NCBI GenBank assembly: GCA_036339465.1
Contig: JAYZAY010000062.1
Location: 64,001 to 128,000 of the forward strand
From: Myxococcota bacterium
GTDB lineage: Bacteria > Myxococcota > XYA12-FULL-58-9 > JABJBS01
Direction: 5' to 3'
Length of the DNA stretch: 64,000 nt
Every line of letters begins with the position of its first letter. Position 1 is the first letter of the stretch. Under the pieces are notes generated by a model. The model was not told the DNA's origin and ran no database searches. It saw nothing but the letters and a program-made list of their open reading frames with translations. Shown one piece after another: positions 1 to 64,000 of this stretch. Both the position numbers and the translations under genes were made by a program.

Positions 1-543
1 TTGGCCAAATTGTTTTCTCGGCCAGCCAATGTCCTCGTATTGGACGAACCCACCAACGACTTGGACGTAGAAACCCTGGAAATGTTGGAATTTGCCCTTC
101 TTAGTTTTAAGGGCACGGTGTTGATTGTGAGTCACGATAGAGAGTTTCTAAATAATGTGGTTACCCATGTTCTCTGGGTCTCTGGAGGGGGTAAGGTGGA
201 GAGTTTCGCAGGGAGTTACGATGATGCCTATGCTCTCAGGCAACAACGGGAAGAGACTTTGCCCTCCCCAATTGCTAAGGTGGATAAGAGCAAGGGCAAA
301 CCAAAACGTCCACAAGAAAACAAGCTGACCTTTAAAGAGAAGCACGAGTTGGATCTCTTGCCAGGGCAAATTGAGACTCTCGAAGGTGAGAAAGAAAACC
401 TGGAAATCACACTGGGTGATCCCGATTTCTATAAGAATTCCGGCTCAGAGGTGGGTCCCATTCAAGCCCGCTTGTCTGAGATTGAAATTGAAGTGGAAAC
501 ACTCTATGGCCGCTGGGAAAAACTTTCGGAGAAATCTCCATGA
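1..543 (+). CDS. uup: ABC-F family ATPase Uup, C-terminal part (truncated by window edge)
   Basis: Walker B/D-loop VLVLDEPTNDLD, H-loop IVSHDREFL, and Uup-type C-terminal coiled coil KLTFKEKHELDLLPGQIETLE...DPDFYK...YGRWEKL. Confidence 0.85.
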   Translation: MAKLFSRPANVLVLDEPTNDLDVETLEMLEFALLSFKGTVLIVSHDREFLNNVVTHVLWVSGGGKVESFAGSYDDAYALRQQREETLPSPIAKVDKSKGKPKRPQENKLTFKEKHELDLLPGQIETLEGEKENLEITLGDPDFYKNSGSEVGPIQARLSEIEIEVETLYGRWEKLSEKSP

Positions 544-708
544 TTTCTCAATTTGCCCTATCTAAATCGTGAGGCTTGGTAGGCAATCGCGTTGGCCTCG
601 GGGCACGGACTACTGAAAAGTGTGAGAGTGATTTTGGCATAAGTCTGAGGGTGAATCGATGGTCCATGTACGATTATGTGGATAGGTAAGAAGGGATGTC
701 GCTCTGTA

Positions 709-1635
709 TTAATGAACGCCCGACACGGCCATTTCCGGCCAGGTATCTGGGACCACAAACCCTCGACTCTTTTCTGTCTTGGAGCCGTTCCTGTCAAATT
801 CCGCAATCAGCAGGGGAACCTCACGTTCTGTCCACCAACTTTGAATATGATCGAGTAGGTCCGAAAGTGGGAGGGATTGGGTGGCCAAGGTGGGGCTAAA
901 GGATAACCAATGGGGTTTGGGCACAATGGCGTACCGATGGGAAAACTCCGGGGCGGATTCTCGGAGTGAGGCAAAGGTTTCCCACCAGCCTCGGAGATGT
1001 TTGGGATTGACTCCAGGCAACACCTCGAATTCTTCATTGGCAAATTCAGGCCGCGGGTAGAAGAGGAATCCTTTGGTAAGAGCAATGGGAGTCACGTTTT
1101 TCTGAAGGTCAAGCCCCAGTTGTTCTCGGGTGATGGGATTGTGGCAAAGGGTGAGCTGTTTTTGGGCGAGTTTGGATATCTTATTGTCAAGGTTGTCGTT
1201 GATATTGGGTCCTACGAAATCAAGCCAGCTCTCTCCTTTTCGTATTTTGAGATAGTATTTGACCGCCGCTTCAACGTGCACGGTAATATGTTCGGATTCT
1301 AGCAAATAGTCCAATTCACCGATGGTTTGGTTTCGGTCAAAAATTTGTATTTGGGAAGCAAGTACCTTGGTCTGCTCGTGGGTGGTAAACCAGAATTGCA
1401 GTAAGGCTTCCAGGTAACGGCCAACTCGGGGTGGCGCTTTGAAATTCGGGGCTGCGTTTTTCACCAAATGGCGGTAATTGATGTTGGTATTTTCGGATAG
1501 ACGGCCGAAACAATCGATGAGGTTTTCGGCCACCTTAAAGGGGACCGAGAGGTGATTGATCAGTAAGGAAGGGGAGTTTACCAGCCAGGCTAGGTCATTG
1601 GCGGTTTGTCGTATCATGTCATCTGCAGTTGTCAT
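709..1635 (-). CDS. DUF1853 family protein (PD-(D/E)xK-like fold)
   Basis: RVGRYLEALL, QTIGELDYLL, HVEAAVKYYL, FVGPN, KGFLFYP, RGFVVPDTWP; ATG at 1635 chosen to avoid overlap with the divergent gene. Confidence 0.75.
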   Translation of the reverse strand: MTTADDMIRQTANDLAWLVNSPSLLINHLSVPFKVAENLIDCFGRLSENTNINYRHLVKNAAPNFKAPPRVGRYLEALLQFWFTTHEQTKVLASQIQIFDRNQTIGELDYLLESEHITVHVEAAVKYYLKIRKGESWLDFVGPNINDNLDNKISKLAQKQLTLCHNPITREQLGLDLQKNVTPIALTKGFLFYPRPEFANEEFEVLPGVNPKHLRGWWETFASLRESAPEFSHRYAIVPKPHWLSFSPTLATQSLPLSDLLDHIQSWWTEREVPLLIAEFDRNGSKTEKSRGFVVPDTWPEMAVSGVH

Positions 1636-1688
1636 GTGTGGGCCTACGTTATAGCAGGTCTGGGGATGAGGAAAGGAATTGGCAATCC

Positions 1689-2441
1689 ATGGCGCGGCTA
1701 ACCGATGACGATACCATTGAGCTTCGAGCTGAACTTTCGAACTCTCCGCTCCAATTGGAGGAGCCGGGTAAGATTTCCGAGGCTTTGGCACAATTTGTGC
1801 GGCCGGAGCGATTGGAGCGATTGAAGGGGGTATTGTCTCGCCGTATTCGAGGTGTGACGGCGCTGATTGAATTTGTGAACAATCCCCATAATACGGCGGC
1901 GTGCGTTCGTTCTTGTGATGCTTTTGGTATCCAGGATCTCCATGTGGTGACTCAGGATGGGGATCCCCTCAAGGTGGCTTTGGGCATCACCAAAGGTGCT
2001 CATCGTTGGCTCACCATTCACACCCATGAAACCATCGAAGAGGCCGTCAAAGTTCTGAAGCAAAACGGTTATCATATTGCGGCCACGGATCCCGGCGGTG
2101 AGGATAGAGCCGCGGCGCCTATCGAAGCGCTGCCTTTGGAGCATAAAGTTTGTATCGCTTTTGGCAACGAGCGGGATGGGATCAGTCCTACTCTAAGGCG
2201 GGAAGCTGATTCCCTAACCGTGATCCCCATGCAAGGTTTTGTGGAATCCTTTAATATTTCTGTGGCCTTTGCCCTCTGTCTTCATGCCACCCGTCGGCGC
2301 TTTGATGAACAATACGGGGGTGCGGGCGACCTCTCGGAAACCGATCAAAATCGCATTTTGGACCGCTGGTTTTTGGATGAAGTTCCCCAGGCCATGAAGG
2401 TGTTGAAGGAATTGGACCGTCGAGTGACAGAAGGGTCCTAG
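1689..2441 (+). CDS. TrmH/SpoU family RNA 2'-O-methyltransferase
   Basis: NPHNTAACVRSCDAFG, FGNERDGIS, IPMQGFVESFNISVA; purine-rich RBS before ATG 1689. Confidence 0.9.
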   Translation: MARLTDDDTIELRAELSNSPLQLEEPGKISEALAQFVRPERLERLKGVLSRRIRGVTALIEFVNNPHNTAACVRSCDAFGIQDLHVVTQDGDPLKVALGITKGAHRWLTIHTHETIEEAVKVLKQNGYHIAATDPGGEDRAAAPIEALPLEHKVCIAFGNERDGISPTLRREADSLTVIPMQGFVESFNISVAFALCLHATRRRFDEQYGGAGDLSETDQNRILDRWFLDEVPQAMKVLKELDRRVTEGS

Positions 2442-2974
2442 ACTTTGAGGGCTTTAAGAATCTCTGAGTGGGACGAGAATTGTTGGGTGGCGGCTCCCGT
2501 TTCATCAAGGCCTGAGCTCAAAAGCCACCTTCGGCTCACCCCCGCTTTTTGGCCGGCCAACATATCCGAGGCGCTATCGCCGATGATGATGCTTTTACTT
2601 AAATCGAGGTCATGGTCTCTTTGGGCTTGAAGCAGCATGCCGGGATTGGGTTTTCGGTTTTGGGAATCACGGTCGTATTGTGGTAGTTTTGCCCCTATCA
2701 AATAGGGGCAATGATAGTAGTCCAGAAATTCAATCCCATGGGTATTGAGTTGCTCTAGCATCCATAGTGTTAAGGTTTGAAAATCCTCTTCGAGGTAGTA
2801 ACCCCTCGCGATCCCTGCCTGATTGGTGATCATGACCAACTGAAAATTTTGAACCATTGCCTCCCGGCAGACTTCGAAAAGACCGTCGATAAACTCAAAA
2901 TTGTCTTTTTTGTGGACATAGCCATGGTTGATGTTGATGACCCCGTCGCGGTCGAGGAAAAGGGCTTTGCTCAT
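2438..2974 (-). CDS. gmhB: D-glycero-D-manno-heptose 1,7-bisphosphate phosphatase (HAD-IIIA)
   Basis: KALFLDRDGVIN, TNQAGIARG, RKPNPGML, IGDSASD; start could also be 2983. Confidence 0.88.
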   Translation of the reverse strand: MSKALFLDRDGVININHGYVHKKDNFEFIDGLFEVCREAMVQNFQLVMITNQAGIARGYYLEEDFQTLTLWMLEQLNTHGIEFLDYYHCPYLIGAKLPQYDRDSQNRKPNPGMLLQAQRDHDLDLSKSIIIGDSASDMLAGQKAGVSRRWLLSSGLDETGAATQQFSSHSEILKALKV

Positions 2975-3087
2975 GCTTACCATGTTAACTTGCCTTGGGG
3001 ACAAAGGGAATCTTGCGCGGGTTTCTGACAATCTTGCCTGGTGCTTGCCGATGAACTACAAACACTCAGGTTTGCGGAGAAACGAAC

Positions 3088-3486
3088 ATGATACGGCGGA
3101 TGTTTAAAAGTAAGATTCATGGTGCGGTGGTAACTCACGCAGATCTCCATGGTGCGGGAAATGTGACCATCGGTCGAAATCTCTTGGGTGCGGATGATAT
3201 CCTTACTCACGAAGAAGTTCATATCTGGAATGTTACTCGGGGCACCGGCATTAGCACCTGCGTGCTGGAAGAAACGAAAGGCTCCGGTCATATCCGTATC
3301 GATGGTGCCGCGGCCCATCTCATGCCTCGCGGGGATTCGGTTATGTTCGTGACTTCTGCGGAAATGGATTCGGCGGAAGCAAGGAATTTCAAGCCACGGT
3401 TATTTGAGTGAACGACAATAATGCTATAGATAGGCAACGCAGTGGAACTCGCCGGCCCGGAAACTCCACGCGTTGCGAAGGGTTAA
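3088..3486 (+). pseudogene. panD: Degenerate aspartate 1-decarboxylase (PanD)
   Basis: Clear PanD scaffold (MFKSKIH...VTHADLH, EEVHIWN, GSG...GAAAHL...GD). The G-S autocleavage site is G-N and the catalytic Tyr is Cys. ORF stops at 3411; a PanD-like tail is scattered over two frames to TAA at 3484-3486. Confidence 0.75.
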
Positions 3487-3489
3487 CTT

Positions 3490-4317
3490 ATGTATATCGA
3501 AGCCACTGATACCCAGTTGAATCAAACCCTAGAGGCGGTGAGCCACGATGCTTCCCATCTTCATGTGACGGTTCCCGACGCGGAGTTGGCCCGTCGCCGG
3601 GAGCGGGTGTTCATGATTTTGGTGGGGATATTTCTCGGTACCCTCACCATGCTCAATATTCTAGGCATTACTCGATTTTTGGATCTGAGCTTTGAGCTTT
3701 TTGGGATGCAGGTCCCCTTTGTCTTGGCGGTGGGGGTTTTACCTTATCCCATTACCTTCTTGTGCACCGACTTCATCAGTGAATTTTACGGTCAGCGCCG
3801 GGCAAACTTTCTCGTTTGGGTGGGGCTATTGTTGAACATCTGGGTGGTGGTGATTCTCTGGTTGGGTGGAGCTTTGCCACCGCACCTTCCCATGGAGCCC
3901 GATACAGGCTTGCCAGCCATTGGTACCCACGGACGCGTTTTTTTCGAAGTGAAACAACTGGCATTTGGGGCCATTCTTGCATCCATGGTGGCCTATCTCA
4001 CGGCCCAGTTTTGCGATGTGAAGCTTTTCCACTTCTGGAAAAAACTGACCAAGGGCAAACATCTTTGGATTAGAAACAATCTTTCTACCAGCGTGAGCCA
4101 AATGGTGGATACAGTGGCGGTGATATTGATTACCCATTTTTATGCCCATGCTTTGCCCATTAATGCCGACGAAGGTATTTGGGGGCAATTGATGGTCTTT
4201 ATTTTGTCGGGTTATGTTTTTAAAGTGACATGCGCTCTCTTGGATACCATTCCGTTTTACTTGGGTTCTAAGTGGTTGGCACAATATCTTCGCATCGACC
4301 CGATGCAGGTTCACTGA
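3490..4317 (+). CDS. yhhQ: YhhQ/VUT (DUF165) family queuosine-precursor/vitamin transporter
   Basis: GVLPYPITFLCTDFISEFYG, ASMVAYLTAQFCDV, HLWIRNNLSTSVSQMVDT; multiple TM segments. Confidence 0.88.
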   Translation: MYIEATDTQLNQTLEAVSHDASHLHVTVPDAELARRRERVFMILVGIFLGTLTMLNILGITRFLDLSFELFGMQVPFVLAVGVLPYPITFLCTDFISEFYGQRRANFLVWVGLLLNIWVVVILWLGGALPPHLPMEPDTGLPAIGTHGRVFFEVKQLAFGAILASMVAYLTAQFCDVKLFHFWKKLTKGKHLWIRNNLSTSVSQMVDTVAVILITHFYAHALPINADEGIWGQLMVFILSGYVFKVTCALLDTIPFYLGSKWLAQYLRIDPMQVH

Positions 4318-4466
4318 GGAAGGGGGTATCCTCAGTCAAGGCAGCAGAGGCAATATCCAATTGCCCAGTGCGGGGATGGGAGGGTTGAAAAGGGCGTCGT
4401 CGGTGTGGGGTATCCATACTCCTCCATATCTTGCGGCTTGATGTGAAATATGGAAGAGATGGAACC

Positions 4467-5375
4467 ATGAGCGAATATTCCCTAAGTCATTTAGCCCAAT
4501 TAGAGGCGGAAAGTATTCATATCATTCGAGAAGTGGCGGCTGAGTGTGAGAAACCGGTGATGCTCTACTCCATTGGTAAAGATTCGTCGGTGATGGTGCG
4601 GTTGGCCCAAAAAGCCTTTGCTCCGGGGCCTGTCCCTTTTCCCCTTCTCCATGTGGATACCACCTACAAATTCAGAGCCATGATCGAGTTTCGCGATAAA
4701 TTCTGTGCAGAGCAGGGTTTGGAACTTCTGGTGCATACCAATGAAGAGGCCCAGTTGGAGGGTATCAATCCCTTTGACCATGGCAGCGATAAATACACCC
4801 ATGCCTTCAAAACCGAGGCCCTGCTTCAAGCCATCAACAGGGGCGGATACGATGCTGCCTTTGGGGGAGCTCGGCGCGACGAAGAAAAATCCCGAGCTAA
4901 GGAAAGGGTGTATTCATTTCGAGATCGCTTCCATCAGTGGGATCCCAAAAACCAACGACCAGAACTTTGGAACCTGTACAATGGGCGTGTGAGTTCCGGT
5001 GAAAGTATCCGTGTCTTTCCCCTTTCAAATTGGACTGAGTTGGATATCTGGCTCTACATCTATAAAGAACAAATTCCCATTGTGCCCATTTACTACGCCC
5101 AAAAACAACCTTGCGTTATGCGGGATGGTCGAATCATCATGGTCGACGACGGGCGTTTACCCCTCAAGCCCGGTGAAGAACCTCAAATGAAAATGGTACG
5201 TTTTAGATCCCTGGGATGCTATCCGCTGACGGCAGCCACGGAATCTGAAGCTCACTCCCTACCGTTGATCATCGAGGAAATGATGCTTACGCGAAAGAGT
5301 GAGCGAGAGAATCGAATGATTGACTACGATGGCAATGCTTCCATGGAGCAAAAGAAACGGGAGGGTTATTTCTAA
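4467..5375 (+). CDS. cysD: Sulfate adenylyltransferase subunit 2
   Basis: [47 protein letters not shown]. Confidence 0.97.
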
Positions 5376-7315
5376 TGACGAATATCGATGCCCTTCTCGA
5401 AGAAAATGAAGCGAAGGACCTTCTCCGGTTTGTAACGGCTGGGAGTGTGGATGATGGTAAATCGACTCTCATTGGTCGTTTGCTGTATGAGTCCAAAGGT
5501 ATTTACGAAGATCAACTTGAAGCAGTGGCTCAAGCTTCTAAAACCGAGGGTACCACGGGTGATGACATCGATTTGGCCCTCCTCACCGATGGTCTGCGGG
5601 CGGAACGAGAGCAGGGGATCACCATTGACGTGGCTTACCGTTATTTTTCCACCCCCAGTCGGAAATTCATTATTGCCGATTCTCCCGGCCACGAGCAGTA
5701 TACGCGGAATATGGTGACAGGTGCGTCTACGGCGTCTTTAGTGATCATTTTGGTGGATGCCAGTAAGGGGATTATTACCCAGTCCAAGCGCCATGCATTT
5801 ATTGCTTCACTTCTTCGGATCCCGCGGGTTCTTTTGGCAGTGAATAAGATGGATTTGATGGATTATAGCGAAGATGTTTTTCGAGAGATCGTGCACGACT
5901 TTACGGAATTCGCTGCCAAATTAGAGCTGACGGAAATTGATTTTATTCCGGTGAGTGCGCTGAAGGGCGACAATGTTGTTTCCAAGAGTGAACGGATGCC
6001 TTGGTATGATGGTCGGTCGGTGCTACGGCATTTAGACACGGTACATATCGCCGGTGACCGGAACCTCATTGATTTTAGGATGCCCGTACAATACGTATCT
6101 CGAACCAATGCCTCGTTTCGTGGCTATATGGGGAGGATCGAATCTGGCGCGGTTCACGTTGGCGATGCGGTGGTGGTCTTACCTTCGGGGGTGACGAATC
6201 GAGTCAAAGAGGTTTTTGGGCCCGACGGTCCCACGGAAACCGCTTTTGCCTCCATGAGTGCTACCTTAACGCTAGAAAACGAAGTGGACGTGAGCCGAGG
6301 TGATGTGATCAGCCCGGTGAACAACCGCCCCACGGTGGATCGTGCTTTGGAAGCCATGGTGGTGTGGATGGACTCCGATAAGCTTTCTTTGACGAAAGAA
6401 TATTTAGTGAAACATGGGACCCGGTTAATACCGGCTCGGATCACCAAGCTTCAGTACCAAGTGGATGTGAACACCCTACATCGCTCGGAAGTCGATAGTT
6501 TGTCGCTCAATGAGATTGGTCGATGTGAGTTGGAGTTGAGTCAATTGGTGGCTTTCGATCCCTATCGAAAGAATCGCGCCACGGGCTCCATGATCATTAT
6601 CGATCGTATGACCAACCGCACTGTGGGTGCGGCGATGGTTCTCGACCGTGGGGGCGGTGCGGGCAGGAGTCAGGCCAATTGGGAATCGTTTTCAAGTTCT
6701 TCCTATCTGGCTCCGAAGGCTTCGGGTGTTTCTCCTGTCGAGCGAGAAGCTCGGGATGGCTACTGCGGTTTCACGGTATTTTTGACAGGGCTAACGGGCA
6801 GTCGGAAGAGGGATATTGCCCTTCTCTTGGAGAGAGAGTTTTTTGACGAAGGGGCTTCTGTGGTGGTCCTAGATGGCCATACGATTCGTTCCGGTGTGGG
6901 TAAGGATTTGGGTTTTGATGCCTCGGCCCGTTCTGAGAATCTTCGCCGGGTTGCGGAAACGGCTCGGGTACTCAACGACCACGGTGTGATTGCCATCTGT
7001 GCCTTTGTGGCACCGTATTCGGAATTACGCGACAAAGTGGCTGAAACCATTGGTGAAGAGCGGTTCTTTGGCGTCTTTGTGGACGCGCCGGTGGAATATT
7101 GTCGAAAGCATGATGCCCAAGGTCTTTACGACAAAGCTGATCGAGGTGAAATCAAATCTTTTCCCGGTGTCAATGCTACTTATGAATTTCCCACTTCTCC
7201 CAATTTACTGGTGCGACCTGCGGAACAAAGCTTGGAAACTTGTGCTGGCCTGATCTATACTGCGGTGAAAAAGAAATTCTTCAAGAAGCCTTCGCTCAAG
7301 AGTGTCGATTGGTAG
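5375..7315 (+). CDS. cysNC: Fused sulfate adenylyltransferase subunit 1 / APS-kinase-like domain (CysNC)
   Basis: GTPase motifs GSVDDGKSTLIGRLL, EREQGITIDVAYRYF, GHEQYTRNM, NKMD; C-terminal CysC-like domain with degenerate motifs; TAATG overlap with cysD. Confidence 0.93.
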   Translation: MTNIDALLEENEAKDLLRFVTAGSVDDGKSTLIGRLLYESKGIYEDQLEAVAQASKTEGTTGDDIDLALLTDGLRAEREQGITIDVAYRYFSTPSRKFIIADSPGHEQYTRNMVTGASTASLVIILVDASKGIITQSKRHAFIASLLRIPRVLLAVNKMDLMDYSEDVFREIVHDFTEFAAKLELTEIDFIPVSALKGDNVVSKSERMPWYDGRSVLRHLDTVHIAGDRNLIDFRMPVQYVSRTNASFRGYMGRIESGAVHVGDAVVVLPSGVTNRVKEVFGPDGPTETAFASMSATLTLENEVDVSRGDVISPVNNRPTVDRALEAMVVWMDSDKLSLTKEYLVKHGTRLIPARITKLQYQVDVNTLHRSEVDSLSLNEIGRCELELSQLVAFDPYRKNRATGSMIIIDRMTNRTVGAAMVLDRGGGAGRSQANWESFSSSSYLAPKASGVSPVEREARDGYCGFTVFLTGLTGSRKRDIALLLEREFFDEGASVVVLDGHTIRSGVGKDLGFDASARSENLRRVAETARVLNDHGVIAICAFVAPYSELRDKVAETIGEERFFGVFVDAPVEYCRKHDAQGLYDKADRGEIKSFPGVNATYEFPTSPNLLVRPAEQSLETCAGLIYTAVKKKFFKKPSLKSVDW

Positions 7316-7360
7316 GTGAATCATCTAGAATGAAGGCCAGTCACCGGCGTGTTTTCCGAA

Positions 7361-9136
7361 CTATTCTACAAATGAACTAAGCATTTTGTTGCGGGTAGGG
7401 TGACGCAGCTTTCTTAGGGCCTTGGCCTCGATTTGTCGAATACGCTCTCGGGTGACGTTGAAATCATGTCCCACTTCCTCAAGGGTGTGGTCACTGCGCT
7501 CGCCGATCCCAAATCGCATACGGAGTATCTTCTCTTCCCGTGGTGTGAGGGTGGCCAGGGCTTCTCGAATTGTGTCCGTGAGGCTTTCATCGACGGCCGC
7601 GTCTGCGGGAGAAAGCTCCTTACGGTTTTCGATGAGGTCGGATAGGGATGCATCGTCATCTTCACCGATGGGCGTGTCGAGGGAAACGGGTTCTTTGGTG
7701 ATACTGAGTACTTTCCGAACTTTGTCGATACTCAAGTCCATCTTGCTGGCGATTTCTGAGGGGTTCGGTTCACGACCCAAGTCTTGCACCAAATAGCGGC
7801 TGGTGCGAAGCACCTTATTGACGGACTCAATCATATGAACGGGAATTCGAATGGTCCGGCCTTGGTCGGCAATGGCTCGGGTAATGGCTTGGCGGATCCA
7901 CCAAGTAGCGTAAGTGGAGAATTTGTATCCGCGCTGGTATTCAAATTTTTCCACCCCACGCATGAGGCCGATATTCCCTTCCTGTACCAAATCGAGGAAT
8001 TGGAGTCCTCGGTTCGTGTACTTTTTGGCGATGGAAACCACCAATCGAAGGTTCGCTTCAACCAGTTCACGTTTCGCCTGTTCGGTGAAGTGCTCTGCTA
8101 TACTGATTTTCTCGTATGCTTCTTTCAATTCACCCCAAGTGCAGCGGGTCTCTTTTTCCACCCGTTGGAGTCGTCGATTGAATGAACGTACGGAGCGGAA
8201 AATCTGCTCTTGCTTGCGTAAGGGTTCTTCGGAAAGTTTTTCTTGGACCAGCTGAAGGGTTAAGTCTTCTAGTTTACTCAGGGCGACAGCCTGGTTGAAA
8301 TTTAGGGAGAGGGTTTGGCACATCCCCCTGAGTTCTCGTTCGGCTCGGTTCACTTGAGTGATATGGGCCTTCATGAGGGCGAGGAGTTTCGTAATTTGAT
8401 CCGGGTGGAGGTCGATAATGGCGAGGGTGTCTTGGATTTTAGCGAGAAGTTTTTGGGCCTCTTTCGTTTCTTGTTCCTGTTCGGCGATTTGCGGGACCAG
8501 CTGACTCAACTTTTTCATCGCTTTAACGACCTTCTTGGTCGCGACCTGATGTTCTGATTCGTCGAGGATTTCTTCGGGATGGCGGATAATGTCTCTGACG
8601 TCGAGTCTCCCGTCTATGATCCGTTGTCCTAGTTCCCCAATGGCTCCCAATGCTACCGATGACTCAGTCAACGTCGCAATGATATTTTTTTCACCGAGTT
8701 CGATGCGTTTGGCAATCGTAACTTCTCCCTCTCGCGATAAGAGAGGGGCTGAGCCCATTTTCTTAAGATAAAGTCGGACTGGGTCGTTTCCACCTTCATC
8801 ATCATCGGCGCTATCGCCTTTTTTGGCCTTGGAGTTGGTTACTGGCTCGCTAACTTCAATGCCTCGTTTCTTTAACTTATTGGCAATGCGTTTCGCATCG
8901 AATTGACCCGGCGATGTGTTTTCGATTTCTTTAGAAATGATAGCCATGGAGAGGGTGCCCTCTAAATCGGCTTTTTCTATAAGATTACGGGTGATTGAGC
9001 TCAGGATTGCTTGGCGTTGCGCGGTGGTTTGGCAGGAACTCGCTTTTCGCTGTTTGGGTTCGGACAGATAGGATATATCAAACTCTTCAAAGCCATTGAA
9101 GGCGTCATCACTCGGTGGCTTTTCGTTACTAGACAT
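7361..9136 (-). CDS. rpoD: RNA polymerase sigma-70 factor, RpoD type
   Basis: [11 protein letters not shown] (region 1.2), [61 protein letters not shown]...[20 protein letters not shown]. Confidence 0.9.
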
Positions 9137-9313
9137 CTTGATTTCCCCCTATCCTATTTCCAGAAATCGCTGCCTTGCTTATTCCCCACTGAAATCGTCC
9201 GATTACCTAGGCCAGTACTTACCGGCTCTCCCCCCAAGACGAGCAATGGTTAAAGTGCTATCACGGTCGGGAATGTAATGCCACAAAACACGAAAGTTTG
9301 CTTGTATATGCTG

Positions 9314-9724
9314 CTAGTTAGGGCTGAGGTTCGCTTCAAGTCCGGGGTGGGTTTCAAGTTCCTGGAGCAGGCCGTCCGATTCGGGGGAATTGTAAACCAT
9401 GAGATTTTTGAACTGCCAATAGCCTTCAATGGTTGTGGATATAAATTCTAGGCCGATGCCCTGGGAGTCGTAGCGGGTCACTTTGCTTTGGACGGGCACG
9501 AGGATGGGATCGTCGCGTGAACCGAGCTGTAGGGTTAGTTGGCACTCGAGGCCTAAATAGGATTCACAGTTTGAAGTGTCATCGAGATTGATAAAGCCAC
9601 CGCCAAAGCTTAAGTTACGCGTGTGCCCTGAGAGCGTAAGTCCCGAATTGGTTTTAACTTCAGCGTTTACTTTAATAAGGAGTCGCGTGTGTTTCCGTTG
9701 AGTGTTTGCCGAATCTTCGCTCAT
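9314..9724 (-). CDS. Single-domain PilZ protein (probable c-di-GMP receptor)
   Basis: RKHTR (RxxxR), NLSFGG (D/NxSxxG) and GIGLEF. Confidence 0.85.
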   Translation of the reverse strand: MSEDSANTQRKHTRLLIKVNAEVKTNSGLTLSGHTRNLSFGGGFINLDDTSNCESYLGLECQLTLQLGSRDDPILVPVQSKVTRYDSQGIGLEFISTTIEGYWQFKNLMVYNSPESDGLLQELETHPGLEANLSPN

Positions 9725-9845
9725 TGTTTAGAAGCCCCCCGTCCGATTTTCTGATGGTAGCTCTTTTTGTGAATTGGAGCCAACAACCAATGATATATTA
9801 TTATCCCGAATCGACAAGAGGGTCGTCGGTTGTTATCGGGGTTGA

Positions 9846-10673
9846 ATGCCAGAGCTCCCAGAAATTGAAGTGATTTGTAGGACGTTGAAGGATGGGGTTT
9901 TGGGGAAGTATATCGCCTCCATGGACGTGGGCAACCCCGCTATGCGGTGGCCTGTCCCTGTATCGGAACTTGGATCAAAGGCTGTGGGGCAGCGGGTGGT
10001 AGATCTATTTCGCCGTGGGAAATATGTATGTCTTAAACTTTCAAATGACTATATTGTGGCCATTCATTTGGGGATGAGTGGTGCGCTGTTGATGCGGGGG
10101 GATCACGAGCCTTCCGACAAATTTGATAATGTTGCCTTCTCTTTTCGAGGGGGGGGGCGAATCGCCTTGAAAGACCATCGCCGATTTGGCTCGGTCCATC
10201 TTATTGCTGCCGATGAGCTTAAAGCTCATCCTCGTTTTGTACATTTGGGTTTCGAGCCCTTGGCCGGAGATTTTGAAGCTTTAGCCTTGAAACGGAGCTT
10301 TGGCCGTTCAAGTCGGGCCATCAAACAGGTTATCATGGATCAAAAAGTGGTGGTTGGGGTGGGAAATATTTATGCCGCAGAAATACTCTTTCGTGCTCGG
10401 GTTCATCCGTTTACGCCAGCGAGACGTTTGGGGCTGGCGCGAGTGGAGCGCATGGTTGAAGTGACCCGTGAGGTTTTAGCCCGAGCCATTCAGTGTGGGG
10501 GAACTTCTTTTCGGGATTATGTCGATGGATATGGCCGAAAAGGAAATTTTGTGGATGAGCTTCAGGTGTATGGTCGAAAAGGTTTGCCTTGTTTGATATG
10601 CCAAAGACCCCTGAAGGGAAGTATGAAGTTTGGGAGGTCTACGGTTTATTGTACGCGTTGTCAGAAGGGATAG
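9846..10673 (+). CDS. mutM: Formamidopyrimidine-DNA glycosylase
   Basis: MPELPEIE, RRGKY, HLGMSG, GVGNIYAAE, C-terminal zinc finger CLIC...CTRCQ. Confidence 0.96.
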   Translation: MPELPEIEVICRTLKDGVLGKYIASMDVGNPAMRWPVPVSELGSKAVGQRVVDLFRRGKYVCLKLSNDYIVAIHLGMSGALLMRGDHEPSDKFDNVAFSFRGGGRIALKDHRRFGSVHLIAADELKAHPRFVHLGFEPLAGDFEALALKRSFGRSSRAIKQVIMDQKVVVGVGNIYAAEILFRARVHPFTPARRLGLARVERMVEVTREVLARAIQCGGTSFRDYVDGYGRKGNFVDELQVYGRKGLPCLICQRPLKGSMKFGRSTVYCTRCQKG

Positions 10674-10738
10674 CTGGTTGTTTTCGTTTGCGAATTTAGG
10701 TGTTTTACGGTTCTTATGTCGTTTTTGTCGGGCGCTAT

Positions 10739-12013
10739 TTAGGATGCTTCGATGCAACGGCGGTCGCACATTCGTCGCATTTTGGACAAGCCCTGCACCT
10801 GAATTTGTCGCACACGTTCTCTAGATAATTTGTAGCGATGCCCGATTTCATCCAGGGTTTCATCTTGCTCGGTGCCCAGGCCAAACCGGGAACGAATGAT
10901 GTCCCGCTCAATTGGGCTCAGGAGTTGCAAGAGTTCACAGACTTTCTGCACTGTATTTTCTCGAATGATGGCCTCGTCGATGGCGGGCCTCGAATCATCT
11001 CGAACTAGGTCTAGTTGTGGGCGTTGTTCACGGTCGCCCATGGCTTCATTCAGGCTAATGACATCGATGCTTCGCCCAGCCATGAGTTCGGTGACCTTTT
11101 CAGGGCTTTGTTCACTCACCGTTGCTATTTCTTCTACGGTGGCAGGTCGAGAGAGGGAGCTGTCCAGGGACCGGGCTATCTTTTCGATATTTCGCCGGGC
11201 GTCGATGACGTGAACGGGGAGCCGGATGTGGGCTCCTTTGTTGATGATGGCGCGTTCGATCGCCTGGCGAATCCACCAGTGAGCATAGGTTGAAAATCTG
11301 AATCCTCGATGGTGGTCATATCGGTGAACGGCTTTTATTAGCCCCACGTTGCCTTCTTGGATGAGGTCAATTACGGGCAGTTTCGTCTTGGTGTATTTCT
11401 TGGCCACACTAACGACCAATCGAAGGTTTGCTCGCACGAAGTTGTTTCGGATCCGCAGAACCTTGCCACGGATTCGTTCGACGCGAACCAATTGTTCTGA
11501 GGCGAATCCGGTGAGGCGAGCCAACTCGTCGGGACAATTCCAGACCCGTTTACGCAGCCTCCTAAGTAGATCGTCCATGATTTTTTTATCGGGATCTGCG
11601 GTTCGGAGGGTGGATGCGAGGTTGTCCAACTTTTCATGGAGCTCTCGGCTGAGTTTCCCGACGTCTACTTGGCCCAATTGCGCTGGGTGGTCGACTGATA
11701 TTCGGGTGACGGCCTCTTGCCAGCTGTTTAGATCTTCAAAAAATGGTTCAGCGCCTGCTACCTGGGGTAGAACCTCAAAGGAGGCCTGGAATGAGAGCAG
11801 CTCTTTCCATAAACCAATTTCGGCAACTTCGAGTTGCCGAGCGATCTCTATTTCCTCTTCGGCGGACAAGAGCGGAATATGTCTTAAGGCCATGAGGTAT
11901 CGGGAAAAGGAATCTGCGTTTTTTAGAGAATCTGGGGAGGGGCTTTGTTCGGGACGAGAGGTGTTTTTTGGGAAACTATCCGTTATTCTTTCTTTCGTGA
12001 GTGGCTCAACCAT
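10739..12013 (-). CDS. Alternative sigma-70 factor (group 2/RpoD-like, no region 1.1)
   Basis: DSFSRYL...[55 protein letters not shown]...LSRERVRQIQ. Confidence 0.9.
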   Translation of the reverse strand: MVEPLTKERITDSFPKNTSRPEQSPSPDSLKNADSFSRYLMALRHIPLLSAEEEIEIARQLEVAEIGLWKELLSFQASFEVLPQVAGAEPFFEDLNSWQEAVTRISVDHPAQLGQVDVGKLSRELHEKLDNLASTLRTADPDKKIMDDLLRRLRKRVWNCPDELARLTGFASEQLVRVERIRGKVLRIRNNFVRANLRLVVSVAKKYTKTKLPVIDLIQEGNVGLIKAVHRYDHHRGFRFSTYAHWWIRQAIERAIINKGAHIRLPVHVIDARRNIEKIARSLDSSLSRPATVEEIATVSEQSPEKVTELMAGRSIDVISLNEAMGDREQRPQLDLVRDDSRPAIDEAIIRENTVQKVCELLQLLSPIERDIIRSRFGLGTEQDETLDEIGHRYKLSRERVRQIQVQGLSKMRRMCDRRCIEAS

Positions 12014-12140
12014 TATCCCCCCCTTGTCTTGAACCACTCTACAGTCATCCGGAAAAAAGGATGAAATTAGAACTGATCCTATGCTTAAAGAACGCCGCCG
12101 CGGATGGCCGCATTCAATCCCGATTTCTATTCGTGATGAG

Positions 12141-12170
12141 ATGATGTAGCTTCGGCGCCCATCATGTCAA
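12141..12170 (-). promoter_or_regulatory. Putative sigma-70 promoter for the alternative sigma gene
   Basis: Minus strand TTGACA (12170-12165), 18-nt spacer, CATCAT (12146-12141). Confidence 0.35.
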
Positions 12171-12214
12171 CCATAGATCGAATATCGTCGGGAAATTGCC
12201 AGAGATTTAGGGTC

Positions 12215-12610
12215 TTATCGGCCGTGGACGAGCACTTTGTCACCAGCTTGGAAGGTTACTTCGATCTTATTTCCACTAATTTCCTTCGTTACCACGCCAA
12301 GACCGAATACTTTATGGGAAAGGACATCATCTGTTATAAAGTATTCGGATGCTTTGTAAGGACGTGCCCGAGAAATATCCCGGTTCGTGAGCAGCACGTC
12401 AAAGTTTTTGCTCAATGAGGAGGTCTTTGGTTTTCGGGTTGTTTTTGTGGTTTTCTTTGGGACGCGTTTTGCTCGGAATTTGTGTATAGAATTACAGGTT
12501 TTACACTGGACTTGCAGCGGTTTAACGCCGTCGGTGGCCATGATCACGTGGGCGAGCTCCATACCACATTTGCTACAGTTCGTATCAATATCTTGTCCTG
12601 CTTTATACAT
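12215..12610 (-). CDS. Zinc-ribbon + Tudor-like (UvrD/PcrA C-terminal-like) small protein
   Basis: CSKC...CKTC, Lys/Thr-rich linker, then DVLSHKVFGLGVV...KIEVTF...KVL. Confidence 0.7.
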   Translation of the reverse strand: MYKAGQDIDTNCSKCGMELAHVIMATDGVKPLQVQCKTCNSIHKFRAKRVPKKTTKTTRKPKTSSLSKNFDVLLTNRDISRARPYKASEYFITDDVLSHKVFGLGVVTKEISGNKIEVTFQAGDKVLVHGR

Positions 12611-12646
12611 ATCCGGCTCGCATAGTTTGAAATTGCATCAAAAAGG

Positions 12647-12674
12647 ATGGTAACTTGCCACCTGGCAAGGTCAA
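12647..12674 (-). promoter_or_regulatory. Putative sigma-70 promoter with palindromic operator in its spacer
   Basis: Minus strand TTGACC-N16-TACCAT; perfect inverted repeat CTTGCCA-cc-TGGCAAG at 12654-12669. Confidence 0.45.
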
Positions 12675-12717
12675 GAATGAGCGCATATAGCGTAATGAGC
12701 AAGCAAGCAAGGGTTGG

Positions 12718-13695
12718 GTGATGGCTGTTTATACGCCCCTATCTGATTCTGAGCTTCGACAGTATCTCCAGATATTCGATGCAGGAGAGTTGTTGGAAGC
12801 GCAGGGGGTAGGAGCTGGTACGATCAACACGATTTACGATGTTCGTTCGACCCAGGGTAGATTTATCGTAAGAATTCTCGAGGGGCGAACTCGAGCTGAT
12901 GCGAAATTTGAGGAATCGCTTCTTGGACACCTACGCAGCAAGGAGCTAAGGGTCCCTACCATGCTGACGGCTTGCCAGAGCGGTAAGATCCTGTCTCTTG
13001 GGCCCAGGCAGCAATTATCGATATTCGATTACATGAATGGTCGGGAGCTTGCAGTTTTTGAGATTTCAGAAGCGCACGTTCAACAAGTTGGGGAATTTAT
13101 CGCGGATATGCACCTTGCTTGTCGAGATTTGCAGCGCCGTCGCCGTAACCGATTTGGGCTAGAGCGTCTCCGAGAATTAATTGCGACTTGTTTGGATACG
13201 CCTGTTGGTCAGATGAATCGCGAGAATTTGGAGGTCATGCTGGAGCAGCTCGAAATGGCAACATTTCCAAGAAGTTTGCCGAAGGGAATTATTCACGGTG
13301 ACCTCTTTGTGGACAATGTGCGTTTTTCCCACGGGAAGTTAGAAGGGGTTATTGACTTTGAGATGGCCTCTTCTGGGCCACTTATTTATGATTTGGCAGT
13401 GGCGATATGTGATTGGTGCTTTATGAAGGACTCTTTCAATTCCACTTTGGCGCGGGAGTTGGTGCGGGGCTACATTCATAGGCGGGGTCTCTCAAATCCA
13501 GAAAGGCGAGCGCTCTATGGAGTTTGTTGTTTCGTCGCCATACGGTTTGCTATTACACGTTTTTACGATTTCGAAGTGAATGTCGATGTGGCGGCAACCC
13601 GTAATTACAAGGATTACCGGCACTTTATGCGTCGTCTTTATGCTTTGAAAGATTTCGGCCGGGAGGCCTTTGATGCTCTGGTTTTGGTGGGCTAG
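12718..13695 (+). CDS. thrB: Homoserine kinase type II (APH fold)
   Basis: MAVYTPLS, IIHGDLFVDNV, GVIDF, DLAVAICDWC, RFAITRFYD. Confidence 0.85.
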   Translation: MMAVYTPLSDSELRQYLQIFDAGELLEAQGVGAGTINTIYDVRSTQGRFIVRILEGRTRADAKFEESLLGHLRSKELRVPTMLTACQSGKILSLGPRQQLSIFDYMNGRELAVFEISEAHVQQVGEFIADMHLACRDLQRRRRNRFGLERLRELIATCLDTPVGQMNRENLEVMLEQLEMATFPRSLPKGIIHGDLFVDNVRFSHGKLEGVIDFEMASSGPLIYDLAVAICDWCFMKDSFNSTLARELVRGYIHRRGLSNPERRALYGVCCFVAIRFAITRFYDFEVNVDVAATRNYKDYRHFMRRLYALKDFGREAFDALVLVG

Positions 13696-13699
13696 GTTT

Positions 13700-14167
13700 T
13701 TACAACCCACTGATGATGCGCCATTTGCCCGATTCGTTGGCGAGATGGATTCGACTAAATTCCTTATTGCTATTCCAGCTTGACCCAGAAGGTAGGACGA
13801 CGTGGGCCCTAGATTTGTAGCGGATGTCTGCATGGGCGAGTTGACCTTCGATTTGGATTTCTAAAACCCTAAAGTCCAAGCTCATCTCTTGAGTGGCCTC
13901 CATGGTTTTAGGCAGGATATCTGATTTGAATTCCTGATAGCCGTAGTCATCCGAATCATCAGGTGTTCCCATGGTTTCGAAGTATTGGGTAGATACCACG
14001 GATAAGAGCGCATCGGCGTCCCTTTTAATCATGGCGGTTCGCGCATCCGCCAACACGTTCAGAATGGCTCGGTTTTCCTCGTTATCGGGAACTTCGGTGC
14101 CGGGAATCGTGACATGAGCGCATGCTATGGAGAAAATTAGCGCGACAGGACTTAGGTATTTTAACAT
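13700..14167 (-). CDS. NTF2-like fold lipoprotein
   Basis: Lipobox SIAC, IPGTEVPDNEENRAIL, C-terminal GKWRIISGL. Confidence 0.65.
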   Translation of the reverse strand: MLKYLSPVALIFSIACAHVTIPGTEVPDNEENRAILNVLADARTAMIKRDADALLSVVSTQYFETMGTPDDSDDYGYQEFKSDILPKTMEATQEMSLDFRVLEIQIEGQLAHADIRYKSRAHVVLPSGSSWNSNKEFSRIHLANESGKWRIISGL

Positions 14168-14492
14168 GAATGCTCCTTAAAATATGACCCGCATCGTGTA
14201 CCTTAAACCCTCCGAACAAACAATTTATTCCAGCGAATCTCCCCACAGTCGGTGTCTTTAGGTCGTACTTGGAGTGTGGCGGCGGCAATTTAGCCGGTTT
14301 TGAAGCGGGTAGGGCGGGGAGTAGATGGCCACCCTTAACGGGGGAGCCTTCGGCTTTGATTTTGAGCGTCGACGGGTGTCTGGCATTGGCGGAAGGTTCA
14401 ATGAATTTTAATGGCGAGGAAAAGGGTTTGTCTGATGGCTAGGGCGTCGGTAAGTTCTAAACCCGTGAAGTGCATCTTCATTTGGGTTGAGG

Positions 14493-14555
14493 AGGCGAGC
14501 ATCCTTCAGGCGAGCATCCTTCAGGCAGCATCCTTCAGGCAGCATCCTTCAGGCA
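14493..14555. repeat. Intergenic tandem repeat AGGC(G)AGCATCCTTC, four units plus a partial
   Basis: Units 14493-14507 and 14508-14522 (15 bp), 14523-14536 and 14537-14550 (14 bp), partial AGGCA 14551-14555. Confidence 0.92.
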
Positions 14556-14733
14556 ATTTCGCTCGTTTCAATATTCAAAATAGGTGACTGTCTTTGTTCT
14601 TTGCTTTTGGTGGGGCCAATCCCACCGGTGTTCTTTGTTGTCAGAGTTGCAAGGCTCGGCACCATTGATCCATGCTTACTGAATCAGCTCCTAGAGTTGA
14701 CAGGTGGCCTCTGCCGCAGCATAGTGTGCCGCC

Positions 14734-15786
14734 ATGAAGAAGATTTCGGTGATAGCTGGTGACGGTATTGGAATTGACGTTACGCATGAAGCGATGAAAG
14801 TGATTGATGTGGTTAAGCAGAGGTTTGATTTACCCATCGAACTTGAGCACTTGGACTACGGCGCGGATCGATATCTGCGAGATGGCGTCACGTTACCCAA
14901 AGGGGAGATCGAGCGATTTCGTCATGAGGTCGACGCAGTTTATCTCGGTGCCTTAGGGGATCCGCGTATTCCTGATATGCGGCATGGTCGAGAGATTCTA
15001 TTGGCAATGCGCTTTGAATTGGACCTTTATATCAATTTACGGCCAGTTCGTTGCATTCATGATTCTCTCTGTCCTCTCAAAGCGAAGACTGCCAAGGATG
15101 TCGATTTTACGGTTTTCAGAGAAAATACTGAGGGGCTTTATGTCGGGGTCGGCGGGAACTTTAAGAAAGGCACGCCGGACGAAATTGCTATCAACGAAGA
15201 TATTAACACTCGAAAGGGTGTTGAGCGCATTATTCGGGCAGCTTTTGAGCATGCGGTGAAATACAACAAAACGCGGGTGACCATGGCGGATAAGAGCAAT
15301 GCGGTGCAATTTGCGCACGGTCTTTGGTTGCGCACCTTTGAAGAGGTTTCGGCGGAGTATGCAGATATTGAAGCGCAGCACCTCTATGTGGATGCTTTGG
15401 CCATGCAGATGTTGAAGCGGCCGGAACAATTTCAAGTGATCGTAACCAATAATATGTTTGGGGATATCGTGACGGATATCGGTGCCCAATTGCAGGGTGG
15501 GTTGGGCATGGCCGGTAGCGGGAATATCAACCCCGGCGGTGTTTCTCTCTTTGAACCGGTCCATGGATCGGCACCGAAATATGCGGGTAAGAATGTGGCA
15601 AATCCCATTGCAGCGATCTTAACTTTGGAGATGATGCTGGAGTATCTCGGATTCAATGATGCAGCGGCGGTCATTGGGCAAGCGGTGAGAAAAGTTGTAG
15701 AGGAAGGCACCCTCCCCACGGAATTGGGGGGCGACGTAGGAACCACGGCCCTTGGTGATCGAATTGCGGAATTGGTGGCAGGCTAA
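14734..15786 (+). CDS. leuB: 3-isopropylmalate dehydrogenase (isocitrate/isopropylmalate dehydrogenase family)
   Basis: GDGIG, LRPV, RENTEGLY, DKSN, NMFGDIVTD, FEPVHGSAP, ANPIAAIL; substrate specificity not certain. Confidence 0.8.
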   Translation: MKKISVIAGDGIGIDVTHEAMKVIDVVKQRFDLPIELEHLDYGADRYLRDGVTLPKGEIERFRHEVDAVYLGALGDPRIPDMRHGREILLAMRFELDLYINLRPVRCIHDSLCPLKAKTAKDVDFTVFRENTEGLYVGVGGNFKKGTPDEIAINEDINTRKGVERIIRAAFEHAVKYNKTRVTMADKSNAVQFAHGLWLRTFEEVSAEYADIEAQHLYVDALAMQMLKRPEQFQVIVTNNMFGDIVTDIGAQLQGGLGMAGSGNINPGGVSLFEPVHGSAPKYAGKNVANPIAAILTLEMMLEYLGFNDAAAVIGQAVRKVVEEGTLPTELGGDVGTTALGDRIAELVAG

Positions 15787-16024
15787 GTATTTTTTGGCGT
15801 CCTCTTCGATATCTTTTAGCCTTGAGATCGCTCCGTTTGGTTGGCTTTGCTCGCCAAGCACATAGAGGGGCCCATGAGGTTGCTAAACATCCCGTTGTCT
15901 GGCAGTAGGGGTCGCTCGTTCAGGTAGAAAATGTTGGCGGCTTTGCCAAGTTTAGCGCCACTTCTACCCGCGATCTGTTGTGATGAATTCAAGAACCAGA
16001 CAAAAAACCAAGGTTGATAGTGCA

Positions 16025-19000
16025 ATGGGCAAAGGTTACCACCTTCCAGACTCTGTGGGGCAATTAGTATGGTCTCAAGCCGATCCCAGCTTAGGCGTCG
16101 GTGTGGTCACATGTATTAACGGTTATCGCTTTCGGGTCCAGTTTTTTCGTTTGGAAGGCGAACGTATTTACGCGCAACGTTCCAACGATGCAACGCTCAT
16201 GCGTTATCTGATTCAGCCGGGAGAAAAAGTGCGTTGTCAGGATGGCAACGCGCGATTGATTAAAGGAGTGGCGGGCGACGGTCCGAAAAAGGGAGAACCT
16301 TTAAGTTATCTATTGGATGATGATGAGGTTTATCAGGAGTCGCTTCTTTGACCCGAAATGAAAGATGTGGGTGCCAAGGAGCGTTTGGCATCGCTACAGT
16401 TGGTTCACCCAGAGGTTGTTCGTTCACGATTGAGGGGCCTTAATTTAGAGCAGGCCAGCAGCCGTCGGTCGATTTCTTCGATACTTGGAACTCGAGCCCA
16501 TTGGTTGCCCCATCAGATCGACGTGGCGGTATCTTCGGTGGGGCAAGATCCCGTGCGATTATTGCTTTCCGACGAAGTTGGATTGGGCAAGACCGTCGAA
16601 GCGGCGATGATTTATGCGGGGCTTCGGGCTGAAGGACGTGCCAATAAGGTTTTGATTTTGACACCCGATTCCTTGGCCATTCAGTGGCTGGGGGAAATTT
16701 ATCGGAAAACCCACGAGCTCATGGTGCTTTTTGACGACGAGCGGTATGAGGATATTCGCGTTGTTCATGGCGATGAGAATCCTTTTGAAGCCCATCAGCG
16801 ATTTATCGTTTCCTTGGACCGGGTAGCTGGCGATGAAATGTTGGCTAAGGACGCCGCTTCGGTTGAATGGGACTTGGTCATTATTGATGAGGCCCACCAC
16901 CTTCGGTGGGCTCCCATTGGGGATGCAAATCTCCGCTATGGTCTTTCAGAGAGTCTGGCGAAGCAAGCTCGGCATCTTCTCTTGTTGACGGCCACCCCCA
17001 TGGCTTTAGACCCTGCCGAATATCAGGCTTTATTGCGGTTGTTGAACCCTGAACGTTTTGATGATCCGACCCAATTTGAGAAAACCCATCTGCGGATTTC
17101 GCGACTCTCAGAGTTGGCTCGGAAAGTGGTGGCATGGAAATCCGATGAATGTGTGCTTACAGAAGACGACCTTCGCAACATTCGTGATGAGTTAGGTGAC
17201 TTTGAATCTGACCTGAGTTTAGTGGAGTCGCTCGCGGTTACGGTGGCGACCGATGGTGATCGAGAGGAAATTGCGAACCAAATTCTTCTGGCGTTACAAG
17301 ATAGGCACGGACTTTCCGAGTATGTGGTTAGAAATCGCCGTGGTCCGGTGGGTGGATTACCGGTTCGTAAACCCATTACGATTCCGCTGACGCCGTCACC
17401 TCTCCAAGAAATCTTGTTGGAGGTTGGTGAAAGTGTTGTTTTTGAATTGGTGTCGGAAATTGAATCGCCGCGGGACCGGTGTGATCAGATGGGTCGGATG
17501 CTCCGAGCTATGTGGGCAACCCCCGGTGCGCTATTGGAAGTCGCGCGAGCTATTAGTCCGGTTTTAGTCCAACAACTTGAACCCCATGTCAAAGATGTGG
17601 TGACTGCTCCTCCGGATGACGAGGGGCTTCCCACGGGGGATTCTAGGCTTCGTTGGTTGGTGGAGTTTATTCGGGAGCAACCCAATGAAAAGCTCTTGGT
17701 ATTTGTGGAAAGCTCCATTGCGGTTCGTAGTTTGAAAGAACACCTATCGCTTTTTGTAGGCGATAAAATTGCGGTTTTTTACCGCGACCTCTCGGCGAGA
17801 GATCAAGATCGGCAGGTGGCGTGGTTTAGAGATCCGCAGGGACCTCAGATTATGCTGTCCACTGAAGCAGGTGGTGAAGGGCGAAACTTCCAATTCTGTC
17901 ACAGACTTGTCCTTTATGATTTACCATGGCGTCCTGCGACCATTGAGCAGCGAATTGGTCGAATTGACCGGGTGGGCCAGGAACACGACGTACAGGTTTT
18001 TGTGCCTTTCTTTCGTTCTGGTTACGAAGCCGCGATTCTCAAGGTTATGGAACGGTCCATTGGGGTTTTAGAGCGGACCGTGGGTGGAATTGATCACGCA
18101 CTCGAATATGTGAGTTTGCGTTTGGGTGGGCTAATCTACGACAATGCCGGTCCCGAAGAGTGGCAGGAACTCTATGACGAAACCGAGGAATTGGTCGGTG
18201 AAGCACGGTTAAGGATTGAACGCTCGGCGGATCCTATTTTGGATTTGGCAAGTTATGATCCTAAACGCGCAGCTTCGGTTCTTGCGCGGGTGCCCGAAGA
18301 GCTAGAAACAGAAATCGAGAAATTTATTTTAGGCTATGCCTCATACTGCAAATTGAATTTGACCCCTCAGGGGCATGATCTTGTGGGCGTTGACGGTGGT
18401 CCAAGGGCGGCGACCACCGATTCTGAGGGAGATTATTACGGAACCTTTAGACGTTCTTATGCCCTTGATCACGAAGAGGTGGATTTTCTATCCTTTGGGC
18501 ATCCATTGGTTGAACAAGCGCTAGATTGGTCGAAGGAATCAGTGGAGCAGAGTGCAGGTTTAGCGCTTCGGCGTGGAGCTTCCCGTGATGGTGCGTTCTT
18601 TTTATGGGTTTTCGGCGTTGATTTTCCCGAGGGCTCTGAACGGGTGAGCCCTTACTTTAATGCTGGATATTTTACATATGCATTGGACGAGGAAGGCAAT
18701 CGTCATCGAGAATTAGAGACCATGCTGATGGAGGATGAGCGTGAGTTAGAGAAAATGGATCCTCGGCCCCTAAGGTCTAACCAAGAGCGGTGGCGTCGAT
18801 TGGTGGAGCAGAATTTCGACAAAGCTTCCAAGCTGTCTGAAACGGCCCTTGAAAAACTCCGGGCCGATGCAGGTTTTTCCATTGACGAAACTTTTGAGAA
18901 GCGAAAAAGGTGTCTTTTACGTACCCAAGCGCGTGAACTGGCCAGTGGCGATATTCCGAATGTTGAAGCGGCTCACGAAGCGCAATTGGCGGCGATGCGT

Positions 19001-19102
19001 GCGGATTGGGATGGTAATAAACTCGCCGTAACCAATGTGCGAATGAAACTTTATCTTTCCCTGGCGGTAAGAATGGTGAAAAACTCCCACGTTAGTGGCT
19101 AA
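16025..19102 (+). CDS. rapA: RNA polymerase-associated SNF2 ATPase RapA/HepA, interrupted by in-frame TGA at 16349-16351
   Basis: N-terminal part LGVGVV...ERIYA...PGEKV is in the same frame as LPHQ, LLSDEVGLGKT, DEAHHL, LLLTATP, EAGGEGRNFQF, EQRIGRIDRVGQ, FLSFGHPLV. Confidence 0.85.
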
Positions 19103-19117
19103 TCTTTGCTGGTCAAT

Positions 19118-19321
19118 CTATTTCTCGATCCATTGTTGTGGTATTCGTTTTCGGCTTGTGGGTGTTCGGAAGTTATTTTGGGTTTTTTCGCCCTTTCGAA
19201 GATTTGGGTGGGAATGAGGCCAGTTGTTGGTGGTGGGTATGTTGTGTTGAGCAATTTGATGCTCGGCGAATGCTCGAAGGTCAGTCAGGGTGTTGTCATC
19301 CAGCGATAAGGTTTTGGTCAT
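19118..19321 (-). CDS. Possible small hypothetical protein (67 aa)
   Basis: AGGAG about 10 nt before the ATG; fills an intergenic gap; no recognisable motif. Confidence 0.3.
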   Translation of the reverse strand: MTKTLSLDDNTLTDLRAFAEHQIAQHNIPTTNNWPHSHPNLRKGEKTQNNFRTPTSRKRIPQQWIEK

Positions 19322-19511
19322 TGGTTGGGTCTCCTAGCATCCGCAGGGCGCGCTACCGGTCCAAATTGGCGCAAGAGTTATGTCCCAATACGGCGATCCG
19401 GCAGCTTGGAAGTTCGAGCTATGGTAGCAACTATAAAATCTTGTGCACACCACTGCGGGCCAATGCCCATAGTCTAGATAATCTGTTCGAGGATCGGGAT
19501 CTTGGGTGTGG

Positions 19512-21719
19512 TTATTGGACCGGTTTTCTCAAATCCATAAATTTTGCACGTTCAATAAAATCATCGATTCTTTCGACTGCGCCCGCATTTGGTGCGAGGG
19601 AGCGGTATTGGGTGAAATAACCAATGGCTTCTGGATATTTACTTTGGTGGTAGTGGGCATCACCTAGGAGCTTGATGCGCTCCCCTTCAAAGATATCGGA
19701 ATCCATGGGAGACATGCTCATGAAGGTTTGAATGGCTTTTACGTAGTGACGTCGATTGAAGAAACATCGTCCTACTAAATAGTCTAATTCGGGGTTGGTG
19801 GTGCCTTTTTTCTTGAGTGCTTGGATTGTTTTGCAGACCTCTTTGTTTTTGTGTTGACCCAATAGATAATTCCTGAGGATGGTCTGAGTCTTCTTCTTTT
19901 GGGACAATGCCCACAAACTCATGGTTAGATAGCGGTAGTTGTCTTGCCCGGTTTTATGGAGAAGGGCGAGGGTGAAATGTTGCTTAGCAGTCTCTATTTC
20001 ACCCAAACGCCACAGAGTTTTACCCAAGAGGGTGTGGATTCGATTGAGTTGGTCTTCGTGAAGAAAATGCGATTCGATGAGTTTGGAACTCAGTTTGAGG
20101 AGTGCGTCGATTTGATTGGCCTGCGCCAATGCGTCGGCGAGATCGAGTTGAGAAGAGGGGGTGTCTCCTAGGAGGTCACAGATTTTCTGATAAACGGGAA
20201 GGGCTGTGTCTGGGCTTAAGCGCCGGGCTTCGCTTCGGAGACTGGCAATGACGTGGGCACAGGGTTTTTCAAGGATGCTGGGGGTTCTAAATTGTTTGGC
20301 TGCGGCTCGGCTTTCAATTTTGTCTACCTTGATGGTTTGGAGGTACGTTTTCCATTCGTCAGCCAAAGTGGACAGCGGTTTTCCGTAGTGGTTGGCGAAG
20401 TCTCCGGATTGGTAGCTTTTCACCAACCATTGTGGGGGGTAGTGGGTTCTGAGATACCGCATAAACGAACCTACTGTAGTGTAGGCTCGTCGGGGCGCAA
20501 CTTTCCAGAATCCAAATGAATTGAGTAGGTTTTCTAGTTTTGGGGCACGGTTATCTTGAAAAAGTGAGCGGGCCGCTTGGTGAATGGTGAGTTTGTTTCG
20601 ACTTGGGGTGAGTGCCTCTGCAAACCCTTCCACAACGCCCATGTTAATAAGGACTTCATGCTGAGCGCTCACACCAAGCCAACTTGTACCAAAATCCGAA
20701 GCCACGGCGTGGACGAGTTCATGGGCGAGTACAGAATGGGGGACCTTGGTACCATGAATATGGATTTCCTGGAGCCATGGTTTGGCAAACATGGTGTGAT
20801 AGCCGCCCATAAAAAATCGCTTTTTGTGGGCAGAAGCATAAACGTAGCTTCGGATTTTGGGGAGTGTTTTTAGTTCGAGTTTTTGCTGGAGCTGGCCCAG
20901 CCTGAAGAGATGGTCTTCGGTTAGGTTTTTTCGTTGGATTTTCGAGATACCCTTTCCGAAAAAGATCTGGACTTTGTCGTCTTCGTAGGTTTCTTGGAAG
21001 TGTTGTGCCATGGTGTCGTGGGTGAACCGATAACCATATTTGGGTTCCCAATGGGATTCTAAGGGCAGTAGGAGGGCGAGTATAATGAGATGAGCGCCTA
21101 GGATAGTGGGCCAAGTACACCGGTGGGAGACAAAGGTGAGACAAAATAACCCTAAGATACGTAATCCCGTATTGGCTCGGAACATCAGCAATTTGGTGTC
21201 GATACCGATGGCTTCATCGTAGATACTTCCGGCGAAATAACCGTAGAGGTGGTCAAAAATAAAAATGGGGGGGTGATGATAAAAACCCCAGATGTCCATC
21301 AATACCGGCACGATTAGGATGGCTGCGCTTACTTTCTTTTTATCATTGAAAGGAAGGCCTCGGACCCAAAGCCCCAAAGCATAACCGTAGAGGGTGCTCA
21401 CTACGGGCAGCAGCAAGAAGAACTCAAGGCCTTCGATATAATCACAATTTTGGACCCGAATGGTATTGGCAGACATGATGAAGAGAAAAGCCAAAAGGCC
21501 CATTAGTAGGGCTCGAAGGGGGGGGGGGACGATTCCTTGAGAAGCTTTTGGCGTTTGTCCGCACCAAAAACCGAGGGGCCCCACCACCAGTCCCAAAAAG
21601 AAGCTGGATTCGTAACCTAGAATATTCAGCAGGGGGGTCAAGGAGAATATGAGTCCGAGGCACGGGGGAATGGAGAGTAGGAGATACTCTTTTGGACTCT
21701 GTGGGCTAAGTCGTCGCAT
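19512..21719 (-). CDS. Membrane-anchored zinc metallopeptidase-like (HEXXH) protein with C-terminal TPRs
   Basis: About 6 N-terminal TM helices, LAHELVHAV followed by EGFAEAL (gluzincin-like third ligand), TPR-like helices. Confidence 0.7.
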   Translation of the reverse strand: MRRLSPQSPKEYLLLSIPPCLGLIFSLTPLLNILGYESSFFLGLVVGPLGFWCGQTPKASQGIVPPPLRALLMGLLAFLFIMSANTIRVQNCDYIEGLEFFLLLPVVSTLYGYALGLWVRGLPFNDKKKVSAAILIVPVLMDIWGFYHHPPIFIFDHLYGYFAGSIYDEAIGIDTKLLMFRANTGLRILGLFCLTFVSHRCTWPTILGAHLIILALLLPLESHWEPKYGYRFTHDTMAQHFQETYEDDKVQIFFGKGISKIQRKNLTEDHLFRLGQLQQKLELKTLPKIRSYVYASAHKKRFFMGGYHTMFAKPWLQEIHIHGTKVPHSVLAHELVHAVASDFGTSWLGVSAQHEVLINMGVVEGFAEALTPSRNKLTIHQAARSLFQDNRAPKLENLLNSFGFWKVAPRRAYTTVGSFMRYLRTHYPPQWLVKSYQSGDFANHYGKPLSTLADEWKTYLQTIKVDKIESRAAAKQFRTPSILEKPCAHVIASLRSEARRLSPDTALPVYQKICDLLGDTPSSQLDLADALAQANQIDALLKLSSKLIESHFLHEDQLNRIHTLLGKTLWRLGEIETAKQHFTLALLHKTGQDNYRYLTMSLWALSQKKKTQTILRNYLLGQHKNKEVCKTIQALKKKGTTNPELDYLVGRCFFNRRHYVKAIQTFMSMSPMDSDIFEGERIKLLGDAHYHQSKYPEAIGYFTQYRSLAPNAGAVERIDDFIERAKFMDLRKPVQ

Positions 21720-21734
21720 CTTGGCGTCTACTTC

Positions 21735-22292
21735 TCAGTGGGCGGTGAAGGGGGGAGGAATGATCAGTTGGTGGCCCACCTTAATCTCGTGGCGAGCGCA
21801 GTATCCGCCGGGTAGTTCCAACACGAATCGAGAGGGTTGCTTTGTACCTCGAGAGGTTGTGGTCATGGGTTTGGCGTTGGCGACGATGTGAATGATTTTA
21901 AGGTTGTCATTCACAAAGAGCATGTCGAGGGGAATGAGGGTGTTTTTCATCCAGAAGGAGTGGGGCTCGGATTTAGGAAAGATAAAGAGCATGCCATGAT
22001 GGGGCGCTAGGCTTTTTCGGTTCATGAGGCCCTGGGATCGGGCTTTGGGTGTCGAGGCTATTTCCGCTCTAATAATCAGCGATTTTTCTGGGCCACGAAT
22101 TTCAATTCGACGGCTGCTTTGTGCAATTGGACCAGCGACAACCGAGGATGATGCGAGGATGATTCCCAGTAGGAACAATGGTTTGTAGCTTCTTGAATAT
22201 GTTTTACGGATCACTCTTTTCTCTCCGCCGGATCGAATCATGGGGCCTGTTGATGGCTGATTGTAAGTACGCCCCTTAGGTAGAACTTTCAA
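21735..22292 (-). CDS. DUF192 family protein
   Basis: AEIASTP...GLMNR...GMLFIF...FWMKNTLIPLDMLF...VLELPGG; true start probably GTG 22214 (GGAG RBS). Confidence 0.9.
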   Translation of the reverse strand: MKVLPKGRTYNQPSTGPMIRSGGEKRVIRKTYSRSYKPLFLLGIILASSSVVAGPIAQSSRRIEIRGPEKSLIIRAEIASTPKARSQGLMNRKSLAPHHGMLFIFPKSEPHSFWMKNTLIPLDMLFVNDNLKIIHIVANAKPMTTTSRGTKQPSRFVLELPGGYCARHEIKVGHQLIIPPPFTAH

Positions 22293-22404
22293 GGCTCTAT
22301 GGTTTTCACGGCTTGCGCAACTTTTGGTCCATAAGGTGATTGTTTGAGGGCGAGAGACTTGGTCTAATGTCGAATATGCCGACCTTGGATTAAGCTATTT
22401 TGAA

Positions 22405-24156
22405 TTGGATGCTATGGGGACCCTTTTTGCAATTATGGGGCTAGTTTCTCTCGTAGGTGCTGCTCCTCAGACCACATTGGAGTCTCAATGTCGTCTAAGG
22501 GACGCGCTTCCTCTTTTGGTTCAGGCCTTACCTCCCACCACGGAATTGGCAAGAAAGCATTGGGCCTCATTGGATGGGGAATCGGAGGTTATCGTTAATC
22601 TTAGGGCCCTACAAGAGTTTGGTTATCCATGGATAGCTTATGCGATGACGCATCTACTTTTGAGAGAGGATGGGGCTTCAGCCTGGGAGCCATCGAGCGA
22701 GGAGGAGCAATTGATTTTTCGTCTCCACACGGAAACCGGAAAATGGGGGGATTATATTGAGCTTTTGGTGGACCAAAAATTACGGGTCCCAGAAAGCCAC
22801 AAAGAAGAGTTTTTTATTCGAGAAGCGCGCTATTTACTAAGCTTTGCCACAGCAAACCATCAAGGCAGAGCTCGGGACCAGGTGGCGGGATTGATGGATT
22901 TTGGGAAATCTATGCAGGCTGTTTTACGGGTTGAAAATCCACAAGCCGAAAAACAAGAGGCTGGAAGCTCAGGGGGGCAAAAACCAGGGCTTGAGCAATT
23001 TGATATTGTTTTTGATTTTGATAATGGTCAGGGCTCTTTTGCTCAAGGAGCGTCGTCGGAGCTAGAGTTTTCGGAATCGCGATATATCAATGGCGATGGG
23101 CGAATCATCAACGAGGCTCGGTGGAGGAACGCATTAACGCCTATCGAAGTGATGGCCACCGTCCACACGATGGTGGCGCGCGCGAATCAGACGGGGCAAG
23201 GCCGGGTGAAGGCCTTCATGTTGAAGGCGATCGCCTCTTATCTCGCATCGAACCCAACCAATGCGATTAAGTATTTTGAGGAAGCCTTTGGGCGTTATGT
23301 ACAGTCAGGGGTGGCAGAAGATGATCGGCTTTTGAATTATTTTCGCGTGATGGTGGCGCGATTAAATTACGAGATCGGTTTGTTTGAAAAGAGTCTGAGT
23401 TGGTACGAAAAAGTTTACGAGCGCTCATCATGGCGGGAGACGGCTCGCCAGGAAAGGTTGTGGGCTTTGTTGCGACTGAATCGTTCGAGGGAGCTTCAAA
23501 AAGCCTTGAAAGAGTTTTCTGAAGAACGAGTTGGGGGCTTGGGTTTACTTGATTTGGGTATTGTCAGGGTATCAAACGCTATTGTTGATTGTAAATTGGC
23601 TACGGCACAACAACTTCTTGAATCCTATGTGAGGGACTCTTTTGCGTTGCTTCAGGAAGTGAAATCGGTGGTAAAGGTTGTCGGTGGGCGTGAGAGAGCA
23701 GGGGACTCTCGGGTTCTGTCTGTAAAATTGGATCAGATCATTCATTCGGTATTGATGGCGCCATCGGTGATTCGCATTCGGCGATCATTGCGGGAAATCG
23801 TGACCGAAATCAGTATGGCTCGGAAGGTTGATCGAGGAGCTCGCTCCATCGACCGCGTGTTGGATCTCTTGATGAGTGAGTCTGTTATGCAACAAAAAAT
23901 CTTGCAACAGGAGCTCCTAAAAAATTGGGAGCGCACCTATAAGGCCATCGACCAATATCTGGGCGTTGGGTTGGACCTGTTGGTGGTTTTGGACCGCCTC
24001 CAAAGTGGCGAAGGCAGTGGGGAGCTCATGGCGAGTTCGAAGAAAATTGAAAACCGAGGTGGAAGGGTTGAGGAAGTTATGGAAGACTTTGAACCGGATA
24101 AGGCTTTTCTAATGCGAACCATAGCGAACTGTCAGGAATTGAATATTGCCCGATGA
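22405..24156 (+). CDS. Divergent GltC-like secreted TPR protein
   Basis: Signal-peptide-like N-terminus. ARLNYEIGLFEKSLSWYEKV...ERLWA...VDC aligns with GRLMYGVANYDASSHYYGEI...ENAWS...VAC of the GltC at 49783; end FLMRTIANCQE vs YFQHTIRSECD. Confidence 0.65.
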   Translation: MDAMGTLFAIMGLVSLVGAAPQTTLESQCRLRDALPLLVQALPPTTELARKHWASLDGESEVIVNLRALQEFGYPWIAYAMTHLLLREDGASAWEPSSEEEQLIFRLHTETGKWGDYIELLVDQKLRVPESHKEEFFIREARYLLSFATANHQGRARDQVAGLMDFGKSMQAVLRVENPQAEKQEAGSSGGQKPGLEQFDIVFDFDNGQGSFAQGASSELEFSESRYINGDGRIINEARWRNALTPIEVMATVHTMVARANQTGQGRVKAFMLKAIASYLASNPTNAIKYFEEAFGRYVQSGVAEDDRLLNYFRVMVARLNYEIGLFEKSLSWYEKVYERSSWRETARQERLWALLRLNRSRELQKALKEFSEERVGGLGLLDLGIVRVSNAIVDCKLATAQQLLESYVRDSFALLQEVKSVVKVVGGRERAGDSRVLSVKLDQIIHSVLMAPSVIRIRRSLREIVTEISMARKVDRGARSIDRVLDLLMSESVMQQKILQQELLKNWERTYKAIDQYLGVGLDLLVVLDRLQSGEGSGELMASSKKIENRGGRVEEVMEDFEPDKAFLMRTIANCQELNIAR

Positions 24157-27100
24157 ACTATTTCTTTCATAGTTTGCATCGTGGTTTTGCCTACTTGTGT
24201 GGAGTTGTGGGTGTCGCATTGATTGCACTTCCCACAGCCTTTGCGGAGGAGGCGCCATTTTGGAAAACAAAATTGTTGGAGCGCAACAACCGCTTTGTTA
24301 CGAGTTATATTCAGTATTGGACCAATTCGGACGATAACCACCGACTTTATGATTTATTGGATGGGAGATTGGAAGAGGCGGTATGGCGTCATACCGAGTC
24401 TTCCAAAAAAGCGAGAAGAACCAGCCTTGACAGTGAATTGAAAGCGCTCAAGGAGCGTGAGCGATTGGTTGGGCAGGTGGATATTTGCGGTCATGGACTA
24501 GAGGCATCCTTGGGCATGGCTGAGGCTTATAAAGTTCTAAGTTTAGAACATATTAAGAAAGGCCGAACGACGTCGCCGTTGGGGCGGGAGTACCTAAATG
24601 AGTCTACCATCGTATATCTAAAGGAAGCAGAACGTATACTCGGAGGTATTGCTCAGCAGTGCTCCATGGGTGAACGCACCGCTTATGTTTGGCTGTCTTT
24701 GGGAGAGATTCACTTATTACTGCAAGAATATGACCAGGCAGCAGTCTATGTTCGAGATTTCATAACCGAATACCCTTATCTAGATGACAGTGAAAAAGCA
24801 TGGTTTTTTGCGGGTGAAATCTATTTCTCTAAACAAGATTTTTCAAAGGCGGCTCGGGCTTATGAACAAGTGTTGCGCTACGAAGGACCTATTTCAGCGT
24901 TGGCGCTTTATCGAATTGGTTTACTTCATGGATTTATGAAAAAACAGATGACGGCCATTCAATATTTCTCGAAAGCATACAATCTCATTGCAATAACCAA
25001 GAATCCCAATTCGAGTACGACACATATAGGTAGCCTTGAGATAAAAAGGGGAGTGCTAAATGCGATATGTGATGTTTTGATCAGAAAGGTCATTGATGGA
25101 GGGCACTCGGCAAAAGAACGGCTGGATTTGTGGACTTTGTTTCTTCGGGAGATTCAATCTGTGGACTTGCGGGAGGCTGTCGAACTCACGGTTTTATTTC
25201 GAATTCTGGACCGCCATCGTGGTGATCAGCTAAAGACATATTTCACGTTGCCTCAGATTGGTAAATCGGCTTCCATTGGAAGCCTGAGGCAATTTGTAGA
25301 AAATTTGTTCTTGTCCAAACCTTCGAGCGACTTTCACCGGCGTAAAGCGACAGATAATTCACATCACTTTATTAAACTCTTATGTGATGGGCGCGGAGAT
25401 GATGTCATCTTACGTGGTGTTCGTTGTCGCCGGGCTTGGAGGATCGGTTTCAGAAGTTATCTCAGGTACTTACATGGGCTTGGGGAATATCAAGGCCGTG
25501 ATGATTTTCGGGATTCTTTGGAGCGTGTTTTAATTCAGACCTACCGAGAAGTTCCTAAATCATGGAATCTCCTGCCGTGGTTGGTGACTGAGAGTCAATT
25601 GCTTGCCCGTGGGTTTGAAGTCCGAGATATTCCTCAGCCCCTCAAAGGGGCATTTCGTCACGTAGACTTAAGTGAATATTTTTATGAGTTGACGCACTGG
25701 TTGGGGTGGGTGAATCTTGAGCGGGGACGTCGATTATTGATGGCTTCAGAAGGTTTAGGCCATTCTGAGACGATTCATCTCAATATGTTTTGGGGGCGTC
25801 CAACTGAGGAGATAGGGGCCGAATCCCTCGTGAATTTTTTTCGCGCCAGTGGAAATCAGTGGTCACCCGGGCAGGCTATGGCGTTGTTTTCGACTTACAG
25901 TCTTGAGTTTGCTCGGTTGGGGGCGAAGTCGCTTGTCAGTGAATGGAGGAAAGGGGTTCAGGATGAATCTTGGTATGCTGCGGAAGGGCATGCCTGGGTT
26001 GGGTTGACCTTAGATACTTTGTGTGCAGAAAAACCCTCGCAGAAAATCACCCTTGAGGCATTTTTGAAGGGGTCAGCTTCGATCTCAAATGGGGCCTTAG
26101 AACCTGTCATGATTGGTTTTGGGGCGTTGCTTGAAAGGAGTGGTGGACCACTCTGGGCCCATAAATGGTGGTCTTCTATAGAAGAACGCTTGAGCTCAAG
26201 CGCCAAAGAAAATATCGTTGTCAAAATCGGAATGAATATTGTGTTGGCGACGGAGGCTTTGAAAAGGGGAGATTGGGAGCGAGCTGAAGAATCGTTGGTC
26301 CACATTATTACTTCGGAATTTAAGGCAGTAGAGGCGGTACCTGTGGGGGTTTTTGATCGAGCCAGACTAAAACTCGCTCAGACTAAGGAGCGGCAGGGCC
26401 AATATGTAGAGGGAGCACAGGCTTGGTTTAAGGTAGCAGGCCAAAACACTCTTTCCAATGACCGCTTATTAGGATTAAAGCGCGGTCTTGAAATAACCGT
26501 TCACCAACGTGATCCTCTTCTTCTAAAAAAGAGCACCGAGTTAAAACCTATTTGGAAGGCGCTTAATCTTCAGGCCACTGATTCACAGGACCCATGTGTT
26601 TGGGTAGGGGATTTAGTGAGTCAGTGGGCCAATGTTTCAAATGGTGGCCGCGCGGACTTGGAGCAGATGACGCTTCTTTCACAGCACGGCCACGCTTGTT
26701 ATCGCAATGTGTTGAGTTCGCCAGCAGTTTTGGTTGAACGTACCAAGGCATGTCAGGTCACGGCGAATTGGCGAGAGCTCATAGAGCATGGTCGTATCTA
26801 TGATGTTAATTACAAAGTATTGCTAGAGGATTTTGGCAAGTTTTCACGAAAACTCTTAAGCACGGCGTCCAAGGGAAATGTTGTGGCTTGTGAGGTGTTG
26901 TCGGGCTGGCAATCTTTGGACGAAGGGAGACTTTTGTTAAGGAAATTTGAGAGTCATACATTGAAGTTAAGAGCGAGTAAGAAAATCAACGTCGCAGCAA
27001 AACGATTTAGTGCGATAGTCCAGAAACTCTCAAAGTTATTTACCAAAGCCGTCGCGAAACTCGTTGAACTCGAAAATCATTCATCGGGTATTGTTCGGTA

Positions 27101-27365
27101 TTTGGCATTATCAGACATAGGGCGTCTCTATGCCACAATGGGAATAAGAATTGACCATTTGACCAACAGAGCCAGCAGTGCTTTGGAGAAGGAAGGTCAA
27201 AGTATATTTCATGAAATGGTGCAAGCACAAATGGCTGAACTTCGGAATCAAAAAGCCGTCTACATGCGGGCTGCTTCATCTCTTTTGGAACAACTTGGGC
27301 CTCGCGAAAAGTGGTTACGATTTGTCACGATTCCTCCCTTAGGCCGTTCTGCTTCGGATGGTTAA
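24153..27365 (+). CDS. Divergent GltD (AgmU)-like secreted TPR protein
   Basis: Signal peptide; 1070 aa vs 1090 aa for the GltD at 51341. AWFFAGEIYF...KAARAY...ALYRIG matches AWLQLGEHYF...KAVKAY...ALYKLA; C-terminal EQLGPREKWL matches YELGLYNDWL. Confidence 0.7.
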   Translation: MNYFFHSLHRGFAYLCGVVGVALIALPTAFAEEAPFWKTKLLERNNRFVTSYIQYWTNSDDNHRLYDLLDGRLEEAVWRHTESSKKARRTSLDSELKALKERERLVGQVDICGHGLEASLGMAEAYKVLSLEHIKKGRTTSPLGREYLNESTIVYLKEAERILGGIAQQCSMGERTAYVWLSLGEIHLLLQEYDQAAVYVRDFITEYPYLDDSEKAWFFAGEIYFSKQDFSKAARAYEQVLRYEGPISALALYRIGLLHGFMKKQMTAIQYFSKAYNLIAITKNPNSSTTHIGSLEIKRGVLNAICDVLIRKVIDGGHSAKERLDLWTLFLREIQSVDLREAVELTVLFRILDRHRGDQLKTYFTLPQIGKSASIGSLRQFVENLFLSKPSSDFHRRKATDNSHHFIKLLCDGRGDDVILRGVRCRRAWRIGFRSYLRYLHGLGEYQGRDDFRDSLERVLIQTYREVPKSWNLLPWLVTESQLLARGFEVRDIPQPLKGAFRHVDLSEYFYELTHWLGWVNLERGRRLLMASEGLGHSETIHLNMFWGRPTEEIGAESLVNFFRASGNQWSPGQAMALFSTYSLEFARLGAKSLVSEWRKGVQDESWYAAEGHAWVGLTLDTLCAEKPSQKITLEAFLKGSASISNGALEPVMIGFGALLERSGGPLWAHKWWSSIEERLSSSAKENIVVKIGMNIVLATEALKRGDWERAEESLVHIITSEFKAVEAVPVGVFDRARLKLAQTKERQGQYVEGAQAWFKVAGQNTLSNDRLLGLKRGLEITVHQRDPLLLKKSTELKPIWKALNLQATDSQDPCVWVGDLVSQWANVSNGGRADLEQMTLLSQHGHACYRNVLSSPAVLVERTKACQVTANWRELIEHGRIYDVNYKVLLEDFGKFSRKLLSTASKGNVVACEVLSGWQSLDEGRLLLRKFESHTLKLRASKKINVAAKRFSAIVQKLSKLFTKAVAKLVELENHSSGIVRYLALSDIGRLYATMGIRIDHLTNRASSALEKEGQSIFHEMVQAQMAELRNQKAVYMRAASSLLEQLGPREKWLRFVTIPPLGRSASDG

Positions 27366-27482
27366 GTTCAAAAATTACGGATGCTTATGCGAGCTTCTCT
27401 GTGAGGAAGGACTTCTACCTACCTTTGACCACTTCCGTGACTACCCGCTTTTGGTTACGCTAGTAGGAGTAGAACAAATTCG

Positions 27483-27764
27483 GTGGTTCAGCCCATGATG
27501 AGAGGTTTGATTGTTGCTATTGTCCTGATGGGCACAGTTGGGCCTGTACATGCCGACACCGGGAAATTGTCGCCGAAATCCGCAGCTCCAGTGATAAAAC
27601 TTGAGGGCTTTGAGGTCCGGGTGGATGGGGCTCTACCCATGTCATTGTATTTGGAGCGACGGGCGAATCAACGATTGGCACTTCTCTTGAGAGTTCGGGT
27701 CAGATTTAGAAATGAGTTAATTCAGAGTTTTGAAATGTTCTTGGACCGATATGACAGTTTTTGA
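27483..27764 (+). CDS. Divergent GltF-like small secreted protein
   Basis: VIKLEGFEVRVDGALPMSLYLERR...LLRVRVRFRNEL aligns with VIDLSAAVIEGDLTRPEGSYIVNR...LIQERKDFLDEL; AGGAG upstream; directly precedes a GltG-like gene. Confidence 0.65.
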   Translation: MVQPMMRGLIVAIVLMGTVGPVHADTGKLSPKSAAPVIKLEGFEVRVDGALPMSLYLERRANQRLALLLRVRVRFRNELIQSFEMFLDRYDSF

Positions 27765-29343
27765 AGAGCTAGAGCTATTCCTCGCCGTTTATTCCGAGGG
27801 GAATGTTAGAGAGTACCGTTTTGCTTCGGGACTCAACCCACGGATTCGTCTCGGTGTGGGGTATGGCAATGAGTTAGAGCTTGTGGGTAACCGAATTGGT
27901 CGAGTTCATGCTGTTTTGGAAGTAGGTGGCGGTACAATCTCTTTGGTCGATATGGGGACGATACTGGGGACTAAGGTTAATGGTCTTTTGGTGGAGCGGG
28001 TGCTTTTGAATCATGGAGATGAGATAGGTATTGCCGATGTGGTGATTCGGTGTGGGATCAATGAACGTATCATTACCTCTGAAGCTACGACGAATAACGG
28101 TCAAGATATGGGCTTTGGTTCAGAGTCGGGTGGGAATGAAGATGTCGAAAAATATCCTGTGGTTGATCTGCAATTGTTGTCGGGTGGGGTGGCTGTTCAA
28201 TATGAGTGTTTGTCTATGGGGGAAACCTTTAGGATTGGTTCGGGGAAAAGGTCCGATTTCCTTTGGCCTATTACCAATTTTGAGGAAACAGATTTTTCCT
28301 TGATAGAGGGGGATGGCCAAGAAAAATCAGTGCTTAAGCTTTTACCTGGAATGGTGGGGGTCTGTAATCGTCAGGGGGGATCGCATCGGATCGATAATCA
28401 ATATTTCCAGCATGGCTCAGAAATTTCGATACCCCTGAACCCTCAAGATTTTGGGAGCCTACTTTTGGAGGGTCTAGAAATCCGGTACCGGGTAGAGCTG
28501 TTGCCCGCCTTGACATCCATCGGATTCACGACGCGTGTTTTTTCGTATTTCTCTCAGATTTTGGTGGCCAGTTTGGTGTTCCACCTCATCTTCATTTTAG
28601 GTCTTATGAGGATTCCGATTTCTGACCCATTTCCCGATCATGGTTTTGTACAACCCCAGGACAGATTTGCGCGGTTATTGGTTTCAAACGAGACATTTCA
28701 ATCCCCAGCGCATGTAAAATTCGGGTCTCATGTGTTGACGAAGAAAAACCGAGTTCAGTTGCAGAAATTAGACCTAAAAAAATTGGTGAAAAAGAGGCGA
28801 AAGGAGGCCAAGAAATATCTGGGACGCGCGATGCATCGATTGAGTCATTCGATTACAAGACCATTGTCTGCATTGGGTTCCTTGGAAAGTGCAGGCGTAG
28901 CGGCTATGGGCTTTGAGCCAAGTCATGGGGGTGGCAAAGCATCCTATCTTGTGGTTGAGGATTTAGATAAAACGGAGGCATTTTCATTGGTCTCTGTTGT
29001 GGGTGCGGATGCTGATGGTGGACGAGGCGGTTTAAGTGAGATGAGTTTAACACAACGATATCAAAAGACCGTTCAAAGACAAGTTCACCGATACCTAGAT
29101 GATATTCAGCGTTGCTATATTACCTTGAAGCCGGTCCATGGTGACAGCCACGAAGAGATCAGTTTGGTATGGGAGATATCTCAGAGTGGTAAAGTAAAGG
29201 GAAAACCAAAGATTCATGGTATGTATAAAGGGTTCCAGCGGGTTAGACACTGTATGCAAACAGCCATTAAGGCTTGGCAGTTTGAAAGCCATGCTTTGGG
29301 CAAGAGTATAAGAGTAGAATATACGTTCCGATTGACGGGTTAA
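27751..29343 (+). CDS. Divergent GltG (PglI)-like protein: FHA-like domain, TM helix, TonB-C-like domain
   Basis: HAVLE...DMG...GTKVNG...GDEI (FHA fold); TM SLVFHLIFIL; DRFARLLV matches NRFAQLIL of the GltG at 56392; IQRCY...CM...AWQF...VEYTFRL. Confidence 0.8.
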   Translation: MTVFEELELFLAVYSEGNVREYRFASGLNPRIRLGVGYGNELELVGNRIGRVHAVLEVGGGTISLVDMGTILGTKVNGLLVERVLLNHGDEIGIADVVIRCGINERIITSEATTNNGQDMGFGSESGGNEDVEKYPVVDLQLLSGGVAVQYECLSMGETFRIGSGKRSDFLWPITNFEETDFSLIEGDGQEKSVLKLLPGMVGVCNRQGGSHRIDNQYFQHGSEISIPLNPQDFGSLLLEGLEIRYRVELLPALTSIGFTTRVFSYFSQILVASLVFHLIFILGLMRIPISDPFPDHGFVQPQDRFARLLVSNETFQSPAHVKFGSHVLTKKNRVQLQKLDLKKLVKKRRKEAKKYLGRAMHRLSHSITRPLSALGSLESAGVAAMGFEPSHGGGKASYLVVEDLDKTEAFSLVSVVGADADGGRGGLSEMSLTQRYQKTVQRQVHRYLDDIQRCYITLKPVHGDSHEEISLVWEISQSGKVKGKPKIHGMYKGFQRVRHCMQTAIKAWQFESHALGKSIRVEYTFRLTG

Positions 29344-29376
29344 TTTTTGTGTTTTTCTCTAAGATCTTAATATATT

Positions 29377-32300
29377 GTGCCGTGGAGAAATGCCAAAACG
29401 ATGAGTGAGATCCTAGATAACCTAGTTCAGGGATTGGTAGGAGGAGAAGGAATTTCCGACCTTCTCACGAACACTGAAAAACATTTGAAGGCGATTGCAT
29501 CCCTAGAGCGATCTCCTGCAGCGATCAACCAAGAGATGAAAACTCAACTTGCGACTCAAGTTTTGAAGGATTTTCACTCTTTGCCGCTTCCAACTGAGAT
29601 CTTTACCTATTGGGTGGGGGTTTTGATCGATGCGGGCACTTTAGGCCCAAAACAAAGTTCATGTCTCGAAAATTGGGCGGAAGAAAAAGGTTACTTGGAA
29701 TTCGGAGTCATTATTCGAGAGCTTGCAATACGTGGGGAAAAAGAAAACACGAAGAAAAACACACTGCTGGCAAACTTGGGAAACTATTCGGTGGAGATGC
29801 TCAATGATCCGGTCTTTGCCCTGACCACGTTGGATAGAATTCAGCAGGATGGGGTTTTTGATTCAAATCTTCTAGAACTTCGATTTTCCCTGCTTGCGAC
29901 CCTCGGAAGATACAAAAAGATTAGTGAAACCCTGCTTGGGATGCATGAGCGGGGACAAGGGCCGGATTTGGTCACCAAGTGGTTGGTCAAGGTTTTGGAA
30001 AAGATTGCAGGCCAACCGAGATATTTTTCGATTGTTCGGAAACTGGAAAGGGGTTTTGCAACTGGTGAGCTACCCAGCGTTGAATTACCCACTGAACTGC
30101 AAAGTAAATTGGAATATGCGAAGGTTTCAGAGCGTGGCTGGAAAGAGCGGCTTTTGGAACTCTATGAAAAAGCAAATCGGGCCGAAAGTCACGACGCCTA
30201 TTCGGCCGGAAAATATTGGAGCCAGGTAGCGGAATTACAGTTTGCTTTCGGAAGAGATTTAGAGGCGGCGCTTACCACAATTCGTAAGGCGATTCGATTG
30301 GCACCTGAGTATGGAGCCGCAATTGAACTGACTTCGTCAATTTATGAAGCTTCAGGGCAGTACAGTGTTTTAGTTTCGCATTTAGAGGAGCTCTCTAGAG
30401 AATACGATTCAGAAGTCTCGAAAGCGGAGATTCTATGGCGTTGTTATGAAATCTTACTTATCGATCTAAAAAACGAAGCCGGTGCATACCGTCTCCTTCG
30501 TTCCTTAAATAAGGCAAACACCTCCCATCGAGCCTGTTCTTTACATCTAACCAGTTATTATCTGCGCCACGGCCAGATAGCTGAAGCGGCGACGTGTCTC
30601 GGCAATGTCTTGACAGCGGTTGTCGACGTCGAAACTCGGGAGGGTGCTTTTTTTGGGATCTGGGCCATATCAAGAAGTGAGGGTGTGGATTTTAGTGACT
30701 TCGCCGATGCACTGCCTAACTTGTTTAATGAAAATCCACAGTATGGTTATTTTGCTGCCCTAGAAGGGTTTTATCGAGATTCGCAAAATCACAAAGCATG
30801 GACGGAACTTCTTTTTGTTGGGCTTCAGCGTTTTGAAAGCCCGATTCAAAGAAAGTTGGTGGCGCTTAAATTGATGGCGGCCTGTGAGCGTCAAGGGGAG
30901 GATGCAGAACTCAAATATACTGCTTATCTAGCTCAGGTAGAAGAGGGGATTTCCACAGAAGATCTGGCCGCCTTCGTGAAGGTGGCTCTCGAGGTGGGTA
31001 AGGGGGAGAACTCGATTACGCGCCTATTGAAGGCGTTGCCAATTTGGAAAGACGAACTAGAGCAGAAACGCTTATTGACGGCGATTCTCGATATTAGCAT
31101 GGGTTCTGGTTTTGTCGCGGAGCCCTCTCGTCGGGCATGTGATCTGATGTTTGCTCTTGATGGGCATGCAGGGGAAGCCAAGGTTACCGATTATTATGTT
31201 ATGTGTGCTAAAGTAGAGAACGATTTTTCTTCATGGGCGAATCAGAAATTAGGGGAAGTGAAAACAGAGCCTCAGAAGCGTAGTCTTCTGAAGGCGCTAT
31301 TGACGATATCCAATCGAGAGGATGAGGAAAGCCATAAACAATTGCTCTTACGTTTGTTAAGGTCGGGCGGCGCATTCGAGGAAGCGTTGTTGCCTTTGCT
31401 TGAGCTTTCTGTCCGAATGGACCAATTGAACGACTTTGAGGGGTTGGTTGATGAGTCGGTTGAGCGAAACTATATCACTTGCTCAAATGAAGAGTTCTAT
31501 TTGAAAATCGCTCAAGGTCTAGAACGTCATGGAGCTTCCGAACAAATTATTCTCAAATATTGCGACCGAGCGGCCAACGTTGCTGGGGTGAATGCTGAAT
31601 TGGCGCTCTTGATGGAAGGCCTCAGTGAGTTGAAAAATAGATTGGACCTGGTGGAAAAGGTTTCAATCTATCTGAGAGACAATGATGAAGCCGAGCGAAT
31701 GATTCGATTGATTCGTGGCTCGATTTACTATCATGGGATTTCAACTTTTCCTCTTCAGTTGCTTGAACTCTTGGTTGAGGTGGAGTTGCAAAAAGAAGTT
31801 TATTCTATTGATACGGTCGAGTGGTTGGAAGAAAGGCTTGGAGGGAGTGATAATTTTGAACGTACGCTGAAATTTTTGATTGCTGAGGCCAAGGAGCGCC
31901 CCCTTGCACGGATTGTCCATGATAAACTTCGGAGTATTGCCGCAAAGCTGACGGACCCTAGGCAGATTTTTCTTTGCTTGGAGGAAGAGGTAACCGTTGC
32001 TTCTCGATTGGACTCCGGTGGTAGGTACTGGAATTCTGTGGTAGATTATTGTCTCTTTGGATTTGGTGAACAAGGCGTTTGGCCCCCAATCCTTTGGACC
32101 CTAGATTCCTATCTCGAAAAAAATGAACCAGAGCGAGTCTCTCAAGAACTTTATGATTTATTTGATGCTAGAGATGATATGAACGATGACTTGTTGATTC
32201 ACTTGACTTCAAGTATCTCTACATCAGCATCGAATATAGATTATCGAATTGAATTTAGCCTCTCGTGTTATTCCCGAGCCACTGAAAACGTTGCCTACCT

Positions 32301-35300
32301 CGACGATGCAATTTTGAATATAAAGCGACACTCTTCTGTGAAAACCCAATATTTTTGGTGGGAGAAAATTGCAGATTTTGAGTTGCCTTCTGAGCATGCC
32401 TATGAGGTATTACTGAGTTTAGCCTTGGCTTCTCCGGATGAATCTCGCGATATGAAGGAGCGCCATCTCTATAGGGCCTTAGGGCACAAGCCAAACGGCT
32501 ATGTTGCCTATATAGAGCTAACTTCTTTATTGGTTCAAAACAGAAGCTACGACGATTTGGTTTCTTTAGCTCAAAAAGAGAAAACTCATTGTTTCGATTC
32601 ATGGGTTGAGCGCTCCTTGTATTATTTCGAATCAATTGAACTGACCAACAAATCGCTCCCTTGCCTAGGGGAAGTTTTGAACGATTGTATCGGTCATGGC
32701 AATATTGGCGCCCTGGATTTTCAAAGAGTAGAATTGATTCTCCGAGGACAAATCGAAAACCATCAGGACTACGCACTCTTTGAAACTGTTTTTGAGTCCT
32801 ATCTCGCCTCAAGTCGAGAGAGAATGGGGCTGGAGGTCCTGGTTCAATTGGTGGACTCTATGGAGTCTGCAGCCCGGGAACAATGGTTGTTTCGAGGCTG
32901 GGAAAGATGTGGAACGAAAGAAGAGTTGGAGGAAATCAGAGTATGGTGTGCTCTTCAATGGCTACTTCTTTTTGAACGATATTCAGAGCCTCTTGTTGAG
33001 GATATTTACACCCTCGGGAAGAAACCCAATTATCGAAACGATGTTTGTTTGACCTTTGGAAGGTTGTCTAACGTCCCGACGAGAAAACTCAGAGAGAGAG
33101 AAACCTTCGCACTCTATGGGGCGGAGTTACATTTGATGAGCGGGCAAGCAGAGTCTGCCCTACGCATTCTCGATGGGGAGAAGAGAGAGGCCTTGTCGAG
33201 CAAGAAAAGACTTAAGTCTATTCTTACCCATACGATGGACGACAAGCTACACCCAGACGATTTTTATGAGTATGCGGCGAGTTATGTGACTCTGGCTTTT
33301 CTTGCCAGCGAAAACCGAGAAGACATGAGTTCCAATTTCGTGGAGCGGATTGCCAGAGAGGAACGATTCAAGACACTCTTGGCTCCGCTTAAGTATTCTC
33401 TCTTAGAGGATTATGTGGCCAATGGCGGGACCGCGAGCCATATTGGGATTGAATATCTGAATGTGTTAAAGGACCGCCAGGAGTGGAAAATTATATCCGC
33501 TTGGGGGCGAGAGCGTAATTTAGACGACTACTCCTATGAACAACGTATTCGCATCTTACTTATTTTGGTTGAGGCAGCTCAGTGGCTTGGGACGATTGAG
33601 TCAGAAGAGGAATGCTTGGAACATCTCCTTAGCATTGCTCCTGAGAATACATCAGTGGCTGATGAATTTATGCTCTTTATGGAGAGTGGGTTAATCCATG
33701 AAAAAGTTCTGAGCTATTTGGAACGATATCTCTGTAAAGAAGGTCGAATTGATGAATATAAGAGAGTCTTGATTCGCAAATACGAACTAACGGAAGAGCC
33801 TTCAGCTAAGCTTCTAATTCTAAAGGAGATTGCCGAGTTGGCTTCTAAATTGGGGGAAGCCGAGTTTTTTTCCCGTGTGGCTTTGGAAGCATTGGAATTG
33901 TCCGAATATGAACCGTCCTCTCGGAGCTGGCTCTTTGAGCATGCGAAACAAGGTTGTTTAGCGCAGAGTCTTTGTGTCGAAATCGAGCGGTGTCTGCTCG
34001 GAAAGTCAGGTAGAGTTCGTCGAGAATTGCGTTGGTTAAGCGCAGACATCTACGATGAAATACTTCAATTGCCAGAAGCTTCAGTTGAGGAACTGGAAAA
34101 GTTACGGCAGGAAGAGGGAAACGATTTATACACTTTGGAGCGATTAGAACTTCGATATCGCTCCCTTGATGCACCTCGTGAGTTGGCTCTTGTTCTCGAA
34201 CGGAAATTGGAGTTTGTTGTAACTCAAGCGTCAAAATTGAATATCCTGAAAGAAATTTTTGCGATCTGTTTTGAGAAAACCAACGATTTTGATGGTGCAC
34301 GAGAGGCTCTTTGGAGCATTTACTGGGAACGCTCGGAAGATTCTACCTATTTTGACACATTGGAAAACCTCCTGGTTCGCCAGGAGCGTTGGGCCAATCT
34401 CGTTTCGATTTACGAAGAAGAAAGAATTCGATTGGGGCTTTTTAGTGGAGAGGTATCAGAGGAGCGATTCCTAAAACCTAATTTGAGATTGATTGAAACC
34501 TACTTGTTTAAATTAGGAGACCGCAAACGCGCTTTTGGGATTATCGCCGATCTTCCCCTTGACGGGGAAAGTGGTCGAGGTATTTTTGAAATTCTGACGA
34601 GAGAGCCTAGGCCGTACTATGTTGATACTCTGAGTTGGCTCGTTCAATATTACGAGGTTACAGGCAATCAACAGAAACGAATCAACTCTCTCAACGATCT
34701 CATCGTTTCTACCGAAAGCTGTAGACGAAAAGCCCACTGGATGAGTGCGCTATCTGATATTTATCTTATTGATAAAGAAGAGCTGTCTCTCGGTTTTGAT
34801 TACTGTATTCGTGCGTGGGCCACCGAACCAACAAACTTAAAATTTATAAGACGAGGTATCCGATTCGCTCGTGAAGTTGATTGCTTCGAGCCACTCCTCG
34901 GTGCCTTGGAGGGCAATGAAGCCATTGTCGTGGTTTTAGAGGAGACAGAGCTAGAGATTATATTTCAACTTTTTGAGATTGCTCTCGAGATAAAAACAAA
35001 TTTCGAGGTGATAAAGGTTGCGCTCAAGAGACTTGAAGGGGCGCAACTAACGCCTCGCATTTCACATCTTCTCTGTGACTGGTATCTGAAGAACGAAAAC
35101 CTTAATTCGTGGTTGGATTTGAAACGTGAATTGATTCGCCTAGAGCCGGATGTTCAGAAAGCAGCTCTGTTAGGAGTCGAAATCGTTGAAAGGATTAGCG
35201 GTGATGATTCATTGGAAGCAATCGCGCAACCTTTTCTATCGCAGTGGCTAGTCAAAAATCCCATAGAACGGTCCATCCTGGACTTTTGTGTCTCTGTATT

Positions 35301-38300
35301 GCAGGTGGCAAAAAATTGGTCCGAGTTATTTGAGTTATATACTGGGTGGTTCCGGGTGAATGACAATCGTCAAGATTCAGAATGTCTTGGTGAGTTTGTG
35401 GAACTTCTTTTGCAATATGAAAAAGACTGGTCGATTTTGATTCAACTTCTCGTGGAATATTCCACCAGTTTACCCGTCGCATCTCTGATTTCTTTATCCG
35501 AGTCAATTGGAGAACGATTTGGACGAACTGAGTCTTTCGATTATCTGATGCATATTCTTGGGGACTCAAGAGTTAGTTACGACTTAAAGCTAGAACTGGG
35601 TCGAAGATTGACCGCGACCCTTATGGTCGATCCTTTTTTGCGAGAACGACTTGATGAAGTAAGTGTCTTGTTTGAGATGAACCTTCGGGGGGAGATTGAA
35701 ACGCGTATTCTCAAGGGAGAATACCTATATTATGAAGGAAAACTTTCTGATTGGGTGAGTTTTACACAGAGCTTTTTTATTCAGGCGGATTGGGCAATAC
35801 GAGAAATCGTCATAGGAAGAGTCGTCAGACATTGGAATGCTTGGGCTCCCGAATTGGTCGAAGGTGATAATCTCGATTTTTGTATTACTGAGAAGCTTCC
35901 GGAAGATATTTTACAAAGGCTGTTTGACGGATGGTCTCTACAGGAGGTGTCGGCCGTAGCGGGAAGATTTTGGGAGCGCTTTCTCTTGGTGAATAACCCA
36001 TCATCTTTGCTTGTGAGGGGTTCTTCGCACCAGCGTATAAAAATAGGGACGTCTTTTTTTCTGGCGGGTCTTGTCAGTGAGCCCGTGGTGGTCATCTTAG
36101 AGGGCTTACTTGACGATGGGGATCTGCATGCGGATGCTTTCCATATACTGAGGGCATATTACCATGATTCGAAAAGTTGGGAGCGGTTGACTGGTGCGGT
36201 TGAGAAAGTCTTGGTCCATCTATCGCGCGATGACAGGAACCATCTACTTTTGGAAATCTTACCCTTTCTATACAGTGAAATGACTTGTTTGCAGGTTGCG
36301 GAGCGTTGGTCATTATTGATTCTCGACGGCTCCAAGAACATTACCTTCGAAAACGCAAAATTGATGTTGGATATTGGTTTGGCAGGAGAAAGCGGTCGAC
36401 TTATCGCCGACAAACTCCGGGTCGCGTGTGCGACACTGGATGATCCCAAGCTGGCTGCAGAACTAATGCAACTTTTGGGGATGTTCTATTTTGAGCACCT
36501 CAATGCTTATGAACAAGCGGAGACTTGCTTGCTCAATGCTATCGGGAAAGACTCTTTTCCCAAGGAGGTTGTTGATGGACTGGTAGCGATCGCCGAGCGA
36601 CAACATCGTTTTGATAAGATTGTTGGTGTCTTGAAAGGTTATATTAAATCTCTTTCCGAGACCGATGAGTTCTATTTTGATACGTGCTTTTCTTTGGGCA
36701 AGGTTTGGGCCTACGATATTGGTGACCCTCACCGAGCACGTGAAGTATTTGAAAAGCTCTCCACGCTTCAACCTAACAATGTTTCGGTTCAGGTTGAACT
36801 CTTTCGGGTTTCTTTGGGGGGAAAAGATTGGGCTGCTTTAAAAAAATCAGGGCTTCAATTAGTGGTTTCTGATGTTGGTTATGATATTTTGAATGAAGTG
36901 GTAGGGGCGCTTCTGGATTTAGATGACCATTTTATAGATGAGGAGGTTGCCCATTTAGAAGAGGCTTTCCGGCGTCTGGCCCTCGGAACAATCGATGATT
37001 TTCTTTGGGGAGGTATCGTGGGTTTCTTATCAAAACATGAGAGATTCGAAAGCCTCTATGATTTGTATCTCCAGAGAGCGTTGGCCGTCGACAACAAAGG
37101 TATTCGCTGTGAATTATGGTTGAGTGCGGCCGAAATATCCGAACAATTTCTAGGGTCGCAATATGACGCAATTACATGCCTTGAGAGGGTTTTGGAGCAA
37201 GAAGCACGGTCGGAAAAAGCCTTCGTGTCCCTTGAAGGGATTCTCTCGGCTCAATGCGAGTGGGAAAAGTTAATTGATGTTTTATACCGCTACATGGCTG
37301 CGGTGGATGAACTAGAGTTGAAAGCAGGCATCCTTGTCAAAATTGGAAAAATTTATCACCAGTCCCTTGGGCGAGGCGATTTGGCGGAAAAAGCATTTCA
37401 AGAGGCACGAAATTTAGAACCAGATAGTGTTCAAGCACTTGCTGCTCTAGGGCGGTTATATGAGCGTAGTGGTAATTGGTTTCAGGCTCTGAGTATGTTG
37501 GAGCAGCAAGCCGAGTTGGAGAAAGAGAATGCATCTAAGGCGAAGGTTTTTGTGCGGATCGGGCAGATTTATTTAGAGATGCTATTGGATGAGACGAGTG
37601 CTGTGAGATATTTGCGACAAGCACTTGTTTGGGACAATGCCAGCGTTGAATCTTTGGATATGCTCAAGAGTATTGCGGAGAAAAACGAAAATTGGGGTGA
37701 CTTTTTGCAATATATTTCTCGTATTCGGGGCCTTCTTGAGGATCCTGAAGATGAGTACGAGGTTTTGTTGGAGATAGGTGACCATTTTGCCTCGAGATTT
37801 GGTGATTTGGCTAAAGCGAAACATTATTACTCGGAAGCGATAGCCTTAGTTTTGGAGAATTCGGATGCTCGGTGGAAAAGAACGCAATGCATGTTAGAGC
37901 AAGAAGAATGGGGTGATGCGTGCAATGAGCTGGGGGAGTTACTCGAGACAGATTGGAACGATGCTTCTGCCTCTCAGAGGGAATTGTGGCGCCAAGAAAA
38001 GATTCGTTGTCTAGAGAAGTTGGGGGAATATTCTGATGCTGTGACTGAGTTACGGCATGGTATTGCAGTTAATAATAATAACTTTTTCTACTGGGAAACT
38101 TTGGCTCGCTGTCTTTATAAACTAGGGAATTACCAAGAGGCTTGTGACGCCTTGGAGGCTTTTTTGGAGAGGGGAGCAAGAGAGATCCCAAATACAGAAA
38201 CATTGAATCTGTGTGTTACGATAGGAAGTCTCCATTTGGAGCAGGGAAGATCCCAGAACGCCCAAAGAATTCTGTGTAAGGCATATGAACTTGAATCTGA

Positions 38301-39978
38301 AGATTATCAGGTGATTAAGCTTTACGAAGAGGCTTGTAGGCAGGAATTAGAATGGGATGTTGTGGCGAAGTTGGCGATGATTCGGCTGGAGATGGCGAGT
38401 GGGGAGGAAAGAAATGATGCTGCCCACAAGCTTATGGAGAGTTTTGAAAATAAAGGTGTTTCGTTCAATGAGATCTCCGTCCACTTGAATGATTTTGAAG
38501 AATCGGGAGAGTGTGCAGAGTCCGTTTTTGTGAGACATGCGCGGTTGGCGAAGGAGGAAGCCCTGATCGAAGAAAGTGTCTTGATCCTCGACTCCGCTAG
38601 AAACTTTCGAAATGATACCACGGTTCAATTTGGCGCGGAATTGGAACTCTCTCGATTGTTGCGAAACCAGTTTGGGAATGAAGTCGATGCTTTTTCGATC
38701 CTAGAGGAGGCACTGGTGAGTAGACCCAATAACCCTGCCATCTTAGACGAGTTTGAGAAATTTGTGGAAAAAACGGGGAGATGGGAATCCTTGGAGAGGA
38801 TCTATGGTTTGGTCCTATCGACGAGTGAGCCGGAACAAGAAATCAATCGGATTGTTCGGCAGTCGCTTGCGGAATTGGAGGCACATGTCTTTGGCCGAAT
38901 CGGTAATGCGATTGAGCACTATGAGACATTGAATCGAGTCCAAGGGTTGGATGCGGTTGGGCGTAGTCGCTTATTTGAATTATATATGAACAAGGGCGTT
39001 GAGGCGGGTTCTGCATTGAAAGTGCATATTGAGGCACTCCCAAGCGGCGACCTACTTGACCAGAACCTACGTCAGTTAGCTATGGCTGCTCGGCAGGTGG
39101 GCGCGAGGAATGTGTTGTTTGATGCGTTGGATTCACTTCGTGCTTTGGGTGAAGCGACGAGCGAAGAGCTTGTGGAAGTAAAAGCCATGAGCAGTGCTTC
39201 GAGTGAAGGGGTGGGTTTAGTGGAGGCGCAATCGCGGCAGATACTGCCAGTGCATTTGGAGCGGGTGAGCCATGTTTTACGGCAACTCTATTTAACGGGG
39301 GGGGGGATGTTTTGGGACCGAGGTCTTTCAGTCGGAAATGTTTTTGGTGAAGTTGTTCGGATACGTCGTGGCCCGCTTTACTCAGTCCTCAAGGATCTCG
39401 TGAAGGGAACTTCATTTGAAGGGACCCAACTTTGGATGAAGAGGGGAGGGATGGATGCGCCCACGGTACTTATGAATGAGGAGCAGGTGGTTTTGATTGG
39501 TTCGGAGCATCCTTTTAACCAAGGAGCAGAAATTGAAGCACTTAGGTTCGGTTTATCAAGAGAACTGATGTATTTGCGTCCAGATTCGATTTTGTTGAAG
39601 AAATTCAGTTCTCAGAGCCTCTTAGGTATTCTGACGGCATTGTGGGTTGCGCTTGGCGGTTCTGAGGAAGCTGATGCTTGGCCCAGGGAATCCTTGGAGT
39701 CTTGGGTGGTCGCATTTCGAAAGCTTGGGGCCGAGGAGCGTGAGAAGCTCCGGGGAAGCCTCGAAAGTGTGCGCTTGGTCTTAGAATACCCGGATCGATT
39801 GAGTGAGTATGCCGATTGGCTCGAAAAGGCGGCGGGACGTGCGGCTTATCTTTGTTGTGGTTCGAGGGGGGCTGCGACCCATTCCATTGAGATGGGTATG
39901 GAAACCACCAATGGATTGCCTATCCACACCCTCAAACGTGATTTGGTTCTATATTCGATGCTCCCCGACCATAAGTAG
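29377..39978 (+). CDS. gltI: Giant TPR protein, GltI (AgmK)-like, 3533 aa
   Basis: All-helical TPR-like repeats (e.g. ALAALGRLYERSGNWFQALSML, LEGILSAQCEWEKLIDVL); no signal peptide; lies between gltG-like and gltJ-like genes, as gltI does in Myxococcus. Confidence 0.65.
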   Translation: MPWRNAKTMSEILDNLVQGLVGGEGISDLLTNTEKHLKAIASLERSPAAINQEMKTQLATQVLKDFHSLPLPTEIFTYWVGVLIDAGTLGPKQSSCLENWAEEKGYLEFGVIIRELAIRGEKENTKKNTLLANLGNYSVEMLNDPVFALTTLDRIQQDGVFDSNLLELRFSLLATLGRYKKISETLLGMHERGQGPDLVTKWLVKVLEKIAGQPRYFSIVRKLERGFATGELPSVELPTELQSKLEYAKVSERGWKERLLELYEKANRAESHDAYSAGKYWSQVAELQFAFGRDLEAALTTIRKAIRLAPEYGAAIELTSSIYEASGQYSVLVSHLEELSREYDSEVSKAEILWRCYEILLIDLKNEAGAYRLLRSLNKANTSHRACSLHLTSYYLRHGQIAEAATCLGNVLTAVVDVETREGAFFGIWAISRSEGVDFSDFADALPNLFNENPQYGYFAALEGFYRDSQNHKAWTELLFVGLQRFESPIQRKLVALKLMAACERQGEDAELKYTAYLAQVEEGISTEDLAAFVKVALEVGKGENSITRLLKALPIWKDELEQKRLLTAILDISMGSGFVAEPSRRACDLMFALDGHAGEAKVTDYYVMCAKVENDFSSWANQKLGEVKTEPQKRSLLKALLTISNREDEESHKQLLLRLLRSGGAFEEALLPLLELSVRMDQLNDFEGLVDESVERNYITCSNEEFYLKIAQGLERHGASEQIILKYCDRAANVAGVNAELALLMEGLSELKNRLDLVEKVSIYLRDNDEAERMIRLIRGSIYYHGISTFPLQLLELLVEVELQKEVYSIDTVEWLEERLGGSDNFERTLKFLIAEAKERPLARIVHDKLRSIAAKLTDPRQIFLCLEEEVTVASRLDSGGRYWNSVVDYCLFGFGEQGVWPPILWTLDSYLEKNEPERVSQELYDLFDARDDMNDDLLIHLTSSISTSASNIDYRIEFSLSCYSRATENVAYLDDAILNIKRHSSVKTQYFWWEKIADFELPSEHAYEVLLSLALASPDESRDMKERHLYRALGHKPNGYVAYIELTSLLVQNRSYDDLVSLAQKEKTHCFDSWVERSLYYFESIELTNKSLPCLGEVLNDCIGHGNIGALDFQRVELILRGQIENHQDYALFETVFESYLASSRERMGLEVLVQLVDSMESAAREQWLFRGWERCGTKEELEEIRVWCALQWLLLFERYSEPLVEDIYTLGKKPNYRNDVCLTFGRLSNVPTRKLRERETFALYGAELHLMSGQAESALRILDGEKREALSSKKRLKSILTHTMDDKLHPDDFYEYAASYVTLAFLASENREDMSSNFVERIAREERFKTLLAPLKYSLLEDYVANGGTASHIGIEYLNVLKDRQEWKIISAWGRERNLDDYSYEQRIRILLILVEAAQWLGTIESEEECLEHLLSIAPENTSVADEFMLFMESGLIHEKVLSYLERYLCKEGRIDEYKRVLIRKYELTEEPSAKLLILKEIAELASKLGEAEFFSRVALEALELSEYEPSSRSWLFEHAKQGCLAQSLCVEIERCLLGKSGRVRRELRWLSADIYDEILQLPEASVEELEKLRQEEGNDLYTLERLELRYRSLDAPRELALVLERKLEFVVTQASKLNILKEIFAICFEKTNDFDGAREALWSIYWERSEDSTYFDTLENLLVRQERWANLVSIYEEERIRLGLFSGEVSEERFLKPNLRLIETYLFKLGDRKRAFGIIADLPLDGESGRGIFEILTREPRPYYVDTLSWLVQYYEVTGNQQKRINSLNDLIVSTESCRRKAHWMSALSDIYLIDKEELSLGFDYCIRAWATEPTNLKFIRRGIRFAREVDCFEPLLGALEGNEAIVVVLEETELEIIFQLFEIALEIKTNFEVIKVALKRLEGAQLTPRISHLLCDWYLKNENLNSWLDLKRELIRLEPDVQKAALLGVEIVERISGDDSLEAIAQPFLSQWLVKNPIERSILDFCVSVLQVAKNWSELFELYTGWFRVNDNRQDSECLGEFVELLLQYEKDWSILIQLLVEYSTSLPVASLISLSESIGERFGRTESFDYLMHILGDSRVSYDLKLELGRRLTATLMVDPFLRERLDEVSVLFEMNLRGEIETRILKGEYLYYEGKLSDWVSFTQSFFIQADWAIREIVIGRVVRHWNAWAPELVEGDNLDFCITEKLPEDILQRLFDGWSLQEVSAVAGRFWERFLLVNNPSSLLVRGSSHQRIKIGTSFFLAGLVSEPVVVILEGLLDDGDLHADAFHILRAYYHDSKSWERLTGAVEKVLVHLSRDDRNHLLLEILPFLYSEMTCLQVAERWSLLILDGSKNITFENAKLMLDIGLAGESGRLIADKLRVACATLDDPKLAAELMQLLGMFYFEHLNAYEQAETCLLNAIGKDSFPKEVVDGLVAIAERQHRFDKIVGVLKGYIKSLSETDEFYFDTCFSLGKVWAYDIGDPHRAREVFEKLSTLQPNNVSVQVELFRVSLGGKDWAALKKSGLQLVVSDVGYDILNEVVGALLDLDDHFIDEEVAHLEEAFRRLALGTIDDFLWGGIVGFLSKHERFESLYDLYLQRALAVDNKGIRCELWLSAAEISEQFLGSQYDAITCLERVLEQEARSEKAFVSLEGILSAQCEWEKLIDVLYRYMAAVDELELKAGILVKIGKIYHQSLGRGDLAEKAFQEARNLEPDSVQALAALGRLYERSGNWFQALSMLEQQAELEKENASKAKVFVRIGQIYLEMLLDETSAVRYLRQALVWDNASVESLDMLKSIAEKNENWGDFLQYISRIRGLLEDPEDEYEVLLEIGDHFASRFGDLAKAKHYYSEAIALVLENSDARWKRTQCMLEQEEWGDACNELGELLETDWNDASASQRELWRQEKIRCLEKLGEYSDAVTELRHGIAVNNNNFFYWETLARCLYKLGNYQEACDALEAFLERGAREIPNTETLNLCVTIGSLHLEQGRSQNAQRILCKAYELESEDYQVIKLYEEACRQELEWDVVAKLAMIRLEMASGEERNDAAHKLMESFENKGVSFNEISVHLNDFEESGECAESVFVRHARLAKEEALIEESVLILDSARNFRNDTTVQFGAELELSRLLRNQFGNEVDAFSILEEALVSRPNNPAILDEFEKFVEKTGRWESLERIYGLVLSTSEPEQEINRIVRQSLAELEAHVFGRIGNAIEHYETLNRVQGLDAVGRSRLFELYMNKGVEAGSALKVHIEALPSGDLLDQNLRQLAMAARQVGARNVLFDALDSLRALGEATSEELVEVKAMSSASSEGVGLVEAQSRQILPVHLERVSHVLRQLYLTGGGMFWDRGLSVGNVFGEVVRIRRGPLYSVLKDLVKGTSFEGTQLWMKRGGMDAPTVLMNEEQVVLIGSEHPFNQGAEIEALRFGLSRELMYLRPDSILLKKFSSQSLLGILTALWVALGGSEEADAWPRESLESWVVAFRKLGAEEREKLRGSLESVRLVLEYPDRLSEYADWLEKAAGRAAYLCCGSRGAATHSIEMGMETTNGLPIHTLKRDLVLYSMLPDHK

Positions 39979-40045
39979 AAAATTTTTGATTCCTGTTCCA
40001 CTTCTAATGTGCCCATAGAATCGACTATCACTATGTTTTTCGGGT

Positions 40046-41368
40046 ATGCTCTCTATGCATATGGAAATCCAATGCCCTAAATGCCAGACTCTCTTTTTAC
40101 TTGATGGCGACGTGGTCAATCAGCTACCCGTAGAGTTGCGTTGTAAGCATTGCTCGGCCCTGCTGGGGGTTGACCCAAAAGGCCTGGTTGCTCTTAGAGA
40201 TGACCTTGGCTCAGCCCGTTACTCGCTGCCGCGGGAAGAGTGGTGGTTATGGGTGGAGGGTGAGCGAGAAGGCCCTTATTCGCTGGAGGATTTAAAAGGG
40301 CAGGTAGGACGGGGACCATCCGGAAGCGATATCCTGGTTTTTGGTCCAGGTTTTGAGGAATGGAAGGTTTGTTTAGAGGTGCCTGAACTTTCGTCGTTGT
40401 TTAAGGGGGACGACAATGCTCGGGATTCGATTTTATCGAAAGAAAATGGCAAGCTTGAGGGTTTCATGCAGGCCAAGGAAATTACTGGTGATTTATGCGA
40501 GCCGGTATTGGGATTCAGTCCTCGGGCAGGAGAGGTATTGAAACGAAGTCGGTCGGTCGTGGGTGAAGCAAATTCTTCCCAAGAGCCGGTTTTCGAGTCA
40601 ATGAAATTTTTTGATTACGGTCAGATGGAATTGCCGGCACCATCCGAAGAAGAAGTATTGCGTCCCCGTGGAGAAACAGGTGGCTTGGTGATTGGGGTGG
40701 CTCTTCTTTTCGTCGTTGTAGGGGGATTGTTTTTGTGGGGACTTCAATTGGAGGAGGAAAAGGTCAGTGAATTTGGTCCGAGGAAATCGGATCAGACTTC
40801 TCAGACGCTGGATAATTTGGTGGTTCCGAATTGGAAACTGCGAGAATTTGCAAAGCCTCAAATCGAACCTCCAAAATCGAGTGAAGAGTTCTCCGGAGAT
40901 GCTGGGAGTTTGCGAGGACGTACTGATGCGTCCGACGAGGTCGGTCTGAGGAGACCAAAGGTAAGACACAAGAAAAGGATTTCTAAACGAACACAAAAAA
41001 AAGACGATATTTTGTCGGCAGGTGCGAAATCTGGGGATATTTTCTCGGTGGTGGAACGGCTCAAAACGAGGTTGACCTCAGGAGAGATCCAAGCAGAATT
41101 TCGTATGAAACGGGACGACTTACGTCCTTGTATTGCATCGGCGATTGCGAACGAGGAAGTGACTCCCGGGAGACATACAATCTATATTTCGGCGCGTATC
41201 AAACCTTCGGGTGAGGTTGCAGATACGAAAATGATTGAACCCTATTACTTATTGTCTACGTCTTTACCTGAGTGTTTGGCAAATACGATGCGTCGTTTGA
41301 AATTTGAACCATCATTGCGGGGCGGTGTGGTGGAACGGTTAATGATCCCATTTCGTTATCGGCCGTGA
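40046..41368 (+). CDS. gltJ: GltJ (AgmX)-like protein: zinc ribbon, GYF_2, TM helix, TonB-C-like domain
   Basis: CPKC...RCKHC; WWLWVEGEREGPYS...GFEEW...VPEL; TM IGVALLFVVVGGLFLW; C-terminal LRPCI...IKPSGEV...CL...LKF...IPFRY. Confidence 0.78.
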   Translation: MLSMHMEIQCPKCQTLFLLDGDVVNQLPVELRCKHCSALLGVDPKGLVALRDDLGSARYSLPREEWWLWVEGEREGPYSLEDLKGQVGRGPSGSDILVFGPGFEEWKVCLEVPELSSLFKGDDNARDSILSKENGKLEGFMQAKEITGDLCEPVLGFSPRAGEVLKRSRSVVGEANSSQEPVFESMKFFDYGQMELPAPSEEEVLRPRGETGGLVIGVALLFVVVGGLFLWGLQLEEEKVSEFGPRKSDQTSQTLDNLVVPNWKLREFAKPQIEPPKSSEEFSGDAGSLRGRTDASDEVGLRRPKVRHKKRISKRTQKKDDILSAGAKSGDIFSVVERLKTRLTSGEIQAEFRMKRDDLRPCIASAIANEEVTPGRHTIYISARIKPSGEVADTKMIEPYYLLSTSLPECLANTMRRLKFEPSLRGGVVERLMIPFRYRP

Positions 41369-41385
41369 GTAGTGTGAGAGAATGA

Positions 41386-42345
41386 ATGGCTCGTTGTGTC
41401 GTCAATATGTCTAAAGTTATGAAAAGATTTACTTGCACACTTTTCCTTATGGTTTGTGGATTAGGGGGGGGGAGTTGCGCCAGCTCTGATACCATCGCAA
41501 ACCTGTCTCCAGAACCTCGTTCCGCAGATTTCCCGTTTTGGTTGGCTCGGGATATTCAGGGTGGGGATTGGTGTGGTTTGGGGGCGGCGGGACCTGGTTA
41601 TGTGGGCTCTCCTTATCCAAAGGCAAAGGCGAAACAACGGGCGATTCATGATCTGGCGGGTGCCATTGAGACGGCCGTGTCCGAGGCTATGGTGGCAGTG
41701 CAGAGAGATCAAAGGACGATGATCGATTCTGCATCTCATTTGGAGGTAGCAGAGGAATTACTGCGGCGCGTGAGTCAGGAAGCGCAGGTAGATTATTGGT
41801 TTGATGGTTCTGGCTGGGGACCCTTCAGAAGTGAGGATTTTGTTTACGCAAGGGCATGTTTGCCCGTCGGTCACCCGCTTCTTCGGAAACTCAGCTCAGA
41901 ATTTAATAGCGAAGCACAGCAACGATTGCGGGGGATCCCCACGCCGGAAAAACAACCTCCATGGGTAGACGAAAGTGATCCGAGGAATCTTAAAGCTTTC
42001 AAATGTGCGGTGGGGTTTTCGCAGCCAACTTTTTTTCCTGACGCAAGTTTGGTGAACGTGATTGAGGATGTTCGGCGCCAGTTAAGCCTAGGACTGGAAA
42101 CACTGGTTTCTGAATATCAAGAGGAGCATCTAGCGGGGGCGTTCACTTCCCATGAAGTGATTACAGTGGCAACGAGTGAGGCGGTCTCGCGGGGAGCTCG
42201 TATTCTACAGTACTGGTTTGATCTTGATGGGATCGGCCCTCAAGGAACCAAGCGATCTACCTATGGATATGGATGTGTGCATACTTCTCGATTGCTGAAA
42301 AGTGTTACGGATATCTTGGGCTCGAAGAACCAGGGGGAAAACTAA
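41386..42345 (+). CDS. Lipoprotein with two tandem LPP20-like repeats
   Basis: Lipobox GGSC; duplicated unit C(G/A)(L/V)G...P...L...(I/L)ET.VSE...YWFD..G.GP...Y...C. Confidence 0.65.
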   Translation: MARCVVNMSKVMKRFTCTLFLMVCGLGGGSCASSDTIANLSPEPRSADFPFWLARDIQGGDWCGLGAAGPGYVGSPYPKAKAKQRAIHDLAGAIETAVSEAMVAVQRDQRTMIDSASHLEVAEELLRRVSQEAQVDYWFDGSGWGPFRSEDFVYARACLPVGHPLLRKLSSEFNSEAQQRLRGIPTPEKQPPWVDESDPRNLKAFKCAVGFSQPTFFPDASLVNVIEDVRRQLSLGLETLVSEYQEEHLAGAFTSHEVITVATSEAVSRGARILQYWFDLDGIGPQGTKRSTYGYGCVHTSRLLKSVTDILGSKNQGEN

Positions 42346-43220
42346 GTTACGGGAATGTATTTTTTCAGGAGAGGAGCCAGATCGCGCTTGATGCTCTTGG
42401 GGATCAATGCGGGATCGGTCATGATGGCATGCTCAAGGGCCGAGTCGGCCGGGGATTTAATATCCGGTCTGTTGCTCAGTTGGCGTAATTTCGGAATCGC
42501 TTTAAGTATCGCCCGCTGAACGTTCTCTGTGTTTTGTTTAAGGATTGTCACCACGGATTCAACGCTGACGTTTTCTTCTTCTTCGTGCCAACAATCATAG
42601 TCGGTGGATAGGGCTAAGGTGGCATATCGAAGCTCAGCTTCTCTCGCCAGTTTTGCCTCAGGGAGTGCCGTCATGCCAATCACATCCACTCCCCAAGAAC
42701 GGTACATATTGGATTCTGCACGGGATGAGAATGCGGGGCCTTCCATGCAAATATAAGTTCCGCCATGATGAACGGGAATATCACATTCTTTAACAGAGGT
42801 ATGGAGAACATCGCTTAGGATAGGGCAGACTGGATCAGCCATGGACACGTGACCGACAATGCCATTCCCAAAAAAGGACTGGCGTCGACCTGAGGTTCGG
42901 TCGATATATTGCGCGGGGATAACAATGTGTCCTGGGGGGATCTCTTGTTTCATCGACCCGACGGCCGAGGCGCTGATAACCCAACGGACTCCCAGTGTTT
43001 TCAATGCGAAAATATTAGCGTGGTAGGGGACTTCACTCGGAAGTAGTGTGTGTCCTCTTCCATGTCGAGGAATAAACACGACTTCGACGCCATCCAAGGT
43101 ACCGGCGATGAGCTTATCAGAGGTTGCTCCGAAGGGCGTTTCGATCTGAATTTCCCGTACTGATTGCAGTTCTTCAAGATTGTAGAGTCCGCTTCCGCCT
43201 ATGATTCCTATAGTCGTCAT
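42342..43220 (-). CDS. mtnP: S-methyl-5'-thioadenosine phosphorylase
   Basis: IGIIGGSGLY, PRHGRGH, EGPAFSSRAES, GMTALPEAKLAREA, TDYDCWH. Confidence 0.95.
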   Translation of the reverse strand: MTTIGIIGGSGLYNLEELQSVREIQIETPFGATSDKLIAGTLDGVEVVFIPRHGRGHTLLPSEVPYHANIFALKTLGVRWVISASAVGSMKQEIPPGHIVIPAQYIDRTSGRRQSFFGNGIVGHVSMADPVCPILSDVLHTSVKECDIPVHHGGTYICMEGPAFSSRAESNMYRSWGVDVIGMTALPEAKLAREAELRYATLALSTDYDCWHEEEENVSVESVVTILKQNTENVQRAILKAIPKLRQLSNRPDIKSPADSALEHAIMTDPALIPKSIKRDLAPLLKKYIPVT

Positions 43221-43246
43221 TTTATCCTCTCAGTTTTTGTGATGTT

Positions 43247-44605
43247 TTATAGCATGAGGCGAATGTTCAAACCTAAGGACCAGAAAAAATAATCTTGGCT
43301 TCGGAAGCGAAATCCAATTTGGTCGTAGGACTGTTGTGTACTGTTCTGATCACAAAGGTCATTTCCGTCATTCCCACAATAATAGGGATTAAGGAGATCG
43401 TTATCTTCGCTACGAACCTTATTGTCACCATTTTTGTCCTCGCCCACGTTCTCATTGGTTAGGAAGTAGGGGCTTCGAGTTCCTAGAGAGAAATCGAGTT
43501 CTATCCGAACAAATTTATTGGGTTGGGCGAGAGCATGAAAAACACCTCCAAATTCAAAGAATTGGTCAGTGAAGGTCAATTCATTTAAAGGTGCGGTTAA
43601 CAAACTGTAGTTTCTGCCCTCTGAGTGGAAGTCAGCTTCGAAGCCGAAATCCAGTGAGTAGAGGTGGTTTTGGGCTAGGTCTTCGTGGAGGACAATTTCG
43701 AGCCCGCCCATGATCTGCGCTGTATGGGATGGGGGGGTTCCAAATGTGTTAGAGGGTTTGTAGAGGAGTGGTTCCTCTGCGAGGGAGCGATCGGGAACGG
43801 GAAGGGTATAGGAAATGAGGACGTATGGGTCTAGATATCCACGCCGTTGAATGTTCGGATCGATACCTATCATTCCTCGCTCGGCGACTCGTTTTGAGAA
43901 TGCGGTGCCGAAGGTTAGGAAATGGACGCCGGTTCCGACTGGCTTACTCGATTTCACTTTGTCAGCCATGGGTTTGTAGACCGAGCTGGTGTATGGCATG
44001 GCCCATTTGAAGAAGAGCAGCCAGCTGGGGTCCGTTTTAACTCGTTCATCATTGAGCGGTGCATAACGGAGTCCGAGTTTCATTTGCCCCACGCCGCCGA
44101 AGTCTGCGCTATAATTTTGAGCGAAAAGTGTTTTCGCCGGATTTCCCGTATCCTGTGGGTCGATACTGCTTTGTTTGGAAGTGATTCCTGCTGGGTAGCC
44201 AAACGTTAGGGTCCTATTGATGATGATGGGCAAATCGAGGGTGAGGGCGAGATCCCTAAACAGCCCTAATTGGGCTTGGAATTCCATCACCATCTCGCTT
44301 CGATGAAAGCTTAGTTCATCGCGGAAGTCGCATTTTCCAGGTGAGCTAGGGCTACACGGGTCGTCTTGTAAGATTCCATTGATTGGTTCGCGCCCAATGA
44401 TTCCGCTCTCGGAGCGATAAACAAATTCCGTTCCGATATAAACATCGAATGGGTCTTCCTGGGCTTTTCCATTGATAGTCACTGAATCGACAGCGTCGGC
44501 GGTATCCGTCAGTCGCCCACCTTGAGCTGGAAGGCTCACGCCCACGAGCAAAATCGAAGTTAAAACACGAATGACTCCAGGTCTTGGGGGTTTTGGAAAT
44601 GTCAC
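43247..44605 (-). CDS. Putative outer-membrane beta-barrel protein
   Basis: Signal peptide (LPAQG), amphipathic beta strands, terminal strand WSLGLNIRLML, two Cys pairs, DKNGDNK loop. Confidence 0.55.
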   Translation of the reverse strand: MTFPKPPRPGVIRVLTSILLVGVSLPAQGGRLTDTADAVDSVTINGKAQEDPFDVYIGTEFVYRSESGIIGREPINGILQDDPCSPSSPGKCDFRDELSFHRSEMVMEFQAQLGLFRDLALTLDLPIIINRTLTFGYPAGITSKQSSIDPQDTGNPAKTLFAQNYSADFGGVGQMKLGLRYAPLNDERVKTDPSWLLFFKWAMPYTSSVYKPMADKVKSSKPVGTGVHFLTFGTAFSKRVAERGMIGIDPNIQRRGYLDPYVLISYTLPVPDRSLAEEPLLYKPSNTFGTPPSHTAQIMGGLEIVLHEDLAQNHLYSLDFGFEADFHSEGRNYSLLTAPLNELTFTDQFFEFGGVFHALAQPNKFVRIELDFSLGTRSPYFLTNENVGEDKNGDNKVRSEDNDLLNPYYCGNDGNDLCDQNSTQQSYDQIGFRFRSQDYFFWSLGLNIRLML

Positions 44606-44739
44606 CTCTTAGACTCCCTCTTTGTTGGCCTTGTAAAAAGGCAGCGTTGGTATAGCCATTCGAGGGCACTCTGTACAGCGGCAATTTTGGCTATTGTACT
44701 TGGTTATTCAAGAGATTTTGAGAGGCGTGTGTTCTTTGC

Positions 44740-46161
44740 CTACGCTTTTGTCTCCGGTTCTCTTAGCCCAAACTCCTTCATTTTGTTCTGAAGTCCTTTT
44801 CGACTGATCTGGAGGAGATTGGCGGCTCGAGTGACGTTGCCGTGTGTGGCTTCAAGGGCTCGGATAATGAGATCTCGTTCTATTTCAACGGTAGCTTGTC
44901 GAACGATGTCGCGCATGGAGGTCTTGCCGGTTTCGAGATTATTTATATCGTGGGCTCCGACTTCCTTACGACTTTCCCGCTGAGTGGTGGATTTCGAGGC
45001 ACTTTGTCGGAGGAATTCAGGAAGTTGGTCGATTCCGATGGTGGTGCCGTCTGTAAACAAAACGGTTCTTTCAATCACGTTTTCGAGTTCTCGAATATTT
45101 CCGGGCCAGTGATAGGCCGTCAATGTGGCCAGCGCTTCGGGGGTTATGGTTTCGATTTCTCGCTTGAGTCGCTCGTTGAATTTTTCAAGAAAGGCGGAGG
45201 CCAAAAGCGCAATATCGTCACGTCGGTTCTTGAGGGAGGGAAGCTTTATGGGGACAACGTTGAGTCGATAGTAGAGGTCTTCTCTGAAGGTGCCTTCGGC
45301 AATCTCCAGTTGGAGATGGCGGTTGGTGGAAGCAATAACCCTCACATTGACATTGATGGTTTTGAGCCCGCCTACGCGTTCGAATTCCGATTCCTGGAGA
45401 GCTCGGAGAAGCTTTACTTGCATGGAAGGGGGGATTTCCCCAATTTCATCGAGGAAAAGGGTTCCGCCGTGGGCGAGTTCAAATCGGCCTGGCTTGGAAT
45501 TTACGGCTCCAGTAAATGCCCCCTGTTCATAACCAAAAAATTCACTTTCTAGGAGGTCTTTGGGAATCGCGGCGCAATTGACCTTGATGAAAGGCATGTT
45601 TCGTCGGCCACTATTTTGATGGAGGGCGGTGGCGATGAGTTCTTTTCCTGTACCGGATTCACCGGTAATGAGCACTGTGGACGGGCTATCGGCCACTTTT
45701 TCAATGGTGCGATAAATATCCATCATACTCTTGGAATTCCCAACAATTTGGTAGCGACCTTGGTGGTCGAGGATGGTCAGGGGGAGTCGAGTCGCGCCTC
45801 TCTTTTTGCCGGTGACTTTTCTTACAGCTCTTTTTAGTTCATCTTTATCGAATGGCTTTGTGATGTAATCGGATGCGCCGGCCTTTAAAGCACCTACTGC
45901 GGTGTCGACCGAGCCGTGGGCTGTGATGACGATGGTGGGCAAATCAGGATCTATTTCACGTGTGGCTCGGAGTAGCTCCATGCCGCCCATGCCCGGCATT
46001 TTCAGGTCTGTAATGAGTACATCTGGTATGTTCTTTTTTAGAGATTCTAGTGCTTTGAAGCCATCTTCTACCGCGGTGGCTTGGTGTCCATCCTGCTTGA
46101 GAAGGGCGACCAATACCTTTCTCAAATTCGCTTCATCATCCGCAATTAATACTTCAGCCAT
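44740..46161 (-). CDS. Sigma-54-dependent response regulator (NtrC family)
   Basis: Receiver domain (ADDE, TDLKMP, KPF), GESGTGKE, GAFTGA, FLDEIGE, WPGNIRELEN, C-terminal HTH. Confidence 0.96.
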   Translation of the reverse strand: MAEVLIADDEANLRKVLVALLKQDGHQATAVEDGFKALESLKKNIPDVLITDLKMPGMGGMELLRATREIDPDLPTIVITAHGSVDTAVGALKAGASDYITKPFDKDELKRAVRKVTGKKRGATRLPLTILDHQGRYQIVGNSKSMMDIYRTIEKVADSPSTVLITGESGTGKELIATALHQNSGRRNMPFIKVNCAAIPKDLLESEFFGYEQGAFTGAVNSKPGRFELAHGGTLFLDEIGEIPPSMQVKLLRALQESEFERVGGLKTINVNVRVIASTNRHLQLEIAEGTFREDLYYRLNVVPIKLPSLKNRRDDIALLASAFLEKFNERLKREIETITPEALATLTAYHWPGNIRELENVIERTVLFTDGTTIGIDQLPEFLRQSASKSTTQRESRKEVGAHDINNLETGKTSMRDIVRQATVEIERDLIIRALEATHGNVTRAANLLQISRKGLQNKMKEFGLREPETKA

Positions 46162-46385
46162 GGGAATACTCTCGCCTTGCGATTTAGGGACGAATGTGTC
46201 AGAGCCACCGAATACTCACTCTCTGTCCATTAGGCAAATTCAATCTACCGGTTCCGATTTTTACAGGCATTAGAATCGGAATGCTAACGTTTAGCCCATG
46301 GGCAGGAGCAAATGTTACTCGGTCATCCGCAAGATAAAGACGACAGTGTTGGTTGTTTCCGGATAAATTGAATTAATTATTTCTG

Positions 46386-46616
46386 TCAAAGGCGAAGACG
46401 TCGTTGTTTCTGAAAATGAGTTGCCTCTGATTTATCATTTGCAGGTGGTCGATTGCGATAATCCTCCGGATGAGGTTCCCAATCCATGTTGATTGGGATT
46501 TCGAGGATATGGATGAATTCAGTGACGACGAAGGGATTGACGTTGAATTTGAACCCGATTTGTTGGATGAGGTGGGTATTTCGAAGATTTTTTCTTTTGT
46601 TTTCGATTGGTTGCAT
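46386..46616 (-). CDS. Possible small hypothetical protein (76 aa)
   Basis: AGGA about 8 nt upstream of the ATG, in a 530 bp gap; no motif. Confidence 0.25.
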   Translation of the reverse strand: MQPIENKRKNLRNTHLIQQIGFKFNVNPFVVTEFIHILEIPINMDWEPHPEDYRNRPPANDKSEATHFQKQRRLRL

Positions 46617-46693
46617 ATTTGAGTCCTGCCGAAGGTGGATACACTCGGTCTTTTAGTTGGACTTTTGTAGGAGGGCGTGAGCTAAATTGAGGG

Positions 46694-47251
46694 GTGATTA
46701 ATCCATGTCCTCTCGTCTTTTTATTCCTTTTGTTCGGGGTGGTCGTGGGTTTGTTTTCCTGTAGTCCTGAGCTTAGTAGTCTCCCCCTCAAGAACAGAAT
46801 CAGCGTTGAAAGTCTGACTCCGAAGGGTCTGACCAAGAAGCATTCTACTATCGAGTTGCTGGTAAAAGGGGCTCAGGGTACCGAGGCGAAAGGGCAATCT
46901 GGGGCCAAAGTGACGGTTCGAGCGTCGGGCGCAGTCCGTGAGTGGATTTATGGCTTGGAATTACAGTTTGCGTTGGAAACTACCTCAGGTAAAAAGATTC
47001 GCGGGTTTAAGAGGCAAACCAGTAGATGTTTGGTTCGTTACCTTTTAGGAGGGAAACCTACGGTAATCGAATACGATGTTGTTCCATCATCCATGGAGGT
47101 GGCAGGCACGGTGGGGGGAGATTTCTCTTTTCGTGGCCTCTGCCTGAAAAAGGCGAGGAGACAGGGCGATAATCCAAAAAAGGGCCTGTGGCTACCGAAT
47201 AAACTTCAGGTATTAGGCGACGTTACTGTACAGTGGCGTCGCGATTCCTAG
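46694..47251 (+). CDS. Hypothetical lipoprotein
   Basis: Hydrophobic N-terminus with lipobox LFSC; beta-rich, basic mature part. Confidence 0.55.
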   Translation: MINPCPLVFLFLLFGVVVGLFSCSPELSSLPLKNRISVESLTPKGLTKKHSTIELLVKGAQGTEAKGQSGAKVTVRASGAVREWIYGLELQFALETTSGKKIRGFKRQTSRCLVRYLLGGKPTVIEYDVVPSSMEVAGTVGGDFSFRGLCLKKARRQGDNPKKGLWLPNKLQVLGDVTVQWRRDS

Positions 47252-47277
47252 GGGGGCTTGGTTATTCGGCCCCATAC

Positions 47278-47724
47278 TCAATCTACATAGCTACTCAGGA
47301 CACCGACTATTCCGGGAACGGCTGCCTCTACGTGTTGTATGCCGAAGGGTCTTAGTTTCTTATAAGTCTTCTTAATCACGATATTTTTCGCACTTTCTAT
47401 TCGTTTATCCGTGACTGAAATCAGCGCGTTGGCCAGGGCGGCTTGTTGCGGTAGCCAATGCTCTTTTAGGTTTGCACTTCTTGGCTGCGCCGTTCTGTAG
47501 CTTTGGTAGAAAGGTTCCATCGCCTGAATGAATTCATCGAGAAGCATGTTAACAGCATCGGTCACTATCTTTGGATTGATGGCCTGGAGTATCTTGACGC
47601 CGGTTTTGATTGCGGCTCCTGGAATCCCTTTCTTATGTGAGACTTCGGTTTCGACCAATCGAACGCAGTCCTTGACGAGATGGGTTCGCTGTTGTGAGCT
47701 CACAATTTCAGTCAGTGTTTTCAT
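47278..47724 (-). CDS. DUF6918-like hypothetical protein
   Basis: LVKDCVRLVETEVSHKKGIPGAAIK...ALISVTDKR...KKTYKKLRP...HVEAAVP. Confidence 0.65.
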   Translation of the reverse strand: MKTLTEIVSSQQRTHLVKDCVRLVETEVSHKKGIPGAAIKTGVKILQAINPKIVTDAVNMLLDEFIQAMEPFYQSYRTAQPRSANLKEHWLPQQAALANALISVTDKRIESAKNIVIKKTYKKLRPFGIQHVEAAVPGIVGVLSSYVD

Positions 47725-48062
47725 GGTGGTTGCCGTTCCTTGTGCTGCGCTCTAGCCGGCTTCAGGCGGTGTCGAGATTCTTCTTCTATGGGCGAAGTTG
47801 ACACGTTTTCTAGTAAATTCGTACCGAATAAAGCACTTTCCGATGATCCTGTAAGGACTAAGGGCGTCAAAACCTACGGATCTCTGAGGTTTGCACCCTC
47901 GGAACTTTGATAATTTTAGTCCAAGGCCCATTGCTGGGTCACAGAACATCTGCTACAAGTCGCCGCTCCACGAAGGCGGAAGTTGTAGGACGCAGAGGGC
48001 CACAAAGCGGATTTTCTAGTGGCTTCCCCAAAGCGTCGGTACAGATTTTTCGAGGAGGCAAC

Positions 48063-48878
48063 GTGCGAGTTCTTACTATTTTAACATTCTTAGTGTGTTT
48101 CAGTACCAGCTTATATGCCGCAGAACCCCCAGGGTATGAAGCAGATCCGTTTGATGATTACGCATTAACGGATGAATCTTTGATCTTGGATATTGAGTTT
48201 CCCACTGCTTACACGGGGGAGATAGGGGTTTTATTCAATTCCAGTATGATCGATGAATATTCTTCCCACCTTGGCGGGCTTGTCGACTTTACCTATTTCT
48301 ATTACCCCACCTTGGCGGTCAATATCGGTTTTGGTTATGTCCATGGTTCGCTGACCCCTATCGTCACTGATCAGCAGGGCATTATCGGGAATAAGGTCCA
48401 AAAATGCATCGATGACAAGGTTGGTTGCGACGATGCGAGTTTGAAACCTTACGTTCCTCATTACAAACAGATTACCGGTTTTGCGAATGTTTCCGCCATA
48501 TGGGCGCCCCTCTATGGAAAACTAAACTTGGTAAGCGAGTTGGATTTAAATCTGCAAGTTTACGTGCTTTTAGGAGCGGGTATTAACGGGACCCAGGAAC
48601 AAGATGTCCAATACAATGACAATGTCCCCGAGCGCTATACTCTGTCAACCGAGGGAGGATTCTTCAATGAGCCCAAGCCGCATTTCACCTACGGTGGTGG
48701 TATCAAAGTCTTCATCTTGGATTGGATGGCACTTCGCACCGAGATTCGCGGAATTGGCTTTTTCGATACTTTTGACATGACCGCCCGAAGTTATGCTGAA
48801 AGCGATGACAAAAATGCCGAGGCCTATTTTGCAGGGTACTATTTCGTGAACGCTGGGCTGAGTTTTACGCTTTTCTAG
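48063..48878 (+). CDS. GltA/GltB (NfsA/NfsB)-type outer-membrane beta-barrel
   Basis: GAGGAGG RBS + GTG; signal peptide; WAPLYGKLNL...LQVYVLLGAG; GGGIKVF...ALRTEIR; terminal AGLSFTLF. Confidence 0.8.
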   Translation: MRVLTILTFLVCFSTSLYAAEPPGYEADPFDDYALTDESLILDIEFPTAYTGEIGVLFNSSMIDEYSSHLGGLVDFTYFYYPTLAVNIGFGYVHGSLTPIVTDQQGIIGNKVQKCIDDKVGCDDASLKPYVPHYKQITGFANVSAIWAPLYGKLNLVSELDLNLQVYVLLGAGINGTQEQDVQYNDNVPERYTLSTEGGFFNEPKPHFTYGGGIKVFILDWMALRTEIRGIGFFDTFDMTARSYAESDDKNAEAYFAGYYFVNAGLSFTLF

Positions 48879-48912
48879 GTTGAATATAAGCAATTGAAAT
48901 GAAGGTAGAGTA

Positions 48913-49770
48913 ATGAATCGAGTCATATTAACATCGTTAATGCTTCTTGTTGTACCACAGCTGGCCTATGGGCAGGTTGCGAGTTCGGAGGACGCTTCTC
49001 CCGCACTTGAGACTGCCACCCTCAGTGAGGAAAACTCGGAGTCGGCATCCCAGGCACGTACGAAGTTTGCTGAGGATGAGTCCATCTATGTGGTGCAGGA
49101 ACGCGCCTATTCCAAAAAGAAGAAGTTCGAGCTAACGCCCCTCTTTTTTACCGCTGTGAACCCTAAGTTTGTGGGGTACGTTGGTTTGTCGCTATCTGCG
49201 GCTTACCACCTACGGGAGAATTTTAGTCTCGAACTAATGACGAGCTTGCCATATGCGGTTTTCCCCTTTTACTCTCCAATTGTTTATGATGTTTTCTATT
49301 ATGAGGATCTGACGCCGGAGCGCGTGGATCTAAAACAAATGACTCACTTTACTGGCCTTAGCGCTCAGTTCTCCGCGCTTTACGGTAAGTTCGAGTTTTA
49401 TGGTGTTCTACTTGATTACGACCTCTATGCGACGGCAGGATTCGGAATCACCCTGACGAAAACACCGTGTACTGCAAAGATTGGAAGCTCCAACGCTTCT
49501 ACCGGCGCAGGAGAAGGTGAGTGTGAAGTCACCGACCAAGAACGGCGGCAGCTGGGCTTTGGTTTGAAGACACCCGATGAGTTAGCCGATTACCTGAAGT
49601 TCTCAGCCCAGCTTGGTGGTGGTTTGAGGATGTTCTTCACCGAGCGCCTGGGGCTTCGGTTTGAAGTCAGAAACATCGTTTACGCCGACCGAGCGAATTA
49701 TCAGGGTGCTGTTACCACAGATATTCGAAATATTATGCTGCTCTTTGTCGGTGCAACGGTTCTACTATAA
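48913..49770 (+). CDS. GltA/GltB (NfsA/NfsB)-type outer-membrane beta-barrel
   Basis: IYVVQERAYSKKKKFELTP, FSALYGKF...YDLYATAGFG, GGGLRMF...LRFEVRN. Confidence 0.82.
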   Translation: MNRVILTSLMLLVVPQLAYGQVASSEDASPALETATLSEENSESASQARTKFAEDESIYVVQERAYSKKKKFELTPLFFTAVNPKFVGYVGLSLSAAYHLRENFSLELMTSLPYAVFPFYSPIVYDVFYYEDLTPERVDLKQMTHFTGLSAQFSALYGKFEFYGVLLDYDLYATAGFGITLTKTPCTAKIGSSNASTGAGEGECEVTDQERRQLGFGLKTPDELADYLKFSAQLGGGLRMFFTERLGLRFEVRNIVYADRANYQGAVTTDIRNIMLLFVGATVLL

Positions 49771-49782
49771 GGGGTATTGAAA

Positions 49783-51273
49783 ATGAGACGAATATTCCAA
49801 TATGCATTCATCCTTGCCGGTTTAGTTGTTACGCCTTTGAGCGCTGGCGCCGCCGATCTCGAATCGGCTCTCGAATTATATCAATCTGAAAATTATGTTG
49901 AAGCTGCCCCCGCGTTTTTTGAGGTGATGCGAAGAGACCCAAACAGCGATCGACGTGATCAAGCCGAAATTTATTTGGCAGATAGCTTGGCTAAGCTGAA
50001 GTTTTATGGTGCCGCTTATGCTTACTACCAGGATATATACAAGGCGGGTCGCACCAACCGCTATTACCTAAATGCCGCAGAAGGCCTTTTAGATCTCCAA
50101 ACCGATCTCCATGACCGTATTTTTGTCCCTAATCTATTCAACGAGAAATTGGACACAAAAGGACTGGCGCAACTCGATCAGGACCGTATAGCTCAAGTGA
50201 ACTATATGCTCGGTGAACTGCATTATCGGCGAAACAAACTCCGGGATGCAGCGGCGTTTTTAGAGTATGTACCCACCGATAGCAATCTTTCGCCAAAGGC
50301 TAAATACTTGGAAGGTCTGATTCAAGTGCGCAAGAACAGGCCTAAAAAAGCAAGGGAGATTTTTGAGGGTGTCATTAGCAGCGTCCCCGCAGACAGTGAT
50401 TTTCGCGAAAAGCTCCGGGTCCGAAATGCCTCCCTTTTGGCCTTAGGGCGTCTCATGTATGGCGTCGCGAATTATGATGCCTCAAGTCATTATTATGGAG
50501 AGATTCCACGTGGGTCTCAATTCTGGTTTCAGTCCATGTATGAAAATGCCTGGTCTTATTACAAGCAAGAAAACTATGGCCGTGCCCTCGGGGAGCTTCA
50601 CAGTATTACTGCTCCTTATTTTGCGCGGCACCACATGCCAGAGGCATACGTGATTCAAGGAACAGCCTATTTTGTCGCTTGCCAGTGGGATAGGGTTCGC
50701 CGTTCGGTCGATATGTTCAAAACGACTTACTTTCCCATGCTTGAGGGTTTCAGTCGTTATATGAAAGAACGCAAAAAGCCCGATGCGTATTTTCTAGATG
50801 TGATCCACGGGGGCACAGACTTGCTGGCTGGCGAATTGGCCAGCGAAGTTCGGAGAAGTCAGACTTTTAGGGATTATTACTATCACTTCAAACACCTCGA
50901 GTGGGAACTCGCCGAGATAGCAACCAATGATATGTGGCGAGGTACCAAATTTGGCGATGACCTAACCGCTTGGGTTCAAAGCGAATTAGATGACCTGAAA
51001 CAGGTGGTTGGTGTTTGGACCAAACGGCAATTGAGATTTCGTTTGAAGAACCTGAAGGCTTTTAAGGGCCAAATTGATATCTTGGATTTTGAAGTTACCG
51101 ATGCCGAAGCCACTTGGCTTGAGCAGGGCCGTGAGATTCTAAAAGGCCGTCGTGCCCGGCTGCCTAGACCCGCCATTCCCAATGACCAGTGGCAGCACTG
51201 GCGCTTCAATAAGGAGTACTGGAAAGGCGAACTGGGATACTTTCAACATACAATTCGAAGCGAATGTGATTGA
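49783..51273 (+). CDS. gltC: GltC/NfsC-type periplasmic TPR protein
   Basis: Signal peptide, TPRs, RALGELH...PYF...PEAYV, C-terminal WRFNKEYWKGELGYF...C. Confidence 0.82.
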   Translation: MRRIFQYAFILAGLVVTPLSAGAADLESALELYQSENYVEAAPAFFEVMRRDPNSDRRDQAEIYLADSLAKLKFYGAAYAYYQDIYKAGRTNRYYLNAAEGLLDLQTDLHDRIFVPNLFNEKLDTKGLAQLDQDRIAQVNYMLGELHYRRNKLRDAAAFLEYVPTDSNLSPKAKYLEGLIQVRKNRPKKAREIFEGVISSVPADSDFREKLRVRNASLLALGRLMYGVANYDASSHYYGEIPRGSQFWFQSMYENAWSYYKQENYGRALGELHSITAPYFARHHMPEAYVIQGTAYFVACQWDRVRRSVDMFKTTYFPMLEGFSRYMKERKKPDAYFLDVIHGGTDLLAGELASEVRRSQTFRDYYYHFKHLEWELAEIATNDMWRGTKFGDDLTAWVQSELDDLKQVVGVWTKRQLRFRLKNLKAFKGQIDILDFEVTDAEATWLEQGREILKGRRARLPRPAIPNDQWQHWRFNKEYWKGELGYFQHTIRSECD

Positions 51274-51340
51274 TATCCGATTTGGTTGAATCGTCCGCCG
51301 ACGTTGCGATTGGTTCATGTCTACCCACAGGGGATAAAAA

Positions 51341-54300
51341 ATGCAGATTAAAAAGACTAATTTTGTTCTTTGCACGATGCTTGCCGCTACCTTTTCTTTT
51401 CCTACGGCTTCGTTGGGAAAGCCAACGGGGTTGAGGAAAACAGAAAGTTCTTTGGAAGAACAAAAAGCAGATGAGCGTAAAAGCCCTGCTAAATTCGACG
51501 TTAGTCTGCCAACTAAAGGGATGGATGTCCGAGCTGAACAAAAGCGGGATGAGGCCATAACCAAGCTAAAGAAATTGATGCCCAGTATCCCTGAAGGCCC
51601 CCAAAAGGCCGAGTTGAATTTTCGATTGGCGGAAAAATACTGGTCTAAATCTCGTTTTCAATATTTACAAGCAATGCAAGCTTGGGACAAGGCCCTCGAA
51701 GCTTGGGACAGCGCTGGTCGAAAATCTAAAGAGCCCAAGCTAAAGGGCATGGCCGAGTATAAACTCAGTCGTAAGTTCAAAGACGAAGCCCTGAAACTTT
51801 ATAATAAGATTCGTAAAAGATACCCTCGGTACCCCCGCAAAGACGAAGTGTACTACAATCTCGGAAGTGCACTCTATGAATCCGGAAATAAGACGAAGGG
51901 TATCAAGATGTTTATCCGTCTCCTCAAGGAGCGACCCAAGTCAACCTTCGCACCGGACGCATGGCTACAACTTGGCGAGCACTATTTCAACACCACCGGC
52001 AAATTAACAAAGGCGGTCAAAGCCTATAAAAACGCGGCGAAATCCCAAAAGCCTCGTATCTATTCCTATGCCCTCTATAAGTTAGCGTGGTGCGATTATA
52101 ACCTCGGTGAGTATGCTGATTCCCTCAAGAAATTCCGCGAGGTTGTCGAGTATTCCTTGGGCAACACAGCACCCGCGAAATCCGGAAAAATGCAATCGAG
52201 GGACCGTATTCAACTTATCGAAGAAGCTCTTTCGGACATGATTCGAACATATTCCCATCTAGATGCAGTCGAAGACGCTTTCGATTATTACACCGATAAA
52301 CTTGGTAAGGAGAAGGCTTACAGCTATTTGCGGAAACTTGGTAAACTCTACAATGCTGAGGGTAAGTCCCAAACCGAGATCGACTTGTATCGTGAACTAA
52401 ATTCGCGCTACCCCAACCATCCGAAAGCGCCTTTCAACCATACCGCGGTGATGAATGCCTTTGCTAAGCTGGATCGAAAGGATGATGTTAGACGAGAAGT
52501 TCGGCGCATGATCGACCTATACGCCCCAGAGGCTTCTTGGGCAGCGGCAAATAATGCACAGCCACAGCTCCTAGAAGAGGCTTTCGAAATGGTAGAACAG
52601 GAACTGTCCGGTCTCGTTTCGGAGCAGCACAAGGAGGCACAACAAACAAAGTTGGTCGAGACGTATAAGTTGGCTCGAGATCTCTATAAGGAATATCTTG
52701 ATAAGTTCACGACAGGGGTTAATGCCTATAAATTCCGATACCTCTACGCGGAAATTCTTGCGGACCTCAAACAGGTTCGGGAAGCCGCCGACCAGTACGA
52801 CCTCGTGGCTGATGTCGAAGGTAAATTTAAGAAACAAGCGGCAATTAAATCGATATTTAATTGGGAAAAAGTAATTGCTGGGGTCAAGGAAACGAAATCC
52901 AAGAAAATCGATTCCAACAAGAAAGCGCAAGAGCGGACGCGGATCAAAGGGCTGGAAAAGCGCAAAAAGCTTAAGAAGGGTATATCCTACGAACCTATTG
53001 AGTTAACCAAAGATGAAATTATGCTTTCCAGCGCCTGTGACCGTTTCGTGAAGATTGCACCGGAAGATACCGACGTTGTTAAAATCAAGTTTGAGAGTGC
53101 CCAGCTTTATTACCTCAAGAACCACTTCGATGAAGCATCGAAACGATTTGGCGAGATTATCGACCGCTGGCCCAAGGATAAGCTGGCGAAAACTTCGGCT
53201 AAATCGATAGTGGAGTCCTACAATGTCAGAGAAGATTGGACCCAACTCAATCTTTGGTCACGAAAATTTCAAGGGAATCCCCTACTTATGGCCGATAAAA
53301 GGTTCGCGAAGGCAATTAACGAATATGTGGAGGGAGCTTCTTTCCAGGAAATTCGTCTGGTGCTTGAGCCCAAGGCCGAAAGTGAGCAGGCCGGTGATCT
53401 CTATGTCCAATTTAGCAATGAGTTTCCGGAATCTCGCTTCACAATGATTGCCATCTTCAATGCCATGATGAATTACGACAAATCCAATAAATTGGAAAAG
53501 GCCTTGGCGCAAGGAACCAGAATCTTGGATGACTTTAAGAATTTCAAGATCAAGAAGGCGGATGTTGAAAAAAGTAAAAAGGACGGCTCCAGAATCACGC
53601 TTCCTGCGGAAATTCGGGAGAAAGCAATGTTTCTTCAGGCTGAATACTATGGTCGCTTAGCGGAGTTTTCCAAGTCGGCGAAACTCTATGAGACCTACTT
53701 TTTTGAATTCAAGAAGGGTGACAAACGCTCCGACGCCATCTACAACGCTTCAGTTTACCGAGAAGGCTTGGGTGAGTATGTTAAATCGACGGCCAATTGG
53801 AAGCTGTATATGAAGCTCAATCCCAAGGCCGATGACATTCCCAAGCTGACCTGGCGACTGGGCGAAATTCTCGTCAAGAAGCGCGACTTTAAAGCGGCTC
53901 AGGACTATTTTTACAAGCTGTCAAAAAGCCTCGCGAAAGCAAAAAATTATGAACGTTCTCTCTGTGCGACCTACAAGGTGATGGAAAATCTTATCAAACA
54001 GGGGAAAAAGAAAGACGCTGAGGGTTACTTTAAAACCATTGCCGAGACTTACGAGAAACTCGACGCAGACGAAAAGAAAGCTCCATGTGCTCTGGATGCG
54101 GTCGCTTATGTCTCTTTTGAGCAGCTCGAACCGAGGTTTACGACATACAAGGCGATCAGTTTAAATACGACCAACCAGCGAACCCTGGGGAAAAACCTCG
54201 AAACCAAACTTGCCCAAGTACCCGAGTTGGAAGCGGAGTACACGAAGGTCCTGGCGATCGGGCAAGGGGATTTCGGGATCGCCTCGCTGTATCGGATCGG

Positions 54301-54613
54301 TGTGGTTTACCAAAATATGTCCGACGAGCTTTTGGGCTCGCCCTGCCCACCCAATCTAACCGATGATCAGTGCGGGATGTATCAAGCTGCTCTACAGGAA
54401 AAGGCCTTTCCATTAGAAAATAAAGCCATCGAGGCCTACGACAAAACACTGGCGAAAGCCTATGAACTTGGTCTCTATAATGATTGGCTCGTGAAAGCTC
54501 AAGATGCCTTAGCTGTCTACGAACCGGGTCGTTTTCCTGATATGCATGAGTATCCCCTTATTCCGAGCGAGCTTACTCAAGAGGCACCGAAGGTTGCGGA
54601 GGCATTGAAATAA
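51341..54613 (+). CDS. gltD: GltD (AgmU)/NfsD-type TPR protein
   Basis: 1090 aa secreted TPR protein; RYPRYPRKDEVYYNLG, ALYKLAWCDYNLG, PCPPNL...Y...L...AFPLE..AIEAY. Confidence 0.85.
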   Translation: MQIKKTNFVLCTMLAATFSFPTASLGKPTGLRKTESSLEEQKADERKSPAKFDVSLPTKGMDVRAEQKRDEAITKLKKLMPSIPEGPQKAELNFRLAEKYWSKSRFQYLQAMQAWDKALEAWDSAGRKSKEPKLKGMAEYKLSRKFKDEALKLYNKIRKRYPRYPRKDEVYYNLGSALYESGNKTKGIKMFIRLLKERPKSTFAPDAWLQLGEHYFNTTGKLTKAVKAYKNAAKSQKPRIYSYALYKLAWCDYNLGEYADSLKKFREVVEYSLGNTAPAKSGKMQSRDRIQLIEEALSDMIRTYSHLDAVEDAFDYYTDKLGKEKAYSYLRKLGKLYNAEGKSQTEIDLYRELNSRYPNHPKAPFNHTAVMNAFAKLDRKDDVRREVRRMIDLYAPEASWAAANNAQPQLLEEAFEMVEQELSGLVSEQHKEAQQTKLVETYKLARDLYKEYLDKFTTGVNAYKFRYLYAEILADLKQVREAADQYDLVADVEGKFKKQAAIKSIFNWEKVIAGVKETKSKKIDSNKKAQERTRIKGLEKRKKLKKGISYEPIELTKDEIMLSSACDRFVKIAPEDTDVVKIKFESAQLYYLKNHFDEASKRFGEIIDRWPKDKLAKTSAKSIVESYNVREDWTQLNLWSRKFQGNPLLMADKRFAKAINEYVEGASFQEIRLVLEPKAESEQAGDLYVQFSNEFPESRFTMIAIFNAMMNYDKSNKLEKALAQGTRILDDFKNFKIKKADVEKSKKDGSRITLPAEIREKAMFLQAEYYGRLAEFSKSAKLYETYFFEFKKGDKRSDAIYNASVYREGLGEYVKSTANWKLYMKLNPKADDIPKLTWRLGEILVKKRDFKAAQDYFYKLSKSLAKAKNYERSLCATYKVMENLIKQGKKKDAEGYFKTIAETYEKLDADEKKAPCALDAVAYVSFEQLEPRFTTYKAISLNTTNQRTLGKNLETKLAQVPELEAEYTKVLAIGQGDFGIASLYRIGVVYQNMSDELLGSPCPPNLTDDQCGMYQAALQEKAFPLENKAIEAYDKTLAKAYELGLYNDWLVKAQDALAVYEPGRFPDMHEYPLIPSELTQEAPKVAEALK

Positions 54614-55869
54614 TGAATTTAAAGAAACTTAAATTACTAGCGGTCACAAGCTGCCTGTTCATTGGCATGGGCTGTGCGTCTAGTGGTAGCGATAAAATTC
54701 GACTGGCGGATCTTTCAGAGAATGCCACGCCTGCAGAAATTGCATTCCACTACGGAATGCGGGCTTATATCGAAGATGATTATGAGGAGGCCGGAAAGTA
54801 TTTTCGGGAGGCCACGGCTCTGGATTCGTCGGCAAGTGGCGCTGAAGTGAATCTTGCCATCACACTCGAGCGGACAGGGAAATGGGATGAGGCGGCCTCT
54901 GTTTATCGTAAGGTATTTAACCGCGATTCAAGGAGTGTTGCTGCCGCCCTAAACGTCGCCCGAACCCTTGTCCAAGTTAAGAGATATGGGGCAGCAAGCG
55001 AAGTACTGAAGAAATGTTTGGAGCACCAGCCTGAGGAAGCTGCCCTACTGAACGCTCTTACGGAATCTCTACGGCACCAAAAGAAGTATCCTGAAGCAAT
55101 CGAGGCTGCACGTAGAGTTCTTTTAAGAGATCAGGACAATGTGAGAGCCATCAAGAATATTGGACTCATCTATATGGACGAAGGTAAACTGACATTGTCG
55201 GCAACGTTTTTTCACAATGCACAAAAGCTCTTGAAGAAAAAAGACCCGAGTATCGTCGTGAGTCTTGGTCTTATGGCTGCGAGGCGGGGCGACCTTCAAA
55301 GGGCGCTATTTCATTTTGAGCAAGCCCTTAATCTTGATCCCACAAATGGTGCGGCTCACTCCAATATCGGTGCTATTTCGCTTAAACACCGAGACTATAA
55401 GCGCGCGGAGCAGGCATATTTGAAATCTGTGGAAGCTGGGTTAGGCGGGAGCTGCGACATCATGGCAGCACTAGGCTACTCCCTAGAAGGGCAACAACGC
55501 GGTGAAGAGGCCATCAAACAACTGCAAACGGCCTATGAGCGCTGTCCCAACGAGACCAAACTACTTTGGAGCATGGGCAATATTTGCATGGCACAGCTAC
55601 GCGATAATGAATGTGCTCTCGAGAAATTCGAGGCTTTCGTTAAGAATACACCCAATTTACCGGGGGACCATCCCGTACACGTAACGATCTCGGGTGTGCG
55701 TGAAAGCATGGCTGCTGATGACCCTAATCAGGAAAGTGCTCCACCACCTTCAGAGGAACCAAGTTCGCCTGATGATACCTCATCCGAAGATGCTTCGGCC
55801 AACAGAGGCTATGACCCAGAGAAAGCCTCTCGGAATCAGGTTCCTCAAGCCAAACTCAGTGCTGGCTAG
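54613..55869 (+). CDS. gltE: GltE (AglT)/NfsE-type TPR lipoprotein
   Basis: Lipobox GMGC, multiple TPRs, acidic Pro/Ser-rich tail; TAATG overlap with gltD. Confidence 0.8.
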   Translation: MNLKKLKLLAVTSCLFIGMGCASSGSDKIRLADLSENATPAEIAFHYGMRAYIEDDYEEAGKYFREATALDSSASGAEVNLAITLERTGKWDEAASVYRKVFNRDSRSVAAALNVARTLVQVKRYGAASEVLKKCLEHQPEEAALLNALTESLRHQKKYPEAIEAARRVLLRDQDNVRAIKNIGLIYMDEGKLTLSATFFHNAQKLLKKKDPSIVVSLGLMAARRGDLQRALFHFEQALNLDPTNGAAHSNIGAISLKHRDYKRAEQAYLKSVEAGLGGSCDIMAALGYSLEGQQRGEEAIKQLQTAYERCPNETKLLWSMGNICMAQLRDNECALEKFEAFVKNTPNLPGDHPVHVTISGVRESMAADDPNQESAPPPSEEPSSPDDTSSEDASANRGYDPEKASRNQVPQAKLSAG

Positions 55870-55959
55870 GTGGTAGCGTTGGTTAAAAAGAACCCGGAGG
55901 TCTTAGAAAAAATGAGAAGTGAGTGTCGTCATGAATGTAGGTTTATGGGTGGATCACGG

Positions 55960-55990
55960 TTGACAGATGGGCCCGTGCCCATTTTACTTT
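55960..55990 (+). promoter_or_regulatory. Possible internal promoter before gltF
   Basis: TTGACA 55960-55965, 19-nt spacer containing inverted repeat ATGGGC-ccgt-GCCCAT, then TACTTT 55985-55990. Confidence 0.3.
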
Positions 55991-56024
55991 GCTCGCTAGG
56001 AACATAGAGTCGGAGGACTAGACA

Positions 56025-56294
56025 ATGAGCAGAAAATTAGTTTGTTCGGTGCTTTCAACGTTAATGGCAGTCGCACTTTTCTTGGGAACCGCGTCGTTTG
56101 CCAGCGCTCAAGATCGCGAGGTGTTTAAGAAAAGAACCGTCATCGATCTGTCCGCAGCCGTCATTGAAGGGGACCTTACCCGTCCTGAGGGCTCCTACAT
56201 TGTAAACCGAAAACTTAGTAGATTTTCCCAGCTTATCCAGGAGCGCAAGGATTTCTTGGATGAACTGATGATGTTGTCCCATAACGACCTGTAG
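56025..56294 (+). CDS. gltF: GltF (CglF)/NfsF-type small secreted protein
   Basis: GGAGG RBS; signal peptide; KKRTVID...IEGDLTRPEGSY...F..LI..R.DF..EL. Confidence 0.88.
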   Translation: MSRKLVCSVLSTLMAVALFLGTASFASAQDREVFKKRTVIDLSAAVIEGDLTRPEGSYIVNRKLSRFSQLIQERKDFLDELMMLSHNDL

Positions 56295-56391
56295 TCAATG
56301 TTGGGTTTGGGGACGAATTACAATTGAGCGAAACAGTCTCTATGACCACTGGCCTTTGCCCGAGACAGTGTCATGACATGAGGAAGTCGGA

Positions 56392-57918
56392 ATGACCGAA
56401 GAGCTAGAAAACAACGGTGAAAACGAAAGACGAGCCAACGTGGCAGAAGACCTATCAGGCGATGCGAATGTCCACCTGGACCTCCCTGAGCTCGAACGTG
56501 ACTCAGCGGGTATCCCAACCTTCATATTTAAGGATTCCTTAGCAGAGGGGGATAAGCCAACAGAGGACCGCAAGTCCCTAGAGGTTGTTCTTTTATGGCG
56601 CGAAGCGGTGATGACTGTTGGCCACTACAGTAAGCCCCGCGAAATCACCCTTGGAGATGGGCCGAAGAACGATTTTCGGGTTTCCACTGGGATGGAGCTC
56701 GAAAGCTTTCCTGTGGCCGTTGCGGACGGTCACCATTTTCTGATCAATTGGTCCGAAAACATGTCACTTGAGGTCAGGGGTGACGGTGGTGAAGTTCTTG
56801 GTTTGGACGACTTGGAACGTCAGGGACGTGTTCAGCAAATCTCGGACCCGTGTGTGGGGCGCCAATATAAAATCGGTTTGCATGAACGGGTCGCGGTTCA
56901 GATCGGCGAAGTCACGCTGGTCGTTCAATACGTCTCACCCGCCCGACTGGTAACAAGCGGGTTGATGAAGACCATTGACCTCTATTTTACGAAGGTACTT
57001 TCGCTTTCGTTTGTGGGCCACCTCTTCTTTATCTTAGCCCTACTCCTCACCCCTCTTGATCCCGAAGGTCTGGACGAAGATCTGTTCAAGAACCCCAACC
57101 GATTTGCTCAACTGATTTTGAAGGAGCCTGAAAAAGCTCCCGAACCAAAGAAGAAATTCGAGCTTTCTGGCTCGAAGAACAACGCTCGTCACAAAGAGAA
57201 GGATGGCAAGTTTGGTAAGCCGGATAAGGTCAAGAAAGATGCGTTGGCCAGTACGAAAGGTGCACCCAAGGTCGATCCGAACAAACGAGAAAAGGATCGA
57301 AAAATTGCCCAGGAATCTGGGATCTTTAAGGCCCTCAAAGGTGGCAAAGGGGCTGTGTCAAATGTGTTCGGTCCTGGTGGGTTAGGCACTGGTATCAACA
57401 ATGCTCTTGGTGGCTTGAGGGGCTCAGCCATGGGCGATGCGGGCGGGGCAGGTGGTCTAGGAACCCGTGGTACAGGAGGCGGTGGAGGTGGAACCAGTAT
57501 GGGAATCGGAGGATTTGGTACTGGAACCGGCCGTGGAACCGGCGGTCTCGGAAACATCGATTTGGGCGGCAGGGGGGCGTCTCGTTACAAAGTTAGCGTA
57601 GGACGTACTGTTACGAAGGGATGTTTAAAGCCCGAGGTTGTGCGCAGAGTTCTCGGAAGAATTCAAAGCCAGGCTAAGTACTGTTACGAAAAAGAATTGC
57701 CTCGAAACCCCAATATGGCGGGCAAGGTGACGACAACATTTACCATCGGTTCGACTGGTAGTGTGATTAGGACGGGGATAAGCGCATCCACAATTGGAAA
57801 TGCCAATGTGGAAAGTTGTTTACAGCGCATTATAAAGCGGCTTAAGTTTCCACCTTGTCGTGGTGGTGGTACAGCCGATGTTTCATATCCCTGGATCTTC
57901 AAGTCGAGCGGGAGTTAA
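56392..57918 (+). CDS. gltG: GltG (PglI)/NfsG-type TonB-like protein lacking an FHA domain
   Basis: LEVVLLW, TM SFVGHLFFIL, NRFAQLIL, Gly-rich GGLGTG..GDAGG.GGLGTRG linker, KYCYEKEL..NPNMAGKV...VSYPWIFK. Confidence 0.9.
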   Translation: MTEELENNGENERRANVAEDLSGDANVHLDLPELERDSAGIPTFIFKDSLAEGDKPTEDRKSLEVVLLWREAVMTVGHYSKPREITLGDGPKNDFRVSTGMELESFPVAVADGHHFLINWSENMSLEVRGDGGEVLGLDDLERQGRVQQISDPCVGRQYKIGLHERVAVQIGEVTLVVQYVSPARLVTSGLMKTIDLYFTKVLSLSFVGHLFFILALLLTPLDPEGLDEDLFKNPNRFAQLILKEPEKAPEPKKKFELSGSKNNARHKEKDGKFGKPDKVKKDALASTKGAPKVDPNKREKDRKIAQESGIFKALKGGKGAVSNVFGPGGLGTGINNALGGLRGSAMGDAGGAGGLGTRGTGGGGGGTSMGIGGFGTGTGRGTGGLGNIDLGGRGASRYKVSVGRTVTKGCLKPEVVRRVLGRIQSQAKYCYEKELPRNPNMAGKVTTTFTIGSTGSVIRTGISASTIGNANVESCLQRIIKRLKFPPCRGGGTADVSYPWIFKSSGS

Positions 57919-57925
57919 AAGACCA

Positions 57926-58645
57926 ATGTCAATACGAATATTAATAATTACATCCATTCTAGTAGCAGGACAAGTAGGATTTCTTTCGACCGCTTGGGGA
58001 CAGGCAGACGATGAGATCGATTTATTACTGGGCGGCGATCATACCGATCAGGAGGCGCCTTCTCCCAGCTTGGATGATCTTAAAGCCCAAGCAGCTAGCG
58101 AAGAGGGTTTACCGGAAATAGGTGAGGACCAGCTGGCGCATTTTGTTCTGGACCGAGGTTTTTATATTACCGGGGATCTGGGTATGTTCCTGTCCTTTGC
58201 AGGTCAGCGCGCGCATTCCAATGTGCAACCCCATGTGGCCATTCGAGCGGGTTACGATTTTAGCAACATGTTCAGTGTGGAAGGTGTTTTGGGCACGAGT
58301 TATGTTTCCCAGAATCCTGTTCCCAACTCAGCTACCCGCGATTTTGGCTTAATCACGTTTGGGGCCCAAGGTGTTGTTGCTTTTCGCCCTACGGACCGAT
58401 TTGCCATCGAACCTAAGTTAGGGGCTGGCATGGCCTTGCTATCGCCCGGCCCTACCGCAGAGACGTATGATTTGGTACCCAGTTCATCAAGTTTTGCCGG
58501 CTATGGACTCGTCGGGGTTGATCTGAAGTATTTGACGCTTTTGACTGACTTTACTGCCGGACTTGCCTTGGACGGCTATTTTATCCTGGGCCCGAATATC
58601 CCAGCTGTTTCGGCCAGTTTGGCGGTACGATACACTTTCAGCTAG
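57926..58645 (+). CDS. gltH: GltH (CglE)/NfsH-type outer-membrane beta-barrel
   Basis: Signal peptide; DRGFYITGDLG...SNVQPH, Y.TLLTDFTAG, terminal VRYTF; directly follows gltG. Confidence 0.8.
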   Translation: MSIRILIITSILVAGQVGFLSTAWGQADDEIDLLLGGDHTDQEAPSPSLDDLKAQAASEEGLPEIGEDQLAHFVLDRGFYITGDLGMFLSFAGQRAHSNVQPHVAIRAGYDFSNMFSVEGVLGTSYVSQNPVPNSATRDFGLITFGAQGVVAFRPTDRFAIEPKLGAGMALLSPGPTAETYDLVPSSSSFAGYGLVGVDLKYLTLLTDFTAGLALDGYFILGPNIPAVSASLAVRYTFS

Positions 58646-58731
58646 GTTTTGTTCTGAGTCCCCCTTGGACCTTTTTACGACAATTCTAAAATCGGCCTTT
58701 CCTTCAAGGAAGTAACTGGCGCACGGTCTCG

Positions 58732-59529
58732 CTAGAGGTCTGTGTGTTCAAAGAGTGGTAGGTTCCCCTTAAGGAAATTGTGGGAAATAGCTTCTACCCG
58801 TTCATGGTAGTCGGTCAAGAAAACTCGGACTTGTCCAACCGCTTTTTTAGAGGTGCCCAGGTTTTCAACCGCCAGCCTAGCCATTAGGGATCGAGCCACG
58901 GCCTCTGCGCTGTTAACGACATGGACCCCAGGTCCAAGAGCCGATTCAATCAAATCCTGGAAAAGAGGATAATGTGTACACCCTAACACCATCGTATCAA
59001 TATCTGCTGACTTCATCGGCGTAAGATAATCATCGAGGATAAGTTGAGTGGCGGGGTGACTTACCATGTTCTCTTCCGCCAGGGGGACGAGAAGAGGGCA
59101 CGCGTGCGAAATGACGGAGGCTTGAGGTTCAATTTGATGGATTAGTGTGGAATAGGCAGCGCTCCGCACCGTTTGTGGAGTTCCGAGTACGCCTATCCTT
59201 TGATTCCGCGTATATCTAAGTGCTTCCTTACAACCGGGTTCAATGACCCCCAATACAGGCATTCCCAATTCAGAACGCAGGTTATTGATACCTACAGCAC
59301 TGGCAGTATTACAGGCTACGACTATGGCTTTCGAACCCCTCGATCTGAGGAATTGTCCGCATTTCAGCGCGTATTGCCGGACTGTATCAGCAGATTTCGT
59401 TCCGTAGGGTACCCGTGCAGTATCTCCGAGGTAAAGGATATCTTCTTGGGGCAAATGCTGACGGAGTGCAGCGACGACGGTGAGGCCACCAACCCCCGAA
59501 TCGAAAACCCCGATTGGTTGCTCAGACAT
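58732..59529 (-). CDS. murI: Glutamate racemase
   Basis: PIGVFDSGVGGLTV, GDTARVPYG, VACNTAS, LGCTHYP. Confidence 0.96.
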   Translation of the reverse strand: MSEQPIGVFDSGVGGLTVVAALRQHLPQEDILYLGDTARVPYGTKSADTVRQYALKCGQFLRSRGSKAIVVACNTASAVGINNLRSELGMPVLGVIEPGCKEALRYTRNQRIGVLGTPQTVRSAAYSTLIHQIEPQASVISHACPLLVPLAEENMVSHPATQLILDDYLTPMKSADIDTMVLGCTHYPLFQDLIESALGPGVHVVNSAEAVARSLMARLAVENLGTSKKAVGQVRVFLTDYHERVEAISHNFLKGNLPLFEHTDL

Positions 59530-59667
59530 GACGACTTTTTAACGGTTTCGTACGGTTTGTGCTAGGCATTTTTAGCCTATTCAAACGCACTACCGTGTTA
59601 TAGCGTGTTGCAAAATTTGGAGCTTAAACTCGCGAACTGAGTAGCCCCATAGCGGAAGGAGGCCAGG

Positions 59668-60198
59668 ATGCAAATCGAGGAACCGATAAAGCAGTCCTTT
59701 TGGGTAAATATCATTTGGGTTCTGTCTTTGGTGGTTTCATTGGTGGTTTCATTCCTCATTTTGGGTCCGAGGCCTGCGAATTTAATGGGAGCGCTGGACG
59801 TCTCCGCACTGCCATTGGTCAATGCAACGCTCAATGCGCTCACCGCTCTGCTGCTGGTCATAGGGACCGTGTTGATTAAATTGCGTCGAATCACTGAACA
59901 CCGAAGGGTGATGCTCGCTGCCTTTACCTCTTCGATTTTATTTTTGGTGACCTACGTGGTTTACCATTGGTTTAAGGCGGGCCCGAAACCCTACCTCGGC
60001 GACTTCAAGGTAATCTATTACTCTATTTTGATTTCCCATATTGTTTTAGCGGCCGCCGTGATTCCATTGGCGCTTTTTACACTGTTTCGCGGTTGGACTG
60101 GCGACATTGGGAACCATCGCAGAATCGCGAAAATTACGTTGCCTATCTGGCTCTATGTCTCGATGACTGGTGTGTTGATTTATTGGATGCTCTATTGA
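59668..60198 (+). CDS. DUF420 family membrane protein
   Basis: LPLVNATLN, HRRVM, ILISHIVLA, HRRIAKITLPIWLYVSMTGV; AAGGAGG RBS. Confidence 0.9.
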   Translation: MQIEEPIKQSFWVNIIWVLSLVVSLVVSFLILGPRPANLMGALDVSALPLVNATLNALTALLLVIGTVLIKLRRITEHRRVMLAAFTSSILFLVTYVVYHWFKAGPKPYLGDFKVIYYSILISHIVLAAAVIPLALFTLFRGWTGDIGNHRRIAKITLPIWLYVSMTGVLIYWMLY

Positions 60199-60557
60199 TT
60201 AATACGGACTAACTCCCTGAGGGTTGTTTGCGTATATGAAAAAGGGGAGTACCCGTTTGAGAGCCTTGCACCCCGCACTGAGTTTCTAAGCCGGAATCCA
60301 AGGGTTTGGCGGCTTGGCAAATCAGGCTCCGTTTCTAGCAATACCAAATCCCCTCAGTTTCTCGTCGCCTAAGCCTTGAGATTGGGTTGCTACTGCTCTA
60401 TCTAGGCGGCTGGGTCCAAATGCAGAGGAACAATCTTTTTCAGGTATCCTTGGATTTTGGGGTTTTGGGACGCGCAATTGTGTTGCAGTATGCACTGTTT
60501 AGCCGCGGACCTTAAATAAGTTGCGGAATGTCTAATTGAGATCTGGAAGAAAATAAA

Positions 60558-61508
60558 ATGAGTGAAGTAGAAAACGTAATCATAGTTGGTTCTGGTCCTG
60601 CGGGTCATACTGCGGCGATTTATTCGGCCCGCGCGAATCTCAGGCCGTTAATGTTTGAAGGGTTTAGTGTGGGCGGTATTCCTGGTGGTCAGCTCATGAC
60701 AACCACGGAAGTTGAGAATTATCCGGGTTTTGCCAAGGGGATCTCGGGTCCAGAAATGATGCTGGAATTTAAAGCTCAGTCAGAACGATTCGGCACCCGA
60801 GTGATCACCCAGGATGTTGATTCCGTTGATCTGTCCCGGAGGCCTTTTAAGTTGGTTTCACAGGGGACGACCTATTTGGCTAAAACTTTGATTATTTCTA
60901 CGGGCGCTTCGGCCAAATATCTGGGTTTAGAGAGTGAACAACGACTGCTCAATCGAGGCGTGTCAGCCTGTGCTACCTGTGACGGTGCTCTGCCGATGTT
61001 CCGTGGCAAGGACTTGGTGGTTGTTGGTGGCGGCGATACGGCCATGGAAGAAGCATTATTTCTGACTCGTTTCGCTTCTAAGGTTATTTTGGTTCACCGT
61101 CGAGAGGTATTTCGAGCGTCGAAAATTATGTTTGAAAGGGTACAAGCCCATGAAAAAATCGAAATCGTGATGAACACTGAAGTGGCTGAGGTTGAGGGGA
61201 CAGAAGAAGTGACCGGGGTTAAGCTCAAGAACTCGCAGACCGGTGAGGAAAGTATTCGGGAAGTGGCTGGTATGTTTGTGGCGATCGGCCACCAGCCCAA
61301 CACAGGGTTTTTAGAGGGGCAGCTACCAACCGATGAGCGTGGCTATCTTTTAACGAAAGCCGATTCCTCGCACACCGAAATTCCGGGAGTATTTGCCTGT
61401 GGGGATGTACAGGATCATGTCTACAGGCAGGCCGTCACCGCCGCTGGTTCAGGTTGCATGGCGGCCATTGATGCAGAACGGTGGCTGGAAGCGCAGGGAG
61501 TAGCGTAA
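60558..61508 (+). CDS. trxB: Thioredoxin-disulfide reductase
   Basis: GSGPAG, GGQLMTTTEVENYPG, SACATCDG, GGGDTAMEEA, GDVQDHVYRQA. Confidence 0.97.
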   Translation: MSEVENVIIVGSGPAGHTAAIYSARANLRPLMFEGFSVGGIPGGQLMTTTEVENYPGFAKGISGPEMMLEFKAQSERFGTRVITQDVDSVDLSRRPFKLVSQGTTYLAKTLIISTGASAKYLGLESEQRLLNRGVSACATCDGALPMFRGKDLVVVGGGDTAMEEALFLTRFASKVILVHRREVFRASKIMFERVQAHEKIEIVMNTEVAEVEGTEEVTGVKLKNSQTGEESIREVAGMFVAIGHQPNTGFLEGQLPTDERGYLLTKADSSHTEIPGVFACGDVQDHVYRQAVTAAGSGCMAAIDAERWLEAQGVA

Positions 61509-61650
61509 AGGTTTGTGGGCTTTAGGTGCTCTCGGGGAAATTGGCCGAATTTTTGTTGCTTGGCCACGCAGCGCATCCTACCTAGAGAGCTTTCAGTGAT
61601 ATTTCGATGGATTGGGGATAAACTCTAACGGCGTTAGAACGAGGTGAGAG

Positions 61651-63441
61651 ATGACCGGCAACTTCCATGTTTTTCGGTGTATTATTCTAGGCGTGTTCCT
61701 CTCTTTGATGGGTTTGGCGGCATGCTCCCCGGCCCAACCCTATATTAAACGGGCCAACAAGCTTCTTGTCGAGGGAAAAGCCCGAGAGGCTTTGCGCGAA
61801 TACAAGCGCGCACTTGAACTAGACGACGATAACTCGGAGGCTGAATCTGGCGTTCGAGCTGCCAAGCGACAGGTTATTCGGATAGAATTGGCGAGATCAA
61901 AGGAAGCCCTACGTGTGGGTCGAGTGGTGGATGCACTGCGTGGTGCTATTCGGGCATCAAAATACCCATTGGGATTAAAAGAGGTTTCATTGAGAACAAA
62001 GGTCAATCGCGCTATCGACGCTGCAGACCTAAAAGCACGTGAAGCCATGGATAAATTTCTCGAAGAAAAGCATTATCTCGTGGCTGATGATTTAGCTCAA
62101 CTTTTACTCGATGTGGACCCTCGAGACCAAATTCGGCAGAAATATGTGAAGGATATCTCTAAGCAGGGAATCAAGTACTATTTGGCTCAAGCAAAACAAC
62201 TCAACCGGGCCAAACGGCCTGCCGCCGCCACTTTGCGTTATGCCATGGCGAAGTATTTAGGGGCGGATGTGGATGAATCTGAGATTGCAAATCTATGGTC
62301 ACGCGCGCGAGCGCAGCATTGTTTTAGAAAGCCCCAGATTCGGTGGAAACTCAAGAAAGGCGTTGAGGCACCGACTCAAAAGATCCAGACGCAAATTGCG
62401 GAAAAACTCGGGCAGCTGTCTGACCGATGTTTAGGTAGAGAGCGTAAGGTCGAGGTCAATTTGAAACTCTCTAAATACGTTGCCGAAGACGAGGAGAATT
62501 CACGAGCTGCCTATAAGGCTTACCCGGGCGTGCAGATTGAGACGGAGGAAACCTACTATGAAGAAGTGAAAACCGTCGAGATTCAGGAATTTACAGAATA
62601 TGAACTGCAGGTGAAACAGGAAGAGCGCAGGGATTGTGCCCCGCGTCCAGGGCAGCCCAGAGGATGTCGTACCTGGCTCGAAGAGGTGCAGACGAAGGTA
62701 CAGGTAAAGGTAAAAAAGCCGGTTGAAAAAATCGAGAAAGTCGCAAAAAAGAGACCCGTCAAAGAGATACCGGCAGACAAGGCGCTAAAGTATTCCCAAC
62801 GTTTCGTCAGGCGCGCTGTGGAAGTGGAAGGAAAGATTGCGTTTGGAGGAGAGCTACGAGGTGAGGAAGTCCTCAAGCTATTTGAGGAAAGTTCCGATGC
62901 GTCAAACCCACGGGTGGAAGGCGGTGGGGTCGTTGTTTTCGAAGATCCGATGGAAGCGGTTCCCTTATCTAAATTGATCGACAAAACAGCCAGCCAAATA
63001 TCCACGACCGTTGCCAAACGAGCAGGGCGTTCGATTAAGAAATGGGCTGGGGCTCAAGTTCGAGATGCACGACGTCAAATAGTTGAAGGCAATCTTGATA
63101 GCGGCGAAGAAATATACCTCGGCCTCCTCTTAATTGGGTTGTCGGCCGATGATTCCATGACAACTTATTTTCAAAAACGTCACGGTGAAGAGGTGGGCCG
63201 CTTAGTTGAGCTTGTTGGTCGCTACGAGCGTGCTGCATTTGAGGAAAAAGAAGTTAAAAAGACGACCAAGCAGTCCAAGCCGCAAAAGCAAGAGATTCGG
63301 AGAGAGGAAACAATTTCCGAGGTACCCGCTGAGCCAAGTGCAGAAGAAAAAACAGCGGAAGAAACGCCACCAGCTGAAACTCCGAGTGCGGACTTAGCTG
63401 AGTTTGAGGAAGATATGAAAGAGGAAGAAAACGCTGAATAA
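61651..63441 (+). CDS. TPR-containing lipoprotein with predicted long beta-hairpin
   Basis: Lipobox LAAC, N-terminal TPR (YKRALELD), acidic tail; GAGGTG RBS. Confidence 0.7.
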   Translation: MTGNFHVFRCIILGVFLSLMGLAACSPAQPYIKRANKLLVEGKAREALREYKRALELDDDNSEAESGVRAAKRQVIRIELARSKEALRVGRVVDALRGAIRASKYPLGLKEVSLRTKVNRAIDAADLKAREAMDKFLEEKHYLVADDLAQLLLDVDPRDQIRQKYVKDISKQGIKYYLAQAKQLNRAKRPAAATLRYAMAKYLGADVDESEIANLWSRARAQHCFRKPQIRWKLKKGVEAPTQKIQTQIAEKLGQLSDRCLGRERKVEVNLKLSKYVAEDEENSRAAYKAYPGVQIETEETYYEEVKTVEIQEFTEYELQVKQEERRDCAPRPGQPRGCRTWLEEVQTKVQVKVKKPVEKIEKVAKKRPVKEIPADKALKYSQRFVRRAVEVEGKIAFGGELRGEEVLKLFEESSDASNPRVEGGGVVVFEDPMEAVPLSKLIDKTASQISTTVAKRAGRSIKKWAGAQVRDARRQIVEGNLDSGEEIYLGLLLIGLSADDSMTTYFQKRHGEEVGRLVELVGRYERAAFEEKEVKKTTKQSKPQKQEIRREETISEVPAEPSAEEKTAEETPPAETPSADLAEFEEDMKEEENAE

Positions 63442-63492
63442 TCGCGTATCCGATGAGTTTAAAGTGTAGGGCTAAACTGTAGGAGTAAGGTC

Positions 63493-64000
63493 ATGTCTCT
63501 AGAAAATGTAGCGTTGAAGGGTGTAGAAGCAAAGGATTCCCGAGGGCGTCCGACCGTGGAAGCAATTTTAACGATTGGGGAGATCGAAGTTCGGGGCGAT
63601 GTTCCGGCTGGGGCGTCTAAGGGGGAAGACGAAGCAAAGACTTTGCCTGTTTCCGAAGCCCTCGATGTGATTGAGGGGGAGATCCTCGATTACCTTAAAA
63701 CCTCAGGAAAGAGTTTAGAGAACCACGATGACCTGTTGGCCTTGGAAAAGGGACTCATTGAGCGGGCGGGTGAGAATTATGCACGGCTAGGAGCAAACGC
63801 TGTTTTGCCTGTTTCCCGCGCGCTTTGGCGGGCCGCTGCCTGTCTACAGAAAAAGGAACTCGCTGCTTATATACGTGAACATGAACCTGAACTTTCGTCG
63901 AATGGGCGTGTCTTTTTTCTCATGAATATCTTCAATGGAGGGCTCCATGCTTTGAAGGAAGCTGAGGGAGAAGTTCTGGGTTAGGACAGAATTGATTTCC
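63493..64000 (+). CDS. eno: Enolase (divergent), in-frame TAG at 63982-63984, truncated by window edge
   Basis: DSRGRPTVEA, VPAGASKG..EA, LGANAVLPVS, NIFNGGLHA; after the TAG the frame continues DRIDF, matching the enolase D-F-Q-E motif; AGGAG RBS. Confidence 0.75.

Follow-up and report, generated by a model that had tools for sequence, protein, structure and literature searches.

The stretch of DNA analysed here (64,000 nucleotides, the window) comes from an uncultured marine myxobacterium (genome G000, assembly 92.8% complete). At 22405–42345 it carries seven ORFs that an earlier note, made from the letters alone, took for a second, fused and rearranged gliding-type Glt operon that may have acquired a new function. 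The locus raises two questions: is this a second copy at all, and is it dying, reduced, or working at something new? The ORFs are real, all on the + strand and closely spaced (−35 to 117 bp), with no internal stops. A promoter scan upstream of gltC' detected none (1.0 expected by chance), and codon usage and skew, which fall inside the range of the genome, were uninformative. Coordinates are collected in the table, where a prime marks the genes of this operon.

Table 1. Features of the divergent operon and its surroundings, in window coordinates.
Feature	Position	Strand	Basis or remark
Left synteny block: RapA (+), TPR membrane protein (−), DUF192 (−)	16358..22292		
112-bp gap, DUF192 to gltC'	22293..22404		Site of gltB and gltA in relatives; clean deletion
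gltC' (583 aa)	22405..24156	+	Profiles, hhalign, AlphaFold model, tree
gltD' (1070 aa)	24153..27365	+	N-terminal profile match, operon position
117-bp gap, gltD' to gltF'	27366..27482		gltE site in relatives; clean deletion
gltF' (93 aa)	27483..27764	+	Profile and hhalign
gltG' (537 aa; likely start 27751)	27730..29343	+	Domains, profile, hhalign
33-bp gap, gltG' to gltI'	29344..29376		gltH site outside source family; deletion
gltI' (3533 aa; likely start 29401)	29377..39978	+	Ortholog profile, three blocks
gltJ' (440 aa)	40046..41368	+	Domains, profile, hhalign
LPP20-like lipoprotein (319 aa)	41386..42345	+	Order-wide family
Right synteny block: phosphorylase (MTAP-like), putative outer-membrane protein, sigma-54 response regulator	42342..46161	−	
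Comparator: conserved A-H operon (B, A, C, D, E, F, G, H), Nfs layout	47907..58645	+	

The by-eye likeness of C, D, F, and G to the copies in the conserved neighbouring operon holds in pairwise BLAST for G only (E 2e-7) and not for C (E 1.3), D (E 0.009), or F (E 0.032); their identities come from profiles. Profiles built from relatives, with no window sequence included, were searched with hmmsearch against 15,628 genome ORFs and recovered GltC (4e-9), GltD (5e-9, residues 148–273 only), GltF (4e-4), GltG (3e-38), GltI (1e-158), and GltJ (9e-29). The hhalign probabilities were 96.8 for C, 95.1 for D, 94.5 for F, 99.7 for G, and 99.0 for J, compared with 0.1 for reversed sequences, 0.4–66 for unrelated TPR proteins, and 93.9 for a true GltC paralogue (C76). 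In both methods, gliding-type profiles outscore A-H-type profiles for C', D', F', and G'. The gene identities proposed for C, D, F, G, I, and J are confirmed, for D in its N-terminal part only. NCBIfam scores lie far under cut-off (GltG 80 of 650 bits, GltJ 34 of 450), and C' has no Pfam or NCBIfam match at usual thresholds. Such operons escape presence/absence surveys, in which the A-H paralogue may be counted as gliding genes.

GltC' has a signal-like N-terminus and a TPR core, and retains an order-specific DFG-type insert and two cysteines. It is without the C-terminal motif W-x4-E-x-W-x2-E-L-G, which is found in 38/39 of the other GltC sequences, where 30 match the strict pattern and 8 show a visible variant of it, and is missing only in C' and in the copy of genome G002, the two without gltB/A. 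Its AlphaFold model is all-helical (mean pLDDT 63, tail 537–583 below 50) and retrieved only generic TPR solenoids (best TM 0.3) from a set that has no Glt structure. GltD' has a signal peptide, and its region 104–275 matches gliding-type GltD, including the two cysteines; beyond this it is helical and unalignable. Searched alone, residues 280–1070 of GltD' and both ends of GltC' gave no significant match. In the ESM Atlas, GltD' falls among large TPR clusters whose commonest taxon is Bdellovibrionota, which serve as leads only. GltF' is a secreted bridging protein whose C-terminal half retains gliding-type residues.

GltG' consists of an FHA domain, a second FHA-like region, a TM helix (274–297), and a TonB-C-like tail, with a shortened and eroded Gly-rich linker, and is the sole FHA-bearing GltG of the three intact copies examined. 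Its TM helix contains S-x3-H, which we take to resemble the TonB coupling motif; it is absent from two full-length orthologues and was set aside. GltI' is a giant cytoplasmic TPR scaffold that matches the ortholog profile in three blocks; these stay in register (+2) from end to end, at ~20–23% identity. Domain and TM analysis bore out the ZnR-GYF-TM-TonB-C architecture of GltJ', with a Zn ribbon (6–38, all four Cys), GYF_2 (66–115), TM (210–235), and a TonB-C-like tail, and its best PDB matches are the GYF and ZnR domains of GltJ (7z3c, 7zok). The linker between these two domains is reduced to ~17 residues (it is short in G003 too), and the MglA-binding segment is gone; in GltJ, linker residues about 86–103 bind MglA-GTP (PMC11135422). 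The lipoprotein, which had been counted as part of the operon, is LPP20-like, of an order-wide family (34–42% identity), and is neither a known Glt subunit nor ancestral here: it adjoins gltJ only in G000 and G001, 2/11 loci examined, and the G001 operon is intact.

In relatives, there is a single operon, gltB-A-C-D-E-F-G-H-I-J, with the same flanking genes, for example in the full operons of G017 (on C7) and G008 (on C14), and this is the ancestral state in the source order and outgroups. Grouping of both glt clusters was already noted in Anaeromyxobacter (PMC3169522). Because relatives have one operon between the same flanks, the G000 operon is shown to be orthologous to the gliding transducer operon of Myxococcus and to occupy the ancestral site. 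It is neither a "second" copy derived from the conserved neighbour nor "fused, rearranged", since a single operon was already ancestral and the order is unchanged save for deletions. Trees with both paralogues uphold this for G', which the AU test excludes from the A-H clade (p-AU 0.013 and 0.022); the test gave p 0.07 for C', and the D' tree gave no placement. The losses that had been described are also genuine: the barrels GltA, GltB, and GltH and the lipoprotein GltE are deleted. No gliding-type copy of any of the four was found in the assembly, nor any remnant at the junctions, which lie inside the contig. Genome searches with GltA, B, and H profiles matched A-H paralogues only, and the best GltE matches were two paralogues and generic TPRs. 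An origin as a duplicate of the conserved neighbour, or as a foreign insert, is very improbable and largely refuted by synteny: C, D, F, and G do lie near that neighbour and in the same order, and operon GC is 43–49% vs 48.9% genome-wide, but conserved flanks tie the operon to the inherited gliding operon, its GltC DFG insert, GltJ tail, and GltD cysteines are order-specific gliding features, the AU test contradicts such an origin, and both operons coexist, often linked, in relatives.

The description of the operon as very fast-evolving was correct. By patristic distances its proteins evolve ~2–4 times faster than their orthologues, with distances to G017 of 5.1 (C), 6.0 (D), 4.7 (F), 4.2 (G), 3.7 (I), and 3.5 (J), branch lengths above 4 being saturated, as opposed to 1.0–2.2 for the family members G001, G003, and G005. 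Control genes are not accelerated (0.7–2.0 in G000 vs 0.6–1.8 in the same three genomes). The number of stops in a neutral simulation averages 7.9 at 1% nucleotide divergence and rises to 223 once protein identity has fallen to 33%. Neutral decay is excluded, because 6248 codons are without a stop despite this fast evolution, and the frames are maintained, as had been supposed. In seawater runs, where the variants are sparse and clustered and have a depth below 7, D' has five synonymous and one conservative variant (p 0.003 vs 77% non-synonymous expected), and gltI' variants look neutral-like (4/5 non-synonymous, 4/5 within the first 18 codons). Selection is shown to maintain the frame and length of the operon, its export signals, and a few of its domains, while most residues drift, and we infer that the operon is expressed. 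Preferential retention of deeply conserved columns was discarded as a sign of selection, as a reversed-sequence control gave an equal signal. The genus is without another genome, and a metagenome scan for close relatives gave two distant loci; protein searches found no close relative of GltD', and among 1.84 billion representatives none was intermediate to GltG', with only G' itself above 70 bits.

Selection could have ended so recently that stops have yet to appear. The gltI' variants are compatible with such neutrality, and most of D' and both C' ends match nothing, but about 8 stops are expected after as little as 1% change, no stop or indel variant occurs over the covered stretches of four runs from four studies, D' variants are mostly synonymous, and codon use is ordinary (12th–63rd percentile of the genome). 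We regard a dead operon as hardly credible.

Could the missing parts be provided from elsewhere? A genome-wide search for gliding partners gave mreB above cut-off, a candidate mglA by a motif, a candidate mglB by position, and one AglR-type gene, which lies in the genome's true motor-containing core cluster on C76/C25, in its C25 part, next to mglB-mglA. The presumed AglR clade occurs in 6/22 order genomes, and is missing also from full-operon G008, G009, and G017. No MotA/ExbB gene lies in the window, with 13 matches genome-wide. Searches were negative for CglB and AglZ: no AglZ-like protein with a receiver and a long coiled coil was seen among 70 receiver matches, and CglB (NF033757) had no candidate in the 92.8% complete G000 assembly and was above cut-off in 1/5 genomes searched. 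As CglB is sub-cut-off even in full-operon G017, gliding is unproven anywhere in the source order.

The A-H neighbour might provide barrels A, B, and H and GltE, and the hybrid with I', J', and G' would glide or move surface cargo. All four missing genes have intact paralogues 5.5 kb away, G011 and G016 retain exactly I and J, the two that the A-H operon lacks, and in M. xanthus the Glt and Nfs systems draw on a single AglRQS motor (PMC3858216). On the other hand, C' is without the motif kept by every barrel-associated GltC, including A-H copies, and none of the 12 A-H GltG sequences from the order carries an N-terminal FHA, so A-H GltG could not bind GltI as modelled (PMC11761067). In addition, paralogous clusters cannot replace gliding genes in M. 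xanthus (PMC3169522), and CglB and AglZ were not found in G000. Complementation of this kind is unlikely.

Relatives show how far reduction can go. gltH is absent in 5/5 source-family genomes where the junction was seen, and gltB/A in G000 and in G002, a second genus, which has lost the same GltC motif, probably independently, and retains gltE. G011 and G016 keep only a shortened gltI plus gltJ, and G012 only a 420-aa gltG. The barrel-less operons of G000 and G002 share 22–27% global identity, against a reversed-sequence baseline of 22–26%, and are equally distant from each other and from normal orthologues. Flagella were rejected as a cause of erosion for want of a clean correlation: flagellar genes are present in G000, but G008 has FliG and a full operon, whereas G012 has only a remnant and no flagellin. 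Loss of a second Agl-type motor is suggestive but not clean (0–1 in family genomes and G012 vs 2–5 in the other 15 order genomes).

The strongest rival is that the chassis took on a new, stable intra-envelope job, for example moving or holding periplasmic or cell-wall cargo, with its speed reflecting adaptive or compensatory change and not relaxation. Frames have stayed open in two genera despite noise-level identity, the register of GltI' is kept over 3500 residues, export signals, Zn ligands, and cysteine pairs are retained, the same motif was lost convergently, and D' variants are mostly synonymous. Yet the two barrel-less operons have no clear common new features and differ in gltE retention, no intermediate relative of G' or D' came to light, three further genomes have lost nearly all of the operon, and no gene was added except the lipoprotein, which also adjoins the intact G001 operon. 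We consider a new function possible but doubtful. Equally tentative is the view that, twice independently in this marine family, the transducer was detached from the outer membrane and repurposed as a barrel-free, MglA-independent cytoplasm–periplasm machine, with GltI as a 3500-residue ruler of exact length whose surface turns over; if so, GltI-GltJ function would predate or outlive gliding, as the gltI-gltJ-only genomes suggest.

The series of relatives losing the operon piecewise favours a reduced remnant over neofunctionalisation. The reading that we prefer, with a probability of about 0.55, is that of a weakly selected, non-gliding cytoplasm-to-periplasm scaffold, uncoupled from the outer membrane and on a repeated reduction path. 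The GltC motif, most likely a docking site for the barrels, was lost along with them in each of the two barrel-less lineages; M. xanthus GltC loses its stability when GltA/B are missing (PMC9946355). The lost GltJ linker would have taken MglA-GTP binding with it. What is left would be an inner chassis: GltI as the cytoplasmic scaffold, the membrane-crossing arms GltG and GltJ, modelled to bind it via FHA and GYF, and a periplasmic D-F-C shaft, the modelled dock for their TonB-like tails. Since such a remnant could not pass force to a surface adhesin, it would not be a gliding machine. Its residual role is most likely to tether or to position, with GltI-GltJ-GltG at the core of the scaffold, and the sole Agl-type motor of the genome may drive it; the operon would be an intermediate on a path taken by several lineages of the order. 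We count against a reduced remnant that two genera hold open barrel-less operons diverged to noise level; this is a long time for something that is only an intermediate, and would agree equally with a stable new function. Work on Agl-Glt has treated it as a machine built up by addition of parts, and the order offers a natural series of its disassembly, from loss of H through loss of B/A/E to genomes with I-J or G alone. The late survival of GltI and GltJ suggests that these least understood subunits have a function besides gliding.

One of the closest known systems is the Glt transducer of the M. xanthus Agl-Glt machinery, which is encoded by two clusters (G1, gltD-J; G2, gltK-B-A-C). The G000 operon shares with it the orthologues C, D, F, G, I, and J and their order, an FHA-TM-TonB-C GltG, a ZnR-GYF-TM-TonB-C GltJ, and a giant TPR GltI, in a genome with mreB and a putative mglA. 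It differs in having one operon (the ancestral state), in being without gliding-type GltA, B, H, and E, with CglB and AglZ not found, and in having lost the GltC C-terminal motif and the MglA-binding GltJ linker. Luciano (2011) reportedly described a motor-containing core complex of gltC, D, E, and G with aglR, Q, and S; like it, the operon has C, D, and G and no barrels, but it has no motor genes or gltE, and it does have gltI and gltJ. The Nfs spore-coat complex (nfsA-H) has A, B, E, and H and is without I and J (PMC3858216), the reverse of the G000 operon, whereas the A-H neighbour has the Nfs layout (A to H, no I/J), a GltG without the N-terminal FHA, and 49–72% identity to its orthologues. 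M. xanthus GltD and NfsD are 28% identical and GltG and NfsG 35%, more than the G000 operon is to its own orthologues. As in Nfs and the A-H paralogues, gltC lies in one operon with gltD-G and the subunits are paralogous, and, like Nfs, the G000 operon could share one motor.

The seven co-oriented ORFs of the operon under study are as the earlier note described them, spaced by -35 to 117 bp and free of internal stops. Pfam/NCBIfam searches named two of the diverged products, G' by its FHA domain (80 bits to the GltG model) and J' by its Zn ribbon and GYF_2 (34 bits to the GltJ model; the sole GYF_2 protein detected in the assembly), found generic TPR in D' and I', and gave no useful match for C', F', or the lipoprotein. 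The likeness to the window's conserved paralogous glt operon (the A-H operon) that had been noted by eye was non-significant in pairwise BLAST for C, D, and F and weakly supported for G, yet profiles built from relatives alone detect C', D', F', G', I', and J'. Wherever both types exist, the gliding-type profile (from operons with gltI and gltJ) outscores the A-H-type profile. The products retain signal-like N-termini, TM helices, and Zn ligands, as well as a DFG-type insert in C', a tail in J', and two cysteines in D' that are specific to the order, and I' is in register with its profile in three blocks over 3500 residues. The lipoprotein is one of an LPP20-like family with members in 15 of the 22 order genomes. 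It directly follows gltJ only in G000 (the genome holding the window) and its close relative G001; in the nine remaining loci examined it has a different position, often by what we take to be a MoxR/DUF58-like cluster.

In relatives from the same order, the FHA-bearing gltG sits in a single operon, B-A-C-D-E-F-G-H-I-J, with TPR-DUF192 on one side and phosphorylase, an unnamed membrane protein, and a sigma-54 regulator on the other. This operon and its flanks are whole in G008:C14, can be followed in G017:C7 until the contig stops, and occur in pieces in other genomes; C to J likewise lie together in outgroups G022, G027, and G038. Two glt clusters were already noted as grouped in Anaeromyxobacter (PMC3169522). 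Because relatives and outgroups carry one operon, and the window operon has exactly the flanks of the relatives' full operon, nothing here is fused or rearranged, contrary to what had been supposed. FastTree placed C' and G' within the gliding clade and D' at the base of that clade. Fixed-topology AU tests, using 21–22 of 35–39 rows, rejected a placement of G' next to the A-H copies (p 0.013, 0.022), came close to rejecting it for C' (0.07, 0.055), and left D' unplaced. The gliding sequences of the order cluster with the bona fide Glt of G029, a phylum member whose GltC, GltJ, and CglB are above NCBIfam cut-offs; such members also make G000 a probable Myxococcota genome. G017 GltC is also above the GltC cut-off. 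It is well supported that the window operon is an eroded orthologue of the gliding-type operon, a variant of a known system and less exotic than the second machine proposed in the earlier note.

Profile search and junction inspection bore out the absence of gliding-type gltB, A, E, and H from the assembly (4.17 Mb, 92.8% complete), with no remnants; the junction gaps where gltB/A, gltE, and gltH would lie are 112, 117, and 33 bp. The C-terminal W-x4-E-x-W-x2-E-L-G segment, the most conserved part of GltC, is kept in the other 38/39 GltC sequences and gone in C', whose tail has low confidence in the structure model. J' is without the ZnR-GYF linker, which in M. xanthus GltJ binds MglA-GTP (PMC11135422), and in G' the Gly-rich periplasmic stretch has become shorter and eroded. 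In a published AlphaFold model, GltC docks beneath the outer-membrane barrels GltA/B/H, GltF bridges GltC, D, and G, GltD is contacted by the tails of GltG and GltJ, and GltI is bound through GltG FHA and GltJ GYF (PMC11761067). Since that model places the subunits so, the genes kept form the inner, mutually connected set, and those lost the outer platform plus GltE. Stable expression of GltC is reported to be lost without GltA/B (PMC9946355), and the lost GltC motif may be the barrel-docking site.

Among the family (G000 and its close relatives), gltH is absent between G and I in all five genomes with the junction seen, while B and A are still present, and the proteins moderately fast, in G001, G003, and G004. 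At this locus G002, from another genus, has C-D-E-F-G plus gltI, every frame open and the genes equally diverged; gltB/A and the GltC motif are missing, and gltJ was not seen. A 2835-column tree (one G001 marker taken from G004, same genus) placed G000, G001, and G002 together, a sister pairing of G000 with G002 was rejected (p-AU 0.0013, from 5000 replicates where more are advised), and the mreB tree placed G000 with G001 and G004. With B, A, and E retained in G001, the losses in G000 and G002 were probably separate. In G011 and G016 nothing but gltJ and a 2500-aa gltI survives at the locus, and the operon's sole remnant in G012 (100% complete) is a lone 420-aa gltG with FHA, TM, tail, and almost no periplasmic linker; gliding-type GltD was found in none of these three.

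Without barrels, adhesin, and MglA switch, the operon product would be unable to glide, and the remaining machine would consist of two membrane arms, anchored by GltI and connected to a shaft in the periplasm. From the orthology, deletions, motif losses, and fast, non-neutral evolution, we infer a loss of gliding and, with a probability of roughly 0.55, a residual tether or scaffold, weakly selected and on its way down. Against this, barrel-less operons stayed open through saturation in two genera, erosion and flagella do not go together, and genomes with full operons also lack CglB and the presumed AglR clade, because of which we call the order's ancestral operon gliding-type by descent and not by shown function. 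A stable new function of the barrel-less machine would suit the two open operons and is unlikely, set beside the shorter remnants in other relatives. More doubtful is a hybrid with the A-H barrels, as the putative docking motif is gone. The A-H operon is conserved throughout the reduced genomes of the series.

Distances to G017 are 3.5–6.0 for the six Glt proteins versus 1.0–2.2 for family members, and just 1.1–1.4x longer for flanking genes and A-H proteins. Aligned globally with their orthologues, C' and D' show an identity (20–23%) equal to the reversed-sequence baseline (22–26%). Recent death of the operon is very improbable: there are 0 stops in 6248 codons versus ~8 in neutral simulation at 1% nucleotide divergence (minimum 4, 20 runs) and >200 at 33% protein identity, in keeping with the earlier claim of an operon maintained, not dead. 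Population variants from four runs, thin, clustered, and low-depth, fell at 18 places over 16358–36357, a span that takes in the first two thirds of I' and ends before J' and the lipoprotein: four synonymous in RapA, 1 and 1 in the flanking TPR gene, five synonymous and one Glu-to-Asp in D', and four non-synonymous, one synonymous, and one upstream of the likely start in I'. Within this span there were none in C', F', or G', and no indel or stop alleles. The D' variants argue for purifying selection (p 0.003); those in I' do not support it. Among the matches listed, the window sequence occurs in 20 runs from 10 studies, 19 labelled marine/seawater and 3 with at least half of its words. A duplicate or foreign insert is scarcely credible at a locus with the relatives' flanks.

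The genome holds further glt genes, including a third cluster, split over two contigs, of mglB-mglA and then gltC-D-E-F-aglR-Q-S-gltG types. The broken gltG is a true pseudogene, in contrast to the open window operon. The TPR giant and proteins from G017:C30 and G001:C173 make up a separate clade, a GltI paralogue family that has no name. Most order genomes also carry mreB of a second, highly conserved clade, which was not found in the G000 assembly. Flagellin occurs in 14 of 22 order genomes, with up to 15 copies (G016).

Features in the window, elsewhere in its genome (G000), and in G012
Feature	Location	Strand	Remarks
Operon under study	window 22405-42345	+	C', D', F', G', I', J', lipoprotein
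Secreted barrel-like protein, 452 aa	window 43247-44605	-	No Pfam/NCBIfam match; a conserved neighbour of gltJ and phosphorylase across order; not found in G002 or G012
A-H operon	window 47907-58645		B, A, C, D, E, F, G, H; GltG without N-terminal FHA
A-H-type GltG	window 56392-57918		N-terminal FHA missing in 12/12 order sequences, kept in 3/5 outgroup copies
TPR and coiled-coil lipoprotein, 596 aa	window 61651-63441		N-terminus weakly matches TraC, an outer-membrane-exchange lipoprotein (E 5e-8, well under the cut-off)
mglB-mglA directly upstream of motor-containing core cluster	G000:C76:10980-14556 and C25:1-11722		Contig ends overlap with small differences
Extra A-H-type gltG, broken	G000:C99:11912-13689	-	Two ORFs with in-frame stops; no glt neighbours
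GltI-like TPR giant, 3794 aa, then 388-aa TPR ORF	G000:C67:82536-93920	-	
Single mreB	G000:C59:90402-96630		In rod-shape cluster
Flagellar basal-body/motor operon	G000:C18:1-14000		FliG by Pfam, others named from sequence starts; several flagellins elsewhere
Lone gltG of G012	L079:6447-7709 (G012:C110)		

In the literature, with subscription journals mostly outside our search and survey supplements that may list cases, a barrel-less, hyper-divergent glt operon or a reduction series was unreported. Partial or absent A-motility genes have been described in uncultured Myxococcota generally (10.64898/2026.07.10.737566; 10.1101/2021.07.06.451402). The convergent stripping found here gives concrete tests for the gliding machine, and the window's A-H operon, Nfs or another A-H paralogue, shares the Nfs layout.
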